64,000 nucleotides of DNA, taken from the NCBI GenBank assembly GCA_050115495.1, contig JASFQK010000016.1:32001-96000 (forward strand). Reading direction: 5' to 3'. The position numbers and the translations under genes were made by a program. The notes under the pieces are model-generated. The model was given only the letters and a program-made list of their open reading frames with translations. It was not told the DNA's origin and searched no databases. This DNA comes from Phycisphaerae bacterium (GTDB lineage: Bacteria > Planctomycetota > Phycisphaerae > UBA1845 > Fen-1342). This document shows, one piece after another, positions 1-64,000 of the stretch (its first letter is position 1; each line of letters starts with the position of its first letter).

Positions 1-2
1 TC

Positions 3-221
3 AAAGACGCTCGCGGCGAGCCGCGCTACTGGCGTCACGAGCTGGTTGACAAGCTGGCCTCGTTGCAGAAGTCGGACGGACGCTGGGTGAACGAGCGGGA
101 CCGGTGGATGGAAGGATTGCCGGCGCTGACGACGGCGTATGCGATGTTGGCGCTGGAGGCGGCGTATCCGGAGGAGGCGGCGGCGAGTCAGCCGGTCGCG
201 GCGCCGGCGCGGGATCAGTAG
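3..221 (+). CDS. C-terminal fragment of a prenyltransferase/squalene-oxidase-repeat protein (5' partial)
   Basis: Manual translation of frame 3 gives KDARGEPRYWRHELVDKLASLQKSDGRWVNERDRWMEG..TTAYAMLAL..*. It contains a QxxDGxW-type repeat; stop TAG at 219-221. Confidence 0.65.
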   Translation, partial: KDARGEPRYWRHELVDKLASLQKSDGRWVNERDRWMEGLPALTTAYAMLALEAAYPEEAAASQPVAAPARDQ

Positions 222-232
222 GGCAGCGGGAC

Positions 233-284
233 AAGGCACAGGAGCAGAGGAACAAAGGAGCAAAGGGGCAAAGGGGCAAAGGGG
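233..284. repeat. Degenerate 8-mer tandem run (GGRRCAAA/GAGCAGAG type)
   Basis: gagcagag gaacaaag gagcaaag gggcaaag gggcaaag; the same unit occurs at 58576-58669 and 59687-59824. Confidence 0.75.
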
Positions 285-313
285 AAGATTGCGCTGGGTG
301 CGTCGTTCGGTGA

Positions 314-399
314 TCGACGTCGGCCACGGGGGGCCGACGCTACGGGCGAGTACGCGGCCGGTTTGGCAATTGACGGCCGACGCGGAGGTCGGCCGCTAC
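314..399 (-). repeat. Two GTAG-hairpin REP elements (type A 314-343, type B 372-399)
   Basis: Reverse complements of GTAGCGTCGGCCCCCCGTGGCCGACGTCGA and GTAGCGGCCGACCTCCGCGTCGGCCGTC; both recur elsewhere in the window. Confidence 0.85.
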
Positions 400-653
400 G
401 TCGATGCGCGGTGCGTTGCGGGCGGTGGGGGGCCGTGCTAGCATCCGCCGTCAGGATCTGTCGCCGACGCTGCGTGGTCTGACCGTGGCGGCGCGTGATT
501 TCGCGTGTTCGGTTTTCACAGTGATGGCCGGCGCGTGGAGGCGCTTGCGGCAGCGGCCACGGGCTATCGCCCAGGGCGCGGCACGGGGTTTGCCAGTCTT
601 CGTTGTGGGACCCCGGCGATACGATCCCGGTCCACGGCCCGCAAAGGTGTTTC

Positions 654-3600
654 ATGCCCGCCAGACTCACCGCTGAGCAGATCGAGCAGCGTACCCAGCG
701 CCTCGGCCGCGAGATGTTCGAACGCATCCGCGGGGCGCAGCCCTCCGTTGTCCGCCGGGAATGGTGGCAGGAGCGGTTGCTCGAACAGTGCATGGCCGAC
801 GAGTGGTTTAAGGTCCAGGCCTTCCGGTTTGTCGACGCCTTGCCGATGCTCGGCGACGACGTCGAGCTCGCCCGTCACCTGAAGGAATACTTCGTCCTTC
901 CCGAGCATCGCGCCGGCGACAACGGCCACCACGACCCCCACGCCAGCAACCAGGCCGCCCTCCGCGAACTGGACGGGGCTGGTCCCCGGTGGTTTGTGCG
1001 CTGGGTGAGCTACTGGATGAACTTCAAGCGGTTGGACTCGCTCTGGGCCCGCATCGCCGCCCAGTCCGCCCGACGCAGCGCCCTGCTCATGGCCGGCAGC
1101 TTCATCGCCGGGTCGACCGTCGAGCAGGCCGAGCGGGTGATCCGCCGAATGCGCAAGCAGCAGATGGCCTTCACCATCGACGTGCTGGGCGAGGCAGCGA
1201 TGTCGCGGCAGGAGGCTGAGGCGTACCAGGAGACGTACCTCGACCTGATCCGCAACTTGCCGAAGCACGCGGCCCAGTGGTCGCGCGTGCCGCTGGTTGA
1301 CGAAGCCGACGGCGAGCAGATCCCGCGGGTGAACGTCTCGGTCAAGCTGACCTCGCTGCACCCGGGGTTTGATCCGATCGCTCCCGGGCCGGCCAAAGCC
1401 CGGGCCAAGGAAGTGCTTCGCCCGCTGTTCCGCCTGGGGATGGAAGGCGGCGTTCACGTCCACGTGGACATGGAGCACTACGCGATCAAGGACCTGACGC
1501 TGGAGGTGTTCGAGGAGCTGCTGCTCGAGGACGAGTTCCGCGACTACCCGGACCTGGGCATCGTCCTTCAGGCGTACCTCCGCGACGGCGACCGCGATGC
1601 GGCCCGCATGATCGAACTGGCCAAACGCCGCGGCACACCATTCTGGGTCCGGCTGGTCAAGGGTGCGTACTGGGACTCAGAGACCGTCTGGGCCGACCAG
1701 GCCGGCTGGCCGTGGCCCGTGTGGGAACAGAAGTGGATGTCCGACGCGTGCTACGAGCGCATGACGCACGCGCTGCTGGCCAACCACGAACACCTCTGCA
1801 CGGCCTTCGCCAGCCACAACATCCGCAGCCTGGCGCATGCGATGGCCCTGCGCGAGATGTGGGAGATCCCCGGCACGGCGTTCGAGTTGCAGATGCTGTA
1901 CGGCATGGGCGACCCGATCAAGCGGGCCGCCATCGAGCTGGGCCAGCGCTGCCGCATCTATACGCCATACGGGCCGCTCCTGGCCGGTATGGCCTACTTC
2001 ATTCGTCGTCTGCTGGAGAACACCGCCAACGAGTCTTTCCTCCGTCAGGCTGCCGACGTCCCGGAGGACGACCTGCTGCGTAACCCGGACACCATCGGCG
2101 CTGCCACGCCGCCGTTCGAGCGGCCGCTCGTTGTCCGTTATGAATTCGAGGAACCCCTGATGGATGCGTTCACCAACGTGCCCAATAGCGACTTTTCCCA
2201 GGAGCAGAGCCGCCAGCAGATGCTGGCCGGCCTGGCCCAGGTTCGTGCCGATCTCGGCCGCCGAATTCCGCTGCTGATCAACGGCCAGCGGGTCGAGACC
2301 GAGACGTGGGCTGATTCGTTGAACCCCTCCCGGCCGGCGGAGGTCGTGGCCCGCGTCGCGCAGGCCGACGGTCCCGTCGTCGAGCAAGCTGTGCAGAGCG
2401 CCGTCGAGGCCGGCAAGGCCTGGCGCCGTGTTCCGCCGCACGAACGGGCGGATTACCTGTTCAAGGTCGTCGAGCTCATGCAGGGCAAGCGGGCCGAGTT
2501 GGCGGCGCTGGCGGCGATCGAGTGCGGCAAGCCCTGGCGCGAGGCTGACGGCGACGTGTCCGAGGCGATCGACTACTGCAACTACTACGCCCGGGAGATT
2601 ACCCGCGTCGCCGAGAATATCCGCGAACGCGATGTGCCGGGCGAGACGAACCTTTACTTCTACTCGCCGCGCGGCGTGGTGGGCGTCATTTCCCCGTGGA
2701 ACTTCCCGCTGGCCATCCCGGCGGGCATGATCGCCGCGGCGGTCGTGACCGGAAACGCCGTCGTGTTCAAGCCGGCCAGTCCGGCGGCGGCGGTCGGGGC
2801 GGCGCTGGCTGACCTGTTCGCCGAGGCCGGCGTGCCGGCCGGCGTGGTTAACTATGTGCCCGGCCCCGGCCCGATCGTCGGCGAGGCGCTGGTCCGCCAT
2901 CCGGACGTGGCCACGATCGCCTTCACCGGCTCACGCGAGGTGGGCCTGCATCTGAACGCCCTGGCGGCGCAGACGGCGACGGCGCGGCCCGGACTGAAGC
3001 GAGTCATCGCCCAGATGGGTGCCAAGAACGCCATCATCGTCGATTCCGACGCCGACCTCGACGCCGCCCTGGGCGCCGTCGTGCAGGGTGCGTTCGGCTA
3101 CGCCGGGCAGAAGTGCACGGCCTGCGCGCGGGTCATCGTGATCGAGCCGGCGCACGACCGCTTCGTCGAGCGCCTCGTCGAGAAGGTGCGTACGTCGAGC
3201 GTCGGGCCGGCGGAGGAGCCGACGACCTCGATCCCGCCGCTGATCGACCAGGCGGCCTTGGACCGCGTGCGCGAGTACGTCGCACTCGGCAAGAAGGAGG
3301 CCCGTTGCGTCCTCGAGGTCGACGCCAAGCCGCAGGTGGACGAGTTCGGCGGGTACTACCTCGGCCCGGTCATCTTCGACGATGTGCCGCCGGCGGCCCG
3401 CATTGCCCGCGAGGAGATCTTCGGGCCGGTGCTGTCCATCGTTCGCGCTCGGGACATCGACGAGGCGATCGCCGTGTTCAACGACACGGATTACGCCCTC
3501 GCGGGCGGGATCTACTCGCGCAGCCCAGCGAACATCGACAAGGCTCGGCGGGAGTGCGAGTGTGGGAACTTCTACATCAATCGTCCGATAACGGGCTCGC

Positions 3601-3767
3601 ACGTCGATCTTCAACCGTTCGGCGGGCTGAAGATGTCGGGGACCGGGGCCACGGCCGGCGGGCCGGACTACCTGATCCAGTTCTGCGAGCCGCGGACGAT
3701 TACCGAGAACACGATCCGCCGCGGCTTCGCCCCGAGTGAGGAAGTTCTGGAGACGCTGGGGCAGTAG
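654..3767 (+). CDS. putA: Bifunctional proline dehydrogenase / P5C (glutamate semialdehyde) dehydrogenase
   Basis: PRODH motifs RLVKGAYWD, ASHN, FELQMLYGM, RRLLENTANESF. ALDH motifs ISPWNFP, FTGS, GQKCTAC, EEIFGP, QPFGG. Confidence 0.95.
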   Translation: MPARLTAEQIEQRTQRLGREMFERIRGAQPSVVRREWWQERLLEQCMADEWFKVQAFRFVDALPMLGDDVELARHLKEYFVLPEHRAGDNGHHDPHASNQAALRELDGAGPRWFVRWVSYWMNFKRLDSLWARIAAQSARRSALLMAGSFIAGSTVEQAERVIRRMRKQQMAFTIDVLGEAAMSRQEAEAYQETYLDLIRNLPKHAAQWSRVPLVDEADGEQIPRVNVSVKLTSLHPGFDPIAPGPAKARAKEVLRPLFRLGMEGGVHVHVDMEHYAIKDLTLEVFEELLLEDEFRDYPDLGIVLQAYLRDGDRDAARMIELAKRRGTPFWVRLVKGAYWDSETVWADQAGWPWPVWEQKWMSDACYERMTHALLANHEHLCTAFASHNIRSLAHAMALREMWEIPGTAFELQMLYGMGDPIKRAAIELGQRCRIYTPYGPLLAGMAYFIRRLLENTANESFLRQAADVPEDDLLRNPDTIGAATPPFERPLVVRYEFEEPLMDAFTNVPNSDFSQEQSRQQMLAGLAQVRADLGRRIPLLINGQRVETETWADSLNPSRPAEVVARVAQADGPVVEQAVQSAVEAGKAWRRVPPHERADYLFKVVELMQGKRAELAALAAIECGKPWREADGDVSEAIDYCNYYAREITRVAENIRERDVPGETNLYFYSPRGVVGVISPWNFPLAIPAGMIAAAVVTGNAVVFKPASPAAAVGAALADLFAEAGVPAGVVNYVPGPGPIVGEALVRHPDVATIAFTGSREVGLHLNALAAQTATARPGLKRVIAQMGAKNAIIVDSDADLDAALGAVVQGAFGYAGQKCTACARVIVIEPAHDRFVERLVEKVRTSSVGPAEEPTTSIPPLIDQAALDRVREYVALGKKEARCVLEVDAKPQVDEFGGYYLGPVIFDDVPPAARIAREEIFGPVLSIVRARDIDEAIAVFNDTDYALAGGIYSRSPANIDKARRECECGNFYINRPITGSHVDLQPFGGLKMSGTGATAGGPDYLIQFCEPRTITENTIRRGFAPSEEVLETLGQ

Positions 3768-3805
3768 CCAACGACGGACCGACGTCCGCACAGAGGGCGG
3801 CGACC

Positions 3806-3899
3806 CAGGGCCTCCGGGGGGGCGCCAGTCAGTAGCCAGGGACGTAAGCCCCTGAAATTGAGGTCCGCACGCGAATGAGCCCCGAAAGGGCGCTGGGGT
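3806..3899. repeat. Palindromic REP-like element
   Basis: gggggcgccagtcagtagccagggacgtaagcccctg...agccccgaaagggc; a degenerate inverted copy lies at about 4773-4816. Confidence 0.5.
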
Positions 3900-3965
3900 T
3901 TGGCCATTCTAATAGCAGCGTGGGTCGCGCTTCCGCGTATAGAAACGGCCGGATGCCCCGTGCCG

Positions 3966-4571
3966 TCACAATTCGGCCCGTTTCCTCCGACGGATCGCTC
4001 GGTGCGTCAGGAAGGCGAGAACGAACACGTACAGAAAGGAGACGATACTGCCATAGATGGCCACCGCGCACCACGTTTTCTCTCCAAGATCTCGCAGAAG
4101 CGTGCGCTGCGCACGAAGGAGGGCGTGGCTATCAGCGACATCAGCGAGCACCCACGTTACCGGCATTTGGAGAACAAACAGCGCGAACGGAAGCGGAACA
4201 AAGATGAGACCCTTCGCAACCCGGTGCCCCTGGATTCCACGATACACGAGATACGCAAGGATGAGCAGGACGATTCCCGTGACCACACCGTACGGAAGAA
4301 CGAACTCCTCGTCGATCATGCAGACGAAGGGGGGCCCGACAAACGACCAAATAGCGCAGCCCACGAGAAGGCCGAAGACAGTCTCGGCGTGACCTCGCCA
4401 ACCGAGCATCACGGCAGCGATCAGAAGTACCGCACTCGGGAAGGAACTCAAGCTTATTTGGTCGGGTACGACGTCGGGCATGGAAAGCACCCAGATAGCC
4501 ACATAAACCATCGCAATCAAGCCAATGGCCAATCGGAGGCCCGGCGAGATAGTCGACTTGTCTCCAGTCAT
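3966..4571 (-). CDS. Hypothetical integral membrane protein
   Basis: About 201 aa from ATG 4571 with about 6 hydrophobic segments; visibly more AT-rich than the flanks. Confidence 0.6.
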   Translation of the reverse strand: MTGDKSTISPGLRLAIGLIAMVYVAIWVLSMPDVVPDQISLSSFPSAVLLIAAVMLGWRGHAETVFGLLVGCAIWSFVGPPFVCMIDEEFVLPYGVVTGIVLLILAYLVYRGIQGHRVAKGLIFVPLPFALFVLQMPVTWVLADVADSHALLRAQRTLLRDLGEKTWCAVAIYGSIVSFLYVFVLAFLTHRAIRRRKRAEL

Positions 4572-4999
4572 GACTTGCTCCGGCAGCGTCTCGTCAACCT
4601 GTACCAGACCGCAGCGTCGAATTCCCAAGGCATCCGAAACGAAGAGCACACATTGTCCGTTGGCCGGACCACAGCGTCAACGTTTCGGGAATACGACCGT
4701 TGCCAATGAGGAGTACGATACGTGATTCTCCATCAACTCTCTGGCCCCGCCGCCCGCATGTGTTGAGCAACGAGGACTCACGCCTCCGGGTACTGACCTG
4801 TGCCCCTCCGGGGCACGGAGACTCGCTCGGTGTCTGCGCAGCGCCATCCACACGCCCGCGGTGCGCTTGGGCATGCCCACCACGCCGGATGGCACTGCCG
4901 ACTTGCCCGCCGGTGCCGGCACCGCCGCGCAACCACCGGCAGAGGCGTACCGTCGTAGTACCAGCGCCACCGCGATCGCCGATATACTCTCCTGGAACC

Positions 5000-5239
5000 A
5001 TGAAGACGCGCTGCGAGTGCCGTGGTCTGTCGTTCGTCGGGCTGATGAAGTACGCCCGGCGGCATGGGATCACCACGCTGGAGGAGCTCATGAAGGCCAC
5101 CGGTGCCGGGACGGGATGCGGCACGTGTCGGCCGTATCTGGAGGAGCTCTTGAAGTCGGGCAAGCTGCGCGTTGGTGATGTGCTGATCGACCTGCCGGTG
5201 GATGATCCGCCGGCGAGCCCGTCGGAATCGCCGGAGTGA
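5000..5239 (+). CDS. BFD-like [2Fe-2S]-binding protein
   Basis: 79 aa with CxC...GAGTGCGTC (Fer2_BFD pattern). Confidence 0.8.
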   Translation: MKTRCECRGLSFVGLMKYARRHGITTLEELMKATGAGTGCGTCRPYLEELLKSGKLRVGDVLIDLPVDDPPASPSESPE

Positions 5240-5339
5240 GCGGTGATGTGGCAGGGAGGGTCCCTCGTTTGACCGTCATGGAGGGGCCGGCTACGCTGAT
5301 GAAGCGTTTGTGTGCGTGAGAAGAGGTATACAGCCGCCC

Positions 5340-6986
5340 GTGAGCCGTAAGTCCGCCAACGCCCGTTCAACCGCCCCGGCCAAGGATGCCGCTCGCGCCG
5401 GCAAGGAGCCGCTCCTCGAGCAGCTCTCGTCGTTCGTGGGGTTCTTCGTGTACCTGCTGGTGCTGAAGAGCTTCTTCCTGCCGCTGTTCATCATCCCGAC
5501 GGGGTCGATGGCGGAGACGCTCTACGGCGAGCACGCGACGCACACGTGTCCGAACTGCGGCACGGAGTACGCGGTTTCGCTGCCGTTGCGGATACCCGTG
5601 TTGCAGTGTCCGAATTGTCGCTGGCGGGAGAACGTGCCGTCGGACATCGGGCTCGACAAGCTCGAGGCCGCCGGCATGGCGCCCGACGCGACGTTGCGCG
5701 AGGCGCTGCACCCGCGGGCCGGCGACCGCATCATGGTGCACGGCTGGCCCTACGTGCTCGGCGGGTTCTTCGCCCCCGAGCGGTGGGAAGTCGTCGTCTT
5801 CAAGGTCCCCACCGAGGGTCAGACGAACTACATCAAGCGGCTCATCGGCCTGCCGGGCGAGACTATCGAGATCATCGACGGCGACATCTTCGTCACGCCG
5901 CCCGAGGGAGGCGAGGCGCGCATCGCCCGCAAGCCGGCACACGCGCAGCGGTCGCTGTGGTTCCCATACTACAACCACGATCATCCGGCCCGCGTGCCGG
6001 CGGCTGGCGGCCGGTTTTACCCGCGCTGGGTCGCCTCCGGGGGCGGTGACGGCTGGCAGCATGTCGAGACCCGCCGGCCGGCGTTCGATGGCCGCGATGG
6101 CGAAGGCGAGATCCTGTTCGTGACCGACCCGCGCTCCGTGACGCAGCCCGGCGAGGTCGCCGACGTTTATGGTTACGACGGTCCGATCGCCACTCATGTC
6201 GTCAGTGACGCCCGGCTGAGCTGCACGCTGAAGGTCGAGGCGGGCAGCGAGGGCGGCTACGTCGAGCTGCGCAGCTCGAAGTACACCGACCAGTTCTCTG
6301 CCCGTTTCCACGTGGGGGCGGATGGCCGACTGACGCGCGTGACGCTGGGTCGGGCGACGGCGCCCGGCGGCTCGCCCGAGATCTGGGCCGAGGCGGACGT
6401 TCCCGCCGGCACGCCTGACGAAGTGACCGTTGCCCTCGGCATCGCCGACTACCGCGTCAGCGTCGAGGTCGACGGCCGGCCGCTGATCGTGACCGAGCCG
6501 TCGTTGTATGACGTCACGCCCGAGCAGGCGCGGGCTCGCTCGGCCAGCCCCACGTCCCCGCGGCTGGCGGTCGCCGCCCGCGGCGTGAAGGTCACGCTGG
6601 ATCACCTGCTCATCGAGCGCGACGTGTATTACACGAGCAACCTCCCCAGCGGGCACGGGCAGGAGGCCGACTTCGGCACGCAGGGCCACGCCATCACGCT
6701 GCGTGACAACGAATGCTACGTGCTCGGCGACAACAGCCCGGCCAGTCTCGATTCACGCTATTCCTTCGCCCAGGGCAAGGACGATCCCGTGGGGCCACAC
6801 CTGAAGGACGCCTACGCTCAGGGCGAGTACCACCGGGGCACCGTGCCGACCGACCAGCTCATCGGCCCCGCCTTCCTCGTTTACTGGCCCGGCACCGACG
6901 CGTTGCTGCCGGACCGCTACTTGCCGCAGTGGCTGCGCCTGTTGAACCAGTTGCCCGGCCCCGGGCGCATCCGCTGGATTCACTAG
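5340..6986 (+). CDS. lepB: Signal peptidase I (S26) with Zn-ribbon and large inserted domain
   Basis: TM segment, IPTGSM (catalytic Ser), CPNC..CPNC, NYIKRLIGLPGE (catalytic Lys), LGDNSPASLDSR. Confidence 0.9.
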   Translation: MSRKSANARSTAPAKDAARAGKEPLLEQLSSFVGFFVYLLVLKSFFLPLFIIPTGSMAETLYGEHATHTCPNCGTEYAVSLPLRIPVLQCPNCRWRENVPSDIGLDKLEAAGMAPDATLREALHPRAGDRIMVHGWPYVLGGFFAPERWEVVVFKVPTEGQTNYIKRLIGLPGETIEIIDGDIFVTPPEGGEARIARKPAHAQRSLWFPYYNHDHPARVPAAGGRFYPRWVASGGGDGWQHVETRRPAFDGRDGEGEILFVTDPRSVTQPGEVADVYGYDGPIATHVVSDARLSCTLKVEAGSEGGYVELRSSKYTDQFSARFHVGADGRLTRVTLGRATAPGGSPEIWAEADVPAGTPDEVTVALGIADYRVSVEVDGRPLIVTEPSLYDVTPEQARARSASPTSPRLAVAARGVKVTLDHLLIERDVYYTSNLPSGHGQEADFGTQGHAITLRDNECYVLGDNSPASLDSRYSFAQGKDDPVGPHLKDAYAQGEYHRGTVPTDQLIGPAFLVYWPGTDALLPDRYLPQWLRLLNQLPGPGRIRWIH

Positions 6987-7016
6987 GCCTGGTACCGGCG
7001 GGCGAACAAGGCGACG

Positions 7017-8498
7017 TTGTTGAGCGACACCGGCCATCCGACAGACCGTCACGAGACACCGGCCCGCGCGCCGGTCCGGCCGCCCGCTTCCCCCTCGACG
7101 GCGCTCCAGGTCATCGAAACGGTGGAGACGGTCCTCACCGCCCTGATGCTGGCGTTCATTTTCCGTGCGTTCCTGGTCGAGGCCTTCATCATCCCGACGG
7201 GATCGATGGCACATTCGTTGCTCGGGGCCCACGCCACACGCACGTGCCCGACGTGCGGCTGGGAGTTTGACTACGAGGTCGATGGTCAGCCGCTGTGTCC
7301 CAACTGCCACCAGCGTCTCGCGGACGAGCATCCGGTCCGCAAGGACGGCGACCGCATCCTCGTGCACAAGTGGCCGTTCGCGATCGGCGGTTTCCTTGCG
7401 CCTCGGCGCTGGGACGTCATCGTCTTTCGCAGCCCCGCTAACCCGTCGGAGAACTTCATCAAGCGGCTGGTCGGGCTGCCGGGCGAGACGCTCGAGGTCG
7501 TCGACGGGGACCTGTACATCGACGGTCGGATCCAGCGCAAGCCGCAGGCGGTGCAGAGCGTGCTGTGGTTCGTGGTCTTTGACCAAGGGCATTTCCCGGA
7601 GGGGGACGCGGCGTCGCCGCGCTGGTTGTGCGAAACCGCGCCAGAGGACGTGGGTGGGGGATGGACGGGAAACCAGACCCGAATTATCCACTACGGCGGC
7701 ACGGACGCGGTCGAGCGTCGGCTGCGATTTGCGCCGGCGGATGTCCGCTATTTCCAGGATGTGTACGCCTACAACCGCGGGCCGACGCTCGAAGACACGC
7801 CTTTCGTTGGCGACATGCGGATGGAGGCGGAGGTGGTCTTCGACGGCGGCGACGGCGCGATGCAGTGGGTGATCGTTCACGACGGCACGCGCTTCACCGC
7901 CGAGCTGCACCGCGACGGTGAGCTTTCGCTGACGATGGGTAGGGGTTTGCGTGGCGAAGCGCACAACGTCGATTCGACGAATGTGCCGCGGTTTGTCGCC
8001 GGTCGGCCGTACCTGGTGGAATTCGGACACCTCGATTATCGCGTGTATTTGAGCGTGGATGGCGAGGAACGGCTGACGACGCGCGACACGGATTACACGC
8101 CGCCGGACATCGCTCGCCGCCACATGAGACGAACCGCGCCACTGGACTTGTCGATCGCCGCCAACTCGCTCGAGTTCGAGCTGCGTGGCTTGCGCGTGGA
8201 TCGCGACGTGTACTACACGGAGCGCGCGGGCTACGCGCGGCGGGGGACGGCCGGCTTGCCGTTCGTGTTGCGGGATGACGAGTACTTCGTTCTCGGCGAC
8301 AACAGCCCGGGCAGCCGCGACAGCCGGGAGTGGACGGAAGCGGGCCCGCACCTGCCGGCGGGTTATCGGCCGGGGACGGTGCGTGGGGACCAGATTGTGG
8401 GGCCGGCGGCGCTGGTGTATCTTCCGGGGCTGCTGCCGATTGATGCGGCGGGCCGGTGGCGGTTACCGGACGTGGGCAGCGTGCGTTTCGTTCGCTGA
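7017..8498 (+). CDS. lepB: Signal peptidase I paralog with Zn-ribbon
   Basis: FIIPTGSM, CPTC..CPNC, NFIKRLVGLPGE, LGDNSPGSRDSR. Start codon uncertain (TTG 7017/7020). Confidence 0.9.
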   Translation: MLSDTGHPTDRHETPARAPVRPPASPSTALQVIETVETVLTALMLAFIFRAFLVEAFIIPTGSMAHSLLGAHATRTCPTCGWEFDYEVDGQPLCPNCHQRLADEHPVRKDGDRILVHKWPFAIGGFLAPRRWDVIVFRSPANPSENFIKRLVGLPGETLEVVDGDLYIDGRIQRKPQAVQSVLWFVVFDQGHFPEGDAASPRWLCETAPEDVGGGWTGNQTRIIHYGGTDAVERRLRFAPADVRYFQDVYAYNRGPTLEDTPFVGDMRMEAEVVFDGGDGAMQWVIVHDGTRFTAELHRDGELSLTMGRGLRGEAHNVDSTNVPRFVAGRPYLVEFGHLDYRVYLSVDGEERLTTRDTDYTPPDIARRHMRRTAPLDLSIAANSLEFELRGLRVDRDVYYTERAGYARRGTAGLPFVLRDDEYFVLGDNSPGSRDSREWTEAGPHLPAGYRPGTVRGDQIVGPAALVYLPGLLPIDAAGRWRLPDVGSVRFVR

Positions 8499-8798
8499 TG
8501 TGCCGGCGTTCCGGGCGTGTTTTCAACATCGACTGCCCAGTCCTGAGGCCGCGGTCGGTCCGCAGCCCGGAGGAACCGGAGACAGGGCTTTCGGAATGTC
8601 TTCATGGGGCGCTTACGGAACGTAAGTTGTTTATTTTCAATGTCGTGCGCGATTGTGTATGAAAAGTGTGTGGTTAGATATGGGACATAAGGGTGTGAAT
8701 CGGGCAGTACGGGCCAACAGCAGACGAGAGCCACACTTGCGCACGTATCAACAACTTGTCCACAATTCCGCGGTCGCGGCCGCCAAGGAAGCCTTGAC

Positions 8799-9545
8799 AT
8801 GCTGCTAACGGTCGAGAATCTCGTGAAGTCCTATAATGGCCGCACTGTCGTCAACCACGTCAGTTACTGCGTCGACGAGCGCGAGATCGTTGGTTTGCTC
8901 GGTCCGAACGGTGCGGGGAAGACCACCAGCTTTCGTATGACCGTGGGCATGATCACGCCCGATGGCGGTAAGGTGCGGTTCGACGAGCGGGATATCACGT
9001 CGCTGCCCATGTACAAGCGGGCCCGCCGGGGGATCGGCTATCTCTCGCAGGAACCGAGCGTCTTTCAGCGGCTGACCGTCGAGGAAAACCTGATGGCGAT
9101 CTGCGAGACGCTGCGCGCCTCGCGACGCCAGCGGCGGGCGCGGGTGGAGGAGCTGCTCGAGCAGTTCGGGCTCGCCATCGTGCGGAAGAACCTGGCGAAA
9201 AACGTCTCCGGTGGCGAGCGGCGGAAGTTGGAGATCGCTCGAGCACTGCTGACCGAGCCGCGGCTGATCCTGCTGGACGAGCCGTTCAGCGGCGTGGATC
9301 CGCGGGCGGTCGAAGAGCTGCGCCATGAGATTCTGAAGCTGCGCGAGAGCGGTATCGCCATTCTGCTGACCGACCACAACGTGCATGAAACGTTGCGGGT
9401 GACGGACCGCAGTTACGTGATTCACGAGGGCAGCGTGATCAGCGCGGGGCCGCCCAGCCAGTTGGTCAACGACCCGCGGGTACGCGAGACGTACCTGGGC
9501 AACACGTTCCGCGGCGACGAGTTTGGACCCCCCGATGCTCAATGA
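8799..9545 (+). CDS. lptB: LPS export ABC transporter ATPase
   Basis: GLLGPNGAGKTTSF, YLSQEPSVF, SGGERRKLEIAR, LLDEPFSGVDP, TDHNV. Confidence 0.92.
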   Translation: MLLTVENLVKSYNGRTVVNHVSYCVDEREIVGLLGPNGAGKTTSFRMTVGMITPDGGKVRFDERDITSLPMYKRARRGIGYLSQEPSVFQRLTVEENLMAICETLRASRRQRRARVEELLEQFGLAIVRKNLAKNVSGGERRKLEIARALLTEPRLILLDEPFSGVDPRAVEELRHEILKLRESGIAILLTDHNVHETLRVTDRSYVIHEGSVISAGPPSQLVNDPRVRETYLGNTFRGDEFGPPDAQ

Positions 9546-9837
9546 ACCCGATCTGTTCGAGGTGATCGAGCATGAGGGTGGGGTGGAATTCCACGTTAAG
9601 GTGGTGCCCGGGGCCTCCCGCACGCGGGTGATGGGACTGTGGGGCACGGCGCTGAAGGTGGCCGTGGCGGCTCCGCCCGAGGGCGGGAAGGCCAATGCGG
9701 CGGTCGTGGCTCTGCTGGCGAAAACGCTGGAGGTGAGCCGCGGGGCGGTGCGGATCGTCTCCGGCCAGACCCAGCCGCGGAAGCGCGTGTCGGTGGCCGG
9801 ATTGACGGCCGAGGCGGTCCGAGAACGGCTACCCTGA
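9535..9837 (+). CDS. DUF167 / YggU family protein
   Basis: VKVVPGASR, LKVAVAAPPEGGKAN, VRIVSGQT..RK. Confidence 0.88.
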   Translation: MLNEPDLFEVIEHEGGVEFHVKVVPGASRTRVMGLWGTALKVAVAAPPEGGKANAAVVALLAKTLEVSRGAVRIVSGQTQPRKRVSVAGLTAEAVRERLP

Positions 9838-9941
9838 GCACGTCGCGAGGCCAGCGGGCAGGCCGCTGGTAATCCCTAGGGGGGGGAGTGGAGTTGAAAT
9901 CGTACCTGCCCGATGCTATATTCTCAAGCGGAGGCGAGCCT

Positions 9942-10403
9942 ATGCTGGCGCTGACGAAAAAATCGGAATACGCGCTGGTGGCTGCGTGCCACATGGCCCG
10001 GCTGGGTGAGCGCGTCGTGAGCGCCCGCGAGATCGCCGAGCAGCAGGATGTTCCGCTACCGCTGCTAATGAATGTCCTGAAGAAGCTGAACCAGGCCGGG
10101 CAGATTCGGTCTGTGCGCGGGGCCCGGGGCGGCTACAGCCTGTGTGTGCCGCCGGCGGAGCTGTCGCTGGCGGCTATTATCGAGGCGGTGGAAGGCCCGG
10201 TGCACCTGGTGAGCTGCGTCGCCGGCGCGAGCAACGCGCGGCGTGTATGCCCGCGGATGGCCAAGTGCGCCCTGCGGCGGCCGGTGCGGAAGATCCACGA
10301 TCGGCTGATGGAATTCCTGATGAACGTCACCGTGGCAGACCTGGCGTTTGACGCGGATTACGGTGAACGCCGCGGCGCGGGTGAGAAGGCGATGGCACAA
10401 TGA
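9942..10403 (+). CDS. iscR: Rrf2-family regulator, IscR-like
   Basis: [17 protein letters not shown], three C-terminal Cys plus His; first gene of the isc operon. Confidence 0.8.
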
Positions 10404-11611
10404 GAAGAGTGTACCTGGACAACAACGCCACGACGGCCGTGGACCCCCACGTGCTGGAGGTGATGTTGCCCTATTTCTGTGAGAAGTTCGGGAACGCGGC
10501 TTCGCGCAGCCACAGCTTCGGGTGGGAGGCGGAGGAGGCGGTCAGCCGCGGCCGTGAGCAGATTGCCGACGTGATCGGGGCCGACGCGAAGGAGATCATC
10601 TTCACGAGCGGGGCCACCGAGGGGAACAACATCGCCCTGAAGGGTGTGGCGGCGATGTACGGCGAGCGCGGCAAGCACATCATCACGCAGGTCACCGAGC
10701 ACAAGGCGGTGCTGGACCCGTGCGGCTGGCTCGAACAGCACGGTTTCCGCGTCACGTACCTGCCGGTGGACAAGGAAGGGCGGATCGATCTCAACCAACT
10801 GGCCGACGCCATGGCGGAGGACACGATCCTCGTCTCGATCATGCACGGGAACAACGAGATCGGTACCGTGCAGCCGATCGGCGAGATCGGCCGGATGTGC
10901 AAGGAGCGGGGCATCCTGTTCCACACGGATACGTGCCAGACGTTCGGCAAGCTGCCGATCGACGTCCAGGCCATGGGTATCGACCTGCTGACGTGCAGCG
11001 CCCACAAGATTCACGGGCCGAAGGGCATCGGGGCGCTCTACGTGCGGCGGAGGAATCCGCGGGTTCGCTGCGAGGCGGTGCTGCACGGCGGCGGCCACGA
11101 GCGGGGCATGCGCTCCGGTACGCTGAACGTGCCGGGGATTGTCGGCCTGGGCGAGGCGGCGGTGCTGTGTAAGCAGCATATGGATACGGAACCGGCGCAG
11201 ATGGCGGCGTTGCGGGACCGGTTACGGGACGGGCTGCTGAAGGAACTGGATGCCGTCCAGGTCAACGGCCACCTGACCGAGCGCACGCCGAGCAACCTGA
11301 ATATCTCCTTCGCCTACGTCGAAGGCGAGAGCATGATGATGGGGGTCAATGAGATCGCGGTGTCGAGCGGGTCGGCGTGCACGAGTGCGTCGCTGGAGCC
11401 GAGCTACGTGCTGCGGGCGCTGGGCGTGGGGGACGACCTGGCCCACAGCAGCATCCGGTTCTCGCTGGGGCGCTTCAACACGCAGGAAGAGATCGACTAC
11501 ACGATCGAGCGGGTCGTCGGCGAGGTTCGCCGGCTGCGAGCGATGAGTCCGCTGTACGAAATGGCCCGCGAGGGGGTGGATCTATCCAAGGTACAATGGG
11601 CCGGACATTAG
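10400..11611 (+). CDS. iscS: Cysteine desulfurase
   Basis: [53 protein letters not shown]. Confidence 0.97.
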
Positions 11612-11651
11612 CGGCATCGCCGGGAGCGGCGCGGGCCGCAGGAGTACGTTG

Positions 11652-12059
11652 ATGGCTTACAGTGAGAAGATCATCGACCACTACCGGAATCCGCGGAACG
11701 TCGGTTCGCTGGATCGGTCCGACGCCAACGTGGGTACGGGCATCGTCGGGGCGCCCGAGTGCGGCGACGTGATGAAGCTCCAGATCCAGGTCGATGAGAA
11801 CAACAACATCGTGGACGCCAAGTTCAAGACGTTCGGCTGCGGGTCGGCGATCGCTTCGAGCTCGCTGGCGACGGAGTGGTTGAAGGGGCGGTCGCTGGAC
11901 GAGGCGATGGAGATCAAGAATACGGACATCGTGCGGGAGCTGGCGCTGCCGCCGGTGAAGATCCATTGCAGCGTGCTGGCCGAGGACGCGATTCGGGCGG
12001 CCGTCGAGGATCTGAAGAGCAAGAAGAGCGGTGAAACCAGCAAGGCCAAGGCCGGTTAA
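11652..12059 (+). CDS. iscU: Fe-S scaffold protein
   Basis: GAPECGDVM, KTFGCGSAIASSS, LPPVKIHCS (LPPVK is the HscA recognition motif). Confidence 0.97.
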   Translation: MAYSEKIIDHYRNPRNVGSLDRSDANVGTGIVGAPECGDVMKLQIQVDENNNIVDAKFKTFGCGSAIASSSLATEWLKGRSLDEAMEIKNTDIVRELALPPVKIHCSVLAEDAIRAAVEDLKSKKSGETSKAKAG

Positions 12060-12087
12060 GTCGTGGCCCGAGAGGAGTAGGACGTTC

Positions 12088-12504
12088 ATGAACGATGCGC
12101 AGCAGCAAGCCGCCGGCTCGTCCGCCCGGCAACGAGCGCAGTCGCCGGCGGAGGGGCAGGGGATCCGGTTGACGGAGAAGGCCGCCGGTCAGATCCGGGC
12201 TATTCTCGACAAGGAGAGCCTGCCGGAGACGATGTACCTGTACGTCGGCGTGAAGGGCGGCGGGTGCAGCGGGTTGCAATACGTGCTGGACCTGCGTGAC
12301 GAAACCCAGGCGCCGGCTGCCGAGACGGACGAGGTGTTCCTCTCGCAGGACATCATGATCGTCTGTGACCTGAAGAGCTTCGTGGCCGGCAACCTGGCCG
12401 GGACGACGATCGACTATCAGGACGGTCTGATGGGCGCCGGCTTCATCTTCAATAACCCCAACGCAAAGCATCAATGCGGCTGCGGGGCGAGCTACTCGGC
12501 CTGA
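12088..12504 (+). CDS. iscA: A-type Fe-S carrier (HesB/IscA)
   Basis: GVKGGGCSGLQY, FNNPNAK..CGCGASY. Confidence 0.92.
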   Translation: MNDAQQQAAGSSARQRAQSPAEGQGIRLTEKAAGQIRAILDKESLPETMYLYVGVKGGGCSGLQYVLDLRDETQAPAAETDEVFLSQDIMIVCDLKSFVAGNLAGTTIDYQDGLMGAGFIFNNPNAKHQCGCGASYSA

Positions 12505-12562
12505 CCGAGCCGGCTGGATCGGCGTCGGCGCTGGGCCGGACCCCGCAGAGGAAGGGGCAGCA

Positions 12563-13180
12563 ATGTCCACCGAAACGCCGCTCGGACGGAAGGCCATGCC
12601 GGCCAAGTGCCGGAGCTGTAACCGGCCGATGTACAGCCCGCTGTTCTGTGCGGATTGCCGGACGCTGCATCCGGCGGAGGGGGTCGACCATTTTGCGCTG
12701 CTGGGCGTGTCGGCGAGCTACGACCTCGATCCGGCCGAGTTGCGACAGGCGTACCTGCACTGCTCACGCGACATCCACCCGGACCGGCATGGGGAATGTG
12801 CAGCCGATGCGGCCCTGAGCATGCGATCGAGCGCTCGGCTGAACGAGGCGTACCGCGTGCTGAACGATCCGGTGCTGCGGGCGGAATACCTGCTGGAGCT
12901 GGCCGGTGGGGCGTCTTCCGCCGAGGACAAGAGCGTTCCGGAGGGGGTGCTGGCGCAGGTGCTGATTCTCCGCGAGGAGATCGAAGAAGCCCGGGCGGCG
13001 GGCGATGCGGTGACCCTGACGAACTACGTTCGGCAGGTGCACGAGTTGCACGAGGACGCGGTCGGCCGACTGGGTGACCTGGCTCGGCAGCTTCCCGGCA
13101 CGGAAGAGCTGCGCCAGTCGTTGCGGCAGACCTTGAACGCCGTCCGCTATTACCAGAAACTGCTGGAACAGATTCAGTAG
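12563..13180 (+). CDS. hscB: Fe-S co-chaperone HscB with N-terminal tetracysteine motif
   Basis: CRSC..CADC, then J-domain HPD and LNEAYRVLNDPVLRAEYLL. Confidence 0.9.
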   Translation: MSTETPLGRKAMPAKCRSCNRPMYSPLFCADCRTLHPAEGVDHFALLGVSASYDLDPAELRQAYLHCSRDIHPDRHGECAADAALSMRSSARLNEAYRVLNDPVLRAEYLLELAGGASSAEDKSVPEGVLAQVLILREEIEEARAAGDAVTLTNYVRQVHELHEDAVGRLGDLARQLPGTEELRQSLRQTLNAVRYYQKLLEQIQ

Positions 13181-13192
13181 GGCTTCGCCGGT

Positions 13193-15133
13193 ATGAGCGA
13201 CCGTGAGACCATCATCGGCATCGATCTAGGCACGACGTTCTCGCTCGTGGCTTACGCGGACGAGAGCGGTGCGCACGTGCTGCGGGATGAGAACGGCGAG
13301 GGGCGGCTGCCGTCGGTCATCGGCGTGGTTCCAGGGGAGGCCGGCGAGGCGCCGCGGGTGACGGTCGGTTGGCCGGCGCGGGAGCACGCCGTCGAGAACG
13401 CCCGTACGACTGTGTATTCGGTGAAGCGGCTGATCGGCAAGGGGATGGAGGACATCAGTCGGGAGCTGCCGTTCCTGAGCTACGCCGTGCAGGGCGGACC
13501 GCGGGACACGGTGCAGGTCGAGATCGACGGGCGGCGGTACACGCCGGAGGAGATCTCGTCGGTCGTGCTGCGCAATCTGCGGGAGCGGGCGGAGCAGCAG
13601 CTCGGCCGGCCGGTGCGCAAGGCGGTCGTTACGGTGCCGGCGTATTTCGACGATACGCAGCGGCAGGCGACGCGCGACGCCGGGCAGGCGGCGGGACTCG
13701 AAGTCGTTCGCATCGTCAACGAGCCGACGGCGGCGGCGCTCGCTTATGGGCTGGGGTTGCGGGGGCAGGCGGAGGAAGCTCCGCCGGCGCGGCCGACGGG
13801 TTCGTTCGCGTTGCCGACGGCGCAGTGTCCGTCGGGGGCCGATCGGCAGGGCGGCCGTGGCGGGGCCGGGCAGACCGTAGCCATCTACGACCTCGGTGGC
13901 GGGACGTTCGATGTATCGATCCTGCACATCGAGGAGGGGGTCTACCAGGTGCTGAGCACCGCCGGCGATACACATCTCGGCGGCGACGATTTCGACCGGG
14001 CCATCATCACGCTGGTGACGCATGAGGTGGCCGAGCAGTTCGGCGTGTCGATCGCTTCGCCGGCGGCCAAGCAGGCGCTGCGGAGTATGGCCGAAGCGGT
14101 GAAGATTCGGCTGGGCACGCAGGATCAGGCGGGGATCGAGCTCGATCTCGGTGAGGGACGCATCTACGAGCGGCGGATTACGCGGGACGAGTTCGAGGGG
14201 CTCGTGGGCGAACTCGTCGAGCGGACGCTGACGTTGTGCGCCCGGGCGCTGGCGGACGCCGGTCTGGGGGTGGGAGATCTGGATCGCGTCATTCTGGTGG
14301 GCGGGTCGACGCGGATGCCGCTGGTTCGCCGGCGCGTGGCGGAGCGTTTCGGCTGCGAGCCGTATACGGCGCTGAATCCGGACGAGGTCGTCGCGGTCGG
14401 GGCGGCGATTCAGGCGTCGATTTTGTCGGGGGCACATCCGGACATGCTGCTGCTCGACGTGATCCCGCTGTCGCTCGGTATCGAGACGATGGGCGGGGCG
14501 GTCGGCAAGCTCATCCTGCGGAACACGACGGTGCCCTGCCGGGCGACGGAGATGTTCACGACGTTCGTCGACGGGCAGACGGCGATCAAGCTGAACGTGC
14601 TCCAGGGCGAGCGCGAACTGGCCCGCGATTGCCGCAGTCTCGGCGAGTTCGAGCTGCGCGATCTGCCGCCGATGCCCGCCGGCATGCCCAAGGTGGAGGT
14701 CGAGTTTCTGGTCGATGCGAACGGTATTCTCGACGTGTCGGCGACGGAGCAGCGCAGCGGCCGCCGGGCGAGCATTCAAATCATGCCGAACCGCGGGCTG
14801 ACGCGGGCCGAGGTCGAGCAGATCACGCGGGAGAGCATCACGCATGCCCGCGAAGACATCGACGCTCATCGCCGCATCGACCTGGTGAACCAGGTGGCGT
14901 TCGATACGGCGAAGACGGAGCAGATGCTGGTGGCGGTGGGGGAGCGGCTCGAGCCGGGGGAGCGTCAGCGGATCGAAAAGGACATGGCCGATTTGCGGGC
15001 GCTGGCGCAGCAGGATTGCGATCTTGACGCGCTGCACGAGGCGTTGAGCGCGTTCGGCCGCAGCACGCTGCGTCTGGCCGAATTGGGCATTCGCGAAGCA
15101 CTGGTTCGGCCGGACAAGCCGGCGGCCGGCTAA
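13193..15133 (+). CDS. hscA: Fe-S chaperone HscA (Hsp70)
   Basis: GIDLGTT, TVPAYFDD.QRQAT, NEPTAAALAYG, DLGGGTFDVS, LLDVIPLSLGIETMGG; lies between hscB and fdx. Confidence 0.9.
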   Translation: MSDRETIIGIDLGTTFSLVAYADESGAHVLRDENGEGRLPSVIGVVPGEAGEAPRVTVGWPAREHAVENARTTVYSVKRLIGKGMEDISRELPFLSYAVQGGPRDTVQVEIDGRRYTPEEISSVVLRNLRERAEQQLGRPVRKAVVTVPAYFDDTQRQATRDAGQAAGLEVVRIVNEPTAAALAYGLGLRGQAEEAPPARPTGSFALPTAQCPSGADRQGGRGGAGQTVAIYDLGGGTFDVSILHIEEGVYQVLSTAGDTHLGGDDFDRAIITLVTHEVAEQFGVSIASPAAKQALRSMAEAVKIRLGTQDQAGIELDLGEGRIYERRITRDEFEGLVGELVERTLTLCARALADAGLGVGDLDRVILVGGSTRMPLVRRRVAERFGCEPYTALNPDEVVAVGAAIQASILSGAHPDMLLLDVIPLSLGIETMGGAVGKLILRNTTVPCRATEMFTTFVDGQTAIKLNVLQGERELARDCRSLGEFELRDLPPMPAGMPKVEVEFLVDANGILDVSATEQRSGRRASIQIMPNRGLTRAEVEQITRESITHAREDIDAHRRIDLVNQVAFDTAKTEQMLVAVGERLEPGERQRIEKDMADLRALAQQDCDLDALHEALSAFGRSTLRLAELGIREALVRPDKPAAG

Positions 15134-15144
15134 GGAGATACGTA

Positions 15145-15561
15145 GTGGGCGGACGTAATCCATACATCGACCAGCCCGACGCGCCGCTGCCGACGAAGAA
15201 GTACACGATCACATTCATTGATGAAGAGCAGCAGCGGCACGTGGTCGAGGTCGATCCGGCCAATCCGCCGGCGAAGGTGACGGGTCGGCCGGGGAGCATC
15301 TTGTCGATCGCGCTCGCCCAGGGCGTCGAGCTGGATCATGCGTGTGGCGGGGTTTGCGCGTGTGCAACATGCCACGTGGTCGTGCGGGAGGGGTACGATT
15401 CGTGCAGCGAGCCGACGGACGCCGAAGAGGACCAGCTTGACGAGGCGTACGGTCTGACGGCGCAGTCGCGGTTGGCGTGCCAGTGTGTGCCGAACGGGGA
15501 GGAGGATTTGGTGGTGGAGGTGCCGAGCTGGAATCGGAATAAGGTGCGGGAGGAGCATTGA
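15145..15561 (+). CDS. fdx: ISC-type [2Fe-2S] ferredoxin
   Basis: HACGGVCACATCH...SRLACQ; AGGAG SD upstream of GTG. Confidence 0.92.
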   Translation: MGGRNPYIDQPDAPLPTKKYTITFIDEEQQRHVVEVDPANPPAKVTGRPGSILSIALAQGVELDHACGGVCACATCHVVVREGYDSCSEPTDAEEDQLDEAYGLTAQSRLACQCVPNGEEDLVVEVPSWNRNKVREEH

Positions 15562-15610
15562 GGGGGGGAGGGGGGAGCCGTCAGCCGTCAGGTACGGGCC
15601 GTGAGCCGGA

Positions 15611-15873
15611 GTGTGGCATGCTGAAGCCTCTGGCGCCGGCATGTCTTTTTCTCGCGTCGGGGACTACATGCCGGCGCTGCGCTTCGGCATGCCACACTTC
15701 TGTCGATCATCGGTGGATGCTGGCACTGGTGGGCAAGCCACCGGTGGCACCCGGCGATGTAGCGGCCGACCTCCGTGTCGGACGTCGTTGGGCAACGCGT
15801 GTTTCGATCGGCGGTTGACGGATGGTTGGTTCAGCGCGCTTCGAAGCACACTGCTCAAGAGCAGTGGCACACC
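15611..15873. repeat. Cluster of REP-like palindromes
   Basis: GTGGCATGC..GCATGCCAC (15613-15694); GGCACTGGTGG..CCACCGGTGGCACC (15722-15751); GTAG type B (15759-15786); CACTGCTCAAGAGCAGTGGCACACC (15849-15873), the exact reverse complement of 43607-43631. Confidence 0.8.
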
Positions 15874-15903
15874 GGGAGATCACTCCGGGGGCGGGTTGGG
15901 CGC

Positions 15904-15946
15904 AAAAAAGCGGCCCGCCGGGGATAATGCCGGCGGGCCTTTTTTC
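15904..15946. terminator. Bidirectional intrinsic terminator
   Basis: AAAAAA gc GGCCCGCCGG-8nt-CCGGCGGGCC TTTTTT. Confidence 0.85.
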
Positions 15947-16205
15947 TGGGGGCTGCCACTACGCAGCCACGTTCGCTGCGCTAGGGCAGCCACCGTTTAT
16001 CACTAGGCACTGGACCACCTCCTTTCGGAAAGGGCAACCTACGGCCTTCGCGGTCCAATAGCGACAGGCCGCTAAGCCCCGTCCGCCGGCCGTCGCCCGC
16101 GGACACAACGCGCGATGAACATCGCATCGCTCGGCCGGGCCTCCGTCACGTCCGCATCCCTCGCCCGTTGTTTGAGAGATGTCGGGGGGCGTACGGTGGC
16201 CCTGC
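15905..16205 (-). ncRNA. Candidate structured small RNA or micro-ORF transcript
   Basis: Bounded by a sigma70-like promoter and a terminator; contains several hairpins and GAAAGGAGGTGGTCCAG followed by a GTG-started 9-aa ORF. Confidence 0.45.
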
Positions 16206-16211
16206 ACTATA

Positions 16212-16240
16212 AGTGTAGCCCGTTCAGCGTGTCCCGGCAA
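16212..16240 (-). promoter_or_regulatory. sigma70-like promoter
   Basis: Minus strand reads TTGCCG-17bp-TACACT. Confidence 0.55.
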
Positions 16241-16334
16241 AAGAAAAGCGCGCCGGTCCCCCAAACGGCGCAATAATTGCTCGTTTCGGTCCTCGAACGT
16301 CCGCTTCAGTTCCGGCAGTCGGCGTCGCCCGCCG

Positions 16335-18245
16335 CTACTGCACGCCGTGCATCATCCGTTTCAGCGGTCGGATCAGCAGCGCCATCAACGCCGCCCCCAC
16401 GCCGCACATCACGACGAACATCAGGAAGTAGTTCGTCGGCGGCATCTGACCCCACCACGCTCCGAATACCTGGGCAAGCTTCTCGGCGATCGCCGTCGCC
16501 AGGAACCACCCACCCATGAAGAGGCCCACGTGCTTGGCCGGCGCCAGCTTCGTTACCAGCGACAGACCCACCGGGGACAGGCAGAGCTCGCCCATCGTCA
16601 GCACCATGAAGAACAGAATCAGCCACCACACGCTCACCCGGAACGTGGCTGAGGTCAGATACACGTAGTCCACCGCAGCCTTGAACGCCGGCTCGGCGGC
16701 CGCCGCCAGGAACTCGGTGCGGGCTCGCTCCTTCACTTCCGACAGGGCGGTCAGCGTCTTCGTCGCCGGATCCCACCGCAACACCGTCTTCCGGTTCTGC
16801 CCCTCGCCTTCCTCGATCTCGAGCACGCCTTCGGTTGCCGGCCCGTCCTCGAGCTGTATCGTCGGCGACTCGTTCGCGAAGGCGTCCTTCTCCGCTGTAC
16901 GCTCTGCGAATGCCTTCACCGCCTCGATGACCTCGGGCGGCGCGGTCTCCGCCAGCAGCCGGAACCGGTCGAGGTCGGTGAGCACGCCGTGCATGGTCAA
17001 CTGGTGCTGCTTCGCGTCGTACCGCAGACGTTTGGCTCCGTAGTACGTGCGCTTCTCCTGCTCTGCGGTGTACACGTGACCGTCGTCATCTACCGCCAGG
17101 CTGTCGGGCAGCGCCGACAGGGCGGCACTGCTCGCCCCGTTTTCCAGGTGCGCCGCCGGCCACATCACGCCGAACGCCACCGCCACCAGCGCCAGCCCCA
17201 TCACCATCTTCGTCGGTGTCGACGGCTGCCGCTTCCGCCGGTCCAGCCAGACCCAGAAGAACGCGGCCACGGGTGCCAGCGTGATGATGAAGAACGGGTT
17301 GAACGATTGCGTTTGCCCCGAGGTCATACTCGGGTTTCGGAACCAGCTTCCGATCGCCGCACCCCACCCACCGGCCGCCTGCGTCGTTGTCGCCTCCGCC
17401 TCGCTCAGCGTCACCGGTGGGGGTGTGGTCGATGCCAGTTGCAGATTCGTGTGCTTATCGGCCCACACCAGCATCGCGTTCGGGCTCTGCTCGAACGCTG
17501 TCCAGAACAGGATAATGAACGCGAAGACTACCAGCAGCACGATGATCCGGTCGCGCACCACGTGTGGCGGGTGCACTTCCGTTGGGTGTGCCTCCTCGTT
17601 CAGCTCGGTGTTGCCCAAGTCCTGGTTGAACTCGACCAGTTTGCGCTGTCCGATGATGTACACGATCAGGCCCGCCACCATGCCCACACCGGCGGCCCCG
17701 AACCCGTAGTGATAGCCGTAGTGCACGCGCAACCAGTCGCAGATGAGCGGACCGATCAGTGCCCCCAGGTTGATCCCCATGTAGAAGATGGTGAACGCCC
17801 CATCCCGCCGCGGATCCCCTGGCTTGTACAGGGCACCCACCTGCGTCGACACGTTCGGCTTCAGCAGCCCCACGCCAGCGATGATGAAGCCGAGCGCCGT
17901 ATAGAAGAACGGCAACGGCTCGAAAGCCATCAGGAAGTGCCCGATGGTCAGCAGGATCGCTCCGACCACCACCGCCCGCTTGGCGCCCAACCAGCGGTCG
18001 GCGACGAAGCCGCCCACCACCGGCAGACCGTATGCCAACGCCGCGTACGTCCCCAGCAGTCCCGAGGCGTCCTCCTGCGACCAGAAGAAGTGGTTGATCA
18101 TGTACAGCATCAACAACGTCTTCATACCGTAGAAGCTGAAACGCTCCCACAACTCTGTGAAGAACAGGACGTAGAGGCCGCGGGGATGACCGAAGATCTC
18201 CCCCGACCGCGTGGGAGCGGCGGGGTTGGCCGGTTGGGTGGACAC
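16335..18245 (-). CDS. POT/PTR proton-dependent oligopeptide transporter with inserted soluble domain
   Basis: GHPRGLY, ELWERFSFYG (ExxER), KPNVSTQVG, FYMGINLG, FWTAFEQ, MGELCLSPVGLS; GTG start at 18245. Confidence 0.92.
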   Translation of the reverse strand: MSTQPANPAAPTRSGEIFGHPRGLYVLFFTELWERFSFYGMKTLLMLYMINHFFWSQEDASGLLGTYAALAYGLPVVGGFVADRWLGAKRAVVVGAILLTIGHFLMAFEPLPFFYTALGFIIAGVGLLKPNVSTQVGALYKPGDPRRDGAFTIFYMGINLGALIGPLICDWLRVHYGYHYGFGAAGVGMVAGLIVYIIGQRKLVEFNQDLGNTELNEEAHPTEVHPPHVVRDRIIVLLVVFAFIILFWTAFEQSPNAMLVWADKHTNLQLASTTPPPVTLSEAEATTTQAAGGWGAAIGSWFRNPSMTSGQTQSFNPFFIITLAPVAAFFWVWLDRRKRQPSTPTKMVMGLALVAVAFGVMWPAAHLENGASSAALSALPDSLAVDDDGHVYTAEQEKRTYYGAKRLRYDAKQHQLTMHGVLTDLDRFRLLAETAPPEVIEAVKAFAERTAEKDAFANESPTIQLEDGPATEGVLEIEEGEGQNRKTVLRWDPATKTLTALSEVKERARTEFLAAAAEPAFKAAVDYVYLTSATFRVSVWWLILFFMVLTMGELCLSPVGLSLVTKLAPAKHVGLFMGGWFLATAIAEKLAQVFGAWWGQMPPTNYFLMFVVMCGVGAALMALLIRPLKRMMHGVQ

Positions 18246-18474
18246 GAGTCGATTCTCCCTGGTTCGTACTGTGCCGAACCGGCTCGCGACGAGCCGATCC
18301 TGCCTTGCTGATCCGCTCGGAATCGTGATGTGCGGGCCGGCGGGGCCCGCTTGGTGCGACAGCATACGCGATCGACTGCCCATTGGCCAGCAACCGCGAC
18401 CGGTGCCTCGCTCCCCATTCTGCGGTATAAACGCGGTAGATTTCCTTGGCCCCTGAGCAACCCGGGAGCGATAT

Positions 18475-21144
18475 ATGCCTGCCGCGCAGAAGTCGTCTAT
18501 CTGGAAACAGATCCGTGGGCTGTCCGCCAACTTCTGGTTCGCCAACATCATGGAGATGTTCGAACGCCTGGCCTTCTTCGGCGTCCGGGCGATCGCGCCC
18601 CTGTTCCTGGTGGCCAGCGCGAACGAGAACGGCCTGGGATTGTCGTACAAGGAAAAGGGCGTCATCTACACGGTTTGGGCACTGCTGCAATGCCTGATTC
18701 CCATGGTGTCCGGCGGGTACACGGATCGCTACGGCTATCGCAAGAGCCTCGCCGTCGCCTTCGTGATCAACGTGCTCGGCTACCTGCTCATGGCCCAGTC
18801 GAAGCCCCTGGCCGACAGTTTCGCCGCCAGCGGGTGGGCTGGCGGCGGATTCTGGGTGTTCATGCTGGCGGCCTGTTTTGTGGCGACCGGTACGGCAATT
18901 TTCAAGCCGCCGGTGCAGGGCACCATCGCCCGGGCGACGACGGATGAGACGTCGTCAGTGGGGTGGGGCCTGTTCTACTGGGTGGTGAACATCGGTGGGG
19001 CACTGGCCCCGATGGGAGCGGCGATCCTGCGGGCGGACATCGACTGGCAGCTCGTGTTCTACGCGGCGGCCGCGGTGACCGCGTTCAACTTCATACCGGC
19101 GTTCGTGCTGTACCGGGAACCGGAGCGGGTTCCGCCGGCGGAGGGCGAGGAAGACAAGCCCCGCGGGCCGCTGGACGTGCTCGTCTCGTCGGTGACGAAC
19201 ATCGCCAAGGACGCCCGGTTGTGCATCTTCCTGCTGATCTTCTCCTGCTTCTGGCTGATGTTCATGCAGCTCTGGGACCTGCTGCCGAACTTCATCGACG
19301 AATGGGTGCAGTCACGCGACGTGGCCGGCTTCTTCGGCTGGTTCAGCAGCGGCTGGCTCCTGGCCGACGGGCAGGTCAAACCCGAGATCATCATCAACAT
19401 CGACTCGATCTCGATCATCCTGCTGGTGATCCCGCTGTCCTACCTCATCAGCCGGCTGCACAAGGTGGCGGCGATGATCATCGGCATGGTCATCGCGCTG
19501 TTCGGGTTCGTTGGGGCGGGGGCGACGAGTATCGGCCTGGTGTGCTGCATCATGGTCTTCATCTTCTCCATCGGCGAGATGGCGTGCAGCCCGACGTTCA
19601 GCGCGTACATCGGGCTCATCGCGCCGAAGGACAAGAAAGCCCTGTATATGGGCTACTCGAACATCCCGTTCGCCATCGGCTGGGCGCTGGGCAACCTGGT
19701 CGGCGGCTTCTTCTATGACGATTACGGTGCGAGGGCGACGCTGGCCCTGAAGCACCTGGCCGCTCATGTGGAACTGGTGGATCAGGCGGCGCCGGCGACG
19801 GACTGGAGTGACTCGCTGGAGAAGCTCCCGCCCCTGCTGCGGATCCAGCGCGACCAGGCCTTCGAAATCGTCGCGCGGGAGAACTTCGGCGGTGACACTG
19901 CCGCCGCCGCCAGCTACCTGAGAGACAGCTTCCGCTGGGACCGCGGGCAAGTGGCCAGCTTGGCCCTGGTGCATATGGCGTGCGAGCCGGTCGACCATGA
20001 CGATGTGGCCAAGGGGCTGGTCGAGGCCCTCACGAAGCAGGCCGAGGAGCCCGCGGTGAGTGAATACGTCGTACACCTAGCCACGTTGCTGGGCCCGGCG
20101 ACGAGCGCCCCCGCGACGAGCGCTCCCGCCACGAACGCCTCAGATCCGCTTCCCGCGGTCAGTCAGGCGTTGACGAAGGGCGACTTGAAGCTCGACGCGA
20201 TCGGGCTGGCCCGCGTCGTACAGCTTCTGCCGGGCATCGTCGGGAAGACGCGGGATAGCGCGGTCAGCGACTTGCGGAAAGAGCTCAACGCCGACCGGCC
20301 GGAGGGGCAGGTGCTCGAACAGGCTGATGTCGTCCGCCAGCTCTGGGATGAACTCGGCGACGATCCGGCGGTGCTGGATAACCTGGCCCTCGAATACCTT
20401 GCCCAGGCCAGCGGCGAACTCCAAACGGTCCTGGCCAACCTTCAGTACGAGTCAAAGGACGGGGACATCAAGGGGCGGGTGGAGGAGCTGACCGAACGGC
20501 TGGGGCTCGATCAGGGCAAGGCGTTCTACGCGCTCGGCGTGGCGATGGGGTGCGACGCGGCCGAGGTACAGCGCCGCCTGGACGATGAGGCTCTGGCCAG
20601 CGTACCCGAAGAGGATCGACCGCTGGTCTGGCTCGTTATGCAGCCGAAGTGGCGAGCGGTGGCCACGGCCTCCGCCAAGTGGCAGGATAACCTCGGCCTG
20701 CTGCGAGACCTGATCCAGGACGACCAGACGGCGCGGGAGATCGTGGCGGCGGAGATTGATCGCGAGAGCTGGCTGGCCCGCGCCCTGGCGGGGCTGCGGC
20801 GGCTGACTGGCTCGGCCACGGCCCGGACGCTCGTCGTGGACGGCATCAACTACACGCGTCTGGCGGCCAACCGCGACCTGATCGACAAGGCGCTGACAGC
20901 CAAAGACTGGAGCCAGCGGCCGGACGACGCCGCGCGGTTCCTGCAACTCAGCCGTTTCGAGGCTCGCGCCCTGGTCCGGGCCGACATCGACCGGGCCCGC
21001 CAGACCCTGTGGGACGAGCACCAGCCTTACATGGTTTGGGTGTACCTGGGGTTGTTCGGGCTCGGCGGCACCGTGGGCATGATCATCTTCTACTTTGTGA
21101 TTCGGCGGGGGATAAGCGGAGGAGCGGAAACGACGGCGGCCTGA
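18475..21144 (+). CDS. POT-like MFS transporter with about 430-aa inserted domain
   Basis: EMFERLAFFG (ExxER), GGYTDRYG, FKPP, FYWVVNIGG, FSIGEM..SP; long hydrophilic region before the last TM helix. Confidence 0.85.
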   Translation: MPAAQKSSIWKQIRGLSANFWFANIMEMFERLAFFGVRAIAPLFLVASANENGLGLSYKEKGVIYTVWALLQCLIPMVSGGYTDRYGYRKSLAVAFVINVLGYLLMAQSKPLADSFAASGWAGGGFWVFMLAACFVATGTAIFKPPVQGTIARATTDETSSVGWGLFYWVVNIGGALAPMGAAILRADIDWQLVFYAAAAVTAFNFIPAFVLYREPERVPPAEGEEDKPRGPLDVLVSSVTNIAKDARLCIFLLIFSCFWLMFMQLWDLLPNFIDEWVQSRDVAGFFGWFSSGWLLADGQVKPEIIINIDSISIILLVIPLSYLISRLHKVAAMIIGMVIALFGFVGAGATSIGLVCCIMVFIFSIGEMACSPTFSAYIGLIAPKDKKALYMGYSNIPFAIGWALGNLVGGFFYDDYGARATLALKHLAAHVELVDQAAPATDWSDSLEKLPPLLRIQRDQAFEIVARENFGGDTAAAASYLRDSFRWDRGQVASLALVHMACEPVDHDDVAKGLVEALTKQAEEPAVSEYVVHLATLLGPATSAPATSAPATNASDPLPAVSQALTKGDLKLDAIGLARVVQLLPGIVGKTRDSAVSDLRKELNADRPEGQVLEQADVVRQLWDELGDDPAVLDNLALEYLAQASGELQTVLANLQYESKDGDIKGRVEELTERLGLDQGKAFYALGVAMGCDAAEVQRRLDDEALASVPEEDRPLVWLVMQPKWRAVATASAKWQDNLGLLRDLIQDDQTAREIVAAEIDRESWLARALAGLRRLTGSATARTLVVDGINYTRLAANRDLIDKALTAKDWSQRPDDAARFLQLSRFEARALVRADIDRARQTLWDEHQPYMVWVYLGLFGLGGTVGMIIFYFVIRRGISGGAETTAA

Positions 21145-21176
21145 TTGCGGCCCGCCAGCGGCGATGGACAAACACC

Positions 21177-21206
21177 CGTCCCCCATCAGGTTGATGGTGG
21201 ACGGGC
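21177..21206. terminator. Hairpin between convergent genes
   Basis: CCCGTCC-CCATCA..TGATGG-GGACGGG stem. Confidence 0.5.
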
Positions 21207-21245
21207 GCTGTCCTTTGTGGGTTGGGCGTTTGTCGAGAAGCGGCG

Positions 21246-22397
21246 TTACTTGATGCTCAGCAGCTCGACGTCGAAGATCAGCGTGGCCTTGGGCGGGATG
21301 CGCGGCGGTCGGCCGGCTTCGCCGTAGGCAAGGTCGAAGGGGATGATGAGCTTGCGCTTCTCACCGACCTTCATCAGACCGACACCCTCGGTCCAGCCCT
21401 TGATGACCCTGTTGAGCGGGAACGCCGCCGGCTGACCGCGGTCGACCGAACTGTCGAACTTGGTTCCGTCGACGAGCCAGCCGGTGTAGTGCACCTCGAC
21501 GGTGTCGGTGGCCGCGGGCGAAGGGCCGGCACCGTCTTTCAGGATCACGTACATCAGGCCCGAGTCGGTCTTCTCGATCTTCTTGCCCGTCTCTTCTTCG
21601 ATCTTCTTGAGCAAGTCCTGCAACTTCTTCTCCTCTTCGGCCTGGGCCCGGCTCTCGGCCTCACGAGCGGCCTTTTCCTGTTCCTCGAGTACCTGGCGGA
21701 CCGCGTCACGGTCGTATTCACTTACCACTTTCACCGCCGTGATCACGGGTGGTTCGTTGGGGATGGACTTCTCCGGCGGGTGAGCCGGCCGGCTGGCGGC
21801 CAGCGCCGCCTCGTAGCGTTGCTGCTGGCGGGGGTCGGGGTGCGTATCGAGCTGCCGGATGGCGTCGACGACGTCCATGCCTTCGACGACCTTGCCGAAG
21901 ACGGCGTAGGCTGCTCCGCCGCGCGGCATGTCCAGCATGGCGTTGTCCACCACGTTGATGTAGAACTGCGACGTCGCCGAATCGGGCATCGCCGTGCGGG
22001 CCATGGCGATGGAGCCGCGGACGTTCTTCAGGCCGTTCTGCCACTCGTTCTTGATCGGTGGCCGCAGCCCGTCATTTTTCGGCTTGAACTCGGGTGTCAT
22101 GCCGCCGCCCTGGATCATGAAGTTCGGCATCACGCGGTGGAAGATCGTGCCGCCGTAGTAGCCGTCCTCGGCGTAGCGGATGAAGTTGTCGACGCTAACC
22201 GGGGCTTTCTCGGCGTCGAGTTCGACGGTGATGTCACCCAGCGTCGTCCGGATCGTCACGCGCGGGTGCAGGCCCGGGTTGGCCGGCTGGCTGGCGGCGG
22301 CGCCGGTTTCCGGCGGCGGCTCACTATTGGTTTCATTCTGGGCCAGCACTGGCGAAGCCAGCAAGAGCACGACCAGCGACGCGAGCAGACGGTTCAT
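21246..22397 (-). CDS. Secreted dual PPIase (cyclophilin + FKBP)
   Basis: Signal peptide. Cyclophilin motifs [30 protein letters not shown] motifs [27 protein letters not shown]. Confidence 0.92.
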
Positions 22398-22498
22398 AGC
22401 AAGCCTTTCCGTGTGCAGGTGAAATGGCCGCCGGGCCGGGCCTCGATACACGGGCGCCTCCGCCGACGGGCCGGAATCCGGTGAGTCAGCATACCCCA

Positions 22499-23299
22499 TC
22501 AGCCCGAACCGCGAAATGGAGCGTGGCCTCGCCCGGTGCGGGTCAGCCAGAACGGCAGGTAACAGACGCCGAACAGCAACACGCCCAGCACCGCCATTGA
22601 CGCGATCGGCCACGGCCAGGGTCCGAGATGGTCGTACAGCGACGGTCGGCCGGGCGGCCCGCACAGGTACATGTAGTTCGTGCCCAACGCCCAGTCGATC
22701 AGCCCCACCGGAATCGCCGCCAGGCCCGTGATCAACCATGTTCGCCAGACGGCCCCCGGTAGCGGCCGCCAGCGCAGGCCGATGGTCATCACCAGCACCG
22801 TGACGATGATCCCGCCGTGCGTCGCGAAGTAGCGCACGAAGGCGAAGGTGGGGAAGTCATCCTCCAGGTCGGGTGTCAGCAGGGCCTGTGACGTGCCGGC
22901 CAGGCCCCAGAAGTACGCGAGCTCGCACAAGACCTGTTGCAGGCGGCGGGCGCGGCTGAGCACCGTTCCCGCTGGTGGCGGTGGGGTGGGAACGTTCACC
23001 GTCGCCACGATGCACACGAGCAGGGCCAGGTCGCACAGGTGTAGCGGCAGGGCGTCGTCGAGCGCGCCATAGCCGCACAGCGCGGGTGAGACATTCTCGG
23101 TTAGCCAGGCCCACAGCAGCCCGGCCGCGAGGAGGTGACACGTCAACAGGGCGAGCAGCGGGCCGTGGGGCGTGGAGCCCGCACGGCGCAGCAACAGCCC
23201 AAGGGCGAGGCCGATGGCCACAATCGTCAGGAGCGCACCGACGTGGGTGGCGCTGTAGGACACGAACGCGTCGGCGGTGGTGACGGCCGGAGTAAGCAT
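22499..23299 (-). CDS. YwaF-like (TIGR02206-type) integral membrane protein
   Basis: [33 protein letters not shown]. Confidence 0.75.
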
Positions 23300-23313
23300 G
23301 ACGAGACGCCGAG

Positions 23314-24120
23314 CTAGCCGAGCTTGGCCATCAGGGCGGCGACGCGAGCCCGATCCACGGGCGCCGTCGAGATCCCCCCTTGCTTGAACGATGTTCCGAT
23401 AATGAAGCCGTCGGCGAGGCCGGCGAACTGCGCGACGTTCGCCGATGTTACGCCGCTGCCGACGAAGACGGGCGTGCCGTCGGCGGCGTCTTTGACTTGG
23501 CGGACATCGTCTGGGGGCGTGGGGCGGCCGGTCGCGCCGCCGGTGACGAACAGGGCGTCGGCGCCGCCACGATGGACGAGGTCGGCAACTTCTTCAGCGA
23601 CGGGGCGGGGCGGGCCCAGCGGGGCGGAGTGCTTGACGTTCACGTCGGCGAAGATGCGGATGGCCTCGGCGCCGAGCCATTTCCGCTCGCGCAGCAGCTC
23701 GTAGGCGATGCCCTCGATGATGCCCTGGTCCGTGACGCGGGCCCCGCACAGGACGTTCACGCGGATGAACGCGGCCCCGACGGCTGCGGCGACGGCCAGC
23801 GCGCTGCGCCCGTCGTTTCGCAGCACGTTGATCCCGAGCGGCAAGTCGAACCGCCGGCGGACCTCGCCGGCGAGCACGGTCATCCAGCTCACGACGTAGC
23901 GGGGCACGCGGCGGGCGGTGAAGGGGGTGTCGCCGAAGTTCTCCATCATCAGGGCGTGCACGCCGCCGGCGACGAGGGCTTCGGCGTCGCGCAGCAGGGC
24001 GTCGCGGAGCGCGGCGGTGTCACCGGCGAAGCCGGGGCTGCCGGGCAGCGGCGGCAAGTGCAGCATGCCGATGACCGGGCGGTCGAAGGCGGACCGGTTC
24101 GGGAAGAGCGGGGCGGACAT
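23314..24120 (-). CDS. BtpA/SgcQ family TIM-barrel protein
   Basis: IGMLHLPPLPGSP, ENFGDTPF, GINVLRND, ADVNVKHS, VTGGATG, GSGV. Confidence 0.9.
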   Translation of the reverse strand: MSAPLFPNRSAFDRPVIGMLHLPPLPGSPGFAGDTAALRDALLRDAEALVAGGVHALMMENFGDTPFTARRVPRYVVSWMTVLAGEVRRRFDLPLGINVLRNDGRSALAVAAAVGAAFIRVNVLCGARVTDQGIIEGIAYELLRERKWLGAEAIRIFADVNVKHSAPLGPPRPVAEEVADLVHRGGADALFVTGGATGRPTPPDDVRQVKDAADGTPVFVGSGVTSANVAQFAGLADGFIIGTSFKQGGISTAPVDRARVAALMAKLG

Positions 24121-24364
24121 GGCTGGCAGACTAGCGGCAGGCGGGACGCAAGGGAAGCGGGGGACGTGGGGCGGGCTCGGCCCGTCGATTGCGTTTTGAC
24201 CGAGTGGGCGTCGCATGCGCAGGCGTTGGATCGGCGGGTGGAACCCGCCGCAATGCGGTACGGGCGGCATGATCCGCGGCGTTGCGGGCACGAGAAAAGC
24301 CCCGGACGCGGGGGAGAACGCCGTCGTCCGGGGCCTACTTCATGCTGGCGGCGTGGCCGCCGGC

Positions 24365-25330
24365 TTACTTCAGCTTGTCTTCGTATTCCTTGAGGGTCTT
24401 TTCGAGGGCGGCTTTCATCTCGGGGTTGTCGGCGACGAGCTCGATGGCCTTCTTCTGGAGCTCGATGGCGGCCTGCTTGTCACCCGTGTCCCACAGGGCC
24501 CGGGCGTAGGTGTCGATGATGGCCGGGTGCTTGCTCTCGGTGAGCTCATCCGCCAGCTTGGCCAGTTTGAGGGCGAGCTTGAGATCACGGTAGCGGAAGT
24601 CCTCGTTGGTGAGGATTTCCCAGGAGATGGAGTTGAGCACCATGGAGTCCTTGTCGATGAGCGGGACAAACTGCTCAGCGAGCTCCCGGCACACCTTCTC
24701 GCCATCCGGGCTGCACGCCGCCTCGACGTACTTCTCGAGCAGCGGGAGGGCCTTGGTGCGGTTCTCCTCGCGCTTCTGCTGCTCGGCGTAGTCCTTGCGG
24801 GCCTTGGCCAGGTCCCACTTGTCCGCGAGGACGGCCTCGAGCACGGGGTCCATGCTCATGGGATGGCCGAGCCAGGCGATGCGGCCTTCCTTATCGATGA
24901 TGAACGCCGTGGGGATGCCGCGCTGCTTGAAGGCGACCATGTAGGCGGCGTTGGTCTTGCCCTTCTCATCTTCCTCGTAGGCGACGGCGTAGTCCATGTC
25001 GTCGCCCCGGTCCTTGACGAAGTTCTGCACGACTTCGAGGTTCCTGTCGTCGGAGCTGATGCCGACGATGACCAGGCCGTCCTTCTCGTACTTCTTCTGG
25101 AGCTTGGTGAGGTGGGGGATGCTCGTGCGGCAGGGCCCGCACCAGGTGGCCCAGAACTCGATGACGTAGACGTTCTTACCGCGGCCGTCCTTCATGTCGA
25201 TCGGGCCGCCCTTGACCCACTCCTTGACCTGGAGCGGCGGGGCCGGGTCGCCGATTTCGATGGCCATGGCCAGCGTGGCAGCGCAGAAAACGCACAGGAC
25301 AGCCAGTAGACTGGTCCGGACGCGAAACAT
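24365..25330 (-). CDS. Secreted TlpA-like thioredoxin with helical C-terminal domain
   Basis: Signal peptide, EFWATWCGPC, GIPTAFIIDKEG; C-terminal DTYARALW TPR-like helices. Confidence 0.88.
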   Translation of the reverse strand: MFRVRTSLLAVLCVFCAATLAMAIEIGDPAPPLQVKEWVKGGPIDMKDGRGKNVYVIEFWATWCGPCRTSIPHLTKLQKKYEKDGLVIVGISSDDRNLEVVQNFVKDRGDDMDYAVAYEEDEKGKTNAAYMVAFKQRGIPTAFIIDKEGRIAWLGHPMSMDPVLEAVLADKWDLAKARKDYAEQQKREENRTKALPLLEKYVEAACSPDGEKVCRELAEQFVPLIDKDSMVLNSISWEILTNEDFRYRDLKLALKLAKLADELTESKHPAIIDTYARALWDTGDKQAAIELQKKAIELVADNPEMKAALEKTLKEYEDKLK

Positions 25331-25561
25331 ACAGACTCCTTTTCAGCGCCAGTGGTCGAAGCGCCCCGTGACGTTAAGGTTTACTGGAATAACCATATCG
25401 TAGCGGGGCCTATTCCCGCAAGCGCTACTGCTCCGGCGCGGGCGGCCGGGCCGGTGAGGCGGCCGAGTTTGGGGGCCGTGCCGTCGGGAAGTCGCCCGGG
25501 CCGGCGAGCGGGCGTATAGTGGTCGCGATGACGGGGGTGAGTTGTCGGTGGAGCATGGTCG

Positions 25562-25966
25562 ATGGTCGAGCAGATCAGCATTCGCACATCCGGCCAGGGG
25601 CTACGCGAGATCACCTCGGAAATACAGGCTGTGGTACGGGCTGCCGGCGTGCGGGAGGGGTTGTGTACGGTGCTCGTGCAGCATACGTCTGCGAGCCTGC
25701 TCATCCAGGAGAACGCCGACCCGAGTGCCCGGCGGGATCTGGAGGCGTGGCTGAATCGGCTGGTGCCGGAGGATGACCCGCTGTACACGCACACGGCGGA
25801 GGGCGGGGACGATATGCCGGCGCACGTGAAGGCGGCGCTGACGGCGACCAGTTTGTCGATTCCTGTAAGCTCCGGGCGGCTGGGGCTGGGGACGTGGCAG
25901 GGGATCTACGTGTGGGAGCACCGCCGACGGGGCGGCCAGCGGCGGTGCCTGGTGCACGTGGCGTGA
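25562..25966 (+). CDS. YjbQ/UPF0047 family protein
   Basis: HTSASLLIQENADP, H..EG.DDMPAHVK, LGTWQGIY. Confidence 0.92.
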   Translation: MVEQISIRTSGQGLREITSEIQAVVRAAGVREGLCTVLVQHTSASLLIQENADPSARRDLEAWLNRLVPEDDPLYTHTAEGGDDMPAHVKAALTATSLSIPVSSGRLGLGTWQGIYVWEHRRRGGQRRCLVHVA

Positions 25967-25998
25967 CTGAGATCGGGATTGCCGCGGGCCCGTGCGGG

Positions 25999-26616
25999 TC
26001 ACTTCGTGTCGTCGCCGGAGCCGATGGTCGATTCTCCACACTCGGGGCAGCGGTCGCCGAAGTGGCCGGTGAGGTTGTAGCCGCAGTGCCGACAGGCCCG
26101 GTAGGCCCTCCAGGCAACGCCGCGACTCGCCGCCGTCATGACGATGAGCCAGAGCAGCAGACCGAGCAGCCAGGCACCGTACAGGCCATACAACTGGCCA
26201 CGCGTCATGGGTTCCAGCACCCCGCCGCTGCCCAGCGGCGCGTACAACTCCTTGAACTTCAGCAGGATGACAAACGCCGGTGAGATCAGCACCAAGGTCA
26301 GAGCCCAGCATAGCCGGCTGAAGCGGCGGAAGTGGTCCCACGTGGACTTCCATCTCGCTCCGTGCCAGAACGCTACCAGTTGCCCGATCGCCAGGCCGAC
26401 CGTGATGACGCCGCTGTAGAGCACAGCCCGAAACACCAGATCTCTCGCCAGCGAAGCGGCCGTTCCACGGTCGTTCCTGGTCTCGCGCGCGTGCCGGTCG
26501 GCGACGATGAGCACGGGTATGCAGGCAAGAAGGACAACGCCGACGATGAGCCGCTGTCGGGCGCCTCGTGCAGGCGTGTTCCCTCCGCCCCGCGGCTGTT
26601 TCCCAAAGACGCTCAT
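25999..26616 (-). CDS. Membrane protein with C-terminal Zn-ribbon
   Basis: Four hydrophobic segments, then CRHCGYNLTG..RCPECG. Confidence 0.75.
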   Translation of the reverse strand: MSVFGKQPRGGGNTPARGARQRLIVGVVLLACIPVLIVADRHARETRNDRGTAASLARDLVFRAVLYSGVITVGLAIGQLVAFWHGARWKSTWDHFRRFSRLCWALTLVLISPAFVILLKFKELYAPLGSGGVLEPMTRGQLYGLYGAWLLGLLLWLIVMTAASRGVAWRAYRACRHCGYNLTGHFGDRCPECGESTIGSGDDTK

Positions 26617-26799
26617 CGGACGTGACGTCCTTGCCCTGGACTGGTCGGGCGGGCCGACGCGGCGTCCCGCTCGCCCCGCAACCAGTATAGGTGCCGCGCG
26701 GCCGTCCAGTCAGTCCGCCGGCCTACTGGCATCGGCGGCGCAGAAGGGTTACAAACCTCGCAGTGGCCGCCATTCTCGCGGCCGGAATGGGGATCATCA

Positions 26800-27591
26800 A
26801 TGCCGAAGTACCTCCTGGCTGTCGCCATCGTGCTCGCGCTGCTCGCTGTGCTGCGTTTTCTGCGCTGGCGACGGATGCGCAAGCTGGCCGCGGGTATCCT
26901 GAATGACCTGGAGCGGATACACGTCCCGCGGCACGAGTACCGGCCGGCGAATCCGGGCGACTTCCCTCACGTGGACCAGGACTTCTACGACGGCAACAGC
27001 GCGTTCCTGTCGCAGAATGGTTTCAGGTTCCTCGCAGACATGGAGAACGTTACCGTCAACGCCGCGTGTCACGTGGTGCGCACGTACATCCGCACAATGC
27101 TGGCCGACGATGGAACGACCGCCGTCAGCCTCTACGACCCGAGGCGCGCGCCAGAGCCTGGTCAGCCGGCGGTCGAAGCGGTGACGAAGCTGGGCGGCGT
27201 GGCCGACTTCGGCACGGACTTCACAGACGGCACGTTTATCGGCACCAGCAACGCCCCGGACGCCGACGTCTGGGAGTTGCCGCCGCAGATGCAGACCGAG
27301 CACCTCGGCGCGGATGCGACGCTCACGGAGCTCATTGTGCGCCATGCCGAACGCGTCGTGCAGTACGCCGACGAGCGTCCGGACGCCCACCCGGTCGTGT
27401 TCCATTCCCTGGAGGACGTGCTGGCCTCCGCGCAGCAGACGCAGGCCGTCCGGGCGGCCCACCGGCGTTCGTTGGGCATGATCACGCGGGAGGAACTGCG
27501 GCGGTTGGCCGGCGGTCGGCAGGGCTTCGCGGACGAGCTGTATGCGGAAATCCAGCGGTTGCGGGCCAAACGCCGTCCGGCAGGGGAGTAG
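26800..27591 (+). CDS. Hypothetical membrane-anchored protein
   Basis: N-terminal hydrophobic helix followed by basic residues; codon usage like neighbouring genes. Confidence 0.7.
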   Translation: MPKYLLAVAIVLALLAVLRFLRWRRMRKLAAGILNDLERIHVPRHEYRPANPGDFPHVDQDFYDGNSAFLSQNGFRFLADMENVTVNAACHVVRTYIRTMLADDGTTAVSLYDPRRAPEPGQPAVEAVTKLGGVADFGTDFTDGTFIGTSNAPDADVWELPPQMQTEHLGADATLTELIVRHAERVVQYADERPDAHPVVFHSLEDVLASAQQTQAVRAAHRRSLGMITREELRRLAGGRQGFADELYAEIQRLRAKRRPAGE

Positions 27592-27654
27592 CCCGGACCA
27601 CCCGCCGGCCGGCGACGCGCGTTGCCCAGATAAGGGCCAAGCCGGGCCCGGCGC

Positions 27655-27682
27655 TTGACTTGACGGGCTGGGGTGGTACGCT
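27655..27682 (+). promoter_or_regulatory. sigma70-like promoter upstream of the tRNA
   Basis: TTGACT-16bp-TACGCT, with TG upstream of the -10. Confidence 0.5.
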
Positions 27683-27718
27683 AAGTGTCTGTCGGCGGTC
27701 GTCCGAACGCCCCGCCGA

Positions 27719-27786
27719 TCCCCAATAGCTCAATGGTAGAGCGAGCGGCTGTTGACCGCTTGTAGGTTCGAGTCCTACTCGGGGAG
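27719..27786 (+). tRNA. tRNA-Asn(GTT), degenerate (probable pseudo-tRNA)
   Basis: D arm GCTC-AATGGTA-GAGC; anticodon arm AGCGG-CTGTTGA-CCGCT; T arm GTAGG-TTCGAGT-CCTAC. Variable loop only 1 nt, A-C mismatch in the acceptor stem, G at position 37. Confidence 0.8.
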
Positions 27787-27830
27787 CTTGAGTTTTGACG
27801 GGGTATTTCCCCGACCTGATAGTTGACGGA

Positions 27831-27862
27831 GAGCCCCGGAGCGAAAGCCGCCGGGGCTTTTC
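27831..27862 (+). terminator. Intrinsic terminator after the tRNA
   Basis: AGCCCCGG..CCGGGGCT followed by TTTT. Confidence 0.7.
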
Positions 27863-28093
27863 TGTAACCTATTGGAACCAAAGGGTTATGGCCAGTTTCG
27901 AACGACAACCCGATTCTCTGTTTCGCAAGAGACTGACTGGGGTCCAAGAGCAACCATCGTGGTTGCTTTCGGCAGCGCGGAAATTTGGCCGCGAACTCTC
28001 GCACTCTCTCGTGAACAGATCGAGCCGCGTTAACCGCCAGGTTGCTTCCGCACCCCGTAGCGATTTCGGACTCTCTGGCGAGTGAGGCCCCGA

Positions 28094-28633
28094 ATGAACT
28101 CATCGCAGTCCACCGAAGCACCTCGCGCCCTGATTCTGGCCGGCCCCAACGGCTCGGGCAAGACCACGTTCGCCACGGAATTTCTGACGGCCGAAGGCTA
28201 CTGCCCGACATTCCTCAACGCCGACCTGATCGCCGCTGGTTTGTCGCCGTTCGCCCCGGAAAAGGCCAACATCACCGCTATGCGACTGATGGCCGAACGT
28301 ATCCGCGAGTGTGTCGATCAGCGGCTGGATTTTTCGGTTGAATCAACGCTGGCCGGTCGAACCTACGCCAACCTGATCCGTGAATGGAAACAAGTTGGCT
28401 ACGTCGTGAAGATCGTTTTCTTGCGACTGGATTCTCCGGAAATGGCCATCGCCCGTGTTCAACACCGCGTGCGGATGGGCGGGCACAACATCCCTGAACC
28501 GGTCATCCGGCGGCGATTCGAACAGGGCTGGTCGAACTTTCAGAACACCTACAAGGCACTGGTGGATAGCTGGCAGGTCTATGATGCAACCAGAACTCCG
28601 CCGGCGCTCATTGACGAAGGAGGCCAGGCATAA
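28094..28633 (+). CDS. Zeta-toxin-like / COG4185 P-loop NTPase
   Basis: LAGPNGSGKTT, NADLIAAGLSP, ESTLAG, RVRMGGHNIPEPVIRRRF. Confidence 0.85.
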   Translation: MNSSQSTEAPRALILAGPNGSGKTTFATEFLTAEGYCPTFLNADLIAAGLSPFAPEKANITAMRLMAERIRECVDQRLDFSVESTLAGRTYANLIREWKQVGYVVKIVFLRLDSPEMAIARVQHRVRMGGHNIPEPVIRRRFEQGWSNFQNTYKALVDSWQVYDATRTPPALIDEGGQA

Positions 28634-28827
28634 TGAATTGGTCAGACAAGAATAAAGACATGGCTGGCACACAAGCGGCAATGCTTCGCGCCACCCGCAA
28701 GGCGATCAGCGAAGCCAAGCTGCGCGGCGAACTCGTTCCTCAATGGCGCGACGGCAAAGTTGTCTGGGTACGCCCGGAAGAGGTCGAATTGCCCCCGGCA
28801 CAAGGGGACCAGTCACCGGAGAGATAG
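28633..28827 (+). CDS. Small protein coupled to the NTPase (putative partner)
   Basis: TAATG stop/start overlap; 64 aa, ending ..WRDGKVVWV. Confidence 0.7.
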   Translation: MNWSDKNKDMAGTQAAMLRATRKAISEAKLRGELVPQWRDGKVVWVRPEEVELPPAQGDQSPER

Positions 28828-28835
28828 GTGCAGCC

Positions 28836-29786
28836 ATGACAGTCGATTTGCAGCCGTGGGCGAAGCCTTTGAAGGCTTTCTCCGACTGGATCGATGCTGT
28901 AAACCAGACCGCCGGCAAGCATTGGTTGCGAAGGCTCAAATCAAACCAGTCCGAGCAAGTTGAGAGTGCTGTTGCTGAGGCTGTCGTCTGGGATTTCATA
29001 GGACGCCGCTGTGATTCGACTTTCTTGAATGAATCGCCAGGCACGGGTGGGATTGATTTCGGGTTCGTCATTGATGGTTACAGCTTCTTCGTCGAAGTCA
29101 CAAACATTTCGACCAAGGCTGCATCAACAGCGAGTGCTATGCCGGATAGAGACCCTTTTGCCGGACACTACGGTTTGCTCACGAAAAACATTCGGCAGAA
29201 AATCAGAGGCAAGCTGAAGCAAGCGCGATGTCGATCGGATCGTCCCCTACTTGTAGCGGTGACAACACTGCACTGGAATGCGAGTCACGCGTGCATCAAT
29301 CGAATGGCAGTTGAGTTTGCGATGGGGTCGCCACCGAAAATAACGGGTAAGTTCAATCCGAATACGGGTGAAGTCGAAGGGGATCTCTACCAGTCCACGG
29401 ATCTGAGTCAGTCGGTGTTTCTCTCGCCGCGGCCAGTGAACGGGCCGGACGGTTTGCCGATCGCGCAGGCGAGACATCAACCGATTTCTGGATTTCTCGT
29501 TGGCAGCTTTGGTCTCAGCCCTAGGAGTGTTTGTGTTTTGGGCGCGCTCAATCCTGAAGCATCCCGACCATTTAATCCCGCTATGCTTCCGGATATTCCG
29601 TTCTGCTCGTTTCGAGAGTGGCCGGTGACAACGGAGATGGGTTTTAATTGGACCATATCAGAGGCCGATGAGCGAGAGCGCCAACAGCAGGCTGCTGAGC
29701 AGCGTCTTCGCGCTGCGGGATACGGCGAAGTTCTGGACGCCATACGCAAAGAGATTGTGCGTCAATCCGGGAGCTACGCAGACTGA
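28836..29786 (+). CDS. Hypothetical protein, possible PD-(D/E)xK-like fold
   Basis: 316-aa ORF in the AT-richer islet; E..V...GIDF....FFVEVT pattern. Confidence 0.65.
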   Translation: MTVDLQPWAKPLKAFSDWIDAVNQTAGKHWLRRLKSNQSEQVESAVAEAVVWDFIGRRCDSTFLNESPGTGGIDFGFVIDGYSFFVEVTNISTKAASTASAMPDRDPFAGHYGLLTKNIRQKIRGKLKQARCRSDRPLLVAVTTLHWNASHACINRMAVEFAMGSPPKITGKFNPNTGEVEGDLYQSTDLSQSVFLSPRPVNGPDGLPIAQARHQPISGFLVGSFGLSPRSVCVLGALNPEASRPFNPAMLPDIPFCSFREWPVTTEMGFNWTISEADERERQQQAAEQRLRAAGYGEVLDAIRKEIVRQSGSYAD

Positions 29787-29809
29787 CCGCCCCATGGCCG
29801 CTCAATCTT

Positions 29810-30121
29810 CACTCCGCTACGCCAGGATCGCTGGACCGTGCCGCGACTGCACCTCTGGCTGTGTCGGCTCTTTTTCCAGGTATACCGCCGCGGAGCCGCA
29901 GTGCGGACAGCGTCCTGCGCGTTGTCCGCCAAGGTCGCCCGCTCCGCCAAGGCCAGCGGCAACGTGGCCTGGGCCAGAGTCTCGACCTGGTCCTCGAAGT
30001 CCGCGAACGTGGCCCCCTTCAGCGGGATGGTCTCGTCCGTCGGAATGACCCGGTCCAACTGGGCGGCGAACGCCGCCAGAACCCGGGCCCGCGCCTCCCC
30101 TCGTGTCGTCCGTGCTGGCAT
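29810..30121 (-). pseudogene. Frameshifted, truncated IS-associated ORF (ISKra4-like, tentative)
   Basis: MPARTT..GATFADFEDQVE.. continues in another frame as RCPHCG..SRHGP and then stops; no catalytic domain. Confidence 0.45.
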
Positions 30122-30382
30122 GTCTGCTTCCTCCTTGAAGCACTCCCACTCGCTCGGCTCGCCGCCGGGCCCAACCGCCTCCTATCCTACCCCCAGAACC
30201 CCGCCCCAAGTGTCACGCACCCGGCGACGCGGGAAGGCTGGCGGGGGGGGGGGGCTCGCGGGGGTGGCCGGGGGTGTGGTACACTGCTGGATTCTAGAAA
30301 CGGCTCCGCTGGCGGTGCCGCCGATGTGGTGCAGAAGACGTAGGCGGCCGGGCGGCTTGATGAACCCTGTGGAGGTTGGGAC

Positions 30383-31564
30383 GTGTCCAAGCGTACGATC
30401 GTGGCCATGCCGGGCGACGGCATCGGCAAAGTAGTGCTGCCCGAGGCGCAGCGTGTGCTCCAGGCGGCGGGTTTCGAGGCTGAATACGTCCACGGCGACA
30501 TCGGCTGGGATTTCTGGATCAGCGAGGGCAACGCCCTGCCCGATCGGACGATTAAGCTGCTCGAACAGCACAAGATCGGTCTGTTCGGCGCCATCACGTC
30601 CAAGCCGAAGGACAAGGCCGACGCCGAGCTGTCGCCGGCGCTGCGCGGCAAAGGCTACGTGTACTACAGCCCGATCGTCACGATGCGGCAGCACTTCAAC
30701 CTCGACATCTGCATCCGGCCGTGTCGGTCGTTCCCGGGCAACCCGCTGAACTTCGTCCGGCGGGAGGGCGACGGTTTCGTCGAGCCTCCGGTGAACGCGG
30801 TCATCTTCCGCCAGAACACCGAAGGGCTGTACAGCGGCGTCGAGTGGACAAACCCGCCGGACCCGGTGTACGCGGCGCTGGCCACGCATCCGCGGTTTGC
30901 CAACTACAAGAGCTGCCCGCGGGCCGACCTGGCCGTCTCGACGCGGATCTTCACCCGCAACGCCTGCCGGCGGATCGCCAAGGCGGCGTTCGAGTACGCG
31001 AAGAAGTTCGGTTATCGGTCCGTCACGATCTGCGAGAAGCCGAACGTCATTCGCGAGACGTCCGGCATGCTCACGCTCGAGACGCGGGCCATCGGCCGCG
31101 ACTACCCGGGCATCGAGATCTGGGAGACGAACATCGACGCCCAGATGATGTGGCTGACGAAGAACCCTGAGGACTACGGCGTGATCGTCGCCGGCAACAT
31201 GTTCGGCGACATCGTGTCGGACGGCTTTGCGGGCCTGGTCGGCGGGCTCGGCTTCGCGTGCAGCGCGAACATCGGCGACGAGGTGGCGGTCTTCGAGCCG
31301 ACGCACGGCTCGGCCCCGAAGTATGAGAAGCTCAATCCGCCGATCGTGAACCCAATCGCCATGATCCTGTCGGCGTGCATGATGCTGGATCACATCGGCG
31401 AGACGGCGAGGGCAACGAAGATCCGCGACGCGATCGCGGCGGTCGTACAGGAAGGCAAGGTCCGCATGTACGACATGATGAAGCTGAAGGGCGGCCCGGA
31501 CGTGATCGGCCAGGGCGCCGCCACGACGTCGCAAATGACGGACGCGGTCATCGCGAAGCTGTAG
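30383..31564 (+). CDS. Isocitrate/isopropylmalate dehydrogenase family enzyme
   Basis: PGDGIG, FRQNTEGLY, EKPNV, NMFGDIVSD, FEPTHGSAPKY, NPIAMILS. Confidence 0.93.
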   Translation: MSKRTIVAMPGDGIGKVVLPEAQRVLQAAGFEAEYVHGDIGWDFWISEGNALPDRTIKLLEQHKIGLFGAITSKPKDKADAELSPALRGKGYVYYSPIVTMRQHFNLDICIRPCRSFPGNPLNFVRREGDGFVEPPVNAVIFRQNTEGLYSGVEWTNPPDPVYAALATHPRFANYKSCPRADLAVSTRIFTRNACRRIAKAAFEYAKKFGYRSVTICEKPNVIRETSGMLTLETRAIGRDYPGIEIWETNIDAQMMWLTKNPEDYGVIVAGNMFGDIVSDGFAGLVGGLGFACSANIGDEVAVFEPTHGSAPKYEKLNPPIVNPIAMILSACMMLDHIGETARATKIRDAIAAVVQEGKVRMYDMMKLKGGPDVIGQGAATTSQMTDAVIAKL

Positions 31565-31576
31565 CGGGCGGGCCAT

Positions 31577-31726
31577 GTGGCACCGGATTGCATCCGGTGC
31601 GTCGCTTGACGCCCGCGTCGGATGTAGCGTCGGCCCCCCGTGGCCGACGTCGAGTACGAAAGACGTTGGTTTTCGTGGCGGGCCTGCGGTCGTTCGTTGA
31701 ATCGTGCCACTGCTCTGTGAGCAGCG
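31577..31726. repeat. REP cluster
   Basis: GTGGCACCGGATTGCATCCGGTG (31577-31599); exact GTAG type A (31624-31653); GTGCCACTGCTC..GAGCAG (31704-31726). Confidence 0.85.
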
Positions 31727-31801
31727 TCTTCTCGCGCAACCAGCGATCGGCCTTGGTCGGAAGGCAGCCGCGCGCGTAGCCCAGTCAACCAGGATCGTCC
31801 G

Positions 31802-32428
31802 ATGCCAGGGCAGTCCAGACCGCCGCTGCGACGCAAGACGACCCCCAAGGTCCAGGGTGGCAAGCCCCTGCGCAAGAGCCGGACCGCACTGACGCCGCAT
31901 CCACTGCAGATCCCCTCATCGGTTCCCTGGATCGACCGCGAACGCCCCGGTCCCAGCCACCGCCACTTTCTACGCAAGAAGGACATCCTGGAGTTCATCG
32001 ATCTGCTGCCCGAGTGGGACGAACTGGCAAAGGGGCTCAGAGGCATCCTGCTCGCCCGCGGCGAATACGATACCGCCGGCTGGCACCGGCCCGGTCTGGT
32101 CGCCGTCTGTGCCTGGGAGCGCGACGTGTGGCAACGCGTCTGTGTCGAGCACTACGAAGAGCACGCGGACGTTTTTCGCCGGCTCGGCGTCCCCTGCGAG
32201 CGTGCCGGCGACGTCGTCGTCTGCCAGTTCACCGACCAAGCAGTGCGCGACTACCAGCTCCTGCATATCCTGCTGCACGAGCTGGGCCACCACCACGATC
32301 GAATCACCACGCGTAGCAAGGTCGACGCCGCCCGCGGCGAAGGCTACGCCGAGCGCTATGCGTTGAAGTACATGGACGAAATCTGGCACCGCTACGCGGA
32401 GCGGTTCGGGCTGCCGGGCCTATCGTGA
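31802..32428 (+). CDS. Hypothetical protein with zincin HExxH motif
   Basis: LHILLHELGHHHD..GEGYAERYA. Confidence 0.65.
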   Translation: MPGQSRPPLRRKTTPKVQGGKPLRKSRTALTPHPLQIPSSVPWIDRERPGPSHRHFLRKKDILEFIDLLPEWDELAKGLRGILLARGEYDTAGWHRPGLVAVCAWERDVWQRVCVEHYEEHADVFRRLGVPCERAGDVVVCQFTDQAVRDYQLLHILLHELGHHHDRITTRSKVDAARGEGYAERYALKYMDEIWHRYAERFGLPGLS

Positions 32429-32514
32429 CGTGCGGCGCGAGTGGATAATGAAAACGTGCTAACCCTGATCTGACGTTTGAGCGTGGGAATGACGTTGGTC
32501 CTCGCGACCGGCGC

Positions 32515-32606
32515 GTAGCGTCGGCCCCCCGTGGCCGACGTGGAATGCGAACGACGCTGGATCTCGCGGCTGGCGTGTAGCGTCGGCCCCCCGTGGCCGA
32601 CGTCGA
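32515..32606 (+). repeat. Two GTAG type A REPs upstream of the RAYT remnant
   Basis: 32515-32544 (1 mismatch) and 32577-32606 (exact). Confidence 0.9.
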
Positions 32607-32640
32607 AGACGAAGAACACCCCGCCGTTGGGAGCAACCGC

Positions 32641-32890
32641 ATGCGGCCGCCTCGGCGAAAGACACCGCTTCGCGACCTGACGACCTATGGTCGCGGACGC
32701 GCCGTGCGGCTGCCGGACTGTGATTACGTCGGCGAGATCGACCTGCATGTGACGCTTTGCGCTGACCGTGGCACGCCTTTTCGCGACGTTGCCGTGGCAA
32801 GCATGATCTGTGACAACGTGGAGTTTTATTGCCGGAAGCTGGCGTATCGGCTCTATGGGTTCACGGTCGGCCACGGAGGGCCGGCGCTAC
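32641..32890 (+). pseudogene. Truncated REP-associated tyrosine transposase (RAYT/TnpA-REP) fused to an inverted REP
   Basis: RAVRLPDCDY..HVTLCADRGTPF..YRLYGF resembles RAYT N-termini. The frame runs into an inverted REP (32866-32890) where the MPDHxH motif is expected. Confidence 0.65.
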
Positions 32891-32961
32891 GGGTTGAGGT
32901 GCGTGGGCGTGTTGGCCGGTACAATGGCCCGTCTGGAGCCTGGTCACTTTGGAGTTGAATG

Positions 32962-34938
32962 ATGCCTCAGACACTTATCGAGAAGATCGCCCAGCGGTAT
33001 GCCGTCGGGCTGGCCGGGGGGCATGAGGTTCGGGCCGGCGACTTTCTGTCGATTCGGCCGGCGCACGTGATGACGCACGACAACACGTCGGCGGTCATCC
33101 CGAAGTTCAAGTCCATGGGCGCGACGCGCGTCGCCGATCCGGACCAGCCGGTGTTCGCCCTGGACCACGACATCCAGAACACCGCGGCCGACAACGTCGC
33201 CAAATACGACAAGATCCGGGCCTTCGCCAAGGAGCAGGGCATCGCCTTCCATCCGGCGGGGCGGGGCATCGGCCACCAGATCATGCTCGAAGAAGGCTTC
33301 GTGCTGCCGGGGTCGTTCGTCGTCGGCTCCGACTCGCATTCGAACATCTACGGGGCGCTGGGCGCCCTGGGTACGCCGGTTGTTCGTACCGACGCCGCCG
33401 CCATCTGGGCCACCGGTCGCACGTGGTGGCAGGTGCCCGAGGTGGTCAAGGTGACGCTGCAAGGGGCGCTGGCTCCCGGCGTGACCGGCAAGGACGTGAT
33501 CATCGCCCTGATCGGCACGTTCGTGAATGACGAGGTGCTGAACTGCTGCCTCGAATTCACCGGTCCCGGCGTGGCCGCGCTCGGGGTTGAAGAGCGCATG
33601 ACCATCGCCAACATGACGACCGAATGGGGGGCGCTCGCCGGCGTCTTCCCGTACGACAAGGTCACGCGCGAGTACCTGCTCGCCCGGGCTGAGCACTTCA
33701 AGGAGCGCGGCGACGCTCGCCCGCGGTTGACGCCGGAGCTGGTGGCCAAGCTCGACGCCGAGGCGCTGGCCGCGGATGCGCGAGCTGCCTATGCGAAGGA
33801 GCTGACGTTCGACCTGTCGGCGGTGACGCCGTTCGTCGCCGGCCCGAACGAGGTCAAGACGATCGCTCCGGTCGGCGAGCTCGAAGCCCGCGACATCCGC
33901 ATCGACAAGGCCTTCCTGATGAGCTGCGTGAACGGCCGGTTGCAGGACTTCGCGGCGGCGGCGGAAGTGATGGAAGGCCGCCGGGTCGCCAAGCACGTGA
34001 AGCTGTACATCGCCGCCGCTTCGAACGAGATCGAGGAAGAGGCGAAGCGGCTTGGCTACTGGGGCAAGCTGGTGGCGGCGGGGGCGATCGTGCTGCCGGC
34101 GGGCTGCGGCGCGTGCATCGGCCTTGGCGATGGCGTTCTCGCGGACGGCGAGGTGGGCATCTCGGCCACCAACCGCAACTTCAAGGGCCGCATGGGCTCA
34201 CGTGAGTCGTTCGTGTACCTGGCCAGTCCAGCGGTGGTGGCGGCGTCGGCGGCGGCGGGTCGGATCGCCGGCCCGCGGGCCGATGCGCGACCTGCGCAGG
34301 AGCTGCGCGAAGCGGTGCGCAGGTCGGCGGAGTGCCACGTGAATCGGCTGGAACGGCCGGCGGCCCGCGTCGAGATCATCGACGGCTTCCCGAAGGCGAT
34401 CGAGGGCGAACTGCTGTTCGTGCCGAAGGACAACATGAACACCGACGGCATCTACGGCAAGGAGTATACGTACCAGGAAGGCCTCACGCCGGAGCAGATG
34501 GCCAAGGTCGCCATGGCGAACTACGACCCGGCGTTCCAGGAGCTGGCCGAGGACGGCGACGTCCTGGTCGGCGGGTACAACTTCGGGTCGGGCTCGTCGC
34601 GCGAGCAGGCGGCGACGGCCCTGAAGTACCGCGGCTTGCAGCTCATCATCGCCGGCTCGTTCTCGCAGACGTACAAGCGTAACGCGTTCAACAACGGCTA
34701 CATTTGCCTCGAGTGCCCGCAGCTTGTCGACGAGTTGCGGGTCGAGTACCGCGAGGACAAGCGGCTGACCATCCGCACCGACCGACCGACGGTCGTCGAT
34801 TTCATCGAGTCGAAGATTACGTGCGACGGTGTCGGGTATCCGTTCGCTGCGCTCGGCGAGGTGGCCCAGCAGCTCATCGCCCAGGGCGGCTTCGAGCCGG
34901 TGATTCGGCAGCAATTGGCGGAATTGGGTAAGAAATAG
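32962..34938 (+). CDS. Fused large+small subunit aconitase-family enzyme, homoaconitase (LysF/Lys4)-like
   Basis: MTHDNT, DHDIQN, GRGIGHQ, SDSHSN, SCVNGR, GCGACIG, ATNRNFKGRMGS; swivel domain NTDGIY, NFGSGSSREQA. Confidence 0.88.
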   Translation: MPQTLIEKIAQRYAVGLAGGHEVRAGDFLSIRPAHVMTHDNTSAVIPKFKSMGATRVADPDQPVFALDHDIQNTAADNVAKYDKIRAFAKEQGIAFHPAGRGIGHQIMLEEGFVLPGSFVVGSDSHSNIYGALGALGTPVVRTDAAAIWATGRTWWQVPEVVKVTLQGALAPGVTGKDVIIALIGTFVNDEVLNCCLEFTGPGVAALGVEERMTIANMTTEWGALAGVFPYDKVTREYLLARAEHFKERGDARPRLTPELVAKLDAEALAADARAAYAKELTFDLSAVTPFVAGPNEVKTIAPVGELEARDIRIDKAFLMSCVNGRLQDFAAAAEVMEGRRVAKHVKLYIAAASNEIEEEAKRLGYWGKLVAAGAIVLPAGCGACIGLGDGVLADGEVGISATNRNFKGRMGSRESFVYLASPAVVAASAAAGRIAGPRADARPAQELREAVRRSAECHVNRLERPAARVEIIDGFPKAIEGELLFVPKDNMNTDGIYGKEYTYQEGLTPEQMAKVAMANYDPAFQELAEDGDVLVGGYNFGSGSSREQAATALKYRGLQLIIAGSFSQTYKRNAFNNGYICLECPQLVDELRVEYREDKRLTIRTDRPTVVDFIESKITCDGVGYPFAALGEVAQQLIAQGGFEPVIRQQLAELGKK

Positions 34939-34983
34939 CGGGCGTCGCGCGCCTTTTGGCGCCGGCCCGGAGAGCGGCGACCG

Positions 34984-35004
34984 GTAGGGCGGGTTCCACC
35001 CGCC
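34984..35004 (+). repeat. GTAG-hairpin REP (other class)
   Basis: GTAG GGCGGGT TCC ACCCGCC. Confidence 0.6.
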
Positions 35005-35071
35005 GGCTGCTTCGTTGCGGGAAGAACATCGGTTTCACGTGGAACCGAGCTGAGCCTGACAGGGGTATGGC

Positions 35072-36013
35072 GTGTCCGACCGACCGTTGCACGTGGTGAC
35101 GGGTGCGCTGGGCTATTCCGGCCGGGCGATCACGGAGCGTTTGCTGGCCCGCGGGATTCGCGTGCGGACGCTCACGAACTCGCCGAACCGGCCGCATCCG
35201 TTCGGCGAGGCCCTGGAGATCCACCCGCTGGCGTTCCAGGAGCCGGAGCGGCTGGTCGCGTCGCTGCGCGGCGCGGCCGTGCTCTACAACACGTACTGGG
35301 TCCGTTTCGACCACCGGCTGTTCACGTTCGCGCAGGCGGTGGCGAACACAAAGGCGCTCTTCGAAGCCGCGGCCGCCGCCGGCGTGGGGCGTATCGTGCA
35401 CGTCAGCATCCTGCATCCGGAAGGCGGGCGCGGGCTGGCGTACTACGAGGGCAAGGCGGAACTGGAGCGAGCCCTGCACGGCGTCGGCGTTCCGCATGCG
35501 ATTCTGCGGCCCGGTGTGCTGTTCGGCCGCGGCGACATCCTGGTGAACAACATCGCCTGGATGCTGCGGCACCTGCCGGTCTTCGGCGTTTTCGGCGACG
35601 GCCGGTACGCTCTACGGCCGTTGCACGTGGATGACTTCGCCGACCTGGCGGTGGCGCAGGGGTTGCGCGAGGACGAAGCGGTGGTCGACGCCGTGGGGCC
35701 GGAGACGTTTACGTACCGCGAACTGGCGGCGACGCTGGGACGCATCCTGGGCGTTCGGCGGCCGATCGTGCGGGTGTCGCCGGTGCTGGGGTATTGGTGT
35801 GCCCGGCTGCTGAATCCCGTGGTGGGCGACGTGGTCATCACGCGGGAGGAGATTGCCGGACTGATGCGCGGCCTGCTAACATCAGACGCACCCGCCGCCG
35901 GTCCGACGCGGTTGACGGACTGGGCGACGGAGCACCGTGACCATCTCGGCCGGCGATACGCGAGCGAAGTCCGGCGGCGCGTGCGGCGAGATGTGGCGTA
36001 CGAGGCGGTGTAG
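35072..36013 (+). CDS. NAD(P)-binding atypical SDR (NDUFA9/epimerase-like)
   Basis: VTGALGYSG, YYEGK, LRPGVLFG. Confidence 0.85.
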   Translation: MSDRPLHVVTGALGYSGRAITERLLARGIRVRTLTNSPNRPHPFGEALEIHPLAFQEPERLVASLRGAAVLYNTYWVRFDHRLFTFAQAVANTKALFEAAAAAGVGRIVHVSILHPEGGRGLAYYEGKAELERALHGVGVPHAILRPGVLFGRGDILVNNIAWMLRHLPVFGVFGDGRYALRPLHVDDFADLAVAQGLREDEAVVDAVGPETFTYRELAATLGRILGVRRPIVRVSPVLGYWCARLLNPVVGDVVITREEIAGLMRGLLTSDAPAAGPTRLTDWATEHRDHLGRRYASEVRRRVRRDVAYEAV

Positions 36014-36062
36014 GGCCGGACGTGCGGGCCGAACAACGTGGAAGTGAATCCGGGAGACTGGG

Positions 36063-36347
36063 ATGGACGGAACGCGAGATCGGCAGAAGAAGCTCTCGGC
36101 CGCGGTCAGCAAGATCTTGTTCAACGAATGGGATCCGATCGACGTCCACGACGAAGGCTGCCCGAGCGACGAATACGACTCGCATGTTCCGGGCGTTTGC
36201 CGGTTACTGAACCAGGGTGCGAGCGCGCAGGAAATTGCCGAGCATCTGGCCATCGTCGCCCGCGACATCATCGGTACTGATGGCGCGACCACAGAGACGG
36301 AGCTACCAATCGCACGGCGACTGGTTGAGCTTGTCCGCGAGACATAG
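36063..36347 (+). CDS. Small hypothetical protein (DUF1871-like)
   Basis: WDPIDV....DEYDS motif. Confidence 0.65.
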   Translation: MDGTRDRQKKLSAAVSKILFNEWDPIDVHDEGCPSDEYDSHVPGVCRLLNQGASAQEIAEHLAIVARDIIGTDGATTETELPIARRLVELVRET

Positions 36348-36389
36348 CCGCTCCCGGCCGCGTGCCGCAGGACGACTACAGGAGAAACC

Positions 36390-36968
36390 ATGATTGCCGA
36401 GACTGACATCAACAAGCTGTTTGCCTCCGTTCTGGAACGTATCAAGAACAAGGACCTGCGCGACAAGGTCGTCAAGACGTGGACGCTCGCTTGCGAGCGC
36501 GGCGGGTGGCAGAGCGTCGACGAACTGAAGAAGATGCCCTTCACGCTGCTGGTCGACACGCATGGCATCAACTTCATCGAGCACACGATCGCCGTCACGG
36601 AGGGCGCTTGCGGGCTGGCGCGGGCGCAGGAAGAGGCGTACGCAAAGATGCCGTACGCGGTCGACTACGATCGGCTGCTCGCCGGCGGGTTGCTGCACGA
36701 TGTCGGCAAGCTGCTGGAAACGGAGAAGGACGGCAAGGGCGGCTTCCGCAAGAGCCGCGGTGGCCAGTGCCTGCGTCATCCGATCTCCGGTACGACAATC
36801 GCCCACGAGGCCGGCATCCGTGATGAGGTGGTTCTCAACACGATTGCCTGTCACGCGAAGGAAGGTGAAGGCGCGCCGAAGTGCCTGGAGACTGTCTTGA
36901 TTCACCAAGCGGACTTTGCGACCTTCGATCCGCTCGTGGCGAAGGGAAAGGGCGCTTTGATTGAGTAG
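36390..36968 (+). CDS. HD-domain protein
   Basis: EHT..LLHDVGK..RHPISG..H..HQAD; AGGAG SD. Confidence 0.9.
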   Translation: MIAETDINKLFASVLERIKNKDLRDKVVKTWTLACERGGWQSVDELKKMPFTLLVDTHGINFIEHTIAVTEGACGLARAQEEAYAKMPYAVDYDRLLAGGLLHDVGKLLETEKDGKGGFRKSRGGQCLRHPISGTTIAHEAGIRDEVVLNTIACHAKEGEGAPKCLETVLIHQADFATFDPLVAKGKGALIE

Positions 36969-36974
36969 CGGCGA

Positions 36975-37006
36975 AGCCGTCAGCCATCAGCCGTCAGCCT
37001 TCAGCC
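36975..37006 (+). repeat. 7-mer tandem run (TCAGCCN)
   Basis: agccgtcagccatcagccgtcagccttcagcc; inverted run at 37400-37424. Confidence 0.8.
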
Positions 37007-37059
37007 GAAGATCGCGGGCCGAACGCTGCTGGCTGTTGGTGGGCGGCTTGGAGAGTGTC

Positions 37060-37419
37060 ATGCAGGACTTCCGGGAATTGAAGGTCTGGCAGAAGGCACA
37101 CGAGTTGACGCTGGCCGTCTACCGTGCGACGGCTGCCTTCCCGCGGGAAGAGCTGTATGGAATCGTGAGCCAGATACGCCGGGCAGCGTCGTCGATTCCG
37201 GCGAACCTCGCGGAGGGCCGCTGTCGGCGCACCGACCGCGACTTTGGCCGTTTCGTCGGTATTGCGCTAGGCTCCGCAAGCGAGGTCGAGTACCACGTGC
37301 TTCTGGCACGCGATCTGGAGTTCCTGGAACCGGCGGCCTACGGTAGGCTGAGCGAGCAAGTGGAAGAAGTGAAGCGCATGTTGTCGGCCTTGTATGATCG
37401 GCTGATGGCTGATGGCTGA
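37060..37419 (+). CDS. Four-helix bundle protein (23S rRNA IVP-like family)
   Basis: FRELKVWQKA, FPREELYG..SQIRRAASSIPANLAEG, IALGSASEVEY. Confidence 0.92.
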   Translation: MQDFRELKVWQKAHELTLAVYRATAAFPREELYGIVSQIRRAASSIPANLAEGRCRRTDRDFGRFVGIALGSASEVEYHVLLARDLEFLEPAAYGRLSEQVEEVKRMLSALYDRLMADG

Positions 37420-37431
37420 GGGCTAAGGACC

Positions 37432-39252
37432 ATGAGCAAGACGATTATTGAGAAGATCATCGCCAGCCACGCCGGCCACGACGTTCGGCCCGGCGATATT
37501 GTGGATGTTCGTATCGACGCCCGGGTGGCCCGCGATTTCGGCGGAGCCAACGTGGTCAAGAACATCGAGCAGGCCGAGCTCGGTATCGCCGACCCGGCGT
37601 GCACGTACTTCACGTTCGACTGCAACCCCGGTGGCTCGGACCAGAAGTACGCCGCCAACCAGCAGACGTGCCGCCAGTACGCTCGCCGACAGGGCATCCG
37701 CCTCTGCGACGTGGACGCCGGCATCGGCACGCACCTGGCGATGGAACTGGGGTTCGTCGGGCCGGGGCAGACACTCGTCTCGACCGACTCGCACGCGAAC
37801 ATCATGGGCGCGATCGGCGCGTTCGGGCAGGGCATGGGCGACCAGGACATCGCCCATGCGTTCGCCCACGGCACCGTATGGTTCAAGATCCCGCCCACGC
37901 AGCGCATCCGGCTGACCGGGCAGCCGTCCAAGGCGGCGACGCCGAAGGATGTGGCGTTGGCGCTCTGCCGGCACTTCGGGGCGAACGGGTTGCTGGGCTA
38001 TGCGGCGGAGTTGTACGGGCCGTACGTGGACGGGCTGGACGTCGCCGGCCGGGTGACGCTGGCTTCGATGTGCACGGAGATGGGCGGGATCATCCTGATG
38101 CTGCCGCCGAATGAGGCCGTGCTGGACTTCTGCCGCGAGGCCTGCGGGCGTGAGCTGGAGCCGGTCTACGCCGACAAGGACGCGGTCTATGCGGAAGAGG
38201 TGGAGATCGATCTGAGCGGTCTGGAGCCGCTGGTGGCGCGGCCCGGGCAGCCGGAGGACGTGGTGCCCCTGTCGGAAGTGGCGGGGACGAAGATCGACTC
38301 GGCGTTCATCGGTTCGTGCACGAACGGGCGGTTCGAGGATATCGCCGCCGCGGCGCGGATTCTGAAGGGTCGGCACGTGGCGCCGGGCGTCGTGCTGAAG
38401 ATCGTGCCGGCGACGGACGGTGTTTGGCGGCGGCTGCTCGATGAGGGGTTGCTGCGCGTGCTGAAGGAGGCCGGGGCGCTCGTGGGGAACGCGGGTTGTG
38501 CGGGTTGTGCCGCCGGCCAGATCGGTCAGAACGGTCCGGGTGAGGTCACGGTGAGCACGGGCAACCGCAACTTCCCCGGCAAGCAGGGCAAGGGCAGCGT
38601 CTACCTGGCGTCGCCGGAGACGGCGGCGGCTTCGGCCATCGCCGGCGTTATCGCTGCCAGCGACCGGATGCCGGCGGAAGTGGCCACGTTCGCGGCGGCG
38701 CGGGCGCCGGCTTCGCGGCCGGCGGCGGCTGCGGCGGCCCGGGCGGTGGCGCGGTTCCGGCCGACGAAGCTGCGCGGCCGGGTGTGGCGAGTCGGGCGCG
38801 ACAACATCGACACGGACATGATCTATCACAACCGCCATCTGGCCGTCACCGATGCCCGTGAGATGGGGCAGTACGCGTTCGGCAACCTGCCCGACTGGGA
38901 GGATTTCCCGCAGAAGGTCCAGGCCGGCGACATCATCATCACGGGGCGGAACTTCGGCTGCGGCAGCTCGCGGCAGCAGGCGGTCGATTGCTTCCAGACG
39001 CTGGGCGTGTCGGCAATCATCGCCGAGTCGTTCGGGGCGATCTACGAGCGCAACGCGATCAACGCTGGCCTGGCCATCATGACCGCTGGCGTGGAAGCGT
39101 CCGGGCTGGCCACGGGCGATGAGATCGAGGTGGACCTGGAAACGGGTCTCATTCGGCGGCCGGCGGACGGGATGGAAGTTCAGGGCGAGCCGCTGTCGAC
39201 GGCGCAGATGGCGATCTATCAGCGTGGCGGGTTGCTGGTGCGCGTGGCCTGA
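37432..39252 (+). CDS. Fused LeuC/LeuD-type aconitase-family dehydratase
   Basis: STDSHAN, IGSCTNGR, GCAGC, TGNRNFPGK; Ala-rich linker; NIDTDMI, NFGCGSSRQQA. Confidence 0.9.
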   Translation: MSKTIIEKIIASHAGHDVRPGDIVDVRIDARVARDFGGANVVKNIEQAELGIADPACTYFTFDCNPGGSDQKYAANQQTCRQYARRQGIRLCDVDAGIGTHLAMELGFVGPGQTLVSTDSHANIMGAIGAFGQGMGDQDIAHAFAHGTVWFKIPPTQRIRLTGQPSKAATPKDVALALCRHFGANGLLGYAAELYGPYVDGLDVAGRVTLASMCTEMGGIILMLPPNEAVLDFCREACGRELEPVYADKDAVYAEEVEIDLSGLEPLVARPGQPEDVVPLSEVAGTKIDSAFIGSCTNGRFEDIAAAARILKGRHVAPGVVLKIVPATDGVWRRLLDEGLLRVLKEAGALVGNAGCAGCAAGQIGQNGPGEVTVSTGNRNFPGKQGKGSVYLASPETAAASAIAGVIAASDRMPAEVATFAAARAPASRPAAAAAARAVARFRPTKLRGRVWRVGRDNIDTDMIYHNRHLAVTDAREMGQYAFGNLPDWEDFPQKVQAGDIIITGRNFGCGSSRQQAVDCFQTLGVSAIIAESFGAIYERNAINAGLAIMTAGVEASGLATGDEIEVDLETGLIRRPADGMEVQGEPLSTAQMAIYQRGGLLVRVA

Positions 39253-39309
39253 CGCCGACCGTTCGCGATACCGTCCAGAGCCGAAGAACACGTGCGAGGG
39301 TCGATCGTC

Positions 39310-40683
39310 ATGGGAACCGTCACGGAAACGTTGGCTCGCTGGGCGGCGGAACTCGAATGGGATGACCTCACGCCGGAGGCCATCGACGCCGCCAAGCTCT
39401 TCCTCTACGACTCGCTCGGCTGTGCGCTCGGTGGTTATCAGACGGCCGACGTCAAGATCTACCTCGAACACACGCTCGACCTCGGCGGGAACGAGGCGTG
39501 CACGCTGATCGGTTCGGGTCGGCGGACCAGCCCGAGCATCGCCGCCCTCGGCAACGCCCTCATGATCCGGGCGCTCGACTACAACGACATCTACTGGAAG
39601 CAGGACCCGTCGCACCCGAGCGACCTGATCCCCGCCGCCACCGGCTTCGCCGAACGCGACCACCGGGCCGGTAAGGACCTCATCACGGCGATCGTGCTGG
39701 CGTATGAGATCGAGATGCGGCTGTGCGAATTTGCCGTCCCGGGCATTCGCGAGCGCGGCTGGCACCACGCGACGTTGACGGCCATCGCGGCACCGATCGT
39801 CGCCGGCTGGATGCTGGGGTTGTCGTGGCGGCAGATGCAGCATTCGATCGGTATCTCCGCGTGTCACCAGGCGACGTTCGGCGCCGCCGTCGCCGGCAAG
39901 CTGACCATGATGAAGAACACGGTCGATCCGCTGGCAACGCAGGGTGGGGTCGAGGCGGCTATGCTGGCCCGGCGGGGCTACACGGGGCCGGAGGGCGTGC
40001 TCGACGGGAAAGAGGGGCTGATGCACTGCCTCGGCCCGGAGTGGGATCTCGGCAAGCTGACCGACGGGCTCGGCGATCGGTTCAAGATCGCGGATTGCGG
40101 GATGAAGTCGTATCCGGTCGAGGCCCTGATGCACTCGCCGCTGTCGGCGACGCTGCACCTGGTGCACGAGCACGGGTTGCGGGCGGAGGACGTGCAGGAG
40201 GTGCTCGTCGAGAGCATCGCCCGGGCGGCGGATATCCTCTCCGATCCGGCGAAGTACGACCCGCAGAGTCGCGAATCCGCCGACCATAGCCTGCCGTACA
40301 GCATCGCCGCCGCCTTGGCCGAGGGGCGGGTGACGCCGGTGGAGTTCACGGAGGAGAAGCTCTGGGACGAGCGGCTGCGGGCGCAGATGAAGAAGGTGCG
40401 GGTGGTGGCGAACGAGGAGTTCGAGCGGGCCTTCCCGGCGAGGCAGTGCGCGCGGGTGACGATCACGCTGGCGGATGGGCGGAAGGTGACGCGGCAGGTG
40501 GACGTGCCCAAGGGCGACCCGCGCGACCCGATGACGCCGGACGAGGTGCAGACGAAGTTCGACGCGCTGGCGGATCCGGTGATGAGTGCGTCGCGGCGGT
40601 TGGCACTGAAGGATGCGGTGTTCGGGTTGGAGCGGGAGGAGGATTGCGCCCGGCTCCTGCAACTCTGCGCGGCCGACCGCTGA
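39310..40683 (+). CDS. MmgE/PrpD family dehydratase
   Basis: RALDYND.Y....SHPSD, GWHH, KSYPVEALMHSP, SRESADHSLPY, PKGDPRDPM. Confidence 0.92.
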   Translation: MGTVTETLARWAAELEWDDLTPEAIDAAKLFLYDSLGCALGGYQTADVKIYLEHTLDLGGNEACTLIGSGRRTSPSIAALGNALMIRALDYNDIYWKQDPSHPSDLIPAATGFAERDHRAGKDLITAIVLAYEIEMRLCEFAVPGIRERGWHHATLTAIAAPIVAGWMLGLSWRQMQHSIGISACHQATFGAAVAGKLTMMKNTVDPLATQGGVEAAMLARRGYTGPEGVLDGKEGLMHCLGPEWDLGKLTDGLGDRFKIADCGMKSYPVEALMHSPLSATLHLVHEHGLRAEDVQEVLVESIARAADILSDPAKYDPQSRESADHSLPYSIAAALAEGRVTPVEFTEEKLWDERLRAQMKKVRVVANEEFERAFPARQCARVTITLADGRKVTRQVDVPKGDPRDPMTPDEVQTKFDALADPVMSASRRLALKDAVFGLEREEDCARLLQLCAADR

Positions 40684-40827
40684 CCGCTCGCCCCCGCCTC
40701 GTTGCCTGGTTGCCTCGTTGTCTTCTTCCGTTTGCTTTGTCCTCCCCGAAACGCTACGCTGAGAATTCGGTTGGCGGTGAGCAGATCCTGCACCGCCCGC
40801 AGGGGGCCCGCTCAGAGGAGGGTGACC

Positions 40828-42135
40828 ATGTCCGCACTGCGCGACGGGCAGCGAACAGACGATTCCGGGGCGGCCGCAGGGACACTCCCGACAGCCAGCC
40901 GGGCGCTGCGCCACGTCGCGGCGGTCGAGGAGAAGGTGTTCGAGCTTTACGACCGCATGCTCGGCGACGTACACATTCCGCGTGTTCTGCGCGATGTTGC
41001 CGACGTGGTCTGCCAGGACCTAGGGGCCGAACGGGCCTCGGTCTACCTGATTGACAAGGCCACCCAGGAGCTCGAGTCGGTGGCGGTGATTGGCAACGTT
41101 GCCCAGACCATCCGCGTGCCGATCTCGGCGGCGTCGCTCGCCGGCTACTGCGCCCTCCGCGGGCGTACGTTCGTCGTGCCCGACGCCTATGGCGATCTGA
41201 GCGGGATCGACCCGGCGTTGTGTTTCGACCGCAGTTGGGACCGCAGGAACGACTTCCGCACGCGCGACGTCATGTGCGCCCCCGCCCTGTTCAAGGGCGA
41301 GGTGATGGGCGTCGTGCAGGTCATGAACAGCACCGGCCGCCCGTTCGATTCATCAGATCTCCTTCCCCTGCGCACCATCTCGCGGGTCATCGGCTACGCC
41401 CTGTACCACGCCCGCCTCTACGACGACCTCGCCACGCTCAAGCAGCTCGAGAAGGAGAAGGCCGGCTTCATTCGGATCATGGTGCACGAGCTGAAGTCCC
41501 CCGTCGCCGCCGCCAAGATGCTGGCTGACGCTTTGGCCGATCACGACCACATCGTCGGCTCCGAAGTGGCCCCAGTGACCGCCCGCATCTCCGAGCGCAT
41601 GGGTCAGCTCATGGACATGATCGGCGACCTGCTGCACCTCGCCCGGGTCCGGTCGGGCGAGCCGCTCGGCGAGATCGCCACGATCGACCTCGTCTCCGAG
41701 ACGCGGACGGTCTGCGAGACCCAGCGCGAGAGCGCCCAGCACAAGAAGCTTGATTGGTCGCTCACGCTTCCCGATCAGCCGTTGCCCGTCCGTTGCGACG
41801 CGCAGGGTTACCGGCTGGTCGTCTCCAACCTCGCCTCGAACGGCATCAAGTACACCACGACCGGCTTCGTCCGCGTCAGCCTTCGGCGCGAGGAGTCCTG
41901 GGCCGTCCTGGAGGTGAGCGACAGTGGCATCGGTATCCCCGAGGCCGACGTCCCCAAGCTGTTCCAGGAGTTCTTCCGTGCCAGCAACGCTCGCCGGCAG
42001 CGCATCGAGGGCAGCGGTGTCGGTCTGGCCGGCGCCAAGGCGATCGTCGAACGTTTCGGCGGCACGTTCGCCCTGAAGACGCGCGAGAACGAAGGAACCA
42101 CCTTTGCCGTCCGCCTGCCCCTTTCCACTACCTGA
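40828..42135 (+). CDS. GAF-domain sensor histidine kinase
   Basis: GAF motif FDRSWD..NDFRTRDVMC; HELKSP; NLASNGIKY, DSGIGI, GVGLA. Confidence 0.9.
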   Translation: MSALRDGQRTDDSGAAAGTLPTASRALRHVAAVEEKVFELYDRMLGDVHIPRVLRDVADVVCQDLGAERASVYLIDKATQELESVAVIGNVAQTIRVPISAASLAGYCALRGRTFVVPDAYGDLSGIDPALCFDRSWDRRNDFRTRDVMCAPALFKGEVMGVVQVMNSTGRPFDSSDLLPLRTISRVIGYALYHARLYDDLATLKQLEKEKAGFIRIMVHELKSPVAAAKMLADALADHDHIVGSEVAPVTARISERMGQLMDMIGDLLHLARVRSGEPLGEIATIDLVSETRTVCETQRESAQHKKLDWSLTLPDQPLPVRCDAQGYRLVVSNLASNGIKYTTTGFVRVSLRREESWAVLEVSDSGIGIPEADVPKLFQEFFRASNARRQRIEGSGVGLAGAKAIVERFGGTFALKTRENEGTTFAVRLPLSTT

Positions 42136-42296
42136 CACCCCTGTTTCGACGCGGTGGGGCCGACGCGGCCGGCGTGGGGGGATTTGGCAGGGTGGGGGGG
42201 AGCGTCTACACTGGTGTGTTTACGGCCGGGCCTCGGTTTCGGTCCATGTCAATCCCGAACGAAGGCGCCCGGCACGCGATTGGTGGAGAGGCGAGC

Positions 42297-43496
42297 GTGG
42301 AGACGACGAAGACGGCTGAGGCGGGACGGCGGGGGACGGATGTCCGTTCGGATTGCTGGGTACAGGTGACACTGGCCGGCCGCGTCGGGATCGACCTCAA
42401 GCTCAAGACGAAGGTCGAGTCGATGTACGGGGCGGCGACACGCGAGCTGGTGACGAAGGTCCTGGCCGCGCTGGGCGTCACCGCCGGCACGGTGGAGATG
42501 GAAGACGCCGGCGCGCTGCCGCTGGTCATCACGGCGCGGATCGAGGCCGCCGTGCGGCGGCTGGGGCTGGACGTCGGCGACGGCTATCTGCCGGAGTTCG
42601 AGCCGCACGCCCAATACGCGACGCAGCGAGATCGGCTGCGGCGGTCGCGGTTGTACCTACCCGGCAACGAGTCGAAGTTCATGCTCAACGCCGGTCTGCA
42701 CCATCCGGACGGCGTGATTCTCGACCTGGAGGATAGCGTCGCGCTGGCTGTGAAGGACGAAGCCCGGCTGATGGTGCGGAACGCGCTGCGGACGATCGAC
42801 TTCTGCGGTTCCGAGCGCATGGTGCGGATCAACCAGGGCCAGCGCGGGCTCGAAGACCTTGAGTTCATCGTGCCGCACAACGTGCACGTGGTGCTCATTC
42901 CGAAGGTCGAATCGCCGGACCAGGTCCGCGAGGTCGACGCCCGCATCGCCGAGATTCTGAAGAAGCGGGGGATCGAGCAGACCGTGTACCTGATGCCGAT
43001 TGTGGAGAGCGCGCTCGGGGCGATTCGGGCGTACGAGATCGCGACGGCCTCGAAGAACATCTGCGCGCTGACGATCGGCCTCGAAGATTATACGGCCGAC
43101 CTGGGCACGCAGCGCACCGATGAAGGGCGCGAGAGCTTCTGGGCCCGCTGCCAGGTGGTCAACGCCGCCCGGGCGGCCGGCGTGCAGCCGATCGACACGG
43201 TGTACTCGGACGTGAGCGACATGGCTGGCCTGCGGGCCAGCGTGCTAGAGGCGAAGGGGCTCGGGTTCGACGGCAAAGGGTGCATCCACCCGCGGCAGAT
43301 TCCGGTGATCCACGAGGCGTTCGCGCCGGCGCCGGCGGAGTTGGAGAAGGCGCAGAAGATCGTCGCGGCGTTCGAGGAAGCGCAGGCCAAGGGGCTCGCC
43401 GCGGTGTCGCTGGGCAGCAAGATGATCGATCCGCCGGTGGTGAAGCGCGCGCAGCGCGTGGTGGCGTTGGCGCGGACGATGGGGCTTGTGTCGTAG
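42297..43496 (+). CDS. Citrate lyase ACP (CitD)-beta subunit (CitE) fusion
   Basis: N-terminal CitD-like region (SDC.V, YG, DAGAL..VITARIEAAV); CitE region RRSRLYLPGN, LDLEDSV, VRIN, IVESA, GLEDY, GKGCIHPRQ. Confidence 0.88.
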   Translation: METTKTAEAGRRGTDVRSDCWVQVTLAGRVGIDLKLKTKVESMYGAATRELVTKVLAALGVTAGTVEMEDAGALPLVITARIEAAVRRLGLDVGDGYLPEFEPHAQYATQRDRLRRSRLYLPGNESKFMLNAGLHHPDGVILDLEDSVALAVKDEARLMVRNALRTIDFCGSERMVRINQGQRGLEDLEFIVPHNVHVVLIPKVESPDQVREVDARIAEILKKRGIEQTVYLMPIVESALGAIRAYEIATASKNICALTIGLEDYTADLGTQRTDEGRESFWARCQVVNAARAAGVQPIDTVYSDVSDMAGLRASVLEAKGLGFDGKGCIHPRQIPVIHEAFAPAPAELEKAQKIVAAFEEAQAKGLAAVSLGSKMIDPPVVKRAQRVVALARTMGLVS

Positions 43497-43606
43497 GCTG
43501 GGTGGACGGACGGGTTCCAGGACGACGCCCGAGGAGACGACCATGGTTTCGCGCTTGATGGCGGCGGCGAAGACGTCTGGGTGCCGGGTGCCGCGGGGAA
43601 CGCAGC

Positions 43607-43792
43607 GGTGTGCCACTGCTCTTGAGCAGTGCTCGCGGTTTGCCGAGACAACGCGTGAGTGTCGACAAGCGACGGCCGACACGGAGGTCGGCTGCTACGC
43701 GTTCGACGTCGGCCACGGGGGGCCGACGCTACAAGACGGCCGACACGGAGGTCGGCCGCGACAAGACGTCCGGTACGGAGCCCGGACGCTAC
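43607..43792. repeat. REP cluster: one GTGCCAC palindrome plus four tandem GTAG hairpins
   Basis: 43607-43631; minus-strand GTAG units at 43671-43698, 43703-43732, 43735-43762 and 43765-43792. Confidence 0.88.
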
Positions 43793-43806
43793 GGGACGTT
43801 CGGACG

Positions 43807-45021
43807 GTGCTGGCGGTTTTGTTGTGCGCGGTGTTGGCGGGGTGTGCGGCGCCGGGAGCGCGGGAGGCTACGCCGCCGACGGGGCCGGCGATCAGCGAAT
43901 GCTGTGCTGCTGTACAGCAGCGGTTGGCCGGATTCTGCACGCAACGGGACATTCCTGGCGCGACGTGCGCGTTCGTGCTGCCGGACGGGCGGCTGGGGGC
44001 GGTGGCGGTCGGCGTGTCCAGCCGGACGACCGGGCAGGCCATGGAGCCGACCAATCGCATGCTCGCCGGCAGCGTCGGAAAGACGTTCGTGGCGGCGGTG
44101 CTACTTCAGCTTCACGCCGAGGGACGCGTCGATCTGGACGAGAAGATCAGCCACTGGCTCGGGCAGGAGGCGTGGTTCGCACGGCTGCCGAACGGGCCGG
44201 GCATCACGCTGCGCATGCTGCTGAACCACACGAGCGGGCTCGAAGAGTATTACCCGATGGAGGGATTCATCAACGCCGTGTCCGCCGACTTGCAGCGGGC
44301 CTGGCAGCCGGGTGAGCGCATCGCGTACATCCTCGACCGCCCGGCGCTGTTCCCCGCTGGCCAGGGCTGGTCCTACGCCGACACGAACTTCCTGCTCGTC
44401 GGCATGATCATCGAGAAGGTGACCGGCCGGACGTACTATGAGGAGCTGACGCGGCGGATTCTGCGGCCGCGCGATTTGCAGGACACGATTCCGTCGGACC
44501 GCAACCCGCTGCCCGGCTTGGTCAGCGGCTACACGACGCCGGATCATCCGTTCCCCGTCCCCGCGGAGATCACGAAGGACGGCTTCGTGGCGATGAACCC
44601 GCAGATGGAATGGACCGGCGGCGGCGTGCTGAGCAACGCTCCGGACTTGGCTCGCTGGGCCCGGATGCTGTACGCGGGCGACGTTCTGCCGCCGGCGGAG
44701 AGGACGCTCATGCTCGCCGGCGTGCCGACGCAGCGCTGGCCGAACGTGGACTACGGCCTGGGCGTGCTGATTCGGCGAACGCCGCACGGCATCGTGTACG
44801 GACACAGCGGCTGGTTCCCCGGCTACATCACGATGATGGGCTGGTACGCCGGCCACGAGCTGGCTCTGGCGGTGCAGTTCAACAGCGACGTTGGCATGTC
44901 TTCGGAGGCGCTGTCGGGGCTGACCGATGATCTGGCCGGCGTGCTCCTGGCCAAACTGAGTGGTCTGACGGCTCAGCAGCGGGCTGCACTGCGTGCCGCT
45001 GATGGCGGCCTTGGGCAGTGA
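43807..45021 (+). CDS. Serine hydrolase (beta-lactamase-related / S12) lipoprotein
   Basis: Lipobox LAGC; GSVGKT (SxxK), LLNHTSG, WSYADTN, GHSG. Start uncertain. Confidence 0.85.
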   Translation: MLAVLLCAVLAGCAAPGAREATPPTGPAISECCAAVQQRLAGFCTQRDIPGATCAFVLPDGRLGAVAVGVSSRTTGQAMEPTNRMLAGSVGKTFVAAVLLQLHAEGRVDLDEKISHWLGQEAWFARLPNGPGITLRMLLNHTSGLEEYYPMEGFINAVSADLQRAWQPGERIAYILDRPALFPAGQGWSYADTNFLLVGMIIEKVTGRTYYEELTRRILRPRDLQDTIPSDRNPLPGLVSGYTTPDHPFPVPAEITKDGFVAMNPQMEWTGGGVLSNAPDLARWARMLYAGDVLPPAERTLMLAGVPTQRWPNVDYGLGVLIRRTPHGIVYGHSGWFPGYITMMGWYAGHELALAVQFNSDVGMSSEALSGLTDDLAGVLLAKLSGLTAQQRAALRAADGGLGQ

Positions 45022-45089
45022 TCGAGAGTCTGTCGCAGGTTTCGCTCTCTTCGTGGGCGATTGACTGCTGGTGATTGAGGATTCCCCAC

Positions 45090-46697
45090 ATGGCAGAGAA
45101 GGTCGAGCTCGTCAAGAACGCCGTCGGGCGTATGGTTCCGACGGTCGTCAACGGTCAGAAGCAGGTTCCGTTTCAGGGCGTGGGCAAGTATCGGCCCGAT
45201 GGTCGTAAGGCTGCTCCGCCGGTGCGGACGTGCAATGACTATCCCGCCGACGGGAACAAGGTCGTGGCCAACGCCCAGGCGGCCGGTGGCGGCGACCGGG
45301 CCAACATCGAGGCCCTGAAGACGGCCCTGAAGAACGCCGGCATCCGCAACGGCATGCGGATCAGCTCGCACCACCATTTCCGCAACGGCGACCGCATCGG
45401 CGTGCCGCTGTTCACCGCCGCCGCCGAGCTGGGCGTGAAAGACCTGATCTGGTTCCCGAGCGCGTGTTTCCCGTGCCATGCGCCGTTGATCGACCTGCTC
45501 GAATCGGGCGTGCTGCAACGCGTCGAGGGTTCGATGAACGGGCCGATTGGCGACTACTGCTCGACGGGGAAGATGCGCGGCTTGGGCGTGCTGCGTTCGC
45601 ACGGCGGCCGGTGGCAGGCCGTGCAGGATGGCGAGGTGCACATCGACATCGCCGTCCTGGCCGCTCCGAGCTGTGATTCGTTCGGCAATGCCAACGGCGT
45701 GAACGGGCCGTCGGCGTGTGGCGGGCTGGGGTTCGGGCTGGTGGATTCGCTCTACGCCGACCATGTGATCGCGGTCACGGACAACCTCGTGCCGTTCCCG
45801 TGTCTGCCATGGCAGATTCAGGGCAACAACGTCGACCAGGTTGTGGTGATGGACCGCATCGGCGATCCGGAGAAGATCGTCTCGGGCACGACGCAGCTTA
45901 CCAAGAGCCCGGATCGGCTGATGATCGCCGAGATGGCCGCGCAGTTCGTGCGCGAAGCCGGCATCATGAAGGACGGCTTCAGCTTCCAGGCCGGCGCGGG
46001 CGGAACGACGCTTGGGTTCGCCATCTACCTGAAGGAATACATGAAGCAGGCCGGCGTGAAGGCCCGCTTCATTCGCGGCGGCAGCACGAAATACCTCGTC
46101 GAGATGCTCGAAGAGGGGCTGACCGACTACATCCTCGACGGGCAGACGTTCGACCTGGACGGCGTGCGCAGCATGCGCGACAACCCGCGGCACCAGGATA
46201 CCAGCCCGTTCACCAGCTATAGCTGGCACGGCAAGGGCTGCTTCGCCACGTTCCTCGATGCGGTCGTGCTGGGAGCGACCGAGGTTGACGTGAACTTCAA
46301 CGCCAACGTCGTGACGCACTCCGACGGGCGGCTGCTGCACGGCATTGGCGGGTGGCAGAACTGCCTGAGCGGGCGCTGCGTGATCCTGCCGATTCCCTCG
46401 GTCCGCGACCGGATTCCGGTCATCATGGACGAGGTGACGACGGTCGTGGGTCCGGGCGAGATGATCGACGTGATCGTGTGCGAGCGGGGCATCGCCATCA
46501 ACCCGCGGCGGCAGGATCTGCGCGACGCCGTCGCCGGCAGCAAGCTGCCGATCCGACCGATCGAGGAGATCAAGGCCGAGGTGGACCGCATGTGCGGCGG
46601 TGCACCGGCCAAGCCGCGTCTGAAAGACCAGGTCATCGCGGCGATCAAGTGGGTGGACGGGACGGTGATCGACTGCGTACGGGCCGTGGAGGGGTAG
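45090..46697 (+). CDS. citF: Citrate lyase alpha subunit (CoA-transferase)
   Basis: SSHHHFRNGD, RSHGGR, GPSACGGLG, GDPEKIVSG, FQAGAGG, FNANVVTHSDG, ERGIAINPRR. Confidence 0.93.
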   Translation: MAEKVELVKNAVGRMVPTVVNGQKQVPFQGVGKYRPDGRKAAPPVRTCNDYPADGNKVVANAQAAGGGDRANIEALKTALKNAGIRNGMRISSHHHFRNGDRIGVPLFTAAAELGVKDLIWFPSACFPCHAPLIDLLESGVLQRVEGSMNGPIGDYCSTGKMRGLGVLRSHGGRWQAVQDGEVHIDIAVLAAPSCDSFGNANGVNGPSACGGLGFGLVDSLYADHVIAVTDNLVPFPCLPWQIQGNNVDQVVVMDRIGDPEKIVSGTTQLTKSPDRLMIAEMAAQFVREAGIMKDGFSFQAGAGGTTLGFAIYLKEYMKQAGVKARFIRGGSTKYLVEMLEEGLTDYILDGQTFDLDGVRSMRDNPRHQDTSPFTSYSWHGKGCFATFLDAVVLGATEVDVNFNANVVTHSDGRLLHGIGGWQNCLSGRCVILPIPSVRDRIPVIMDEVTTVVGPGEMIDVIVCERGIAINPRRQDLRDAVAGSKLPIRPIEEIKAEVDRMCGGAPAKPRLKDQVIAAIKWVDGTVIDCVRAVEG

Positions 46698-46967
46698 TCG
46701 GGAGTTCGACAGCGGGTCGCCGGACGCCGTGGGGGATTGAGCTTAAGGTTCACGACCTCCCGTGACCGATAACGGTGGCGGCTGTTCGTGCCGCGTGCAC
46801 GAGGCGGCGGCTGTCTGCGTCCACTGGCCGCGCCGCCGGTCGGGCGCGACAGAGAATCGTGTGCGCCTGCGTCGCCCCCTTTGGCGCCGGCGTACGAGGG
46901 CAACATGCAGTATCGTTGCCGCCGGTGGGCGAGCACGAAGCAACCGCTTCCATGGGAGGATACGACA

Positions 46968-49900
46968 ATGAGCCGAACTCGCCATGTCTCGGTACAGGCG
47001 GGCATTGGCCTGTTCCTGGTCCTGTTTGGCCTCAACGAAGCGGTTCGTGCCGCCGACCAGGTTGTTACGAACAACAACGACTCCGGTGCCGGCTCGCTGC
47101 GTCAGGCCATGCTCGACGTGCATGACGGCGGTACGATCACCTTCGACGGCGACTACACGATTACGCTGGCGTCGAATCTGCCGCAGATTAACGACAGCAT
47201 CACCATCGTCGGCCGCGGGTGCGAGCAGACGATCATCGATGGCGACGGCGCGTATCGTATCCTGTACGTGGTTACCGGTAGCCTCACCGCATCGCACCTC
47301 ACGGTGCGTAATGGGAAGGCTGTCGGTAACCTGAACGCGGGGACACTGCTCCTGGACGGCGTCGTCATCGACGGCAACACGGACGTCAGCGGCGCCGGAC
47401 TGCGGCAGAGCGGGACGGGCGGCAGCACGAGCACAACACTTCTCAACTGCACGATCAGCAACAACTTCTCGCCGACCAACCGCGGTGGCGGCATCTACGC
47501 CACCGTCGGCACAGTCACCATCAAGAACTCCACGATCACCGGGAACACTGCCCAATACAACGGTGCCGGTATATGCTGCGAGTCAAGCGGAGCATTTGTC
47601 ATCGACAGTTGCACGATCGCCAACAACCATACCACCGGCACCTACGGCACGGCGAGGGGCGGCGGCATCAGAGTGGCTGGCGGATCGCTGACGATCACAA
47701 ATACCATCATTGCCAATAATCAGGATGACTACGGGAACAATGACTACTCCTACCAGTTTGGAACGCTGACTGACAACGGCTACAACTTCGTGGAGGTGCC
47801 GAACGTTATGGGCGCCAACGGGTTCAGCAACGGCGTCAACCACAATATCGTCGGCGTTAACCCGACCGGCCTAGCCAGCACGCTCTCCTACGAGGGTGGC
47901 TGGACGCCCGTCCTGAAGATCACCGGCGGCACGTTTACCGGTGGCAATTACGGTTCAACCAGCGAAACGCGCGATCAGCGTGGGTACCATCGCAAGTCCG
48001 GTGAAATCACGCGCGGTGCATATCAGTATGGCGGCACCGTGGCCGTGGTGAACGGTGGCGCATGGAACAACGGGTATCCCACGATCGCCGATGCCATCGC
48101 TGCCGCCAGTGCCAACGATACCATCACCCTCCTCGACACGGTGATCAAGGAGGTTGGCATCACGATCAACAAGAACCTGACCATCCAGGGGCAGGGGGCG
48201 ACCAGCACCTATGTCTGGGGTGACAACGCCAAGGACACGGCGAGCGGTCGCATATTTGATCTGGTCGCCGGCGATGTGGCGCTCCGGGATATGAGTATTC
48301 AATACGGCAGGGCGACGCGCGGGGGTGGTGTGCGGGGTGGCGGGGGAACGCATACGCTGGCCGACTGCGCCATCGTCGGCAACACAAGCACCCTAGGCGG
48401 CGGCGGAATCCACAATGTATCGGACGGGACGCTACACGTCGCTGACTGCAGCATCGTTGCCAATGCTGGAGGCAGTCGCGGCGGGGGGCTGGATAACGAG
48501 GGCGTGCTCACGATGACACGCTCCACAATCGTTGGAAATGTGGCAAGCAACGGTGGTGGCGTGAGCACATCCGGCGGCAACGCCGCACTTCAGAACTGCA
48601 CGATCTGTTGGAACACGGGCGGTAGCGTGGGCGGCGGGCTGTACGCGTTGGACGGCACGACGGTGCTCGCCAATTGCACCCTGGCCGAGAATCACGCCTC
48701 TGCCGGGACCGGAGACGGGCTGTACGGTTACATAGGCTATCTGGGCCTGATCAATACGATCGTGATCAACAACACGGGGAGCGGCGGTCAGGAGAACGCG
48801 CCTGGCCTTCGCGGCATACGCGCTCAGAACTCGTGGTTCGCGACGAACGCCGGCATCACGACGCCCACTGCGGCCTCGAACGTCTTTGCGGCCTATACTG
48901 CCGGCGATCTGCTGTCCCTCGCCGACAACGGCGGCAGCACGTGGACCATGGAGCTCGCTGCGACCGCACCGGCGGTGGGGACCGGCGATTTCGTCTACTA
49001 CAACACGACGGATGGCTTCTACTGCGAAGACTCGAACGGGGACTACCGGGACGCCTTGGGCTCGGTTGTTACGCCGAGCGATCCGGCCAGTGACAAGATC
49101 ACGATCGACCAGTGCGGCGTGACACGCACCAGTCCAGTCTCCATCGGCGCTTTCTTCACTCCCAAAGCGACGCCGAGCGTGACCACGACGACGGTCTCAA
49201 ACGTGACAGGCACCACGGCCAAGTCCGGCGGCAATGTCACGTACGAAGGGCAGAGCGGCGTCACGGCGCGCGGCGTCTGCTGGAACACCACCGGCACGCC
49301 GACGACCACGAGCGACAAGACCTCTGACGGGACTGGCACCGGGGCGTTTACGAGTGATCTCAGCAACCTCAGTCCGGCGACGACGTACTACGTCCGGGCC
49401 TACGCGACCAACACGCAGGGCACGGACTACGGCACCGAACGGCAGTTCACGACTTCGGCCGCCAAACCGACGGTGACCACGGCGGCGGTCACGGGCGTTA
49501 CCACGGACGAGGCAACGTCTGGTGGTGATGTGACGGACGACGGCGGGGACAGCGTCACGGCTTACGGCGTCTGCTGGAACACGGACGGGACGCCCACCAC
49601 GAGCGACGACAACACGAACGACGGATCCGGTACGGGAACGTTCACCAGCACGCTGACCAGCCTCGCCCCAGGTATGACGTACTACGTCCGCGCCTACGCG
49701 ACGAACAGCGCGGGGACCGGCTACGGCAACGACGTGGAATTCACCACTGTCGCCGCGCCACCGACCATGACCACGGCCGCAGTGAGCCATGTCACGGCGA
49801 CGACGGCCACCACCGGCGGTGAGGTCATGAGCAGCGGGGGTGCGCCCCTCACCGCCTTTGGCGTATGTTGGAATACAACCGGGTCGCCGACAACGGCCGA

Positions 49901-50936
49901 CGAGACGACCATGGACTGTGTCGACAGCGGGCTGCTGGCCGGCGATGGCGGGGTGTCGAGGCTCGTTCGTGTCAGATTCACGAGCAGCATGACCGGCCTG
50001 ATGCCTGGTACGACGTACTATGTCCGCGCCTACGCCACCAACAGTAAGGGGACGGGCTATGGCAACGAGGTGGAGTTCACGACCAACGGCACGACGCCGA
50101 CCGTCACGACCGCCTCCGTCACGGACATCACCAGTGCCACGGCCACGAGCGGCGGCGAGGTTACATCTGACGGCAGCGCGAGCATCACGGCTCGCGGAGT
50201 CTGCTGGAACAAAACGGGGACGCCGACGATCGCCGACGAGAGGACGACTGACGGGTCGGGAATCGGTGTGTTCGCGAGCAGTATCACCGGGCTCGACGCC
50301 GACACGGCGTACTACGTTCGAGCCTACGCGACGAACAAGGCCGGCACGACGTACGGCGCTGAACGGACGTTTTCGACAAAGGCTCTGCCCGATGATCCGA
50401 ACGATGCCAACAACGACCCGCCGACTGCGCCGGATCTGCGCGTCTCCATCGCGGCAGCCCGGTCGTCGGCCAGTGTTGGCGAGGAGCTTGGCTTCTCGGT
50501 AAACGTCGAAAACGTGGGTACCGCGAGCGCCACGGGCGTCACGCTGCGGTTTCCGCTGCCGGCGGGAACGGAACTGGTCGGCGTATGGCTGGTCGGCGGG
50601 TTGTCCAGTCAGACCGCTCCGCTGGACGCGGTCGTGGACGGCGGTGAGATCGTGGTCGCTCTGGGAGACGTGTCCGCCAGTGAGTCGCTGCAGTTCAACC
50701 TGGTACTGAGGGCGAGGAGTGCCGGATCGGTGGCAGTCACCGCCGCGGCGAGTTGTGACGAGAAGGAAACGCCGGCGACGGCGCAGGTGGAGTCGCAGGT
50801 CGAAGTCGACGACGTGTACGTGGAGATCATCGGGGAGGCGGTGCCCATTCACGTATGCGGCCTGATGGGCTTCGTGTCGCCGTTGCTGGCCCTGGTCGGC
50901 CTGGCGGCAATGAAGCGGTACGGTCGTCGTTGGTGA
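46968..50936 (+). CDS. Large secreted surface protein: beta-helix repeats, 4 FN3-like repeats, DUF11-like domain, C-terminal anchor
   Basis: Signal peptide; DSGAGSLRQA; GGGI repeats; LADNGG, DQRG; 4 x YYVRAYATN; ends CG + hydrophobic helix + KRYGRRW. Confidence 0.88.
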   Translation: MSRTRHVSVQAGIGLFLVLFGLNEAVRAADQVVTNNNDSGAGSLRQAMLDVHDGGTITFDGDYTITLASNLPQINDSITIVGRGCEQTIIDGDGAYRILYVVTGSLTASHLTVRNGKAVGNLNAGTLLLDGVVIDGNTDVSGAGLRQSGTGGSTSTTLLNCTISNNFSPTNRGGGIYATVGTVTIKNSTITGNTAQYNGAGICCESSGAFVIDSCTIANNHTTGTYGTARGGGIRVAGGSLTITNTIIANNQDDYGNNDYSYQFGTLTDNGYNFVEVPNVMGANGFSNGVNHNIVGVNPTGLASTLSYEGGWTPVLKITGGTFTGGNYGSTSETRDQRGYHRKSGEITRGAYQYGGTVAVVNGGAWNNGYPTIADAIAAASANDTITLLDTVIKEVGITINKNLTIQGQGATSTYVWGDNAKDTASGRIFDLVAGDVALRDMSIQYGRATRGGGVRGGGGTHTLADCAIVGNTSTLGGGGIHNVSDGTLHVADCSIVANAGGSRGGGLDNEGVLTMTRSTIVGNVASNGGGVSTSGGNAALQNCTICWNTGGSVGGGLYALDGTTVLANCTLAENHASAGTGDGLYGYIGYLGLINTIVINNTGSGGQENAPGLRGIRAQNSWFATNAGITTPTAASNVFAAYTAGDLLSLADNGGSTWTMELAATAPAVGTGDFVYYNTTDGFYCEDSNGDYRDALGSVVTPSDPASDKITIDQCGVTRTSPVSIGAFFTPKATPSVTTTTVSNVTGTTAKSGGNVTYEGQSGVTARGVCWNTTGTPTTTSDKTSDGTGTGAFTSDLSNLSPATTYYVRAYATNTQGTDYGTERQFTTSAAKPTVTTAAVTGVTTDEATSGGDVTDDGGDSVTAYGVCWNTDGTPTTSDDNTNDGSGTGTFTSTLTSLAPGMTYYVRAYATNSAGTGYGNDVEFTTVAAPPTMTTAAVSHVTATTATTGGEVMSSGGAPLTAFGVCWNTTGSPTTADETTMDCVDSGLLAGDGGVSRLVRVRFTSSMTGLMPGTTYYVRAYATNSKGTGYGNEVEFTTNGTTPTVTTASVTDITSATATSGGEVTSDGSASITARGVCWNKTGTPTIADERTTDGSGIGVFASSITGLDADTAYYVRAYATNKAGTTYGAERTFSTKALPDDPNDANNDPPTAPDLRVSIAAARSSASVGEELGFSVNVENVGTASATGVTLRFPLPAGTELVGVWLVGGLSSQTAPLDAVVDGGEIVVALGDVSASESLQFNLVLRARSAGSVAVTAAASCDEKETPATAQVESQVEVDDVYVEIIGEAVPIHVCGLMGFVSPLLALVGLAAMKRYGRRW
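49165..50385 (+). repeat. Four intragenic FN3-like repeats of about 100 aa
   Basis: Repeated P.VTT..SGG.V..G....GVCWN..G.PT..YYVRAYATN..GT.YG....F.T. Confidence 0.9.
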
Positions 50937-51013
50937 CGATGGTCCGCCGGTGGTAGTCATGTGACGCCGGCGTGTCGGCCGGAACGGCCGCCGGGCAGCA
51001 GGAAAGGAAAGTC

Positions 51014-51241
51014 ATGAGACGTGGAACGCTTCTGCGGGTTGGTGGCATCGTGGTCGCCGGCGCGCTGTTCATCGGCGGCACGGGTTGCAGAGAGCTTCTG
51101 ATAGGAACGAACATTGCCTCGGTCGCCACGGGCTGGCTGCTGGGCAATCTCACCACCTCGGGTAACGTTGAGCGTGTGTGCTACCAGAACGGCGTGCTGA
51201 TCGATTGCGCCGATCTGCCGGAGGATCTTGGGCTGGATTAG
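51014..51241 (+). CDS. Small putative lipoprotein
   Basis: Signal ending GTGC; C-terminal CYQNGVLIDC; AGGA SD. Confidence 0.7.
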   Translation: MRRGTLLRVGGIVVAGALFIGGTGCRELLIGTNIASVATGWLLGNLTTSGNVERVCYQNGVLIDCADLPEDLGLD

Positions 51242-51253
51242 CGCCGCCGGCCG

Positions 51254-52585
51254 TCACGGCTGGGGGGCAACCTCGCGCTCGCTGACGGGGGGGAACTTCA
51301 GCGGGGCGGCGAGTTGGGCGTTGAGCAAGCGAGCCAGGTACGTCGTTTTGACCAGAGTGAAATCGCCCGTGATCTGGCCTGAGCTGCGGATCTTGGTGCG
51401 GATGGTCGCCGCCGAGTAGGCGACATCGTCGACGAGGATGCACAGCGGCCGGTCGATGTTCCGCGCCGTCAGCTTCTCGAACAGGCTCCCGCCGGCGCTG
51501 TCCAGCGTGAAGCTAACGGCCGGCCGTCCATGCGCGTCGTAATCGGCCTTCGCCTGCAGGAGGTGCCACGGCTGGCCTTTGGCCAGCAAACCCTGGTCGG
51601 GCGTGAGGTAGGCGAGGATGTAGTAGTCATCGTCCACGCGGTCGGCGACGAAGCGCGGTTCCTCGCATGGGTCGAAGTCGGTTAGCTCCGCGGGGCCGTC
51701 GAGGTTGAAGAAAGAGACGGGATCGTCGACCCGGAACCAGCCGAACTCGTCGCCGGGCACGGGCGCCGGGCCGTGTTCGTGCAGCCGGCGGCGAAACAAG
51801 TCGTACTTGGTGGGGTTGTCGGGTGCGGGCTCGGGCAGGACGCGAAACTCGAGAACGCCCAGGCCGCGCAGCAGCCGCTTGACCCAGGCCGGGTTTTCGA
51901 GGTACTTGCCTTTGCCCTTGTCATACCAGGCATCATACCGGGCGACGACGTTGTCGAGCTGCTGCTTGAGGTGCGGGAAGTGCTCGTGGGCGTCGGCAAG
52001 CCACTGTTTTCGCTCGCTGGAGCGCGGTTCGCCGAACTCCAACGCGCGGCGCAGCCTGTCGACGGGCAGGTTGGTGGCGAGGACGTCGTCGAGCACCTTC
52101 TGATACGGTGGCTCGAAGCCGCTTTCTTTCCACGCGTCATAGGCGGTGGCCAGGGCGGCCAGCGCGGCCTTGCGGGTTGGGTGGCCGCGGACGAGCTGTT
52201 CGAGGGCGGCGTCGCGACCGTCGACCGTCACCAACGCTGCGAGGAGCTCCTCCGGCGTCACGTTGGCCGCCGCCAGCCTGGCGAGACTCTCCTCGAAGGC
52301 CCGCCCGAGAGCCTGGACGTCCTGGGGCGCGTGCTGCACGCGGACTTCGATCTGGTCACGCGAGAGCGGCGTGCACACGACGCCGAAACGCTCGTCGGGA
52401 TCGAGACGCTTCAGGACCGCTGCGGCGACTTCGGCGGACACGTCCCGGTCGGCCGGCAGGTCCGACGTGTCGATGGCGAAGACAAACGCGGTGTAGCCGG
52501 TCTTCTCCAGGCTGGGACGCGTATTGCAGGCGCTCAGGAACGCCACGCAGGTCAGGAGCGTAGTGGTCGCCAGCAGTCTGAACAT
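51254..52585 (-). CDS. Lipoprotein consisting of a SecD P1-like periplasmic domain only (copy 2)
   Basis: Lipobox FLSAC; LKRLDP, GVLEFRVL, AVSFTLD..G..LF..LT..NI.RPLCILVDD..YSAATI..GQITG; no TM segments. Confidence 0.8.
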   Translation of the reverse strand: MFRLLATTTLLTCVAFLSACNTRPSLEKTGYTAFVFAIDTSDLPADRDVSAEVAAAVLKRLDPDERFGVVCTPLSRDQIEVRVQHAPQDVQALGRAFEESLARLAAANVTPEELLAALVTVDGRDAALEQLVRGHPTRKAALAALATAYDAWKESGFEPPYQKVLDDVLATNLPVDRLRRALEFGEPRSSERKQWLADAHEHFPHLKQQLDNVVARYDAWYDKGKGKYLENPAWVKRLLRGLGVLEFRVLPEPAPDNPTKYDLFRRRLHEHGPAPVPGDEFGWFRVDDPVSFFNLDGPAELTDFDPCEEPRFVADRVDDDYYILAYLTPDQGLLAKGQPWHLLQAKADYDAHGRPAVSFTLDSAGGSLFEKLTARNIDRPLCILVDDVAYSAATIRTKIRSSGQITGDFTLVKTTYLARLLNAQLAAPLKFPPVSEREVAPQP

Positions 52586-52648
52586 GTGCGTCTCCGTTTG
52601 GTGATTGCGTTTCTCTTTCGTGTCCGTGTCCGGTGCTGACGGCGCCAG

Positions 52649-53980
52649 TTACGGCTGCGGCCCGACTTCGCGCTCGTTGAGTGGGGGGAACTTCAGCGGG
52701 GCGGGGAGCTGGACGGCGAGGACGCGGGCCAGGTACGTCATCTTGACCGGGCCGAAACGGCCGGTGATCGTGCCGTTGGCGCGAATCCTGCTGCGGATCG
52801 TCGCCGCCGAGTAGGCAGTGTCGTCGACGAGGATGCACAACGGTTTGCCGATGTTTCTCCTGGTCAGCTCTTCGAAGAGGGCTCCGCCGGCCTCGTCCAA
52901 CTCGAAGTTGACGCACGGCTCTCCGCTCGTGTCGCGGTCGACCTCCGCCTCCAATACCCGCCAGGGCCGGCCCTCGGCCAGCAGACCCTGGTCGGGCGCG
53001 AGATAAGCGAGAACGTAGTAGTCATCGGCTACGTGGTCGGCCACGTAGGTGGTGTTCTGTTGGGGGTCGAAGCGGGCCAGTGCGTCGGGGCCGTCGAGGT
53101 CGAAGAAGGAGATGACGTCTTCGACCCGGAACCAGCCAAACTCGTCGCCCGGCGCGGGCTGGGGGCCGTCGTCGTGGAGCCGGCGGCGGTAGGAGTCGTA
53201 TTGCGTGGGATTGTCGAACGCCCGCTGGGCCAGGATGCGGAATTCGAGGACGCCGAGGCCCTCCAGCATCGGCTTGATGATGGCCGGGTCGTCGCAGTAC
53301 AGGGCGGCGCCCTTCTCCATCCAGGCTTCATGGCGGGTGACGACGTCGTCGATCTGCTGTTTGACGTGCGGGAATCGCTTCCGCAGGTCGGCGAGGTATT
53401 CCTTGCGGTCGTGTGAACTGGGCTCGGTGGTTTCCAGCATGAAGACCAGATCCTCGATGGGCAGATTGGTGGCGAGGACGTCGCCGAGTCCGTGGTGATA
53501 CGCCGGATCGAAGCCGTTTTCCTTCCAGGCGTCGTAGGCGGTGGCGAGTCTGGTGAGGGCGGCCTTGCGGGTCGGGTGGCTGCGGACGAGCTGGTCGAGG
53601 GCGGCCTTGCGACCGTTGAGTTTCGTCAGCGTGAAGAGGAGTTCGTCTTCCGTCACGTTGGTGGCGGCCAGCTTGGCGATACTCTCGTCGACGGCCCGGC
53701 TGAGGATCTGGACGTCCTCGGGCGCGTGCTGCACACGGATTTCGATCTGGTCGCGGGCGAGCGGCGTGCAGACGACGCCGAAACGCTCGTCGGGATCGAG
53801 ACGCTTCAGGACCGCTGCGGCGACTTCGGCGGACACGTCCCGGTCGGCCGGCAGGTCCGACGTGTCGATGGCGAAGACGAACGCGGTGTAGCCGGTCTTC
53901 TCCAGGCTGGGACGGCTGCTGCAGCCCACCAGCAGCACCAGGATGCCAAGCAGGACGGTTGCTGACGAGTATTTGGGCAT
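52649..53980 (-). CDS. Lipoprotein consisting of a SecD P1-like periplasmic domain only (copy 1)
   Basis: Lipobox LVGC; same motifs as copy 2; ends LPAPLK..EREVGPQP; 443 aa like its paralog. Confidence 0.8.
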   Translation of the reverse strand: MPKYSSATVLLGILVLLVGCSSRPSLEKTGYTAFVFAIDTSDLPADRDVSAEVAAAVLKRLDPDERFGVVCTPLARDQIEIRVQHAPEDVQILSRAVDESIAKLAATNVTEDELLFTLTKLNGRKAALDQLVRSHPTRKAALTRLATAYDAWKENGFDPAYHHGLGDVLATNLPIEDLVFMLETTEPSSHDRKEYLADLRKRFPHVKQQIDDVVTRHEAWMEKGAALYCDDPAIIKPMLEGLGVLEFRILAQRAFDNPTQYDSYRRRLHDDGPQPAPGDEFGWFRVEDVISFFDLDGPDALARFDPQQNTTYVADHVADDYYVLAYLAPDQGLLAEGRPWRVLEAEVDRDTSGEPCVNFELDEAGGALFEELTRRNIGKPLCILVDDTAYSAATIRSRIRANGTITGRFGPVKMTYLARVLAVQLPAPLKFPPLNEREVGPQP

Positions 53981-54180
53981 GTGCCTCTCCCGGTCGCGAG
54001 TCCATGTGCGGGTAGCGCCCCACAGCCTGCTACGATACGACATGACCGCGGCGAGGACAAGCGCGGGGCGGGGTGGGCTGGACGGGACAACGGGCTGAGG
54101 GGACACTGAAGGGGAGCGCTTGCGAATTCGGTTGGAGGCGGCGGATCGTCGGGAAGAGCTGTACGGAAGGGGTAGAACGG

Positions 54181-55422
54181 GTGGTCACGGAAACGTACAA
54201 GCCGGCGGGGTATTGCCCGAAGTGTGGGTATGCCATGGATGTCGGGAAGTGCCCGGAGTGTGGTACCGAGGTGACGGCTCGCACGCTGGCGAAGCGGCCG
54301 CGGGGCTACCGGCGCCGGCGGGTCATTCGCTGGACCGTGATCGTGGTGGCGCTGATCGGCGTTCCATATGGCGGGTACCGCTTCTGGCGAGATGTGAACT
54401 GGCCGGCGTGGTTGCCCAACAACGTGCTGATGTGGGGGATGACGTGGGGATCCGACCGGATTGACGGGGAGCTGTTGCGGCGATGCAAGAACCAGACGCT
54501 GAGCGAAGACGAGATTCGCCGCATCTACGATTACGCGTACGAGCCTCGGCTCGTGTATCCCGAGGAAATTCCGGCCGGAACCGCCGTCCCGGCGATGGTG
54601 CAACTTCGGTGGCGCGGCGTGCTCCGGCGAGTGGTGTACGGGTACAATTATGGCTGCATGGGACGCGATACGTGGGAGATCCGCATCGGGGACTGCACGG
54701 TCAGCGTGCCGGACCGTCCGTCGTCTTTCGCGGGCGATGAGCAGGGTGAACGGGTCTTCTTTGACATCCCCCCGCTGCCGCCGGGCGAGCGTACCGTAAC
54801 CACGCGGGGCTGCTTCTGGGAGGTGGATCTGACGAGACAAGCGCGTCAGCCGGGGCCGAAGCGGGAGTTCGACCTGGCCGGCTCACTGCGCGTGACAGAT
54901 CGCCCGATGGACGACTATGTGAAAGACGTATGGGAGCCGGCACTTGCGGGTGTCGTGAAGGCCAAGGTGTTGGCCCACGTGTACGTGAGTGTGGCGTCGG
55001 ATCCGTCAGTCACCGTCCATTTCGCCGACTTGCCGTTTCCATACGCTTTCGAAGTGTACATGCGGGTAAGCGGGCAGGAGGAATACGAAGCGGTCGACGG
55101 CGGGTTTGGATTGCCCTACCGATGGGCGGTGGGCGACGGAGCTAACTGGGGTGCGCAGTTCCCGCTCGGTTCGGACTTGGTGACGGACGAGGGGGCGACG
55201 ATCGACATGCAACTGAGACCATCGCGAGCGCTCGCCCTATCGCGCGGCTTTGACGCGTGCTTCGGCGGCGTGATCGAGTGGCTCGGTCTGCAGCCGGGAA
55301 GGAGGCAGGACTACATCTTCATGCGGCGGCCCGATGGGACATTCGGGCCTGTCCTGGAGCCCGCTCCAAGCGTGCTGCCGGTGGCGCCGACGCGCGTGTT
55401 TCGGTGGGAGGGTGGCGACTGA
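54181..55422 (+). CDS. Zn-ribbon/TM/soluble-domain protein, tandem copy 1
   Basis: CPKCGYAMDVGKCPECG, basic stretch, one TM helix, C-terminal PTRVFRWEG. Confidence 0.8.
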   Translation: MVTETYKPAGYCPKCGYAMDVGKCPECGTEVTARTLAKRPRGYRRRRVIRWTVIVVALIGVPYGGYRFWRDVNWPAWLPNNVLMWGMTWGSDRIDGELLRRCKNQTLSEDEIRRIYDYAYEPRLVYPEEIPAGTAVPAMVQLRWRGVLRRVVYGYNYGCMGRDTWEIRIGDCTVSVPDRPSSFAGDEQGERVFFDIPPLPPGERTVTTRGCFWEVDLTRQARQPGPKREFDLAGSLRVTDRPMDDYVKDVWEPALAGVVKAKVLAHVYVSVASDPSVTVHFADLPFPYAFEVYMRVSGQEEYEAVDGGFGLPYRWAVGDGANWGAQFPLGSDLVTDEGATIDMQLRPSRALALSRGFDACFGGVIEWLGLQPGRRQDYIFMRRPDGTFGPVLEPAPSVLPVAPTRVFRWEGGD

Positions 55423-55470
55423 TGATGTGCAGATGTTCGCGGCGAACGGCTGGACTGAAGGGGTGAGTGG

Positions 55471-56712
55471 ATGTCCACGGCGACGTACAAGCCGGCGGGG
55501 TATTGCCCGAAGTGCGGGTATGCCATGGATGTCGGGCAGTGCCCGGAGTGTGGAGCGGAAGTGACGGCTCGCACGCTGGCGAAGCGGCCGCGGGGCTATT
55601 GGCGGCGGCGGGTCATTCGCTGGGGGGTGATCCTGGCGTTGTTGACCGGGATCCCGTATGGGGCGTATCGCTTCTGGCGCGATGTGAACTGGGCGCCGTG
55701 GTTGCCGAACGACGTGCTCCTGTGGGGGATGACGTGGGAATCCGACCGGATTGACGGGGAGCTGTTGCGGCGCTGTGCGCAGCATACGCTCAGCGAGGAA
55801 GAGCTGCAGCGCATTTGGGATTACGGATACGAGCCGCTGCTGGTGTGTCCGGAAGAGGTTCCCGCAGGCGTCGCTGTCCCGGCGAAGGTGTACCTTCGCT
55901 GGCGCGGCCTCTTCCGCGAGGCCATACGCCACCGAGTGCACGGGCTGACGGACCGCGACACATGGCAGATCCAGATCGGTGAGCATTCGATTAGCGTATC
56001 GGACCGCCCATGGTCCTGGTCTGGTGACGAGTGGGGTGACGGAGTCCTGTTCGACCTCCCGGCGCTCTCCGCGGGCGAACGGACCATCACGGTGCAGGGG
56101 TATTTCTGGGATGATGAGCCGGTGGTCCCGGGGCTGCCGCCGGGACCGAAGCGACGCCTCGATCTGACCATGTCGTTGCGCGTGACGGACCGGCCGATGG
56201 ACGATTACGTGGAGGATATCTGGGAGCCGGCACTGGCGGACGTCGCGAAGGCCCAGGTGTCTGCCCAGGTGTACGTGCATGAGAGACAGGATCCGTCACT
56301 CTACATCGAGTTCGCCGAGCTGCCGTTCCCGTACGCGTTCGAAGTGTACATGCGCGCGAGCGGGCAAGAGGCATACGAGGCAGTCGACGGTGCGTTTAGA
56401 TTGCCGGAGCGATGGACGGTGGACGAGGGGGTCAACTGGGGCGTGGAGTTCTCGCTCGGGTCGGATGTAGCGACGGATGAGGGGGCGACAATCGACATAC
56501 AACTGAGACCCTCGCGAGCGCTTGCCCTTTCACGCGGCCTCGACGCGTGCTTCGGCGGCGTGATCGAGTGGCTGGGTCTGCAGCCGGGAGAGAGGCCGGA
56601 CTTCATCCCCGTCGTGCGGCCGGACTTGACGCTCGGCCTTGCTCCGGAGTCTGCTCCAAGCGTGCTGCTGGCGGCGCCGACGCGCGTGTTTCGGTGGGAG
56701 GATGGTGACTGA
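55471..56712 (+). CDS. Zn-ribbon/TM/soluble-domain protein, tandem copy 2
   Basis: Same architecture; starts 1290 bp after copy 1. Confidence 0.85.
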   Translation: MSTATYKPAGYCPKCGYAMDVGQCPECGAEVTARTLAKRPRGYWRRRVIRWGVILALLTGIPYGAYRFWRDVNWAPWLPNDVLLWGMTWESDRIDGELLRRCAQHTLSEEELQRIWDYGYEPLLVCPEEVPAGVAVPAKVYLRWRGLFREAIRHRVHGLTDRDTWQIQIGEHSISVSDRPWSWSGDEWGDGVLFDLPALSAGERTITVQGYFWDDEPVVPGLPPGPKRRLDLTMSLRVTDRPMDDYVEDIWEPALADVAKAQVSAQVYVHERQDPSLYIEFAELPFPYAFEVYMRASGQEAYEAVDGAFRLPERWTVDEGVNWGVEFSLGSDVATDEGATIDIQLRPSRALALSRGLDACFGGVIEWLGLQPGERPDFIPVVRPDLTLGLAPESAPSVLLAAPTRVFRWEDGD

Positions 56713-56760
56713 TGATGTGCGGTTGTCTGCGGCGGACGGTTGGACTGAAGGGGTGAGTGG

Positions 56761-58005
56761 ATGTCCACGGAGACGTACAAGCCGGCGGGGTATTGCCCGA
56801 AGTGCGGGTACGCCATGGACGTCGGGCAGTGCCCGGAGTGTGGCGCCGAGGTGACGGCCCGGACGCTGGCGAGGTGGCCGCGGGGCTATTGGCGCCGGCG
56901 GGTCATTCGCTGGGGCGTGATACTGGTGCTGCTGGTCGGCGTCTCGTACGGCGGGTATCGCCTCTGGCGAAGTGGGAAGTGGGTACGATGGTTGCCGAAC
57001 GACGTGCTCCTGTGGGGGATGACGTGGGAATCCGATCGCATCGACAAGGAGCTGTTACGACGATGCGAGAACCAGACTTTGAGCGAGGATGAGATGCGGC
57101 GCGTCTTTGAGTTCGCTTACGAGCGACGGCTGGTATTCCCCCGCGAGATCCCGGCATGGACATCGGTGCCCGCGATGGTGGAGATCCGGTGGCGCGGTGT
57201 GTTGCGCCACGACGTGTACTGGGGAGACTTCGGCGATACGGCTCGTGATGCGTGGCGGATTCAGGTGGGAGAGCACACGTTTAATGTGCCGGGCAGTTGG
57301 CTCGGGCACAACTGCTACGAATTCGGATACGAAGTGTGGTTCGACCTGCCTCCGCTACCGCCAGGCCAAGAGATCATTACGGTTGACGGGGAGTTCTGGG
57401 AGGAGGAACCGCCGGTCAAGGGCCTGCCGGCGGGAACACGACTGCCTGTTCACCTGGCGGAACCGCTGCGCGTGGCAGATCGACGGATGGACGAGTACGT
57501 GACCGACGTGTGGGAGCCGGAGCTTGCAGAGAAGGCGGGGGCAGGCGTGTTGGCGGGGGCAGTTCGTTGGGAGGAATGCGCATGTTCGGAACTTGCCCTT
57601 GCGTTCACGCCTCTGCCGTTCTCGCGTGCCTTCGACGTCTACATACGCACGGACGGACAGGAGGAGTATGAGGCGCTGGAGGACGCGTTTGGACTACCGG
57701 AGCGAGTGGCGGTGGAGCGGGGCTGCTATGGCCGCATCTGCGTCTTGTTGCCGTGGAAAGGTCCGGTGGCTGATGCCAAGACGGTGGATGTGCAGTTGCG
57801 GCCGTCGCGAGCAGTCGCTCTGTTTTACGGGTACGACGCCTGCTTCGGCGGCGTGATTGAGTGGCTCGACCTGCCGTTGCGCGATGAGCCGTCGGTCGTC
57901 AATGTGTCGATTTCGACTTGGGTGTCGGTATATGACACGTCGTACTGTGAAGTTGAGGAGGTCGACCCGCCGACGCGCGTGTTTCGGTGGGAGGGGGACG
58001 AGTGA
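56761..58005 (+). CDS. Zn-ribbon/TM/soluble-domain protein, tandem copy 3
   Basis: Same architecture; starts 1290 bp after copy 2. Confidence 0.85.
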   Translation: MSTETYKPAGYCPKCGYAMDVGQCPECGAEVTARTLARWPRGYWRRRVIRWGVILVLLVGVSYGGYRLWRSGKWVRWLPNDVLLWGMTWESDRIDKELLRRCENQTLSEDEMRRVFEFAYERRLVFPREIPAWTSVPAMVEIRWRGVLRHDVYWGDFGDTARDAWRIQVGEHTFNVPGSWLGHNCYEFGYEVWFDLPPLPPGQEIITVDGEFWEEEPPVKGLPAGTRLPVHLAEPLRVADRRMDEYVTDVWEPELAEKAGAGVLAGAVRWEECACSELALAFTPLPFSRAFDVYIRTDGQEEYEALEDAFGLPERVAVERGCYGRICVLLPWKGPVADAKTVDVQLRPSRAVALFYGYDACFGGVIEWLDLPLRDEPSVVNVSISTWVSVYDTSYCEVEEVDPPTRVFRWEGDE

Positions 58006-58080
58006 TCGTCGGCGGTGGGCTGGTGTCGGCGGGGGTGGTGCTGTGGTCGAGCTGTTGGCGTGGCGCGGCGTGAGGTGGTG

Positions 58081-58575
58081 ATGAGCGGATTCTGGCGGAT
58101 TCTGCTGCGAATTGTCTTCGTGTACGCGTGCTGGCTGGGGATGATGGCCACGCACGAGGCGGGGCACGTGCTGCATGCGTACGCCGCCGGCGGGCGGGTG
58201 GCTCGCGTGATCGTGCCGTGGGTGGGGTTCTCGCGGACGGATCTGGCGGAGAACCCGCATCCGCACTTCGTGGCGTGGGGCGGAGCGGTGTGGGGCTGCC
58301 TGATCCCGCTGGGGCTGCTGGCCGTGGCGGCGGCGCTGCGGTTTCGCCGAGTGGCGTGGGTGCAGTTCTTCGCGGGGTTCTGCCTGGTGGCGAACGGGAC
58401 GTACTTGGCCACCGGCTCGGCGATCGACGCCGGCGATTGCGACGATCTGATGCGCTGCGGAACGCCGCGGTGGCTGCTGGTCGCCGTAGGCACGCCGCTG
58501 GCGGCGTCGGGGTTGTATTTGTGGCATCGATTGGGTTTGCGGGCGGTGGAGGACGGAACGGAGGCTCGGCAGTGA
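58081..58575 (+). CDS. Small membrane protein with HExxH (M50-like)
   Basis: THEAGH next to a TM helix, several TM segments, GDCDDL. Confidence 0.7.
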   Translation: MSGFWRILLRIVFVYACWLGMMATHEAGHVLHAYAAGGRVARVIVPWVGFSRTDLAENPHPHFVAWGGAVWGCLIPLGLLAVAAALRFRRVAWVQFFAGFCLVANGTYLATGSAIDAGDCDDLMRCGTPRWLLVAVGTPLAASGLYLWHRLGLRAVEDGTEARQ

Positions 58576-58669
58576 GGGTCAGAGGGTCAGAGGAGCAAAG
58601 GGTGGCGGAGGATTCCGCCCTGCACTTTGCCCCTCTGCTCCTTTGATCCTATGTTCCTCGTAGGGGCAC
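58576..58669. repeat. 8-mer-built palindromic element (copy 1)
   Basis: GAGCAAAGGGTGGCGG.GGATTCCGCCCT.CACTTTGC.. core shared with 59752-59824. Confidence 0.85.
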
Positions 58670-58723
58670 AGGCGTCTGAGCGGGCGGCGCGGTCCAGAGC
58701 AGCGTGCCGGCCGCAACCGGGCG

Positions 58724-59686
58724 GTGTTTGAGCGGTACGATAGGGTGGTGGTTGAGTGGCGGTCTCGGCGGGGTGCCGGCGTGCGGTGGATTTGTCGCGA
58801 GTGTCGATATGACGTGCGGACGCAGGCCGAGCAGGCGCAGGCCCAGGGTGCGGACTCGTTGACGTGCCCGGAGTGCGGGCAGGTGTGGCCGCTGGCGGAT
58901 TTCGAGGACGTTCCGACCGTCGCCGAGTATTGCCCGGCCCGCTGGCTGCTGCCGGTGATGCTCGTCGAAACGGTGCTGATGGCGATGCCCGCGGGGCACG
59001 CCAGACGGTGGAACCCGTCGCCGGAGACGACCAGTCGGCGGGCGAGCTTCATGTTCGTGACCATCCTCGTCGAGCAGGTGCTCGTGCTGTTCCTGTTCGG
59101 CATGGTGCCGATCGTGGCCGTCGCGACCGAGACCGACGAGCTGTACTGGTTTCGGGCAGACAACTTCCTTCCGATCCTGGCGTGTGGGCGATCCGTCGGC
59201 TATGCGTTCGAGGAAGGGCTGTGGCGCAATGTGCTGCTGCTGTGCACGGCGTTTGCGCCGGCGACGCTCGTGTTGGCGGCGGCGTTTCACAGGATCGAGT
59301 TCGCGCGGGAGGGCTGGCGCGAGGCCCGATGGGTGCACGCCGTTCGCCGGTGCTTCGCGGCGACCGCGCCTGGGATCCTCCTGCTGGGCGGGTACGCGCT
59401 GCCGTCGATCATGCTGGTGGGGATAGAGCCGGTCGGCCCCCTGGTCTGTACCTGGGCGCCGTGGTTGATGCTGTTCGGCGCCTTGGTTTGCGTGGCGAGC
59501 CTGACACGAACGGGTTGGATCGACTGGGGATGGTGGGGCGCGGTGCGGTACACGGGCTATGGCATCATCGCCTTCGGCCTTAGCGTTGGTTGGGTCGTCG
59601 GCGGGAGCCTGCTGCTGACGGGGGAGCCGCTGGATGTGTTTGACTATTTCGACTTGTTCTTGCGTGAACTACTTGAGCTTTGGTGA
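58724..59686 (+). CDS. Membrane protein with N-terminal Zn-ribbon
   Basis: CRECRYDV..CPECG, then about 5-6 TM segments. Start uncertain. Confidence 0.7.
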   Translation: MFERYDRVVVEWRSRRGAGVRWICRECRYDVRTQAEQAQAQGADSLTCPECGQVWPLADFEDVPTVAEYCPARWLLPVMLVETVLMAMPAGHARRWNPSPETTSRRASFMFVTILVEQVLVLFLFGMVPIVAVATETDELYWFRADNFLPILACGRSVGYAFEEGLWRNVLLLCTAFAPATLVLAAAFHRIEFAREGWREARWVHAVRRCFAATAPGILLLGGYALPSIMLVGIEPVGPLVCTWAPWLMLFGALVCVASLTRTGWIDWGWWGAVRYTGYGIIAFGLSVGWVVGGSLLLTGEPLDVFDYFDLFLRELLELW

Positions 59687-59824
59687 GGTGAGGGGCAGAG
59701 GGGTGAAGGGGCAGAGGGTCGGAGGAGCAAAGGGGCAAAGGATCAAAGGAACAAAGGGTGGCGGCGGATTCCGCCCTTCACTTTGCTCCTCTGATCCTTT
59801 GATCCTATGTTCCTTGGAGGGGCA
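59687..59824. repeat. 8-mer-built palindromic element (copy 2)
   Basis: Longer 8-mer arm plus the same core as copy 1. Confidence 0.85.
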
Positions 59825-59858
59825 ACGTGTGAGGCGTGCGGACGTCTGAGCCAACGGC

Positions 59859-62807
59859 TTACCCTTCCGCCGACAGCAACGGCGCGATGTGGTCGCGCAG
59901 TTGCTGGACGCGGTCGCGCAGGTCCTGGAGGGCGTGGGCCACGTTGGCGGTGGAGGCGTCATCGGCGCGGGCGAGGTGTTCGAGGATCTCCGCTGACCGG
60001 CGGGTGGATTCGGCGCAGATGTTCGAGGCGGCACCCTTCAGCGCGTGCGCGGCGACGCGCAGGCTGTTGGCGTCGCGGGCGGCGGCAGCCTCGTCGATGT
60101 GGCCGAGCATGTCGGGCAGGATGTCGTTGAATCGGCGGAGCAGACGGTCGAAGAGTTCCTGATCGCCGGCGAGATTGTCACAGGCCTGATCGACGTCGAG
60201 CACGGGGGCGTCGGGTGGTTCAGCAGGCTCACTGGTTGCGGCCGGTTCGACGGCGGGAGCGGGGTCGGCGGCACTCGTCGGCTCGGACGCCGGGGCAGGG
60301 CTGCCAACCGCGGCCGGTGTTTCCACGGGGGTGGCGGCCGCCCAGCGGGCGAGAACCCGGCGTAGCGTACGAGCCTTGACCGGCTTGGCGACGTAATCGT
60401 CCATGCCGGCCTCCAGGCATTGCTCGCGGTCCTCCTTCATGGCGGCGGCGGTGAGGGCGACGATCGGCGTGCGGCGGCCGCCGGCCCGCTCACGCTCGCG
60501 GATCACGAGCGTGGCCTCGACGCCGCCCATGTCCGGCATCTGCACGTCCATGAGGATCACGTCGAAGGGCGGTTCGTCCGCGCGGGCGAGGATGTTCAGG
60601 GCGGCCTGGCCGTCGCCGGCAACGACGACGGTGTGGCCGTCGGCTTCGAGAAGAGCGACGGCGACCTCCTGGTTCACGGGGTTGTCCTCGGCCAGCAGGA
60701 TGCGCAGCGGGCGCGTGGGGCCTTCGTCCGCCGCGGACGGGGCGGTGAGCAGTTCGTCGCTGAGCTGGGCTGCGCCCGTGCTGGTGACGATCGCGTCCAG
60801 CAGCTCCGACGGCGTCACCGGGCTGAGCAGGTAGCCGGAGATCAGGGAGGCGGCATCACCCTCGGCGTCGCTCGGCGGCTCACCGCAGGACAACACCAGG
60901 ATCTTGGTGCCGTCGAGCACGCGGTGGCGGCGGATGCGGCGGACGAGCTCCGTACCGGAGAGATCGTGCAGGCGGATGTCGATCAGGGCGAAGGGATAGG
61001 GGCGGCCCCCGGCCGCCCCGCGGAGGAGGATATCAGTTGCCGAGCGGGCGTCCGGTACCGCCATCGGCCGCATGCCCCACGTGGCGAGCATCTCCGTCAG
61101 CACCTGGCGGCGCGTGGTATTGCTGTCGGCGACCAGGACGGGCAGGCCGGCCAGGTCGGTGGGAGCCGGCGGCGGCGGCAGGCCGACGCCTCTCTGGAAA
61201 CGGGCCGTGAAGTGGAACGTGCTGCCCTGGCCCTGGACGCTCTCGACCCAGATGCGACCGCCGAGCATGCCGACGAGCCGGCGGCAAATGGCCAGACCCA
61301 GCCCGGTGCCGCCGTAGTTACGCGTCGTGGAGCTGTCGGCCTGGGCGAAGGCCTCGAAGATCAGGGCCTGCTTGTCCGGGGCGATGCCGACGCCGGTGTC
61401 GCGGACGGCGAAGTGCAGTTGCGACTCGCCGCCACGTTGTGCGTCCAACTCGACGTGGACGACGACCTCGCCGCGCTGCGTGAATTTGACGGCGTTGCCG
61501 ACGAGGTTGAGGATCACCTGGCGGAGGCGGCCGACGTCGCCGAGCAGGGCGTTGGGCACGTTGGGGGCCACGTGGACGATGAGCTCGACGCCCTTGTTCT
61601 GGGCGGCCATGGCGCACGTGCGAACGGCCTCGACGACGCAGGCCCGCAGGTCGAAATCCACGGAGTCGAGCTCGATCTTGCCCGATTCGATCTTCGACAG
61701 GTCGAGCACGTCGTTGATGATGGCCAGCAATGAGTCGGTGGAGCGCTGGATCATGCGGACGTAACGGCGCTGCTCGGCGGTGAGGTCGCTGCGTTGCAGC
61801 AGATCGACGACGCCGATGATGCCGTTCATCGGCGTGCGGATTTCGTGGCTCATGTTGGCCAGGAACTCACTCTTGGCCCGGTTGGCCGATTCCGTTTTCG
61901 AGCGGGCCGCCTCGAGTTCTTCTAGCACCGCTTCAAGCCGGGCCGCGGCACTCTTTTCCCGCTTGAGGGCCTCGGCGAACATGGCGTTGCTGCGACGGAG
62001 CTGCTCCTCGGCATGCTTGCGGGCGCTGATGTCGACGAAGCTCTCCAGCACGTGCGTGCGCCCGTTGAGCGAGATCGCCGCGGCGGTTTTCAGTACGGCG
62101 ACACTGCGGCCGTCGGCGGTTCGCAGCGAGCACTCGGTGTTCTCGATTCTGTGGTGCAGGTCCAGGACGGGGCACTTTCCGCTGCGGGCGACGCAGATGC
62201 AGTCGCGGCACAACCGGCCGATGATCTCCTCGCGCGGCGCCCCGATCATTCGGACGGCGGCAGTGTTGGCCTCGACGATCTCGTGGCTCTCGGCTTCGAT
62301 CATCACGACCGCCGCCGGGACCGCCTCGAAGATCGCCTGCAGGCGATGTTCGTTCTCGCGCAGCGCCGCAGCAGATTCCTCCGCCGCGTGCCGGGCTTCC
62401 TCGAGGCGGGCGTTCATCTCCTGGAGGGCGTCGCGGGCGTTCTTGACGCGGACGGCCGAGCGGATCCGGGCGGAGACGATCGGCCAGTCAGGAGGTTTGG
62501 TCACGTAGTCGTGGGCGCCGGCGTCGAGGCCGGCGACGACGTCCGCCTCCCCGCCAAGCCCGGAAATCAGCACGACGGGAATGGCCGCCAGCTCGGGGTC
62601 CGCATTGATTCGTCGGCAGAGCTCGATGCCGTCCATGCCCGGCATGACCATGTCGGAGAGGATGACGTCCGGTGACGTGGTCCGGGCCGCGGCGAGGGCT
62701 TCGGCGGCGCTGTCGAAGCAGATGACGTCGTGCCCGTCGTGCCGCAACTGGCGGGAGAGGGCGGCGATCATCTCCGGGCAATCGTCGACCACGAGCAGCC
62801 TGGCCAC
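59859..62807 (-). CDS. Hybrid sensor kinase REC-PAS-HisKA-HATPase-REC-REC-Hpt
   Basis: [77 protein letters not shown] before GTG. Confidence 0.93.
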
Positions 62808-62823
62808 GGGCGGTGCTCCTCCT

Positions 62824-63258
62824 CTACTCGTTGAAAGGCCTCGATTCGGACTGGCCCCAGGGCGTGAGGTGCGCCGGCGATGCGGCGGAGCCCAACGCCT
62901 GATGGATGGCGGTGTGCAGCGTGTCCACGCGGATGGGCTTACGCACCAGGAGCGGGACGTCAAGGTCACGCAGGGCCTGCGGCAGGTCCGGCTCGGTGCA
63001 GGACGTCACCACGACGATCCGACATGTCGGATCCACCATGCGCAAAGCGTGGATGGCGTCCAGCCCGTTGACGTTGGGCATCAGGATATCCATCGTGGTC
63101 AGGGTATAGCGGCTCAACAGCGATTTGTGGATGGCGTCCGCGCCGTCGACGGCTTCGGTGACCACCATGCCGAGCGACTCGAGCACCTCCCGCAGCAGAA
63201 AGCGCGTGCTGGGCTCGTCATCGACGATCAGGGCCGGCAAGCCCGGGTAGGGGTGCAT
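62824..63258 (-). CDS. Single-domain response regulator (CheY-like)
   Basis: [24 protein letters not shown]. Confidence 0.88.
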
Positions 63259-63261
63259 GCA

Positions 63262-63837
63262 TCAACTCCCGATCCACGAATGGATCACCGGCAGAACACT
63301 CGCGAGTGAGGCCTCAGCGTCACACGCGCCGGCGAGCCGCACCTGTTCGATCATCCGGTAGCACGGCGTTGAGGCCCGATCCGTTACGAGCACCCGTCCG
63401 CCGGCGCGACGGATGGCCTCGCAGCCGGCCACGCCGTCATGGTCGGCGTGCAGGCCGGACAGCATGGCCCCATAGCAGCACGGCCCGAACACGTGGGCCG
63501 CGCTAGTGAAGGTCACGTCCATCGACGGGGCGAAGTAGTTCTCGCCCTCGGTGCGGCGGACCGATACGCTGGTCCCGCCGGCGTTGAAGCGGACGTTGTA
63601 GGCCGGCTCGGCGATCAGCACCTCGCCGGGCCGCAGCAGATCTCCGTTAGTGGCCAGCCGGACCGGGGTGGCGACCGTGTCCCGCAGGTACCGCAGGAGC
63701 CCTTCGACGAACGGGCCGGGCGGCATGTGCTGGATGATCACGATCGCCGCCGCGAAGCCCTGGGGCATGGCCTGCAGGTACACGTGGTGCGTCCGCGGGG
63801 CCCCAGTCGACGCGCCGATCAGCACGACATTTCGCAT
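63262..63837 (-). CDS. Stand-alone CheB-like methylesterase domain
   Basis: IGASTG (Ser), IQHMP (His), PSMDVTF.SAA, LSG...DG..G (Asp). Confidence 0.82.
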   Translation of the reverse strand: MRNVVLIGASTGAPRTHHVYLQAMPQGFAAAIVIIQHMPPGPFVEGLLRYLRDTVATPVRLATNGDLLRPGEVLIAEPAYNVRFNAGGTSVSVRRTEGENYFAPSMDVTFTSAAHVFGPCCYGAMLSGLHADHDGVAGCEAIRRAGGRVLVTDRASTPCYRMIEQVRLAGACDAEASLASVLPVIHSWIGS

Positions 63838-64000
63838 CGCCGTTTCGTTGCCTCGACGGCTGGTTTTCAGCCTCATCCCGTGATCGGTCGCTACGGGTCT
63901 CGTCTTCGCCGGCGGCGCGCCGCGGCCTGCCGGCGTTCACTTCATCCGGCAGGCCGGGCGTGCTCGTCGGCACGGAGGCGTCTAGAACGCGTCGAGCGTC

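Follow-up and report, generated by a model that had tools for sequence, protein, structure and literature searches.

A structured, independently transcribed RNA of Phycisphaerae that combines an extended complement to the 16S rRNA tail with a mini-ORF

The window that we analysed is a stretch of 64,000 nucleotides from the genome of a Phycisphaerae bacterium (Planctomycetota), and the locus considered here is on its minus strand, where positions 16205-15905 form an independent gene with a promoter, an RNA of about 300 nt and an intrinsic terminator (Table 1). All of the sequence features that an initial annotation of this DNA had described were found on that strand where it had placed them, including the promoter, in which a 17-nt spacer separates TTGCCG from TACACT; the scan tool favoured an overlapping combination, GGGACA-18-TATAGT (16235-16206), and returned one promoter-like site compared with 0.2 in shuffles. 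The 5' end of the RNA falls between 16205 and 16196, and its 3' end is the T-run of the terminator (stem 15939-12 and T-run 15909-15904 in the terminator scan) or, if the RNA is processed, a position at about 15939. The gene converges, as had been proposed, with an isc operon, of which hscB, hscA and fdx were identified on the plus strand by Pfam. The terminator hairpin doubles on the plus strand as a terminator for these convergent genes.

Table 1. Features of the RNA gene and RNA-library contigs that consist of this stretch alone
Feature	Coordinates	Strand	Basis or remark
Sigma-70-type promoter	16212..16240	-	-35 TTGCCG 16240-16235, -10 TACACT 16217-16212; sequence and scan
Alternative overlapping -10, TATAGT	16211-16206	-	Promoter scan
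RNA gene, about 300 nt	15905..16205	-	RNA contigs and fold
P1 hairpin CAUCUCU/AGGGAUG, loop CAAACAACGGGCG	16155..16181	-	Loop has GGGC at 16166-16163
P2 hairpin GAGCGAUG ... CAUCGCGC	16109..16133	-	Helices 2-4
P3 hairpin GUCCGCGGGC-GACG-GCCGGCGGAC	16081..16104	-	Helix 5; GACG tetraloop at 16094-16091
Internal 16S-tail look-alike UGGACCGC	16050..16057	-	Can pair with SD 3' half GGUCCA; MFE fold
SD1 GAAAGGAGGTGGTCCAG / GAAAGGAGGUGGUCCAG	16010..16026	-	17 nt against the 16S 3' tail, one G-U
Mini-ORF GTG CCT AGT GAT AAA CGG TGG CTG CCC TAG (MPSDKRWLP*)	15981..16010	-	GTG 16010-16008, TAG 15983-15981
SD2 GGUGG, within the ORF	15990..15994	-	25 nt 3' of the same letters in SD1
Long hairpin GGCUGCC...GCGCAGC-GAACGUG-GCUGCGU...GGCAGCC	15951..15991	-	Helices 9-10; loop GAACGUG at 15974-15968
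Intrinsic terminator GGCCCGCCGG-CAUUAUCC-CCGGCGGGCC plus U-run	15904..15939	-	Scan; helix 11
RNA contig, 261 nt	15939-16199		Library X1; word depth 9979
Further RNA contigs	15938-16196, 16000-16197, 15999-16196, 15932-16184, 15930-16129, 15957-16129, 16001-16196

The idea of a transcript running from promoter to terminator is borne out by the retention of promoters in relatives and by metatranscriptomes, in which eight contigs, from six studies, are made of this stretch alone. At least one of the environmental RNA libraries contains the RNA in very high abundance: the 261-nt contig represents, by our own arithmetic, about 0.7% of the letters in the X1 run (389 million letters). Contig cover is absent on the side of the POT gene (16212-16600 in X1-X4), from most of 15600-15905 and from the terminator stem, and this was not counted as evidence. 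Among the 71 family members surveyed, nearly all have TTGACC/TTGCCn-N16-18-TAnAnT at the same distance (one, L030, had its promoter mis-assigned by the script), and the predicted start of transcription is 166-210 nt from the SD.

The gene is present in single copy. A pattern scan detected the RNA in 70 species genomes, and a covariance model in 36 of 151 Phycisphaerae, the family as a whole spanning a dozen families of Phycisphaerae. Model R1 was built on the two-hairpin structure chosen by RNAalifold rather than on the long hairpin supported by covariation (see below), which limits how well it can detect distant members. A simpler pattern, AAGGAGGTGATY-N1-2-DTG, matched 84 of 401 Planctomycetota genomes, a figure that is not a count of family members since the pattern is unspecific. 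Thirty of the pattern loci were fetched: 17 lead into ORFs of at least 45 codons and 13 into ORFs of at most 23 codons. Nine of the latter have the layout of the family, and it is probable that there are relatives in other families of Planctomycetota, beyond the Phycisphaerae.

As judged by Pfam at relatives' loci, the genes on either side change from genus to genus and often converge with it; the POT gene is upstream within the genus only. This has a bearing on the notion that the RNA might be a cis-acting leader, in which a leader peptide, alternative hairpins and a terminator attenuate the expression of a downstream gene. Such a device would have the short ORF, the mutually exclusive hairpin options and the terminator that are found here (and that are also found in trpL-type attenuators), but we regard it as exceedingly improbable. 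The gene is followed by convergent genes in the window (hscA) and also at L006 and L007, whose downstream ORF matches PF10712 (a model that matches the antisense strand of hsp70-type genes); at L009 and L010, phosphatase and MgtE genes are downstream on the opposite strand; and the same-strand gene, where there is one, varies from locus to locus (GT87, an RF-1-domain protein or PPK2). A leader-peptide attenuator was accordingly rejected for want of a conserved same-strand downstream gene, and the RNA also differs from the trpL type in lacking a run of regulatory codons.

The suggestion that this is a structured RNA was confirmed, in that its helices covary. The 316-nt fold has a z-score of -5.56, and none of 100 shuffles folded equally well. 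In the covariation test, 87.6% of cells were paired compared with 79.7% in shuffles, double changes were seen in 348 cells compared with 126, and the covariation score was 0.312, slid partners giving at most 0.112; in 500 shuffles none of these measures was reached. The covarying helices include those of a 5' domain of about 180 nt. P1 occurs with the stem variants CCUC/GAGG, CUCCC/GGGAG and GCUCU/AGAGC (alignment A2, by eye); in helices 2-4, with 81-90% of cells paired, all nine pairs have changed on both sides in some sequences; and in helix 5, whose GACG tetraloop is closed by a C-G pair, both sides have changed in eight of the ten pairs, with 94% paired. The GACG loop is also found in distant relatives, both within the 5' domain and just 3' of the stop codon (for example, GUCGCGCC-GACG-GGCGCGAC). 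Further downstream, in the long hairpin, 89% of the cells of helix 9 and 99.7% of those of helix 10 are paired, helix 9 covaries in its inner part and the GAACGUG loop is nearly invariant in the family; this hairpin can also refold as two small ones, which was the choice of RNAalifold on alignment A3. In the terminator (helix 11), nine of the 12 pairs have changed on both sides.

A long-range interaction, in which GGG in the P1 loop would pair with CCC just 5' of the SD, was predicted by RNAalifold, with 72% of cells paired. A GGGC/GCCC pairing between these places can be put forward only tentatively: it showed no excess over other partners (mean helix 5.79 compared with 5.75), and the adjacent pair, pairable in 27 of 42 cases, showed no association and no covariation. 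To the eye, a few variants seem to be compensatory (GGCU:AGCC, GGGU:ACCC and GACC:GGUC).

The family is most conserved at an extended anti-16S site and the start codon after it. The initial annotation had drawn attention to a 17-nt complement, with one G-U pair, to the conserved 3' end of 16S rRNA; the 16S rRNA of this very genome ends in ...CTGGATCACCTCCTTTCTA, and the match is therefore real. Within the 5.97 Mb of the genome, only the 16S gene and this locus contain the 17-mer pattern, once each (the same pattern read backwards, as a control, does not occur). Across 71 sequences, AAGGAGGUG and the U that follows it are invariant, and the site carries an invariant core of 12 nt. If the 16S tails of the relatives are taken to be identical to that of this genome, contiguous complementarity in the 70 unique members is 11-20 nt, with a median of 15. 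The predicted SD1 duplexes of 11-20 bp may be compared with the 4-6 nt of ordinary genes in this genome, where the longest 16S-tail match upstream of 3623 long ORFs was 11 nt, in a single case.

Both of the stems that had been thought capable of occluding the SD are present in the MFE fold, in which the internal look-alike of the 16S tail can occupy the 3' half of SD1. In most relatives with a six-codon ORF, (G)AUCACC is at the position of the look-alike and faces GGUGAUC, while in the window GGACC faces GGUCC, a compensatory pair (alignments, by eye). Partition-function calculations gave SD1 an unremarkable accessibility, with a mean unpaired probability of 0.38, compared with 0.33 for the whole RNA, and of 0.15 in the window; SD1 may be mostly closed. 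The A-to-G change in SD1 of the window is mirrored by the internal look-alike, and not by the 16S rRNA.

Downstream of SD1, the nine-codon frame picked out by the initial annotation is indeed present, with its stop codon in the 5' arm of the long hairpin. As a frame it is conserved: ATG, GTG or TTG is 6-7 nt past GGAGG in all 70 unique members, the early stop falls at or within this stable hairpin, and the frame is closed ahead of the hairpin loop in 68 of 69, while the remaining two frames are closed there in 38 and 56 of 69. Stops abound in every frame of the region, so that an in-frame stop is weak evidence by itself. The length ranges from 6 to 14 codons. A second candidate frame, from GTG at 16003 through MINGGCPSAANVAA to a stop ending at 15959, fared less well: it can be read in the window, but it is not conserved, being the one for which closure ahead of the loop was seen in no more than 38 of 69. 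The ssrA-like VAA ending attributed to it had to be abandoned, as AANVAA is simply what the conserved hairpin spells when read as codons, and no member other than the window has a stop after it.

Could the peptide be the reason for all this? The RNA would then be an mRNA for a functional micropeptide of 6-14 residues (nine here), its 5' UTR being long and structured and its SD very strong. Starts and stops interchange (ATG/GTG/TTG and TAG/TAA/TGA) while stops are never lost, and indels of 3 nt keep the frame, giving forms of 6, 7, 9, 10, 11 and 12 codons. The 11-codon class (20 unique sequences) retains [DE]-x-G-x-C-x-R-[WL]-L while codons 2 and 4 vary mainly at their third positions (GA[ATC] and GG[CTA]), which fits some selection on the peptide. 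Nevertheless, we consider a micropeptide gene unlikely. Both the length and the sequence of the peptide differ between subgroups (MxGDKx, [DE]xGxCxRWLx, MxxNIGxLx and MPSDKxRWLx) and between classes of the phylum, and its C-terminal residues are set by the hairpin sequence GGCUGC. In the six-codon class the third positions of GGT GAT AAA are invariant, with no synonymous change in spite of a genome of 67% G+C, which points to constraint at the level of RNA. Genes for export or modification are not conserved among the neighbours at relatives' loci, and a micropeptide leaves both the 11-20-nt SD and the second site described in the next paragraph unexplained. Going by these sequence comparisons, the peptide would not be the conserved product.

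Within the mini-ORF is a second SD-like site, SD2, whose offset from SD1 in the window (25 nt) may be compared with the 24 nt of eight codon steps. The best secondary anti-16S site was found at 3 x (sense codons - 1), to within 1 nt, in 49 of the 70 unique members, compared with 5.3 expected under uniform placement; these members are related, and the count of 49 rests on perhaps four independent designs (GGUGAU, GAGGUGG, GGAGG and AAGGGG). SD2 is thus as far from the last sense codon as SD1 is from the start codon. The register is kept in every class of ORF length that has more than one member, and in the nine distant relatives SD2 is within 1 nt of it in five and within 2 nt in seven. In the window itself the score of SD2 is modest, and equals that of a site at offset 15.

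From the arrangement of these elements, we arrive at a reading to which we would give a probability of roughly 45%: that this structured, independently transcribed RNA loads a ribosome, which is predicted to be held at the start codon and then at the stop codon. SD1 would first be freed from the internal look-alike (16057-16050), and a 30S subunit would bind it very tightly. The resulting 70S ribosome would translate the mini-ORF, melting the 5' arm of the hairpin as it goes, and arrive at the stop codon, where its anti-SD could pair again, this time with SD2, in the register of initiation. Loading at SD1 and re-pairing at the stop would mean that the RNA either keeps a ribosome engaged or acts as a reporter on ribosomes, and the peptide would be a by-product. 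Possible outcomes would be the storage of ribosomes, a gauge of translation capacity, or the gated exposure of the GACG and GAACGUG loops. With regard to the first of these, the genome encodes two hibernation proteins of the HPF type, which leaves no gap in ribosome storage that an RNA would have to fill.

A fuller version of this scheme is more doubtful. It would see the RNA as a clamp of the Planctomycetota, in which a duplex of about 15 bp with the 16S tail, a run of a few codons, and re-seizure at the stop by a second SD in the same register together with a hairpin in the entry channel would park or meter ribosomes in slow-growing cells, the 5' domain with its GACG loops setting when the clamp is open. 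It would amount to a device for ribosome hibernation or translation capacity made of RNA instead of protein.

The ribosome might, on the other hand, be incidental, its loading merely stabilising the RNA or gating the loops of a trans-acting regulator that binds mRNAs or a protein through the GACG (P3) and GAACGUG loops or the 5' domain. Both loops are almost invariant, hairpins with GACG tetraloops recur in distant relatives and the long hairpin is able to refold as two small ones; moreover, the covarying 5' domain has no obvious role in a model based on holding ribosomes. However, the loops, at 4-7 nt too short for a meaningful target search, point to no target or partner, and it is the anti-16S site, rather than the loops, that is the most conserved stretch, so we think regulation of this kind improbable.

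If the ribosome-holding reading is correct, this is an RNA of wide occurrence with a conserved working part directed at the mRNA-binding tail of the ribosome, pairing with it two to three times further than does any ordinary gene of this genome. It would provide a natural system in which to ask how long an SD duplex can be before the ribosome is unable to leave, whether SD-like sites within ORFs hold ribosomes, and whether bacteria store or count ribosomes by means of RNA as well as proteins. A family of about 300 nt also joins the few large conserved RNAs of bacteria that have no known function.

Several well-known RNAs invite comparison. Like tmRNA, this one is abundant and structured, with a short internal frame, a stop in a hairpin and, by prediction here, a direct engagement with the ribosome, but it has no tRNA-like domain, and it has an SD and start codon of its own rather than taking part in trans-translation; the tmRNA of this genome is on another contig (RF00023, 169 bits), and ARAGORN found no genes in 15500-16500. 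The models for 6S RNA (RF00013; 45.7 bits, just below the cut-off of 46.4) and RNase P RNA (RF00010; 283.7 bits) likewise matched on other contigs, and an E-value scan gave neither at this locus. A guanidine-II riboswitch (RF01068), which needs at least 32 bits and two hairpins with ACGR loops, was also set aside: one relative gave 23.8 bits, on the opposite strand, and the loops here are GACG closed by C-G. In having its own promoter and terminator and in its small size, the RNA agrees with translated (dual-function) small RNAs. Our literature search brought up no planctomycete RNA of this kind and no sRNA that pairs with the 16S tail, and a second, phased SD at a stop codon was not found described.

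Other systems recall single elements of the design. Where recoding takes place in dnaX and prfB, the ribosome is held downstream of an internal SD-like element and, in dnaX, upstream of a hairpin. The mini-ORF resembles these in having such an element at a set distance before the P-site codon, with a stop (as in prfB) and a stable hairpin nearby, but the spacing is that of initiation, about 6 nt, and not the short one of +1 shifts or the long one of -1 shifts, and there is neither a slippery sequence nor a conserved extended frame past the stop. The STAB-SD of the Bacillus thuringiensis cryIIIA mRNA, GAAAGGAGG, binds the 3' end of 16S rRNA and stabilises the RNA without initiating translation; the same letters are thus used for pairing with the 16S tail, and not in order to make protein. 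STAB-SD, however, is 5'-terminal in a long mRNA and has no start codon, whereas here the RNA is small and has the site in its 3' third. A stabiliser of the STAB-SD type was rejected, as it requires there to be no start codon, and one is present 6-7 nt downstream in 70 of 70. SprF1 of Staphylococcus aureus, which reportedly binds ribosomes through a purine-rich stretch and damps translation, offers a precedent for action by a small RNA through ribosome binding; it bears no relation to ours in sequence, size, taxon or architecture, and is without a mini-ORF and paired SDs.

The closest parallel is with CC2171, an sRNA of Caulobacter and other Alphaproteobacteria whose expression in Methylorubrum has been shown by Northern blot (bioRxiv 10.1101/2022.01.24.477521). 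The initial annotation had allowed that a match to an already described Rfam family would count against its proposal; when Rfam was searched, the CC2171 model, RF01867, was the only one to respond, at 30.8 bits in the window and 21-37 bits at six of the nine relatives' loci, in relation to a gathering cut-off of 75 bits. It might be supposed from this, and from the presence of GAAAGGAGGUGAUCCAGUG in the RF01867 consensus, that our RNA is a distant and already catalogued member of that family. The 13 alphaproteobacterial loci are indeed similar in layout, with a promoter, a super-SD (a complement of 15-17 nt to the 16S tail, GAAAGGAGGUGAUCCA), a start codon 6-7 nt away (at 7 nt in the 13 loci), a short frame and a terminator. 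Membership nevertheless seems distinctly improbable. Every score is far below the cut-off, and the alignment covers the SD and a generic terminator only; in the reciprocal direction, R1 gave the 13 CC2171 loci 13-24 bits. CC2171 has a leader of about 20 nt between promoter and SD, compared with some 175-190 nt of structured RNA in the window, its ORFs have 22-32 codons (M-S-H/S/N...) compared with nine, and SD2 is in register at just one of the 13 loci, which thereby serve as a negative control. Moreover, a shared target in the 16S tail forces similarity of sequence without common descent. Should the ribosome-holding reading be right, it would also suggest that CC2171, a long-orphan RNA, shares a functional theme with the RNA of the Phycisphaerae.

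The transcript proposed by the initial annotation on the minus strand of the window is encoded by a compact gene of about 300 nt (16205-15905), downstream of a POT-family transporter gene on the same strand (3' end at 16335; Pfam) and, as annotated, convergent with isc genes (hscB, hscA and a 2Fe-2S ferredoxin gene, on the plus strand; Pfam). Its promoter, extended anti-16S site (SD1), GTG-initiated mini-ORF, long hairpin and terminator were all found on re-reading or scanning the sequence (see table). The annotated 17-nt complementarity to the 16S rRNA 3' end, with one G-U pair, is real, because the genome's own 16S rRNA ends ...CTGGATCACCTCCTTTCTA; in a whole-genome pattern search, the 17-mer pattern occurred twice in 5.97 Mb, in the 16S gene and at the RNA locus, of which this genome has a single copy. 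The fold of 316 nt has z = -5.56 (0/100 shuffles equally stable), and two ORFs of 104 and 170 aa overlapping the region matched no Pfam family.

Features of the RNA gene and metatranscriptome contigs that cover it (window coordinates)
Feature	Position	Strand	Source or remark
Promoter TTGCCG-17-TACACT	16240-16212	minus	read from sequence
Overlapping promoter GGGACA-18-TATAGT		minus	choice preferred by scan tool
SD1 GAAAGGAGGTGGTCCAG	16026-16010	minus	read from sequence
Mini-ORF MPSDKRWLP	GTG at 16010, stop TAG 15983-15981	minus	sequence
Long hairpin	15991-15951	minus	sequence
Terminator	stem 15939-15912, T-run 15909-15904	minus	scan
Wetland RNA contig	15939-16199		261 nt, word depth 9979, no mismatch
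Other wetland RNA contigs	15938-16196; 16000-16197 (run X3); 15999-16196 (run X4)
Close variants	15932-16184; 15930-16129; 15957-16129; 16001-16196 (run X8)		two soil and rhizosphere studies

The RNA is expressed: contigs of this stretch occur in six metatranscriptome studies, and in the four wetland studies they consist of the RNA stretch and no other sequence. By our own arithmetic, the 261-nt contig accounts for about 0.7% of the letters of its run, contig depth being a poor measure of expression; further family members are visible as loose ends in the same RNA runs. In three studies (runs X3, X4 and X8), contigs roughly 197 nt long share an end at 15999-16001, in codon 4 of the mini-ORF (G/AUAAAC), where no loose end is listed. 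This is a weak hint that there may be a recurrent 3'-truncated species comprising the 5' domain, the SD and three codons, which may have been cleaved within the conserved GAUAAAC or where a ribosome is held. The two longest exact contigs (runs X1 and X2, from two studies) end past an A-run at 15938-15939, the first base of the terminator stem or one base short of it; the terminator hairpin may be missing from the mature RNA, or else the assembly may break there.

The gene is also conserved in relatives. BLAST with 341 nt was positive for 24 of 41 related genomes (the window's own included), and a pattern scan with each species represented by one genome (AAGGAGGTG, a 20-50-nt spacer, then the hairpin-loop motif) gave 76 stretches, 70 of which, from records titled Phycisphaerae, Phycisphaerales or Planctomycetota, were kept after six chance matches in coding sequences (L038, L043, L061, L064, L086 and L101) had been dropped by eye. 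Nearly all 70 have a near-consensus promoter (TTGACC or TTGCCn, 16-18 nt, TAnAnT) and a terminator, and the promoter-SD distance is fixed at 166-210 nt. A covariance model of the 3' module (R1, built on the two-hairpin structure given by RNAalifold instead of the long hairpin) was positive in 36 of 151 sampled Phycisphaerae genomes (12 of 21 sampled families), with a single copy in all carriers but one, and in 12 of 151 genomes sampled phylum-wide, the window's own included; with its narrow training and strict filters these counts are lower bounds, and a negative means 'not found', not 'absent'. Outside the class it gave nine weak matches (27.7-34.6 bits), seven of which (L129, L130, L131, L132, L134, L135 and L137) we judged on inspection to be real: each combines a super-SD and a start codon with a frame of 8-13 codons that closes in a hairpin and with a terminator, and those of the f64 group of distant relatives have a 5' hairpin with a GACG loop, as in hairpin P3 of the 5' domain. 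L133, which adjoins a 16S end, and L136, which has no SD, were rejected. The exact super-SD-plus-start pattern, present in 84 of 401 Planctomycetota genomes, is unspecific: 30 such loci were fetched, of which 17 were ordinary long ORFs and nine had the family layout.

The gene neighbourhood is not conserved past genus level. The POT gene lies upstream in the window, L006, L007 and L011 only (Pfam), plus L004 (by eye). Downstream, the window has convergent hscA, as L006 and L007 likely do: each has an ORF (L006:2-946 and L007:2222-3157, opposite hscA) matching PF10712 (NAD-GH; 189-197 bits), a model known to match the antisense of hsp70-type genes, so that we read these matches as a marker of opposite-strand hscA. 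Other loci have MgtE (L010) or a phosphatase (L009) on the opposite strand, or, on the same strand, GT87, an RF-1-domain protein or PPK2. This variation excludes a leader role for one particular gene, and we consider a cis-acting leader highly improbable. In L020 alone, the gene directly 3' of the RNA on the same strand (1645-2079, plus) encodes a 145-aa RF-1-domain protein (PF00472) with a GGQ motif, the size of ArfB-type ribosome-rescue factors. Between the window's ferredoxin gene and the terminator there is a long, near-perfect inverted repeat of the type GGCAUGCUGAAGCC ... GGCUUCGGCAUGCC (15609-15699), which drew weak matches from several plant and animal microRNA models (Rfam, E-value mode) and resembles a REP-type palindromic repeat. 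A related 30-nt terminator-region piece matches contig C24 of the same genome, beside a tRNA-like match.

In the family alignment of 71 sequences (A2), AAGGAGGUG and a U two places on are invariant, and contiguous complementarity to the 16S tail extends over 11-20 nt (median 15, G-U counted, the window genome's tail serving as proxy for relatives). By comparison, a 4-nt SD core precedes 35% of 3623 crude long ORFs in the window's genome (control position, 13%), and their longest tail match is 11 nt, in a single case. A start codon (ATG, GTG or TTG) is found 6-7 nt past GGAGG in 70/70 members, opening a frame of 6 (28 members), 7 (3), 9 (9), 10 (6), 11 (22), 12 (1) or 14 (1) codons that is kept through three-nucleotide indels and ends at TAG, TAA or TGA in the 5' arm or at the base of the long hairpin. 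Of 69 unique sequences, 68 close this frame ahead of the hairpin loop; since the other two frames are closed in 38 and 56 of them, the region is stop-rich and the in-frame stop alone is only moderate evidence. The peptide differs by subgroup (MxGDKx, [DE]xGxCxRWLx, MxxNIGxLx, MPSDKxRWLx). In the 6-codon class, GGT GAT AAA has undergone no synonymous change in a genome of 67% G+C, which points to constraint at the RNA level; in the 11-codon class, codons 2 and 4 vary mostly at their third positions, leaving room for some selection on the peptide. A micropeptide gene would agree with the maintained frame and the 11-codon class, less readily with the invariant codons of the 6-codon class, and we regard it as rather unlikely.

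The mini-ORF also contains a second SD-like site (SD2) in phase with its stop codon. Each register 3' of SD1 was scored for pairing with the 16S tail. The top secondary site fell within 1 nt of 3 x (sense codons - 1) in 49 of the 70 unique members, where uniform placement would give about 5.3 (20/28 with 6 codons, 2/3 with 7, 5/10 with 9, 5/5 with 10, 16/22 with 11, 1/1 with 12 and 0/1 with 14); because members are related, the independent evidence amounts to a handful of designs rather than 49 separate events. The element varies by lineage (GGUGAU; GAGGUGG; GGAGG or AAGGGG in distant relatives) at constant spacing; that of the window (GGUGG, 15994-15990) is at offset 25 (expected 24) and ties with a site at offset 15. 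Of nine distant loci analysed, five have SD2 no more than 1 nt out of register and seven no more than 2 nt; 13 alphaproteobacterial loci of the CC2171 sRNA family, a negative control for the scoring method, gave one in register. With the stop codon in the A site, the anti-SD would be opposite an SD-like element, the spacing of initiation being retained. The most likely reading, with a probability of roughly 0.45, is that the conserved function of the RNA is exerted through ribosome engagement: a 30S subunit would be captured very tightly at SD1, a few codons would be translated and the hairpin arm melted, and SD2 would then retain the ribosome at the stop. Binding, translation, retention and any physiological effect are what we infer from the observed expression, conservation, structure and geometry of SD1, start, stop and SD2. 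Systems for comparison are STAB-SD, the dnaX and prfB recoding sites, and SprF1.

That the transcript is structured, as annotated, is borne out by covarying helices as well as by fold stability. The RNAalifold consensus, tested on A2 against 500 shuffles, had 87.6% of cells paired (79.7% in shuffles), 348 cells changed on both sides (126 in shuffles) and a covariation score of 0.312 (at most 0.112 for slid partners); 0/500 shuffles attained the observed value on any measure. Double changes occur at every pair of P2 and in 8/10 pairs of P3 (94% of cells paired), the other best-supported helices being the variable P4, the inner part of the long hairpin and the terminator. A pairing of GGGC in the P1 loop with GCCC just 5' of the SD is tentatively predicted, the controls giving no discrimination. 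An RNA acting in trans through its loops or 5' domain, with the ribosome site as gate or stabiliser, would suit the covarying 5' helices, and seems to us about as doubtful as the micropeptide gene. Both SD-occluding stems of the initial annotation are present in the window's minimum free energy fold: UGGACC (16057-16052) with GGUCCA of the SD, and CCUUU with AAAGG. At the corresponding place most relatives of the 6-codon class have (G)AUCACC, the letters of the 16S tail, opposite GGUGAUC; in the alignments, an A-to-G change in the window's SD is matched by U-to-C in the upstream partner, and in f64 relatives codons 2-4 have a different upstream partner, whose pairing shows three compensatory variants (read by eye). 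The RNA thus seems able to shut its own ribosome site; predicted SD1 accessibility is unremarkable (0.38, against 0.33 overall, in 71 members; 0.15 in the window).

GACG tetraloops with a C-G closing pair are a recurring hairpin cap (window 16094-16091, L129, L132, L134, L165, L166, L127 and L128), found in P3 and, in distant relatives, also directly 3' of the mini-ORF stop, with up to three per RNA in the f64 group; the second loop in the window's subfamily is GAACGUG. This suggests a common partner or a loop-loop contact.

At Rfam gathering thresholds the whole window contains one tRNA only, and in E-value mode the sole relevant response is RF01867 (CC2171) at 30.8 bits (cut-off 75; 21-37 bits in relatives). 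It is not the tmRNA, RNase P RNA or 6S-like RNA of this genome, all of which are encoded elsewhere; ARAGORN found no gene at the locus, and a Guanidine-II match was confined to one relative, below cut-off and on the wrong strand. The best 6S candidate (contig C30:61478-61662, minus strand; 45.7 bits, Rfam cut-off 46.4) is probably a true, divergent 6S RNA. Literature searches gave no description of this RNA, nor of a bacterial sRNA pairing with the 16S tail at such length.

RF01867 was found in 13 of 81 alphaproteobacterial genomes at E <=0.001 (two over the cut-off). All 13 loci (L112-L124) have a promoter, a leader of about 20 nt, GAAAGGAGGTGATCC, a start at 7 nt, an ORF of 22-32 codons with N-terminal M-S, and a terminator. 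In theme they resemble the planctomycete RNA, both being small transcripts in which a maximal SD leads into a short frame, but they have neither the 5' domain nor a phased SD2, and cross-scores are sub-threshold in both directions. Because the same 16S-tail pairing forces shared letters, common descent is not shown, and genuine membership of CC2171 appears improbable. CC2171 is of unknown function according to a preprint (bioRxiv 10.1101/2022.01.24.477521) and is listed in a table of the Rfam 15 paper (PMC11701678). The ORFs of L112-L124 (MSHCH..., MSS..., MSN...) begin 7 nt past a 15-17-nt anti-16S site, many having GGAGCAGCC near the ORF end. Rfam classes CC2171 as an sRNA; it may be an mRNA for a small protein, or an sRNA that is translated.

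Follow-up and report, generated by a model that had tools for sequence, protein, structure and literature searches.

A conserved gene cluster in Planctomycetota and other bacterial phyla that may encode a reversible C7 tricarboxylate route through (S)-homocitrate

The window analysed is a 64,000-nucleotide stretch from the genome of a Phycisphaerae bacterium. All seven co-oriented genes recognised in the original prediction are present on its + strand as intact open reading frames, interleaved with other genes. The start codon of the CitD-CitE fusion is an estimate from the RBS.

30383..31564, + strand: IDH/IPMDH-family beta-decarboxylating dehydrogenase (PF00180), probably an NADP-dependent homoisocitrate dehydrogenase
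31802..32428, + strand: interleaved 208-aa ORF without a family, not conserved in the cluster
32959..34938, + strand: ACN1, fused putative Lys4-type homoaconitase (homoisocitrate = cis-homoaconitate), above the TIGR00139 cut-off
35072..36013, + strand: interleaved gene for an NAD(P)-binding protein, SDR/epimerase-like; no conserved part of the cluster
36390..36968, + strand: HD-domain metalloprotein (PF01966)
37060..37419, + strand: four-helix-bundle (23S IVP-like) protein (PF05635), a recurrent passenger
37432..39252, + strand: ACN2, candidate (S)-homocitrate dehydratase: a fused LeuC/D-like Fe-S hydro-lyase (NF001614) whose active site is remodelled
39310..40683, + strand: PrpD-like protein of the MmgE/PrpD family (PF03972 and PF19305), candidate O2-stable (S)-homocitrate dehydratase
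40702..42135, + strand: interleaved gene for a GAF-histidine kinase, no conserved part of the cluster
~42297..43496, + strand: CitD-like domain fused to CitE (PF06857 and PF03328), candidate (3S)-homocitryl-CoA lyase
43486..45021, + strand: interleaved gene of serine-hydrolase/beta-lactamase fold that stays under every class C cut-off; no conserved part of the cluster
~45090..46697, + strand: CitF-type CoA-transferase (PF04223), candidate acyl-CoA:(S)-homocitrate CoA-transferase

The seven-gene set is confirmed: its genes are intact, and their synteny extends across phyla. In the 74 loci surrounding ACN1 orthologues, many of them cut by contig ends, the dehydrogenase is found in 31, the HD gene in 23, PrpD in 23, CitDE in 20 and CitF in 21, and all six functions occur together in 12. 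Carriers were seen in Planctomycetota, Gemmatimonadota, Calditrichota, Lentisphaerota, Marinimicrobia, Eisenbacteria, Riflebacteria and Armatimonadota. The genes therefore do co-occur in other genomes, but the conserved unit comprises six functions, with ACN2 and PrpD normally alternatives; none of the 74 loci holds both. Of the six interleaved genes, the four-helix-bundle gene alone recurs in these loci (6 of 74, at varying positions); the other five lack a conserved orthologue there. Some ACN2 loci contain just the dehydrogenase, HD and ACN2 genes, and the HD gene occurs also in clusters without CitDE, travelling with dehydrogenase and hydratase genes. In the genomes G005 and G011 a citryl-CoA-lyase-like gene, accompanied in G005 by SCS-like ligase subunits, stands in place of the lyase pair, with 2-oxoacid:ferredoxin oxidoreductase genes upstream. 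Literature searches for this gene combination gave only a mention of CitDE/CitF in Ignavibacterium.

CitE and CitF fall within the citrate lyase families by Pfam, and below equivalog level: CitD-CitE scores 291 against TIGR01588 (cut-off 443) and CitF 476.8 against TIGR01584 (cut-off 501.5). CitF is 37% identical to E. coli CitF, CitE and CitF each share many invariant residues with their E. coli counterparts, and profile matching places CitE in the (pro-3S)-lyase family. The cluster thus shares CitE, CitF and a CitD-like domain with citrate (pro-3S)-lyase CitDEF (EC 4.1.3.6, with CitC/CitG/CitX) but differs from it in the fusion of CitD to CitE and the linkage to hydratases and a dehydrogenase. 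Furthermore, each of the 34 cluster rows has R or K in the column of E. coli CitD Ser14, the attachment site of the prosthetic group; one position further on there is an invariant Ser, and a shifted modification site is possible. CitG was found in none of 37 CitDE carriers, and E. coli CitC, CitG and CitX had no match in this genome or the examined cluster loci. Given the absence of CitG and the replacement of Ser14, CitE probably works as a free-CoA lyase with its ACP-like domain unmodified.

The best NCBIfam match of the dehydrogenase is to AksF-type HICDH (264 bits, under all curated cut-offs), and IDHs ranked first in a local PDB search. The predicted HGSAPKY motif, with its NADP-type K-Y, is indeed in the sequence and recurs in 68 of 69 orthologue motifs. 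Where E. coli IDH has S113-L-N115, the dehydrogenase has S-P-I, so that Asn115 becomes Ile and Ser113, which is reported to bind the substrate carboxylate in IDH (PMC11134350), is kept. An identity as NADP-dependent isocitrate dehydrogenase was rejected on the Ile at position 115 and a TIGR00183 score of 158 against a cut-off of 567. We take the motif S-P-I-V at 113-116 to resemble that of fungal Lys12; a long Lys-rich insertion lies ahead of the substrate helix. The modelled HD protein (pLDDT 92; invariant residues K107, R129, K157, H65, D104, H130, H155, H172 and D175) has YhaM as its nearest fold (E 1.7e-4), and our guess is a hydrolase for the repair or recycling of a side product, for instance a lactone or nucleotide cofactor.

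Both aconitase-family proteins are fusions with three Fe-S cysteines, as originally described (Cys323/383/386 in ACN1, Cys296/356/359 in ACN2). ACN1 scores 752.7 bits against TIGR00139 (cut-off 529.9), has intact HD and DH motifs and, by this score, its fused architecture and its cysteines, is a candidate Lys4/LysF-type homoaconitase. ACN2, at 401.8 against NF001614 (cut-off 385), keeps the cysteines but has lost two active-site His: relative to MJ0499/MJ1003, MHD becomes ARD (120 of 120 homologues) and FDH becomes FDC/T (C or T in 119 of 120). An ordinary LeuCD/HacAB-type isomerase was rejected for ACN2 on these missing His. ACN2 forms its own branch in a quick tree (SH-aLRT 100), within a large subfamily currently labelled 'isopropylmalate dehydratase', and its small-domain loop scores 122.7 bits with MJ1277 (isopropylmalate/citramalate isomerase) against 94.9 with the homoaconitase MJ1271.

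The gene after ACN2 was predicted to encode PrpD. Its product belongs to the MmgE/PrpD superfamily, with both Pfam domains and conserved active-site His, Asp and Arg (R87, D90, N92, D93, H102, K266, D325 and H326 are common to E. coli PrpD), but scores 55-93 bits against PrpD models with cut-offs of 458-950 and, among PDB structures, lies nearer IDS epimerase than the methylcitrate dehydratases. With these scores and no prpB/prpC context, a 2-methylcitrate dehydratase was rejected; a 34% identical paralogue lies in a separate prp (methylcitrate) operon on another contig. Of the 37 CitDE carriers, 35 have the PrpD-like protein or ACN2: 21 the former only, 13 the latter only, one both and two neither (Fisher 4e-7 for mutual exclusion, a value overstated by kinship). 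The split runs within one genus and within several families and phyla, and both proteins are kept in this genome and in G157. ACN2 is thus an alternative to PrpD, not one of two aconitase halves working beside it, as had been proposed.

From these comparisons we infer the substrates, (S) stereochemistry, cofactor and direction of a reversible C7 tricarboxylate route, which in most carriers would remove 2-oxoadipate from lysine degradation; our confidence in this reading is evenly balanced. The dehydrogenase would convert 2-oxoadipate, CO2 and NADPH to homoisocitrate, and ACN1 (a HacA/HacB pair in other carriers) would form cis-homoaconitate from it. The PrpD-like protein or ACN2 would then yield (S)-homocitrate, onto which CitF would transfer CoA from an acyl-CoA, and CitE would split (3S)-homocitryl-CoA into 2-oxoglutarate and acetyl-CoA, with free CoA replacing the modified ACP. 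A high NADPH ratio and CO2 would be required, as reductive carboxylation is otherwise uphill. Fungal and Thermus homoaconitases are reported to interconvert homoaconitate and homoisocitrate only (PMC3556520), half of the isomerisation, so a second enzyme is needed. For (2S,3S)-methylcitrate, aconitases reportedly fail and PrpD is needed (PMC3556520; PMC5690661); by CIP reasoning, a 3S-lyase acting on 2-oxoglutarate would give (S)-homocitrate with the same arrangement at C3. The interchange of the PrpD-like protein and ACN2 in lyase carriers fits a (3S)-lyase that requires a dehydratase for (S)-homocitrate. Two predictions ensue: a special dehydratase should be needed by carriers of the lyase and not by synthase-type users. 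In Chloroflexia with ACN1, LysX is over the cut-off in 6 of 6 and CitDE, the PrpD-like protein and ACN2 occur in none; an HCS-like gene is present in 5 of 5 tested (scores 368-374, below the 413.6 cut-off). Of the proposed 2-oxoacid elongation or its reverse, the C7-type route is retained, linked, conserved and undescribed, with a citrate-lyase-type pair in place of homocitrate synthase and split dehydratases in place of a single aconitase; the citrate/2-oxoglutarate version is not.

Comparative data favour the degradative direction for most carriers, and this genome may be an exception. Saccharopine dehydrogenase (SDH) is present in 11 of 15 carriers against 1 of 19 non-carriers of the same order, and, among ACN1 carriers of other groups, in 15 of 21 against 5 of 23, an association that may mark a peptide-degrading lifestyle common to kin; a strong match is absent in 4 of the 15 and 6 of the 21. 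This genome has SDH, a P6C dehydrogenase over the cut-off and an LKR nearer human AASS (267 bits) than fungal Lys1 (65 bits). The same C7 chemistry could be mainly biosynthetic, supplying 2-oxoadipate without homocitrate synthase and then lysine through LysW here or a fungal-style saccharopine route, which we consider unlikely. All steps are near equilibrium, and 7 of 8 lysA-less relatives have SDH. A lysW-X-Y-Z-J operon with a Thermus-type LysX (309 bits to 3vpd, 163 to ArgX-type 3vpb) is present, and in this genome (92% complete) neither lysA nor an HMGL-like synthase was found, with no PF00682 match, which suggests forward use here. The suggested check for lysW/lysX and a homocitrate synthase thus found the former and not the latter; TIGR02146 (Re-type) was over its cut-off in 0 of 43 relatives. 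Against mainly biosynthetic use, none of the other 37 CitDE carriers has LysX above its cut-off, lysA is present in 12 of 15, and a Lys2-type thioester-reductase domain is over the cut-off in 0 of 5 lysA-less carriers. Here, the LKR is AASS-type and occurs with P6C dehydrogenase, lysK does not adjoin the operon, and CoA transfer would give little driving force for condensation.

Another (S)-configured series might be the substrate, such as citramalate/alkylmalates (from 2-oxobutyrate or branched 2-oxoacids), longer homologues (2-oxopimelate) or an unknown polycarboxylate, with the PrpD-like protein and ACN2 perhaps serving different members, as their joint retention here and in G157 would allow. 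Methanogen AksF, the best dehydrogenase model, acts on longer homologues, and the Lys-rich insertion, the IPMI/citramalate-type ACN2 loop and the proximity of the PrpD-like protein to IDS epimerase point the same way. The ACN1 orthologues of LysX-positive genomes, the SDH association and the kept carboxylate-binding Ser113 argue against such substrates, which we also judge unlikely. Points against the preferred C7 reading are the sub-cut-off dehydrogenase and its Ser113, the ACN2 loop, the affinity of the PrpD-like protein to IDS epimerase, and SucA/SucB and GcdH in this genome, a standard exit for 2-oxoadipate.

Plain citrate as substrate seems to us unlikely; the cluster would then form a second branch, citrate = isocitrate = 2-oxoglutarate, serving glutamate degradation, the fermentation of citrate or an unconventional reverse TCA cycle. 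The retained CitE/CitF residues, the NADP-type motif with Ser113 and the dehydrogenase-HD-ACN2 loci are compatible with it, and Ignavibacterium album has a CitDE/CitF pair for which such a role was suggested (PMC3362086). However, GltA, AcnA and an HGTAPKY IDH are all encoded elsewhere in this genome, contrary to the idea that the cluster replaces them; ACN1 is homoaconitase-type, Asn115 is Ile, and the PrpD/ACN2 complementarity would have no explanation, since citrate does not require a special dehydratase. A chance grouping of genes from separate leucine, methylcitrate and citrate fermentation pathways, suggested by the unrelated interleaved genes and by several genomes with cluster genes split over loci, is highly improbable, being largely refuted by the 12 complete loci and the PrpD/ACN2 complementarity, with the methylcitrate operon lying separately and no LeuA, CitC or CitG found here to complete the standard pathways.

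The C7 route resembles the fungal/Thermus upper alpha-aminoadipate pathway (homocitrate synthase; aconitase with Lys4/LysTU; Lys12/HICDH) in its Lys4-type homoaconitase, an isomerisation divided over two enzymes and a beta-decarboxylating dehydrogenase. It differs in using CitE/CitF for homocitrate synthase, a PrpD-like or His-less aconitase second enzyme, predicted (S)- rather than (R)-homocitrate and an NADP-type motif, and its carriers mostly lack LysX. With the 2-methylcitrate cycle (PrpC, PrpD or AcnD+PrpF, aconitase, PrpB) it would share a Si-type C-C product, a special dehydratase before aconitase-type hydration and the interchange of an Fe-S enzyme with a PrpD fold that needs no cofactor, but it ends in a dehydrogenase instead of a lyase, and no PrpB, PrpC or PrpF-family gene is in the cluster. 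Known fates of 2-oxoadipate are 2-oxoacid dehydrogenase with glutaryl-CoA dehydrogenase, and hydroxyglutarate synthase HglS. From the same entry metabolite of the saccharopine/P6C route, the proposed route would instead fix CO2, consume NADPH, need no O2 or ETF-linked acceptor and return 2-oxoglutarate and an acetyl unit. By description, IALB_1146/1147 of I. album are likewise CitF and a CitD-CitE fusion, in a genome reported without lysine biosynthesis; they were interpreted as citrate fermentation or reverse TCA, and the available part of that report notes no homoaconitase/PrpD link (PMC3362086).

Tentatively, and with somewhat less than even confidence, we propose a widespread, undescribed CO2-fixing branch of lysine degradation, the aminoadipate pathway reversed via (S)-homocitrate, with an ACP-free citrate lyase and two new dehydratases unrelated to each other, one of PrpD fold and the other a His-less subfamily of aconitases; here the genes perhaps also run forward, to lysine without homocitrate synthase. 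If so, CitDE/CitF in such genomes would not count as evidence that citrate is fermented or that a reverse TCA cycle operates, and the large aconitase subfamily labelled 'isopropylmalate dehydratase' and a PrpD clade would gain functions. There would be an enzymatic source of (S)-homocitrate and, in many little-cultured phyla, an amino-acid carbon route with net CO2 uptake and NADPH disposal.

The seven genes that the original prediction placed at window 30383..46697 (+ strand) are all present, intact and in the same orientation: a dehydrogenase of the IDH/IPMDH family, a fused Lys4-type homoaconitase (ACN1), an HD protein, a fused LeuC/D-like aconitase without two active-site His (ACN2), a PrpD-like protein, a CitD-CitE fusion (CitDE) and CitF. 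The three Fe-S Cys claimed for each aconitase are indeed retained in both, and the HGSAPKY of the dehydrogenase was read in 68/69 motifs. ACN1 scores over the curated homoaconitase model (752.7 versus a cut-off of 529.9) and ACN2 over a broad aconitase/IPMI subfamily model only (401.8 versus 385), while the dehydrogenase, PrpD-like protein, CitE and CitF do not reach equivalog cut-offs. The carboxylate-binding residues of E. coli IDH are Ser113 and Asn115 (PMC11134350); the cluster dehydrogenase keeps the former and has Ile in place of the latter. A quick tree, unrooted by an outgroup and subject to a long-branch warning, served solely to distinguish three groups. The GC content of the cluster is that of its flanks, and its best relatives come from Phycisphaerae. 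Promoter and terminator scans gave signals at shuffle level, and one metatranscriptome (share 0.10) gave short, low-depth contigs over several genes, which without a silent-stretch control are not evidence of expression. The flanking ORFs are as follows.

Window 28743-29786: 347-aa ORF shortly before the cluster, unmatched in Pfam and NCBIfam, where the GC content drops to 0.577 (versus about 0.66)
Window 46788-50936: large secreted protein directly downstream of the cluster that includes beta-helix-like, FN3 and DUF11 regions
Window 51254-54106: tandem pair of lipoprotein-like paralogues, SecDF P1 head domain, no membrane part detected

The cluster is a real, conserved, undescribed pathway module of known enzyme families. 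Synteny, proposed earlier as a check, is found: among 74 loci around ACN1 orthologues, drawn from the best 80 of at least 553 matches and many ending early, 12 carry all six functions. The dehydrogenase occurs in 31, HD in 23, a PrpD-like gene in 23, CitDE in 20, CitF in 21 and ACN2 in 1, and PrpD and ACN2 occur together in none. The interleaved genes are rare (208-aa ORF and SDR gene 0 each, 94-aa ORF and serine hydrolase 1 each, four-helix bundle 6, kinase 3 at about 30% identity), and clustering of neighbouring ORFs brought up neither another conserved gene nor a lysine gene or transporter. Fused CitDE is present in 16/111 genomes of the order, the window genome included; a 17th match (G046) was left out for its weak CitE match. 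A literature search over main texts, mostly outside subscription journals, found no account of the gene or metabolite combination. The one related mention it gave is in PMC3362086, where CitF and a CitD-CitE fusion of Ignavibacterium album are interpreted as serving citrate fermentation or a reverse TCA cycle.

A replacement TCA branch, as originally proposed, is not borne out, since the window genome (92% complete) separately encodes an HGTAPKY-bearing IDH, an aconitase of the size of AcnA, and GltA, whose gene lies in the operon prpD-gltA-prpB-prpC. Action of PrpD on 2-methylcitrate was rejected because 2-methylisocitrate is a tertiary alcohol, not oxidisable by the dehydrogenase.

PrpD and ACN2 appear as alternatives. 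Among 37 genomes with fused CitDE (carriers: 15 from the order, G004 and 21 ACN1 carriers of other groups), the cluster-type PrpD, counted at ≥50% identity so that methylcitrate-type paralogues (33-37%) are excluded, occurs without ACN2 in 21, ACN2 without this PrpD in 13, both in one (G157) and neither in two (G153, whose locus ends at the position of PrpD in relatives, and G155). About 8 with both would be expected under independence (Fisher p 4e-7, overstated by kinship). The split recurs within the genus (G003 with PrpD versus G004 and G006 with ACN2) and within Gemmatimonadota (G134, G136 versus G137, G139), and 80 metagenome loci around ACN2 hold HacA in 36, the dehydrogenase in 24 and PrpD in none. 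The window genome belongs to the few that have both. Where MJ0499 and MJ1003 have His, ACN2 carries Arg and Cys/Thr, the second of these His being the catalytic acid; Cys64 as a fourth Fe-S ligand was rejected, as Thr stands there in 14/80 loci. Detached modules were also seen on low-GC contigs, either dehydrogenase-HD-ACN2 alone (L147, L152, L154, L160, L168, L183 and others) or ACN2-HacA-HacB behind a regulator-like gene (L150, L157, L196, L215 and others).

Such a dehydratase would have a place in a route from 2-oxoadipate through homoisocitrate, cis-homoaconitate and (S)-homocitrate to 2-oxoglutarate and an acetyl unit. Homoaconitases catalyse only the homoaconitate-homoisocitrate step (PMC3556520), and (2S,3S)-methylcitrate requires a dedicated dehydratase because aconitases cannot take off its water (PMC3556520 and PMC5690661). 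By our own CIP reasoning, a (pro-3S) lyase acting on 2-oxoglutarate would give (S)-homocitrate, whose acetyl arm would occupy the place of the propionyl arm in (2S,3S)-methylcitrate; this likeness would put a PrpD-fold enzyme or rewired aconitase between the Lys4-type enzyme and CitE/CitF. ACN1 carriers with LysX, of aminoadipate lysine biosynthesis, serve as a control that fits an (S)-homocitrate dehydratase. LysX is over cut-off in 7/44 ACN1 carriers, of which six are Chloroflexia and one is a KSB1 genome; fused CitDE is absent from all seven. Cluster-type PrpD and ACN2 are both missing from the six Chloroflexia, and the five of these tested have a homocitrate synthase-like (HCS-like) gene at 368-374 bits, under the 413.6 cut-off. 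The KSB1 genome (G156) does carry the PrpD.

The lyase pair fails the citrate-lyase membership test, because the column of E. coli CitD Ser14 holds Arg or Lys in 34/34 aligned cluster rows and CitG was not found in any of the 37 carriers. An invariant Ser lies one place further on, and the CitD-like domain had no match in the PDB. Isolated CitE and CitF can use free CoA esters, and for the same two reasons the cluster complex most likely does so. Two genomes have a variant cluster, with oxidoreductase genes upstream in both.

L106:4766-16007 (G005): 2-oxoacid:ferredoxin oxidoreductase alpha/beta, HD, ACN2, HacA, HacB, and a citryl-CoA-lyase-like protein with two succinyl-CoA-ligase-like (SCS-like) subunits instead of CitDE/CitF
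L107 (G011): 2-oxoacid:ferredoxin oxidoreductase alpha/beta, HD, ACN2, HacA, HacB, and at least the citryl-CoA-lyase-like gene in place of CitDE/CitF

The HD protein travels with the dehydrogenase and hydratase genes, not the lyase, and a role in ACP editing was rejected as HD also occurs in clusters without CitDE. Its predicted structure (pLDDT 92) is YhaM-like; a fold search returned generic HD matches only, and an Atlas search unannotated HD clusters. The subtype accompanying PrpD has Ala or Ile for the His of the HD motif, with the other metal-site residues invariant (L025, L031, L070, L077).

As to direction, the window genome encodes the lysine-breakdown pair LKR-SDH (saccharopine dehydrogenase), whose LKR matches human AASS at 267 bits and fungal Lys1 at 65, a P6C dehydrogenase over cut-off and a lysine-6-dehydrogenase-like gene, so named by inference. 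It also has, in answer to the earlier question about lysW and lysX, the following operon.

G000:C4:175250-180005 (L102:9254-14003): lysW-lysX-lysY-(GATase II-like)-lysZ-lysJ, without adjacent lysK

LysW usually ends in Glu; here its C-terminal residue is Gln, and the Ntn-hydrolase-like gene of the operon could deamidate this Gln or substitute for LysK. The operon looks recently gained, since LysX is over cut-off in 0/43 relatives. Searches of this genome, run with positive controls, detected neither an HMGL-like synthase (LeuA, homocitrate synthase) nor CitC, CitG or LysA. In the 92% complete sequence no HMGL-like domain was detected, nor, beyond the cluster, any match of the LeuB or LeuC type, which makes the organism probably a leucine auxotroph. 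A LysW operon with neither synthase nor lysA detected suggests that the cluster may run forward here. Further points against degradation are the absence of a strong SDH match in ten carriers and the presence of the standard exit through SucA/SucB and GcdH in this genome.

Across carriers, LysX is over cut-off in 0/37 and lysA is present in 12/15 of the order. A strong SDH match (≥490 bits) occurs in 11/15 order carriers versus 1/19 non-carriers, the latter drawn from 20 listed of 94 and excluding the SDH-positive ligase variant G005, whose inclusion would give 2/20. Among ACN1 carriers of other groups, whose completeness is not established, any SDH match at E 1e-30 occurs in 15/21 with CitDE versus 5/23 without. 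These tallies favour degradation of lysine-derived 2-oxoadipate, and the SDH association may partly reflect a shared lifestyle. The substrates of the cluster are probably the homocitrate series; that they are and that the cluster is also mainly degradative we consider an evenly balanced prospect.
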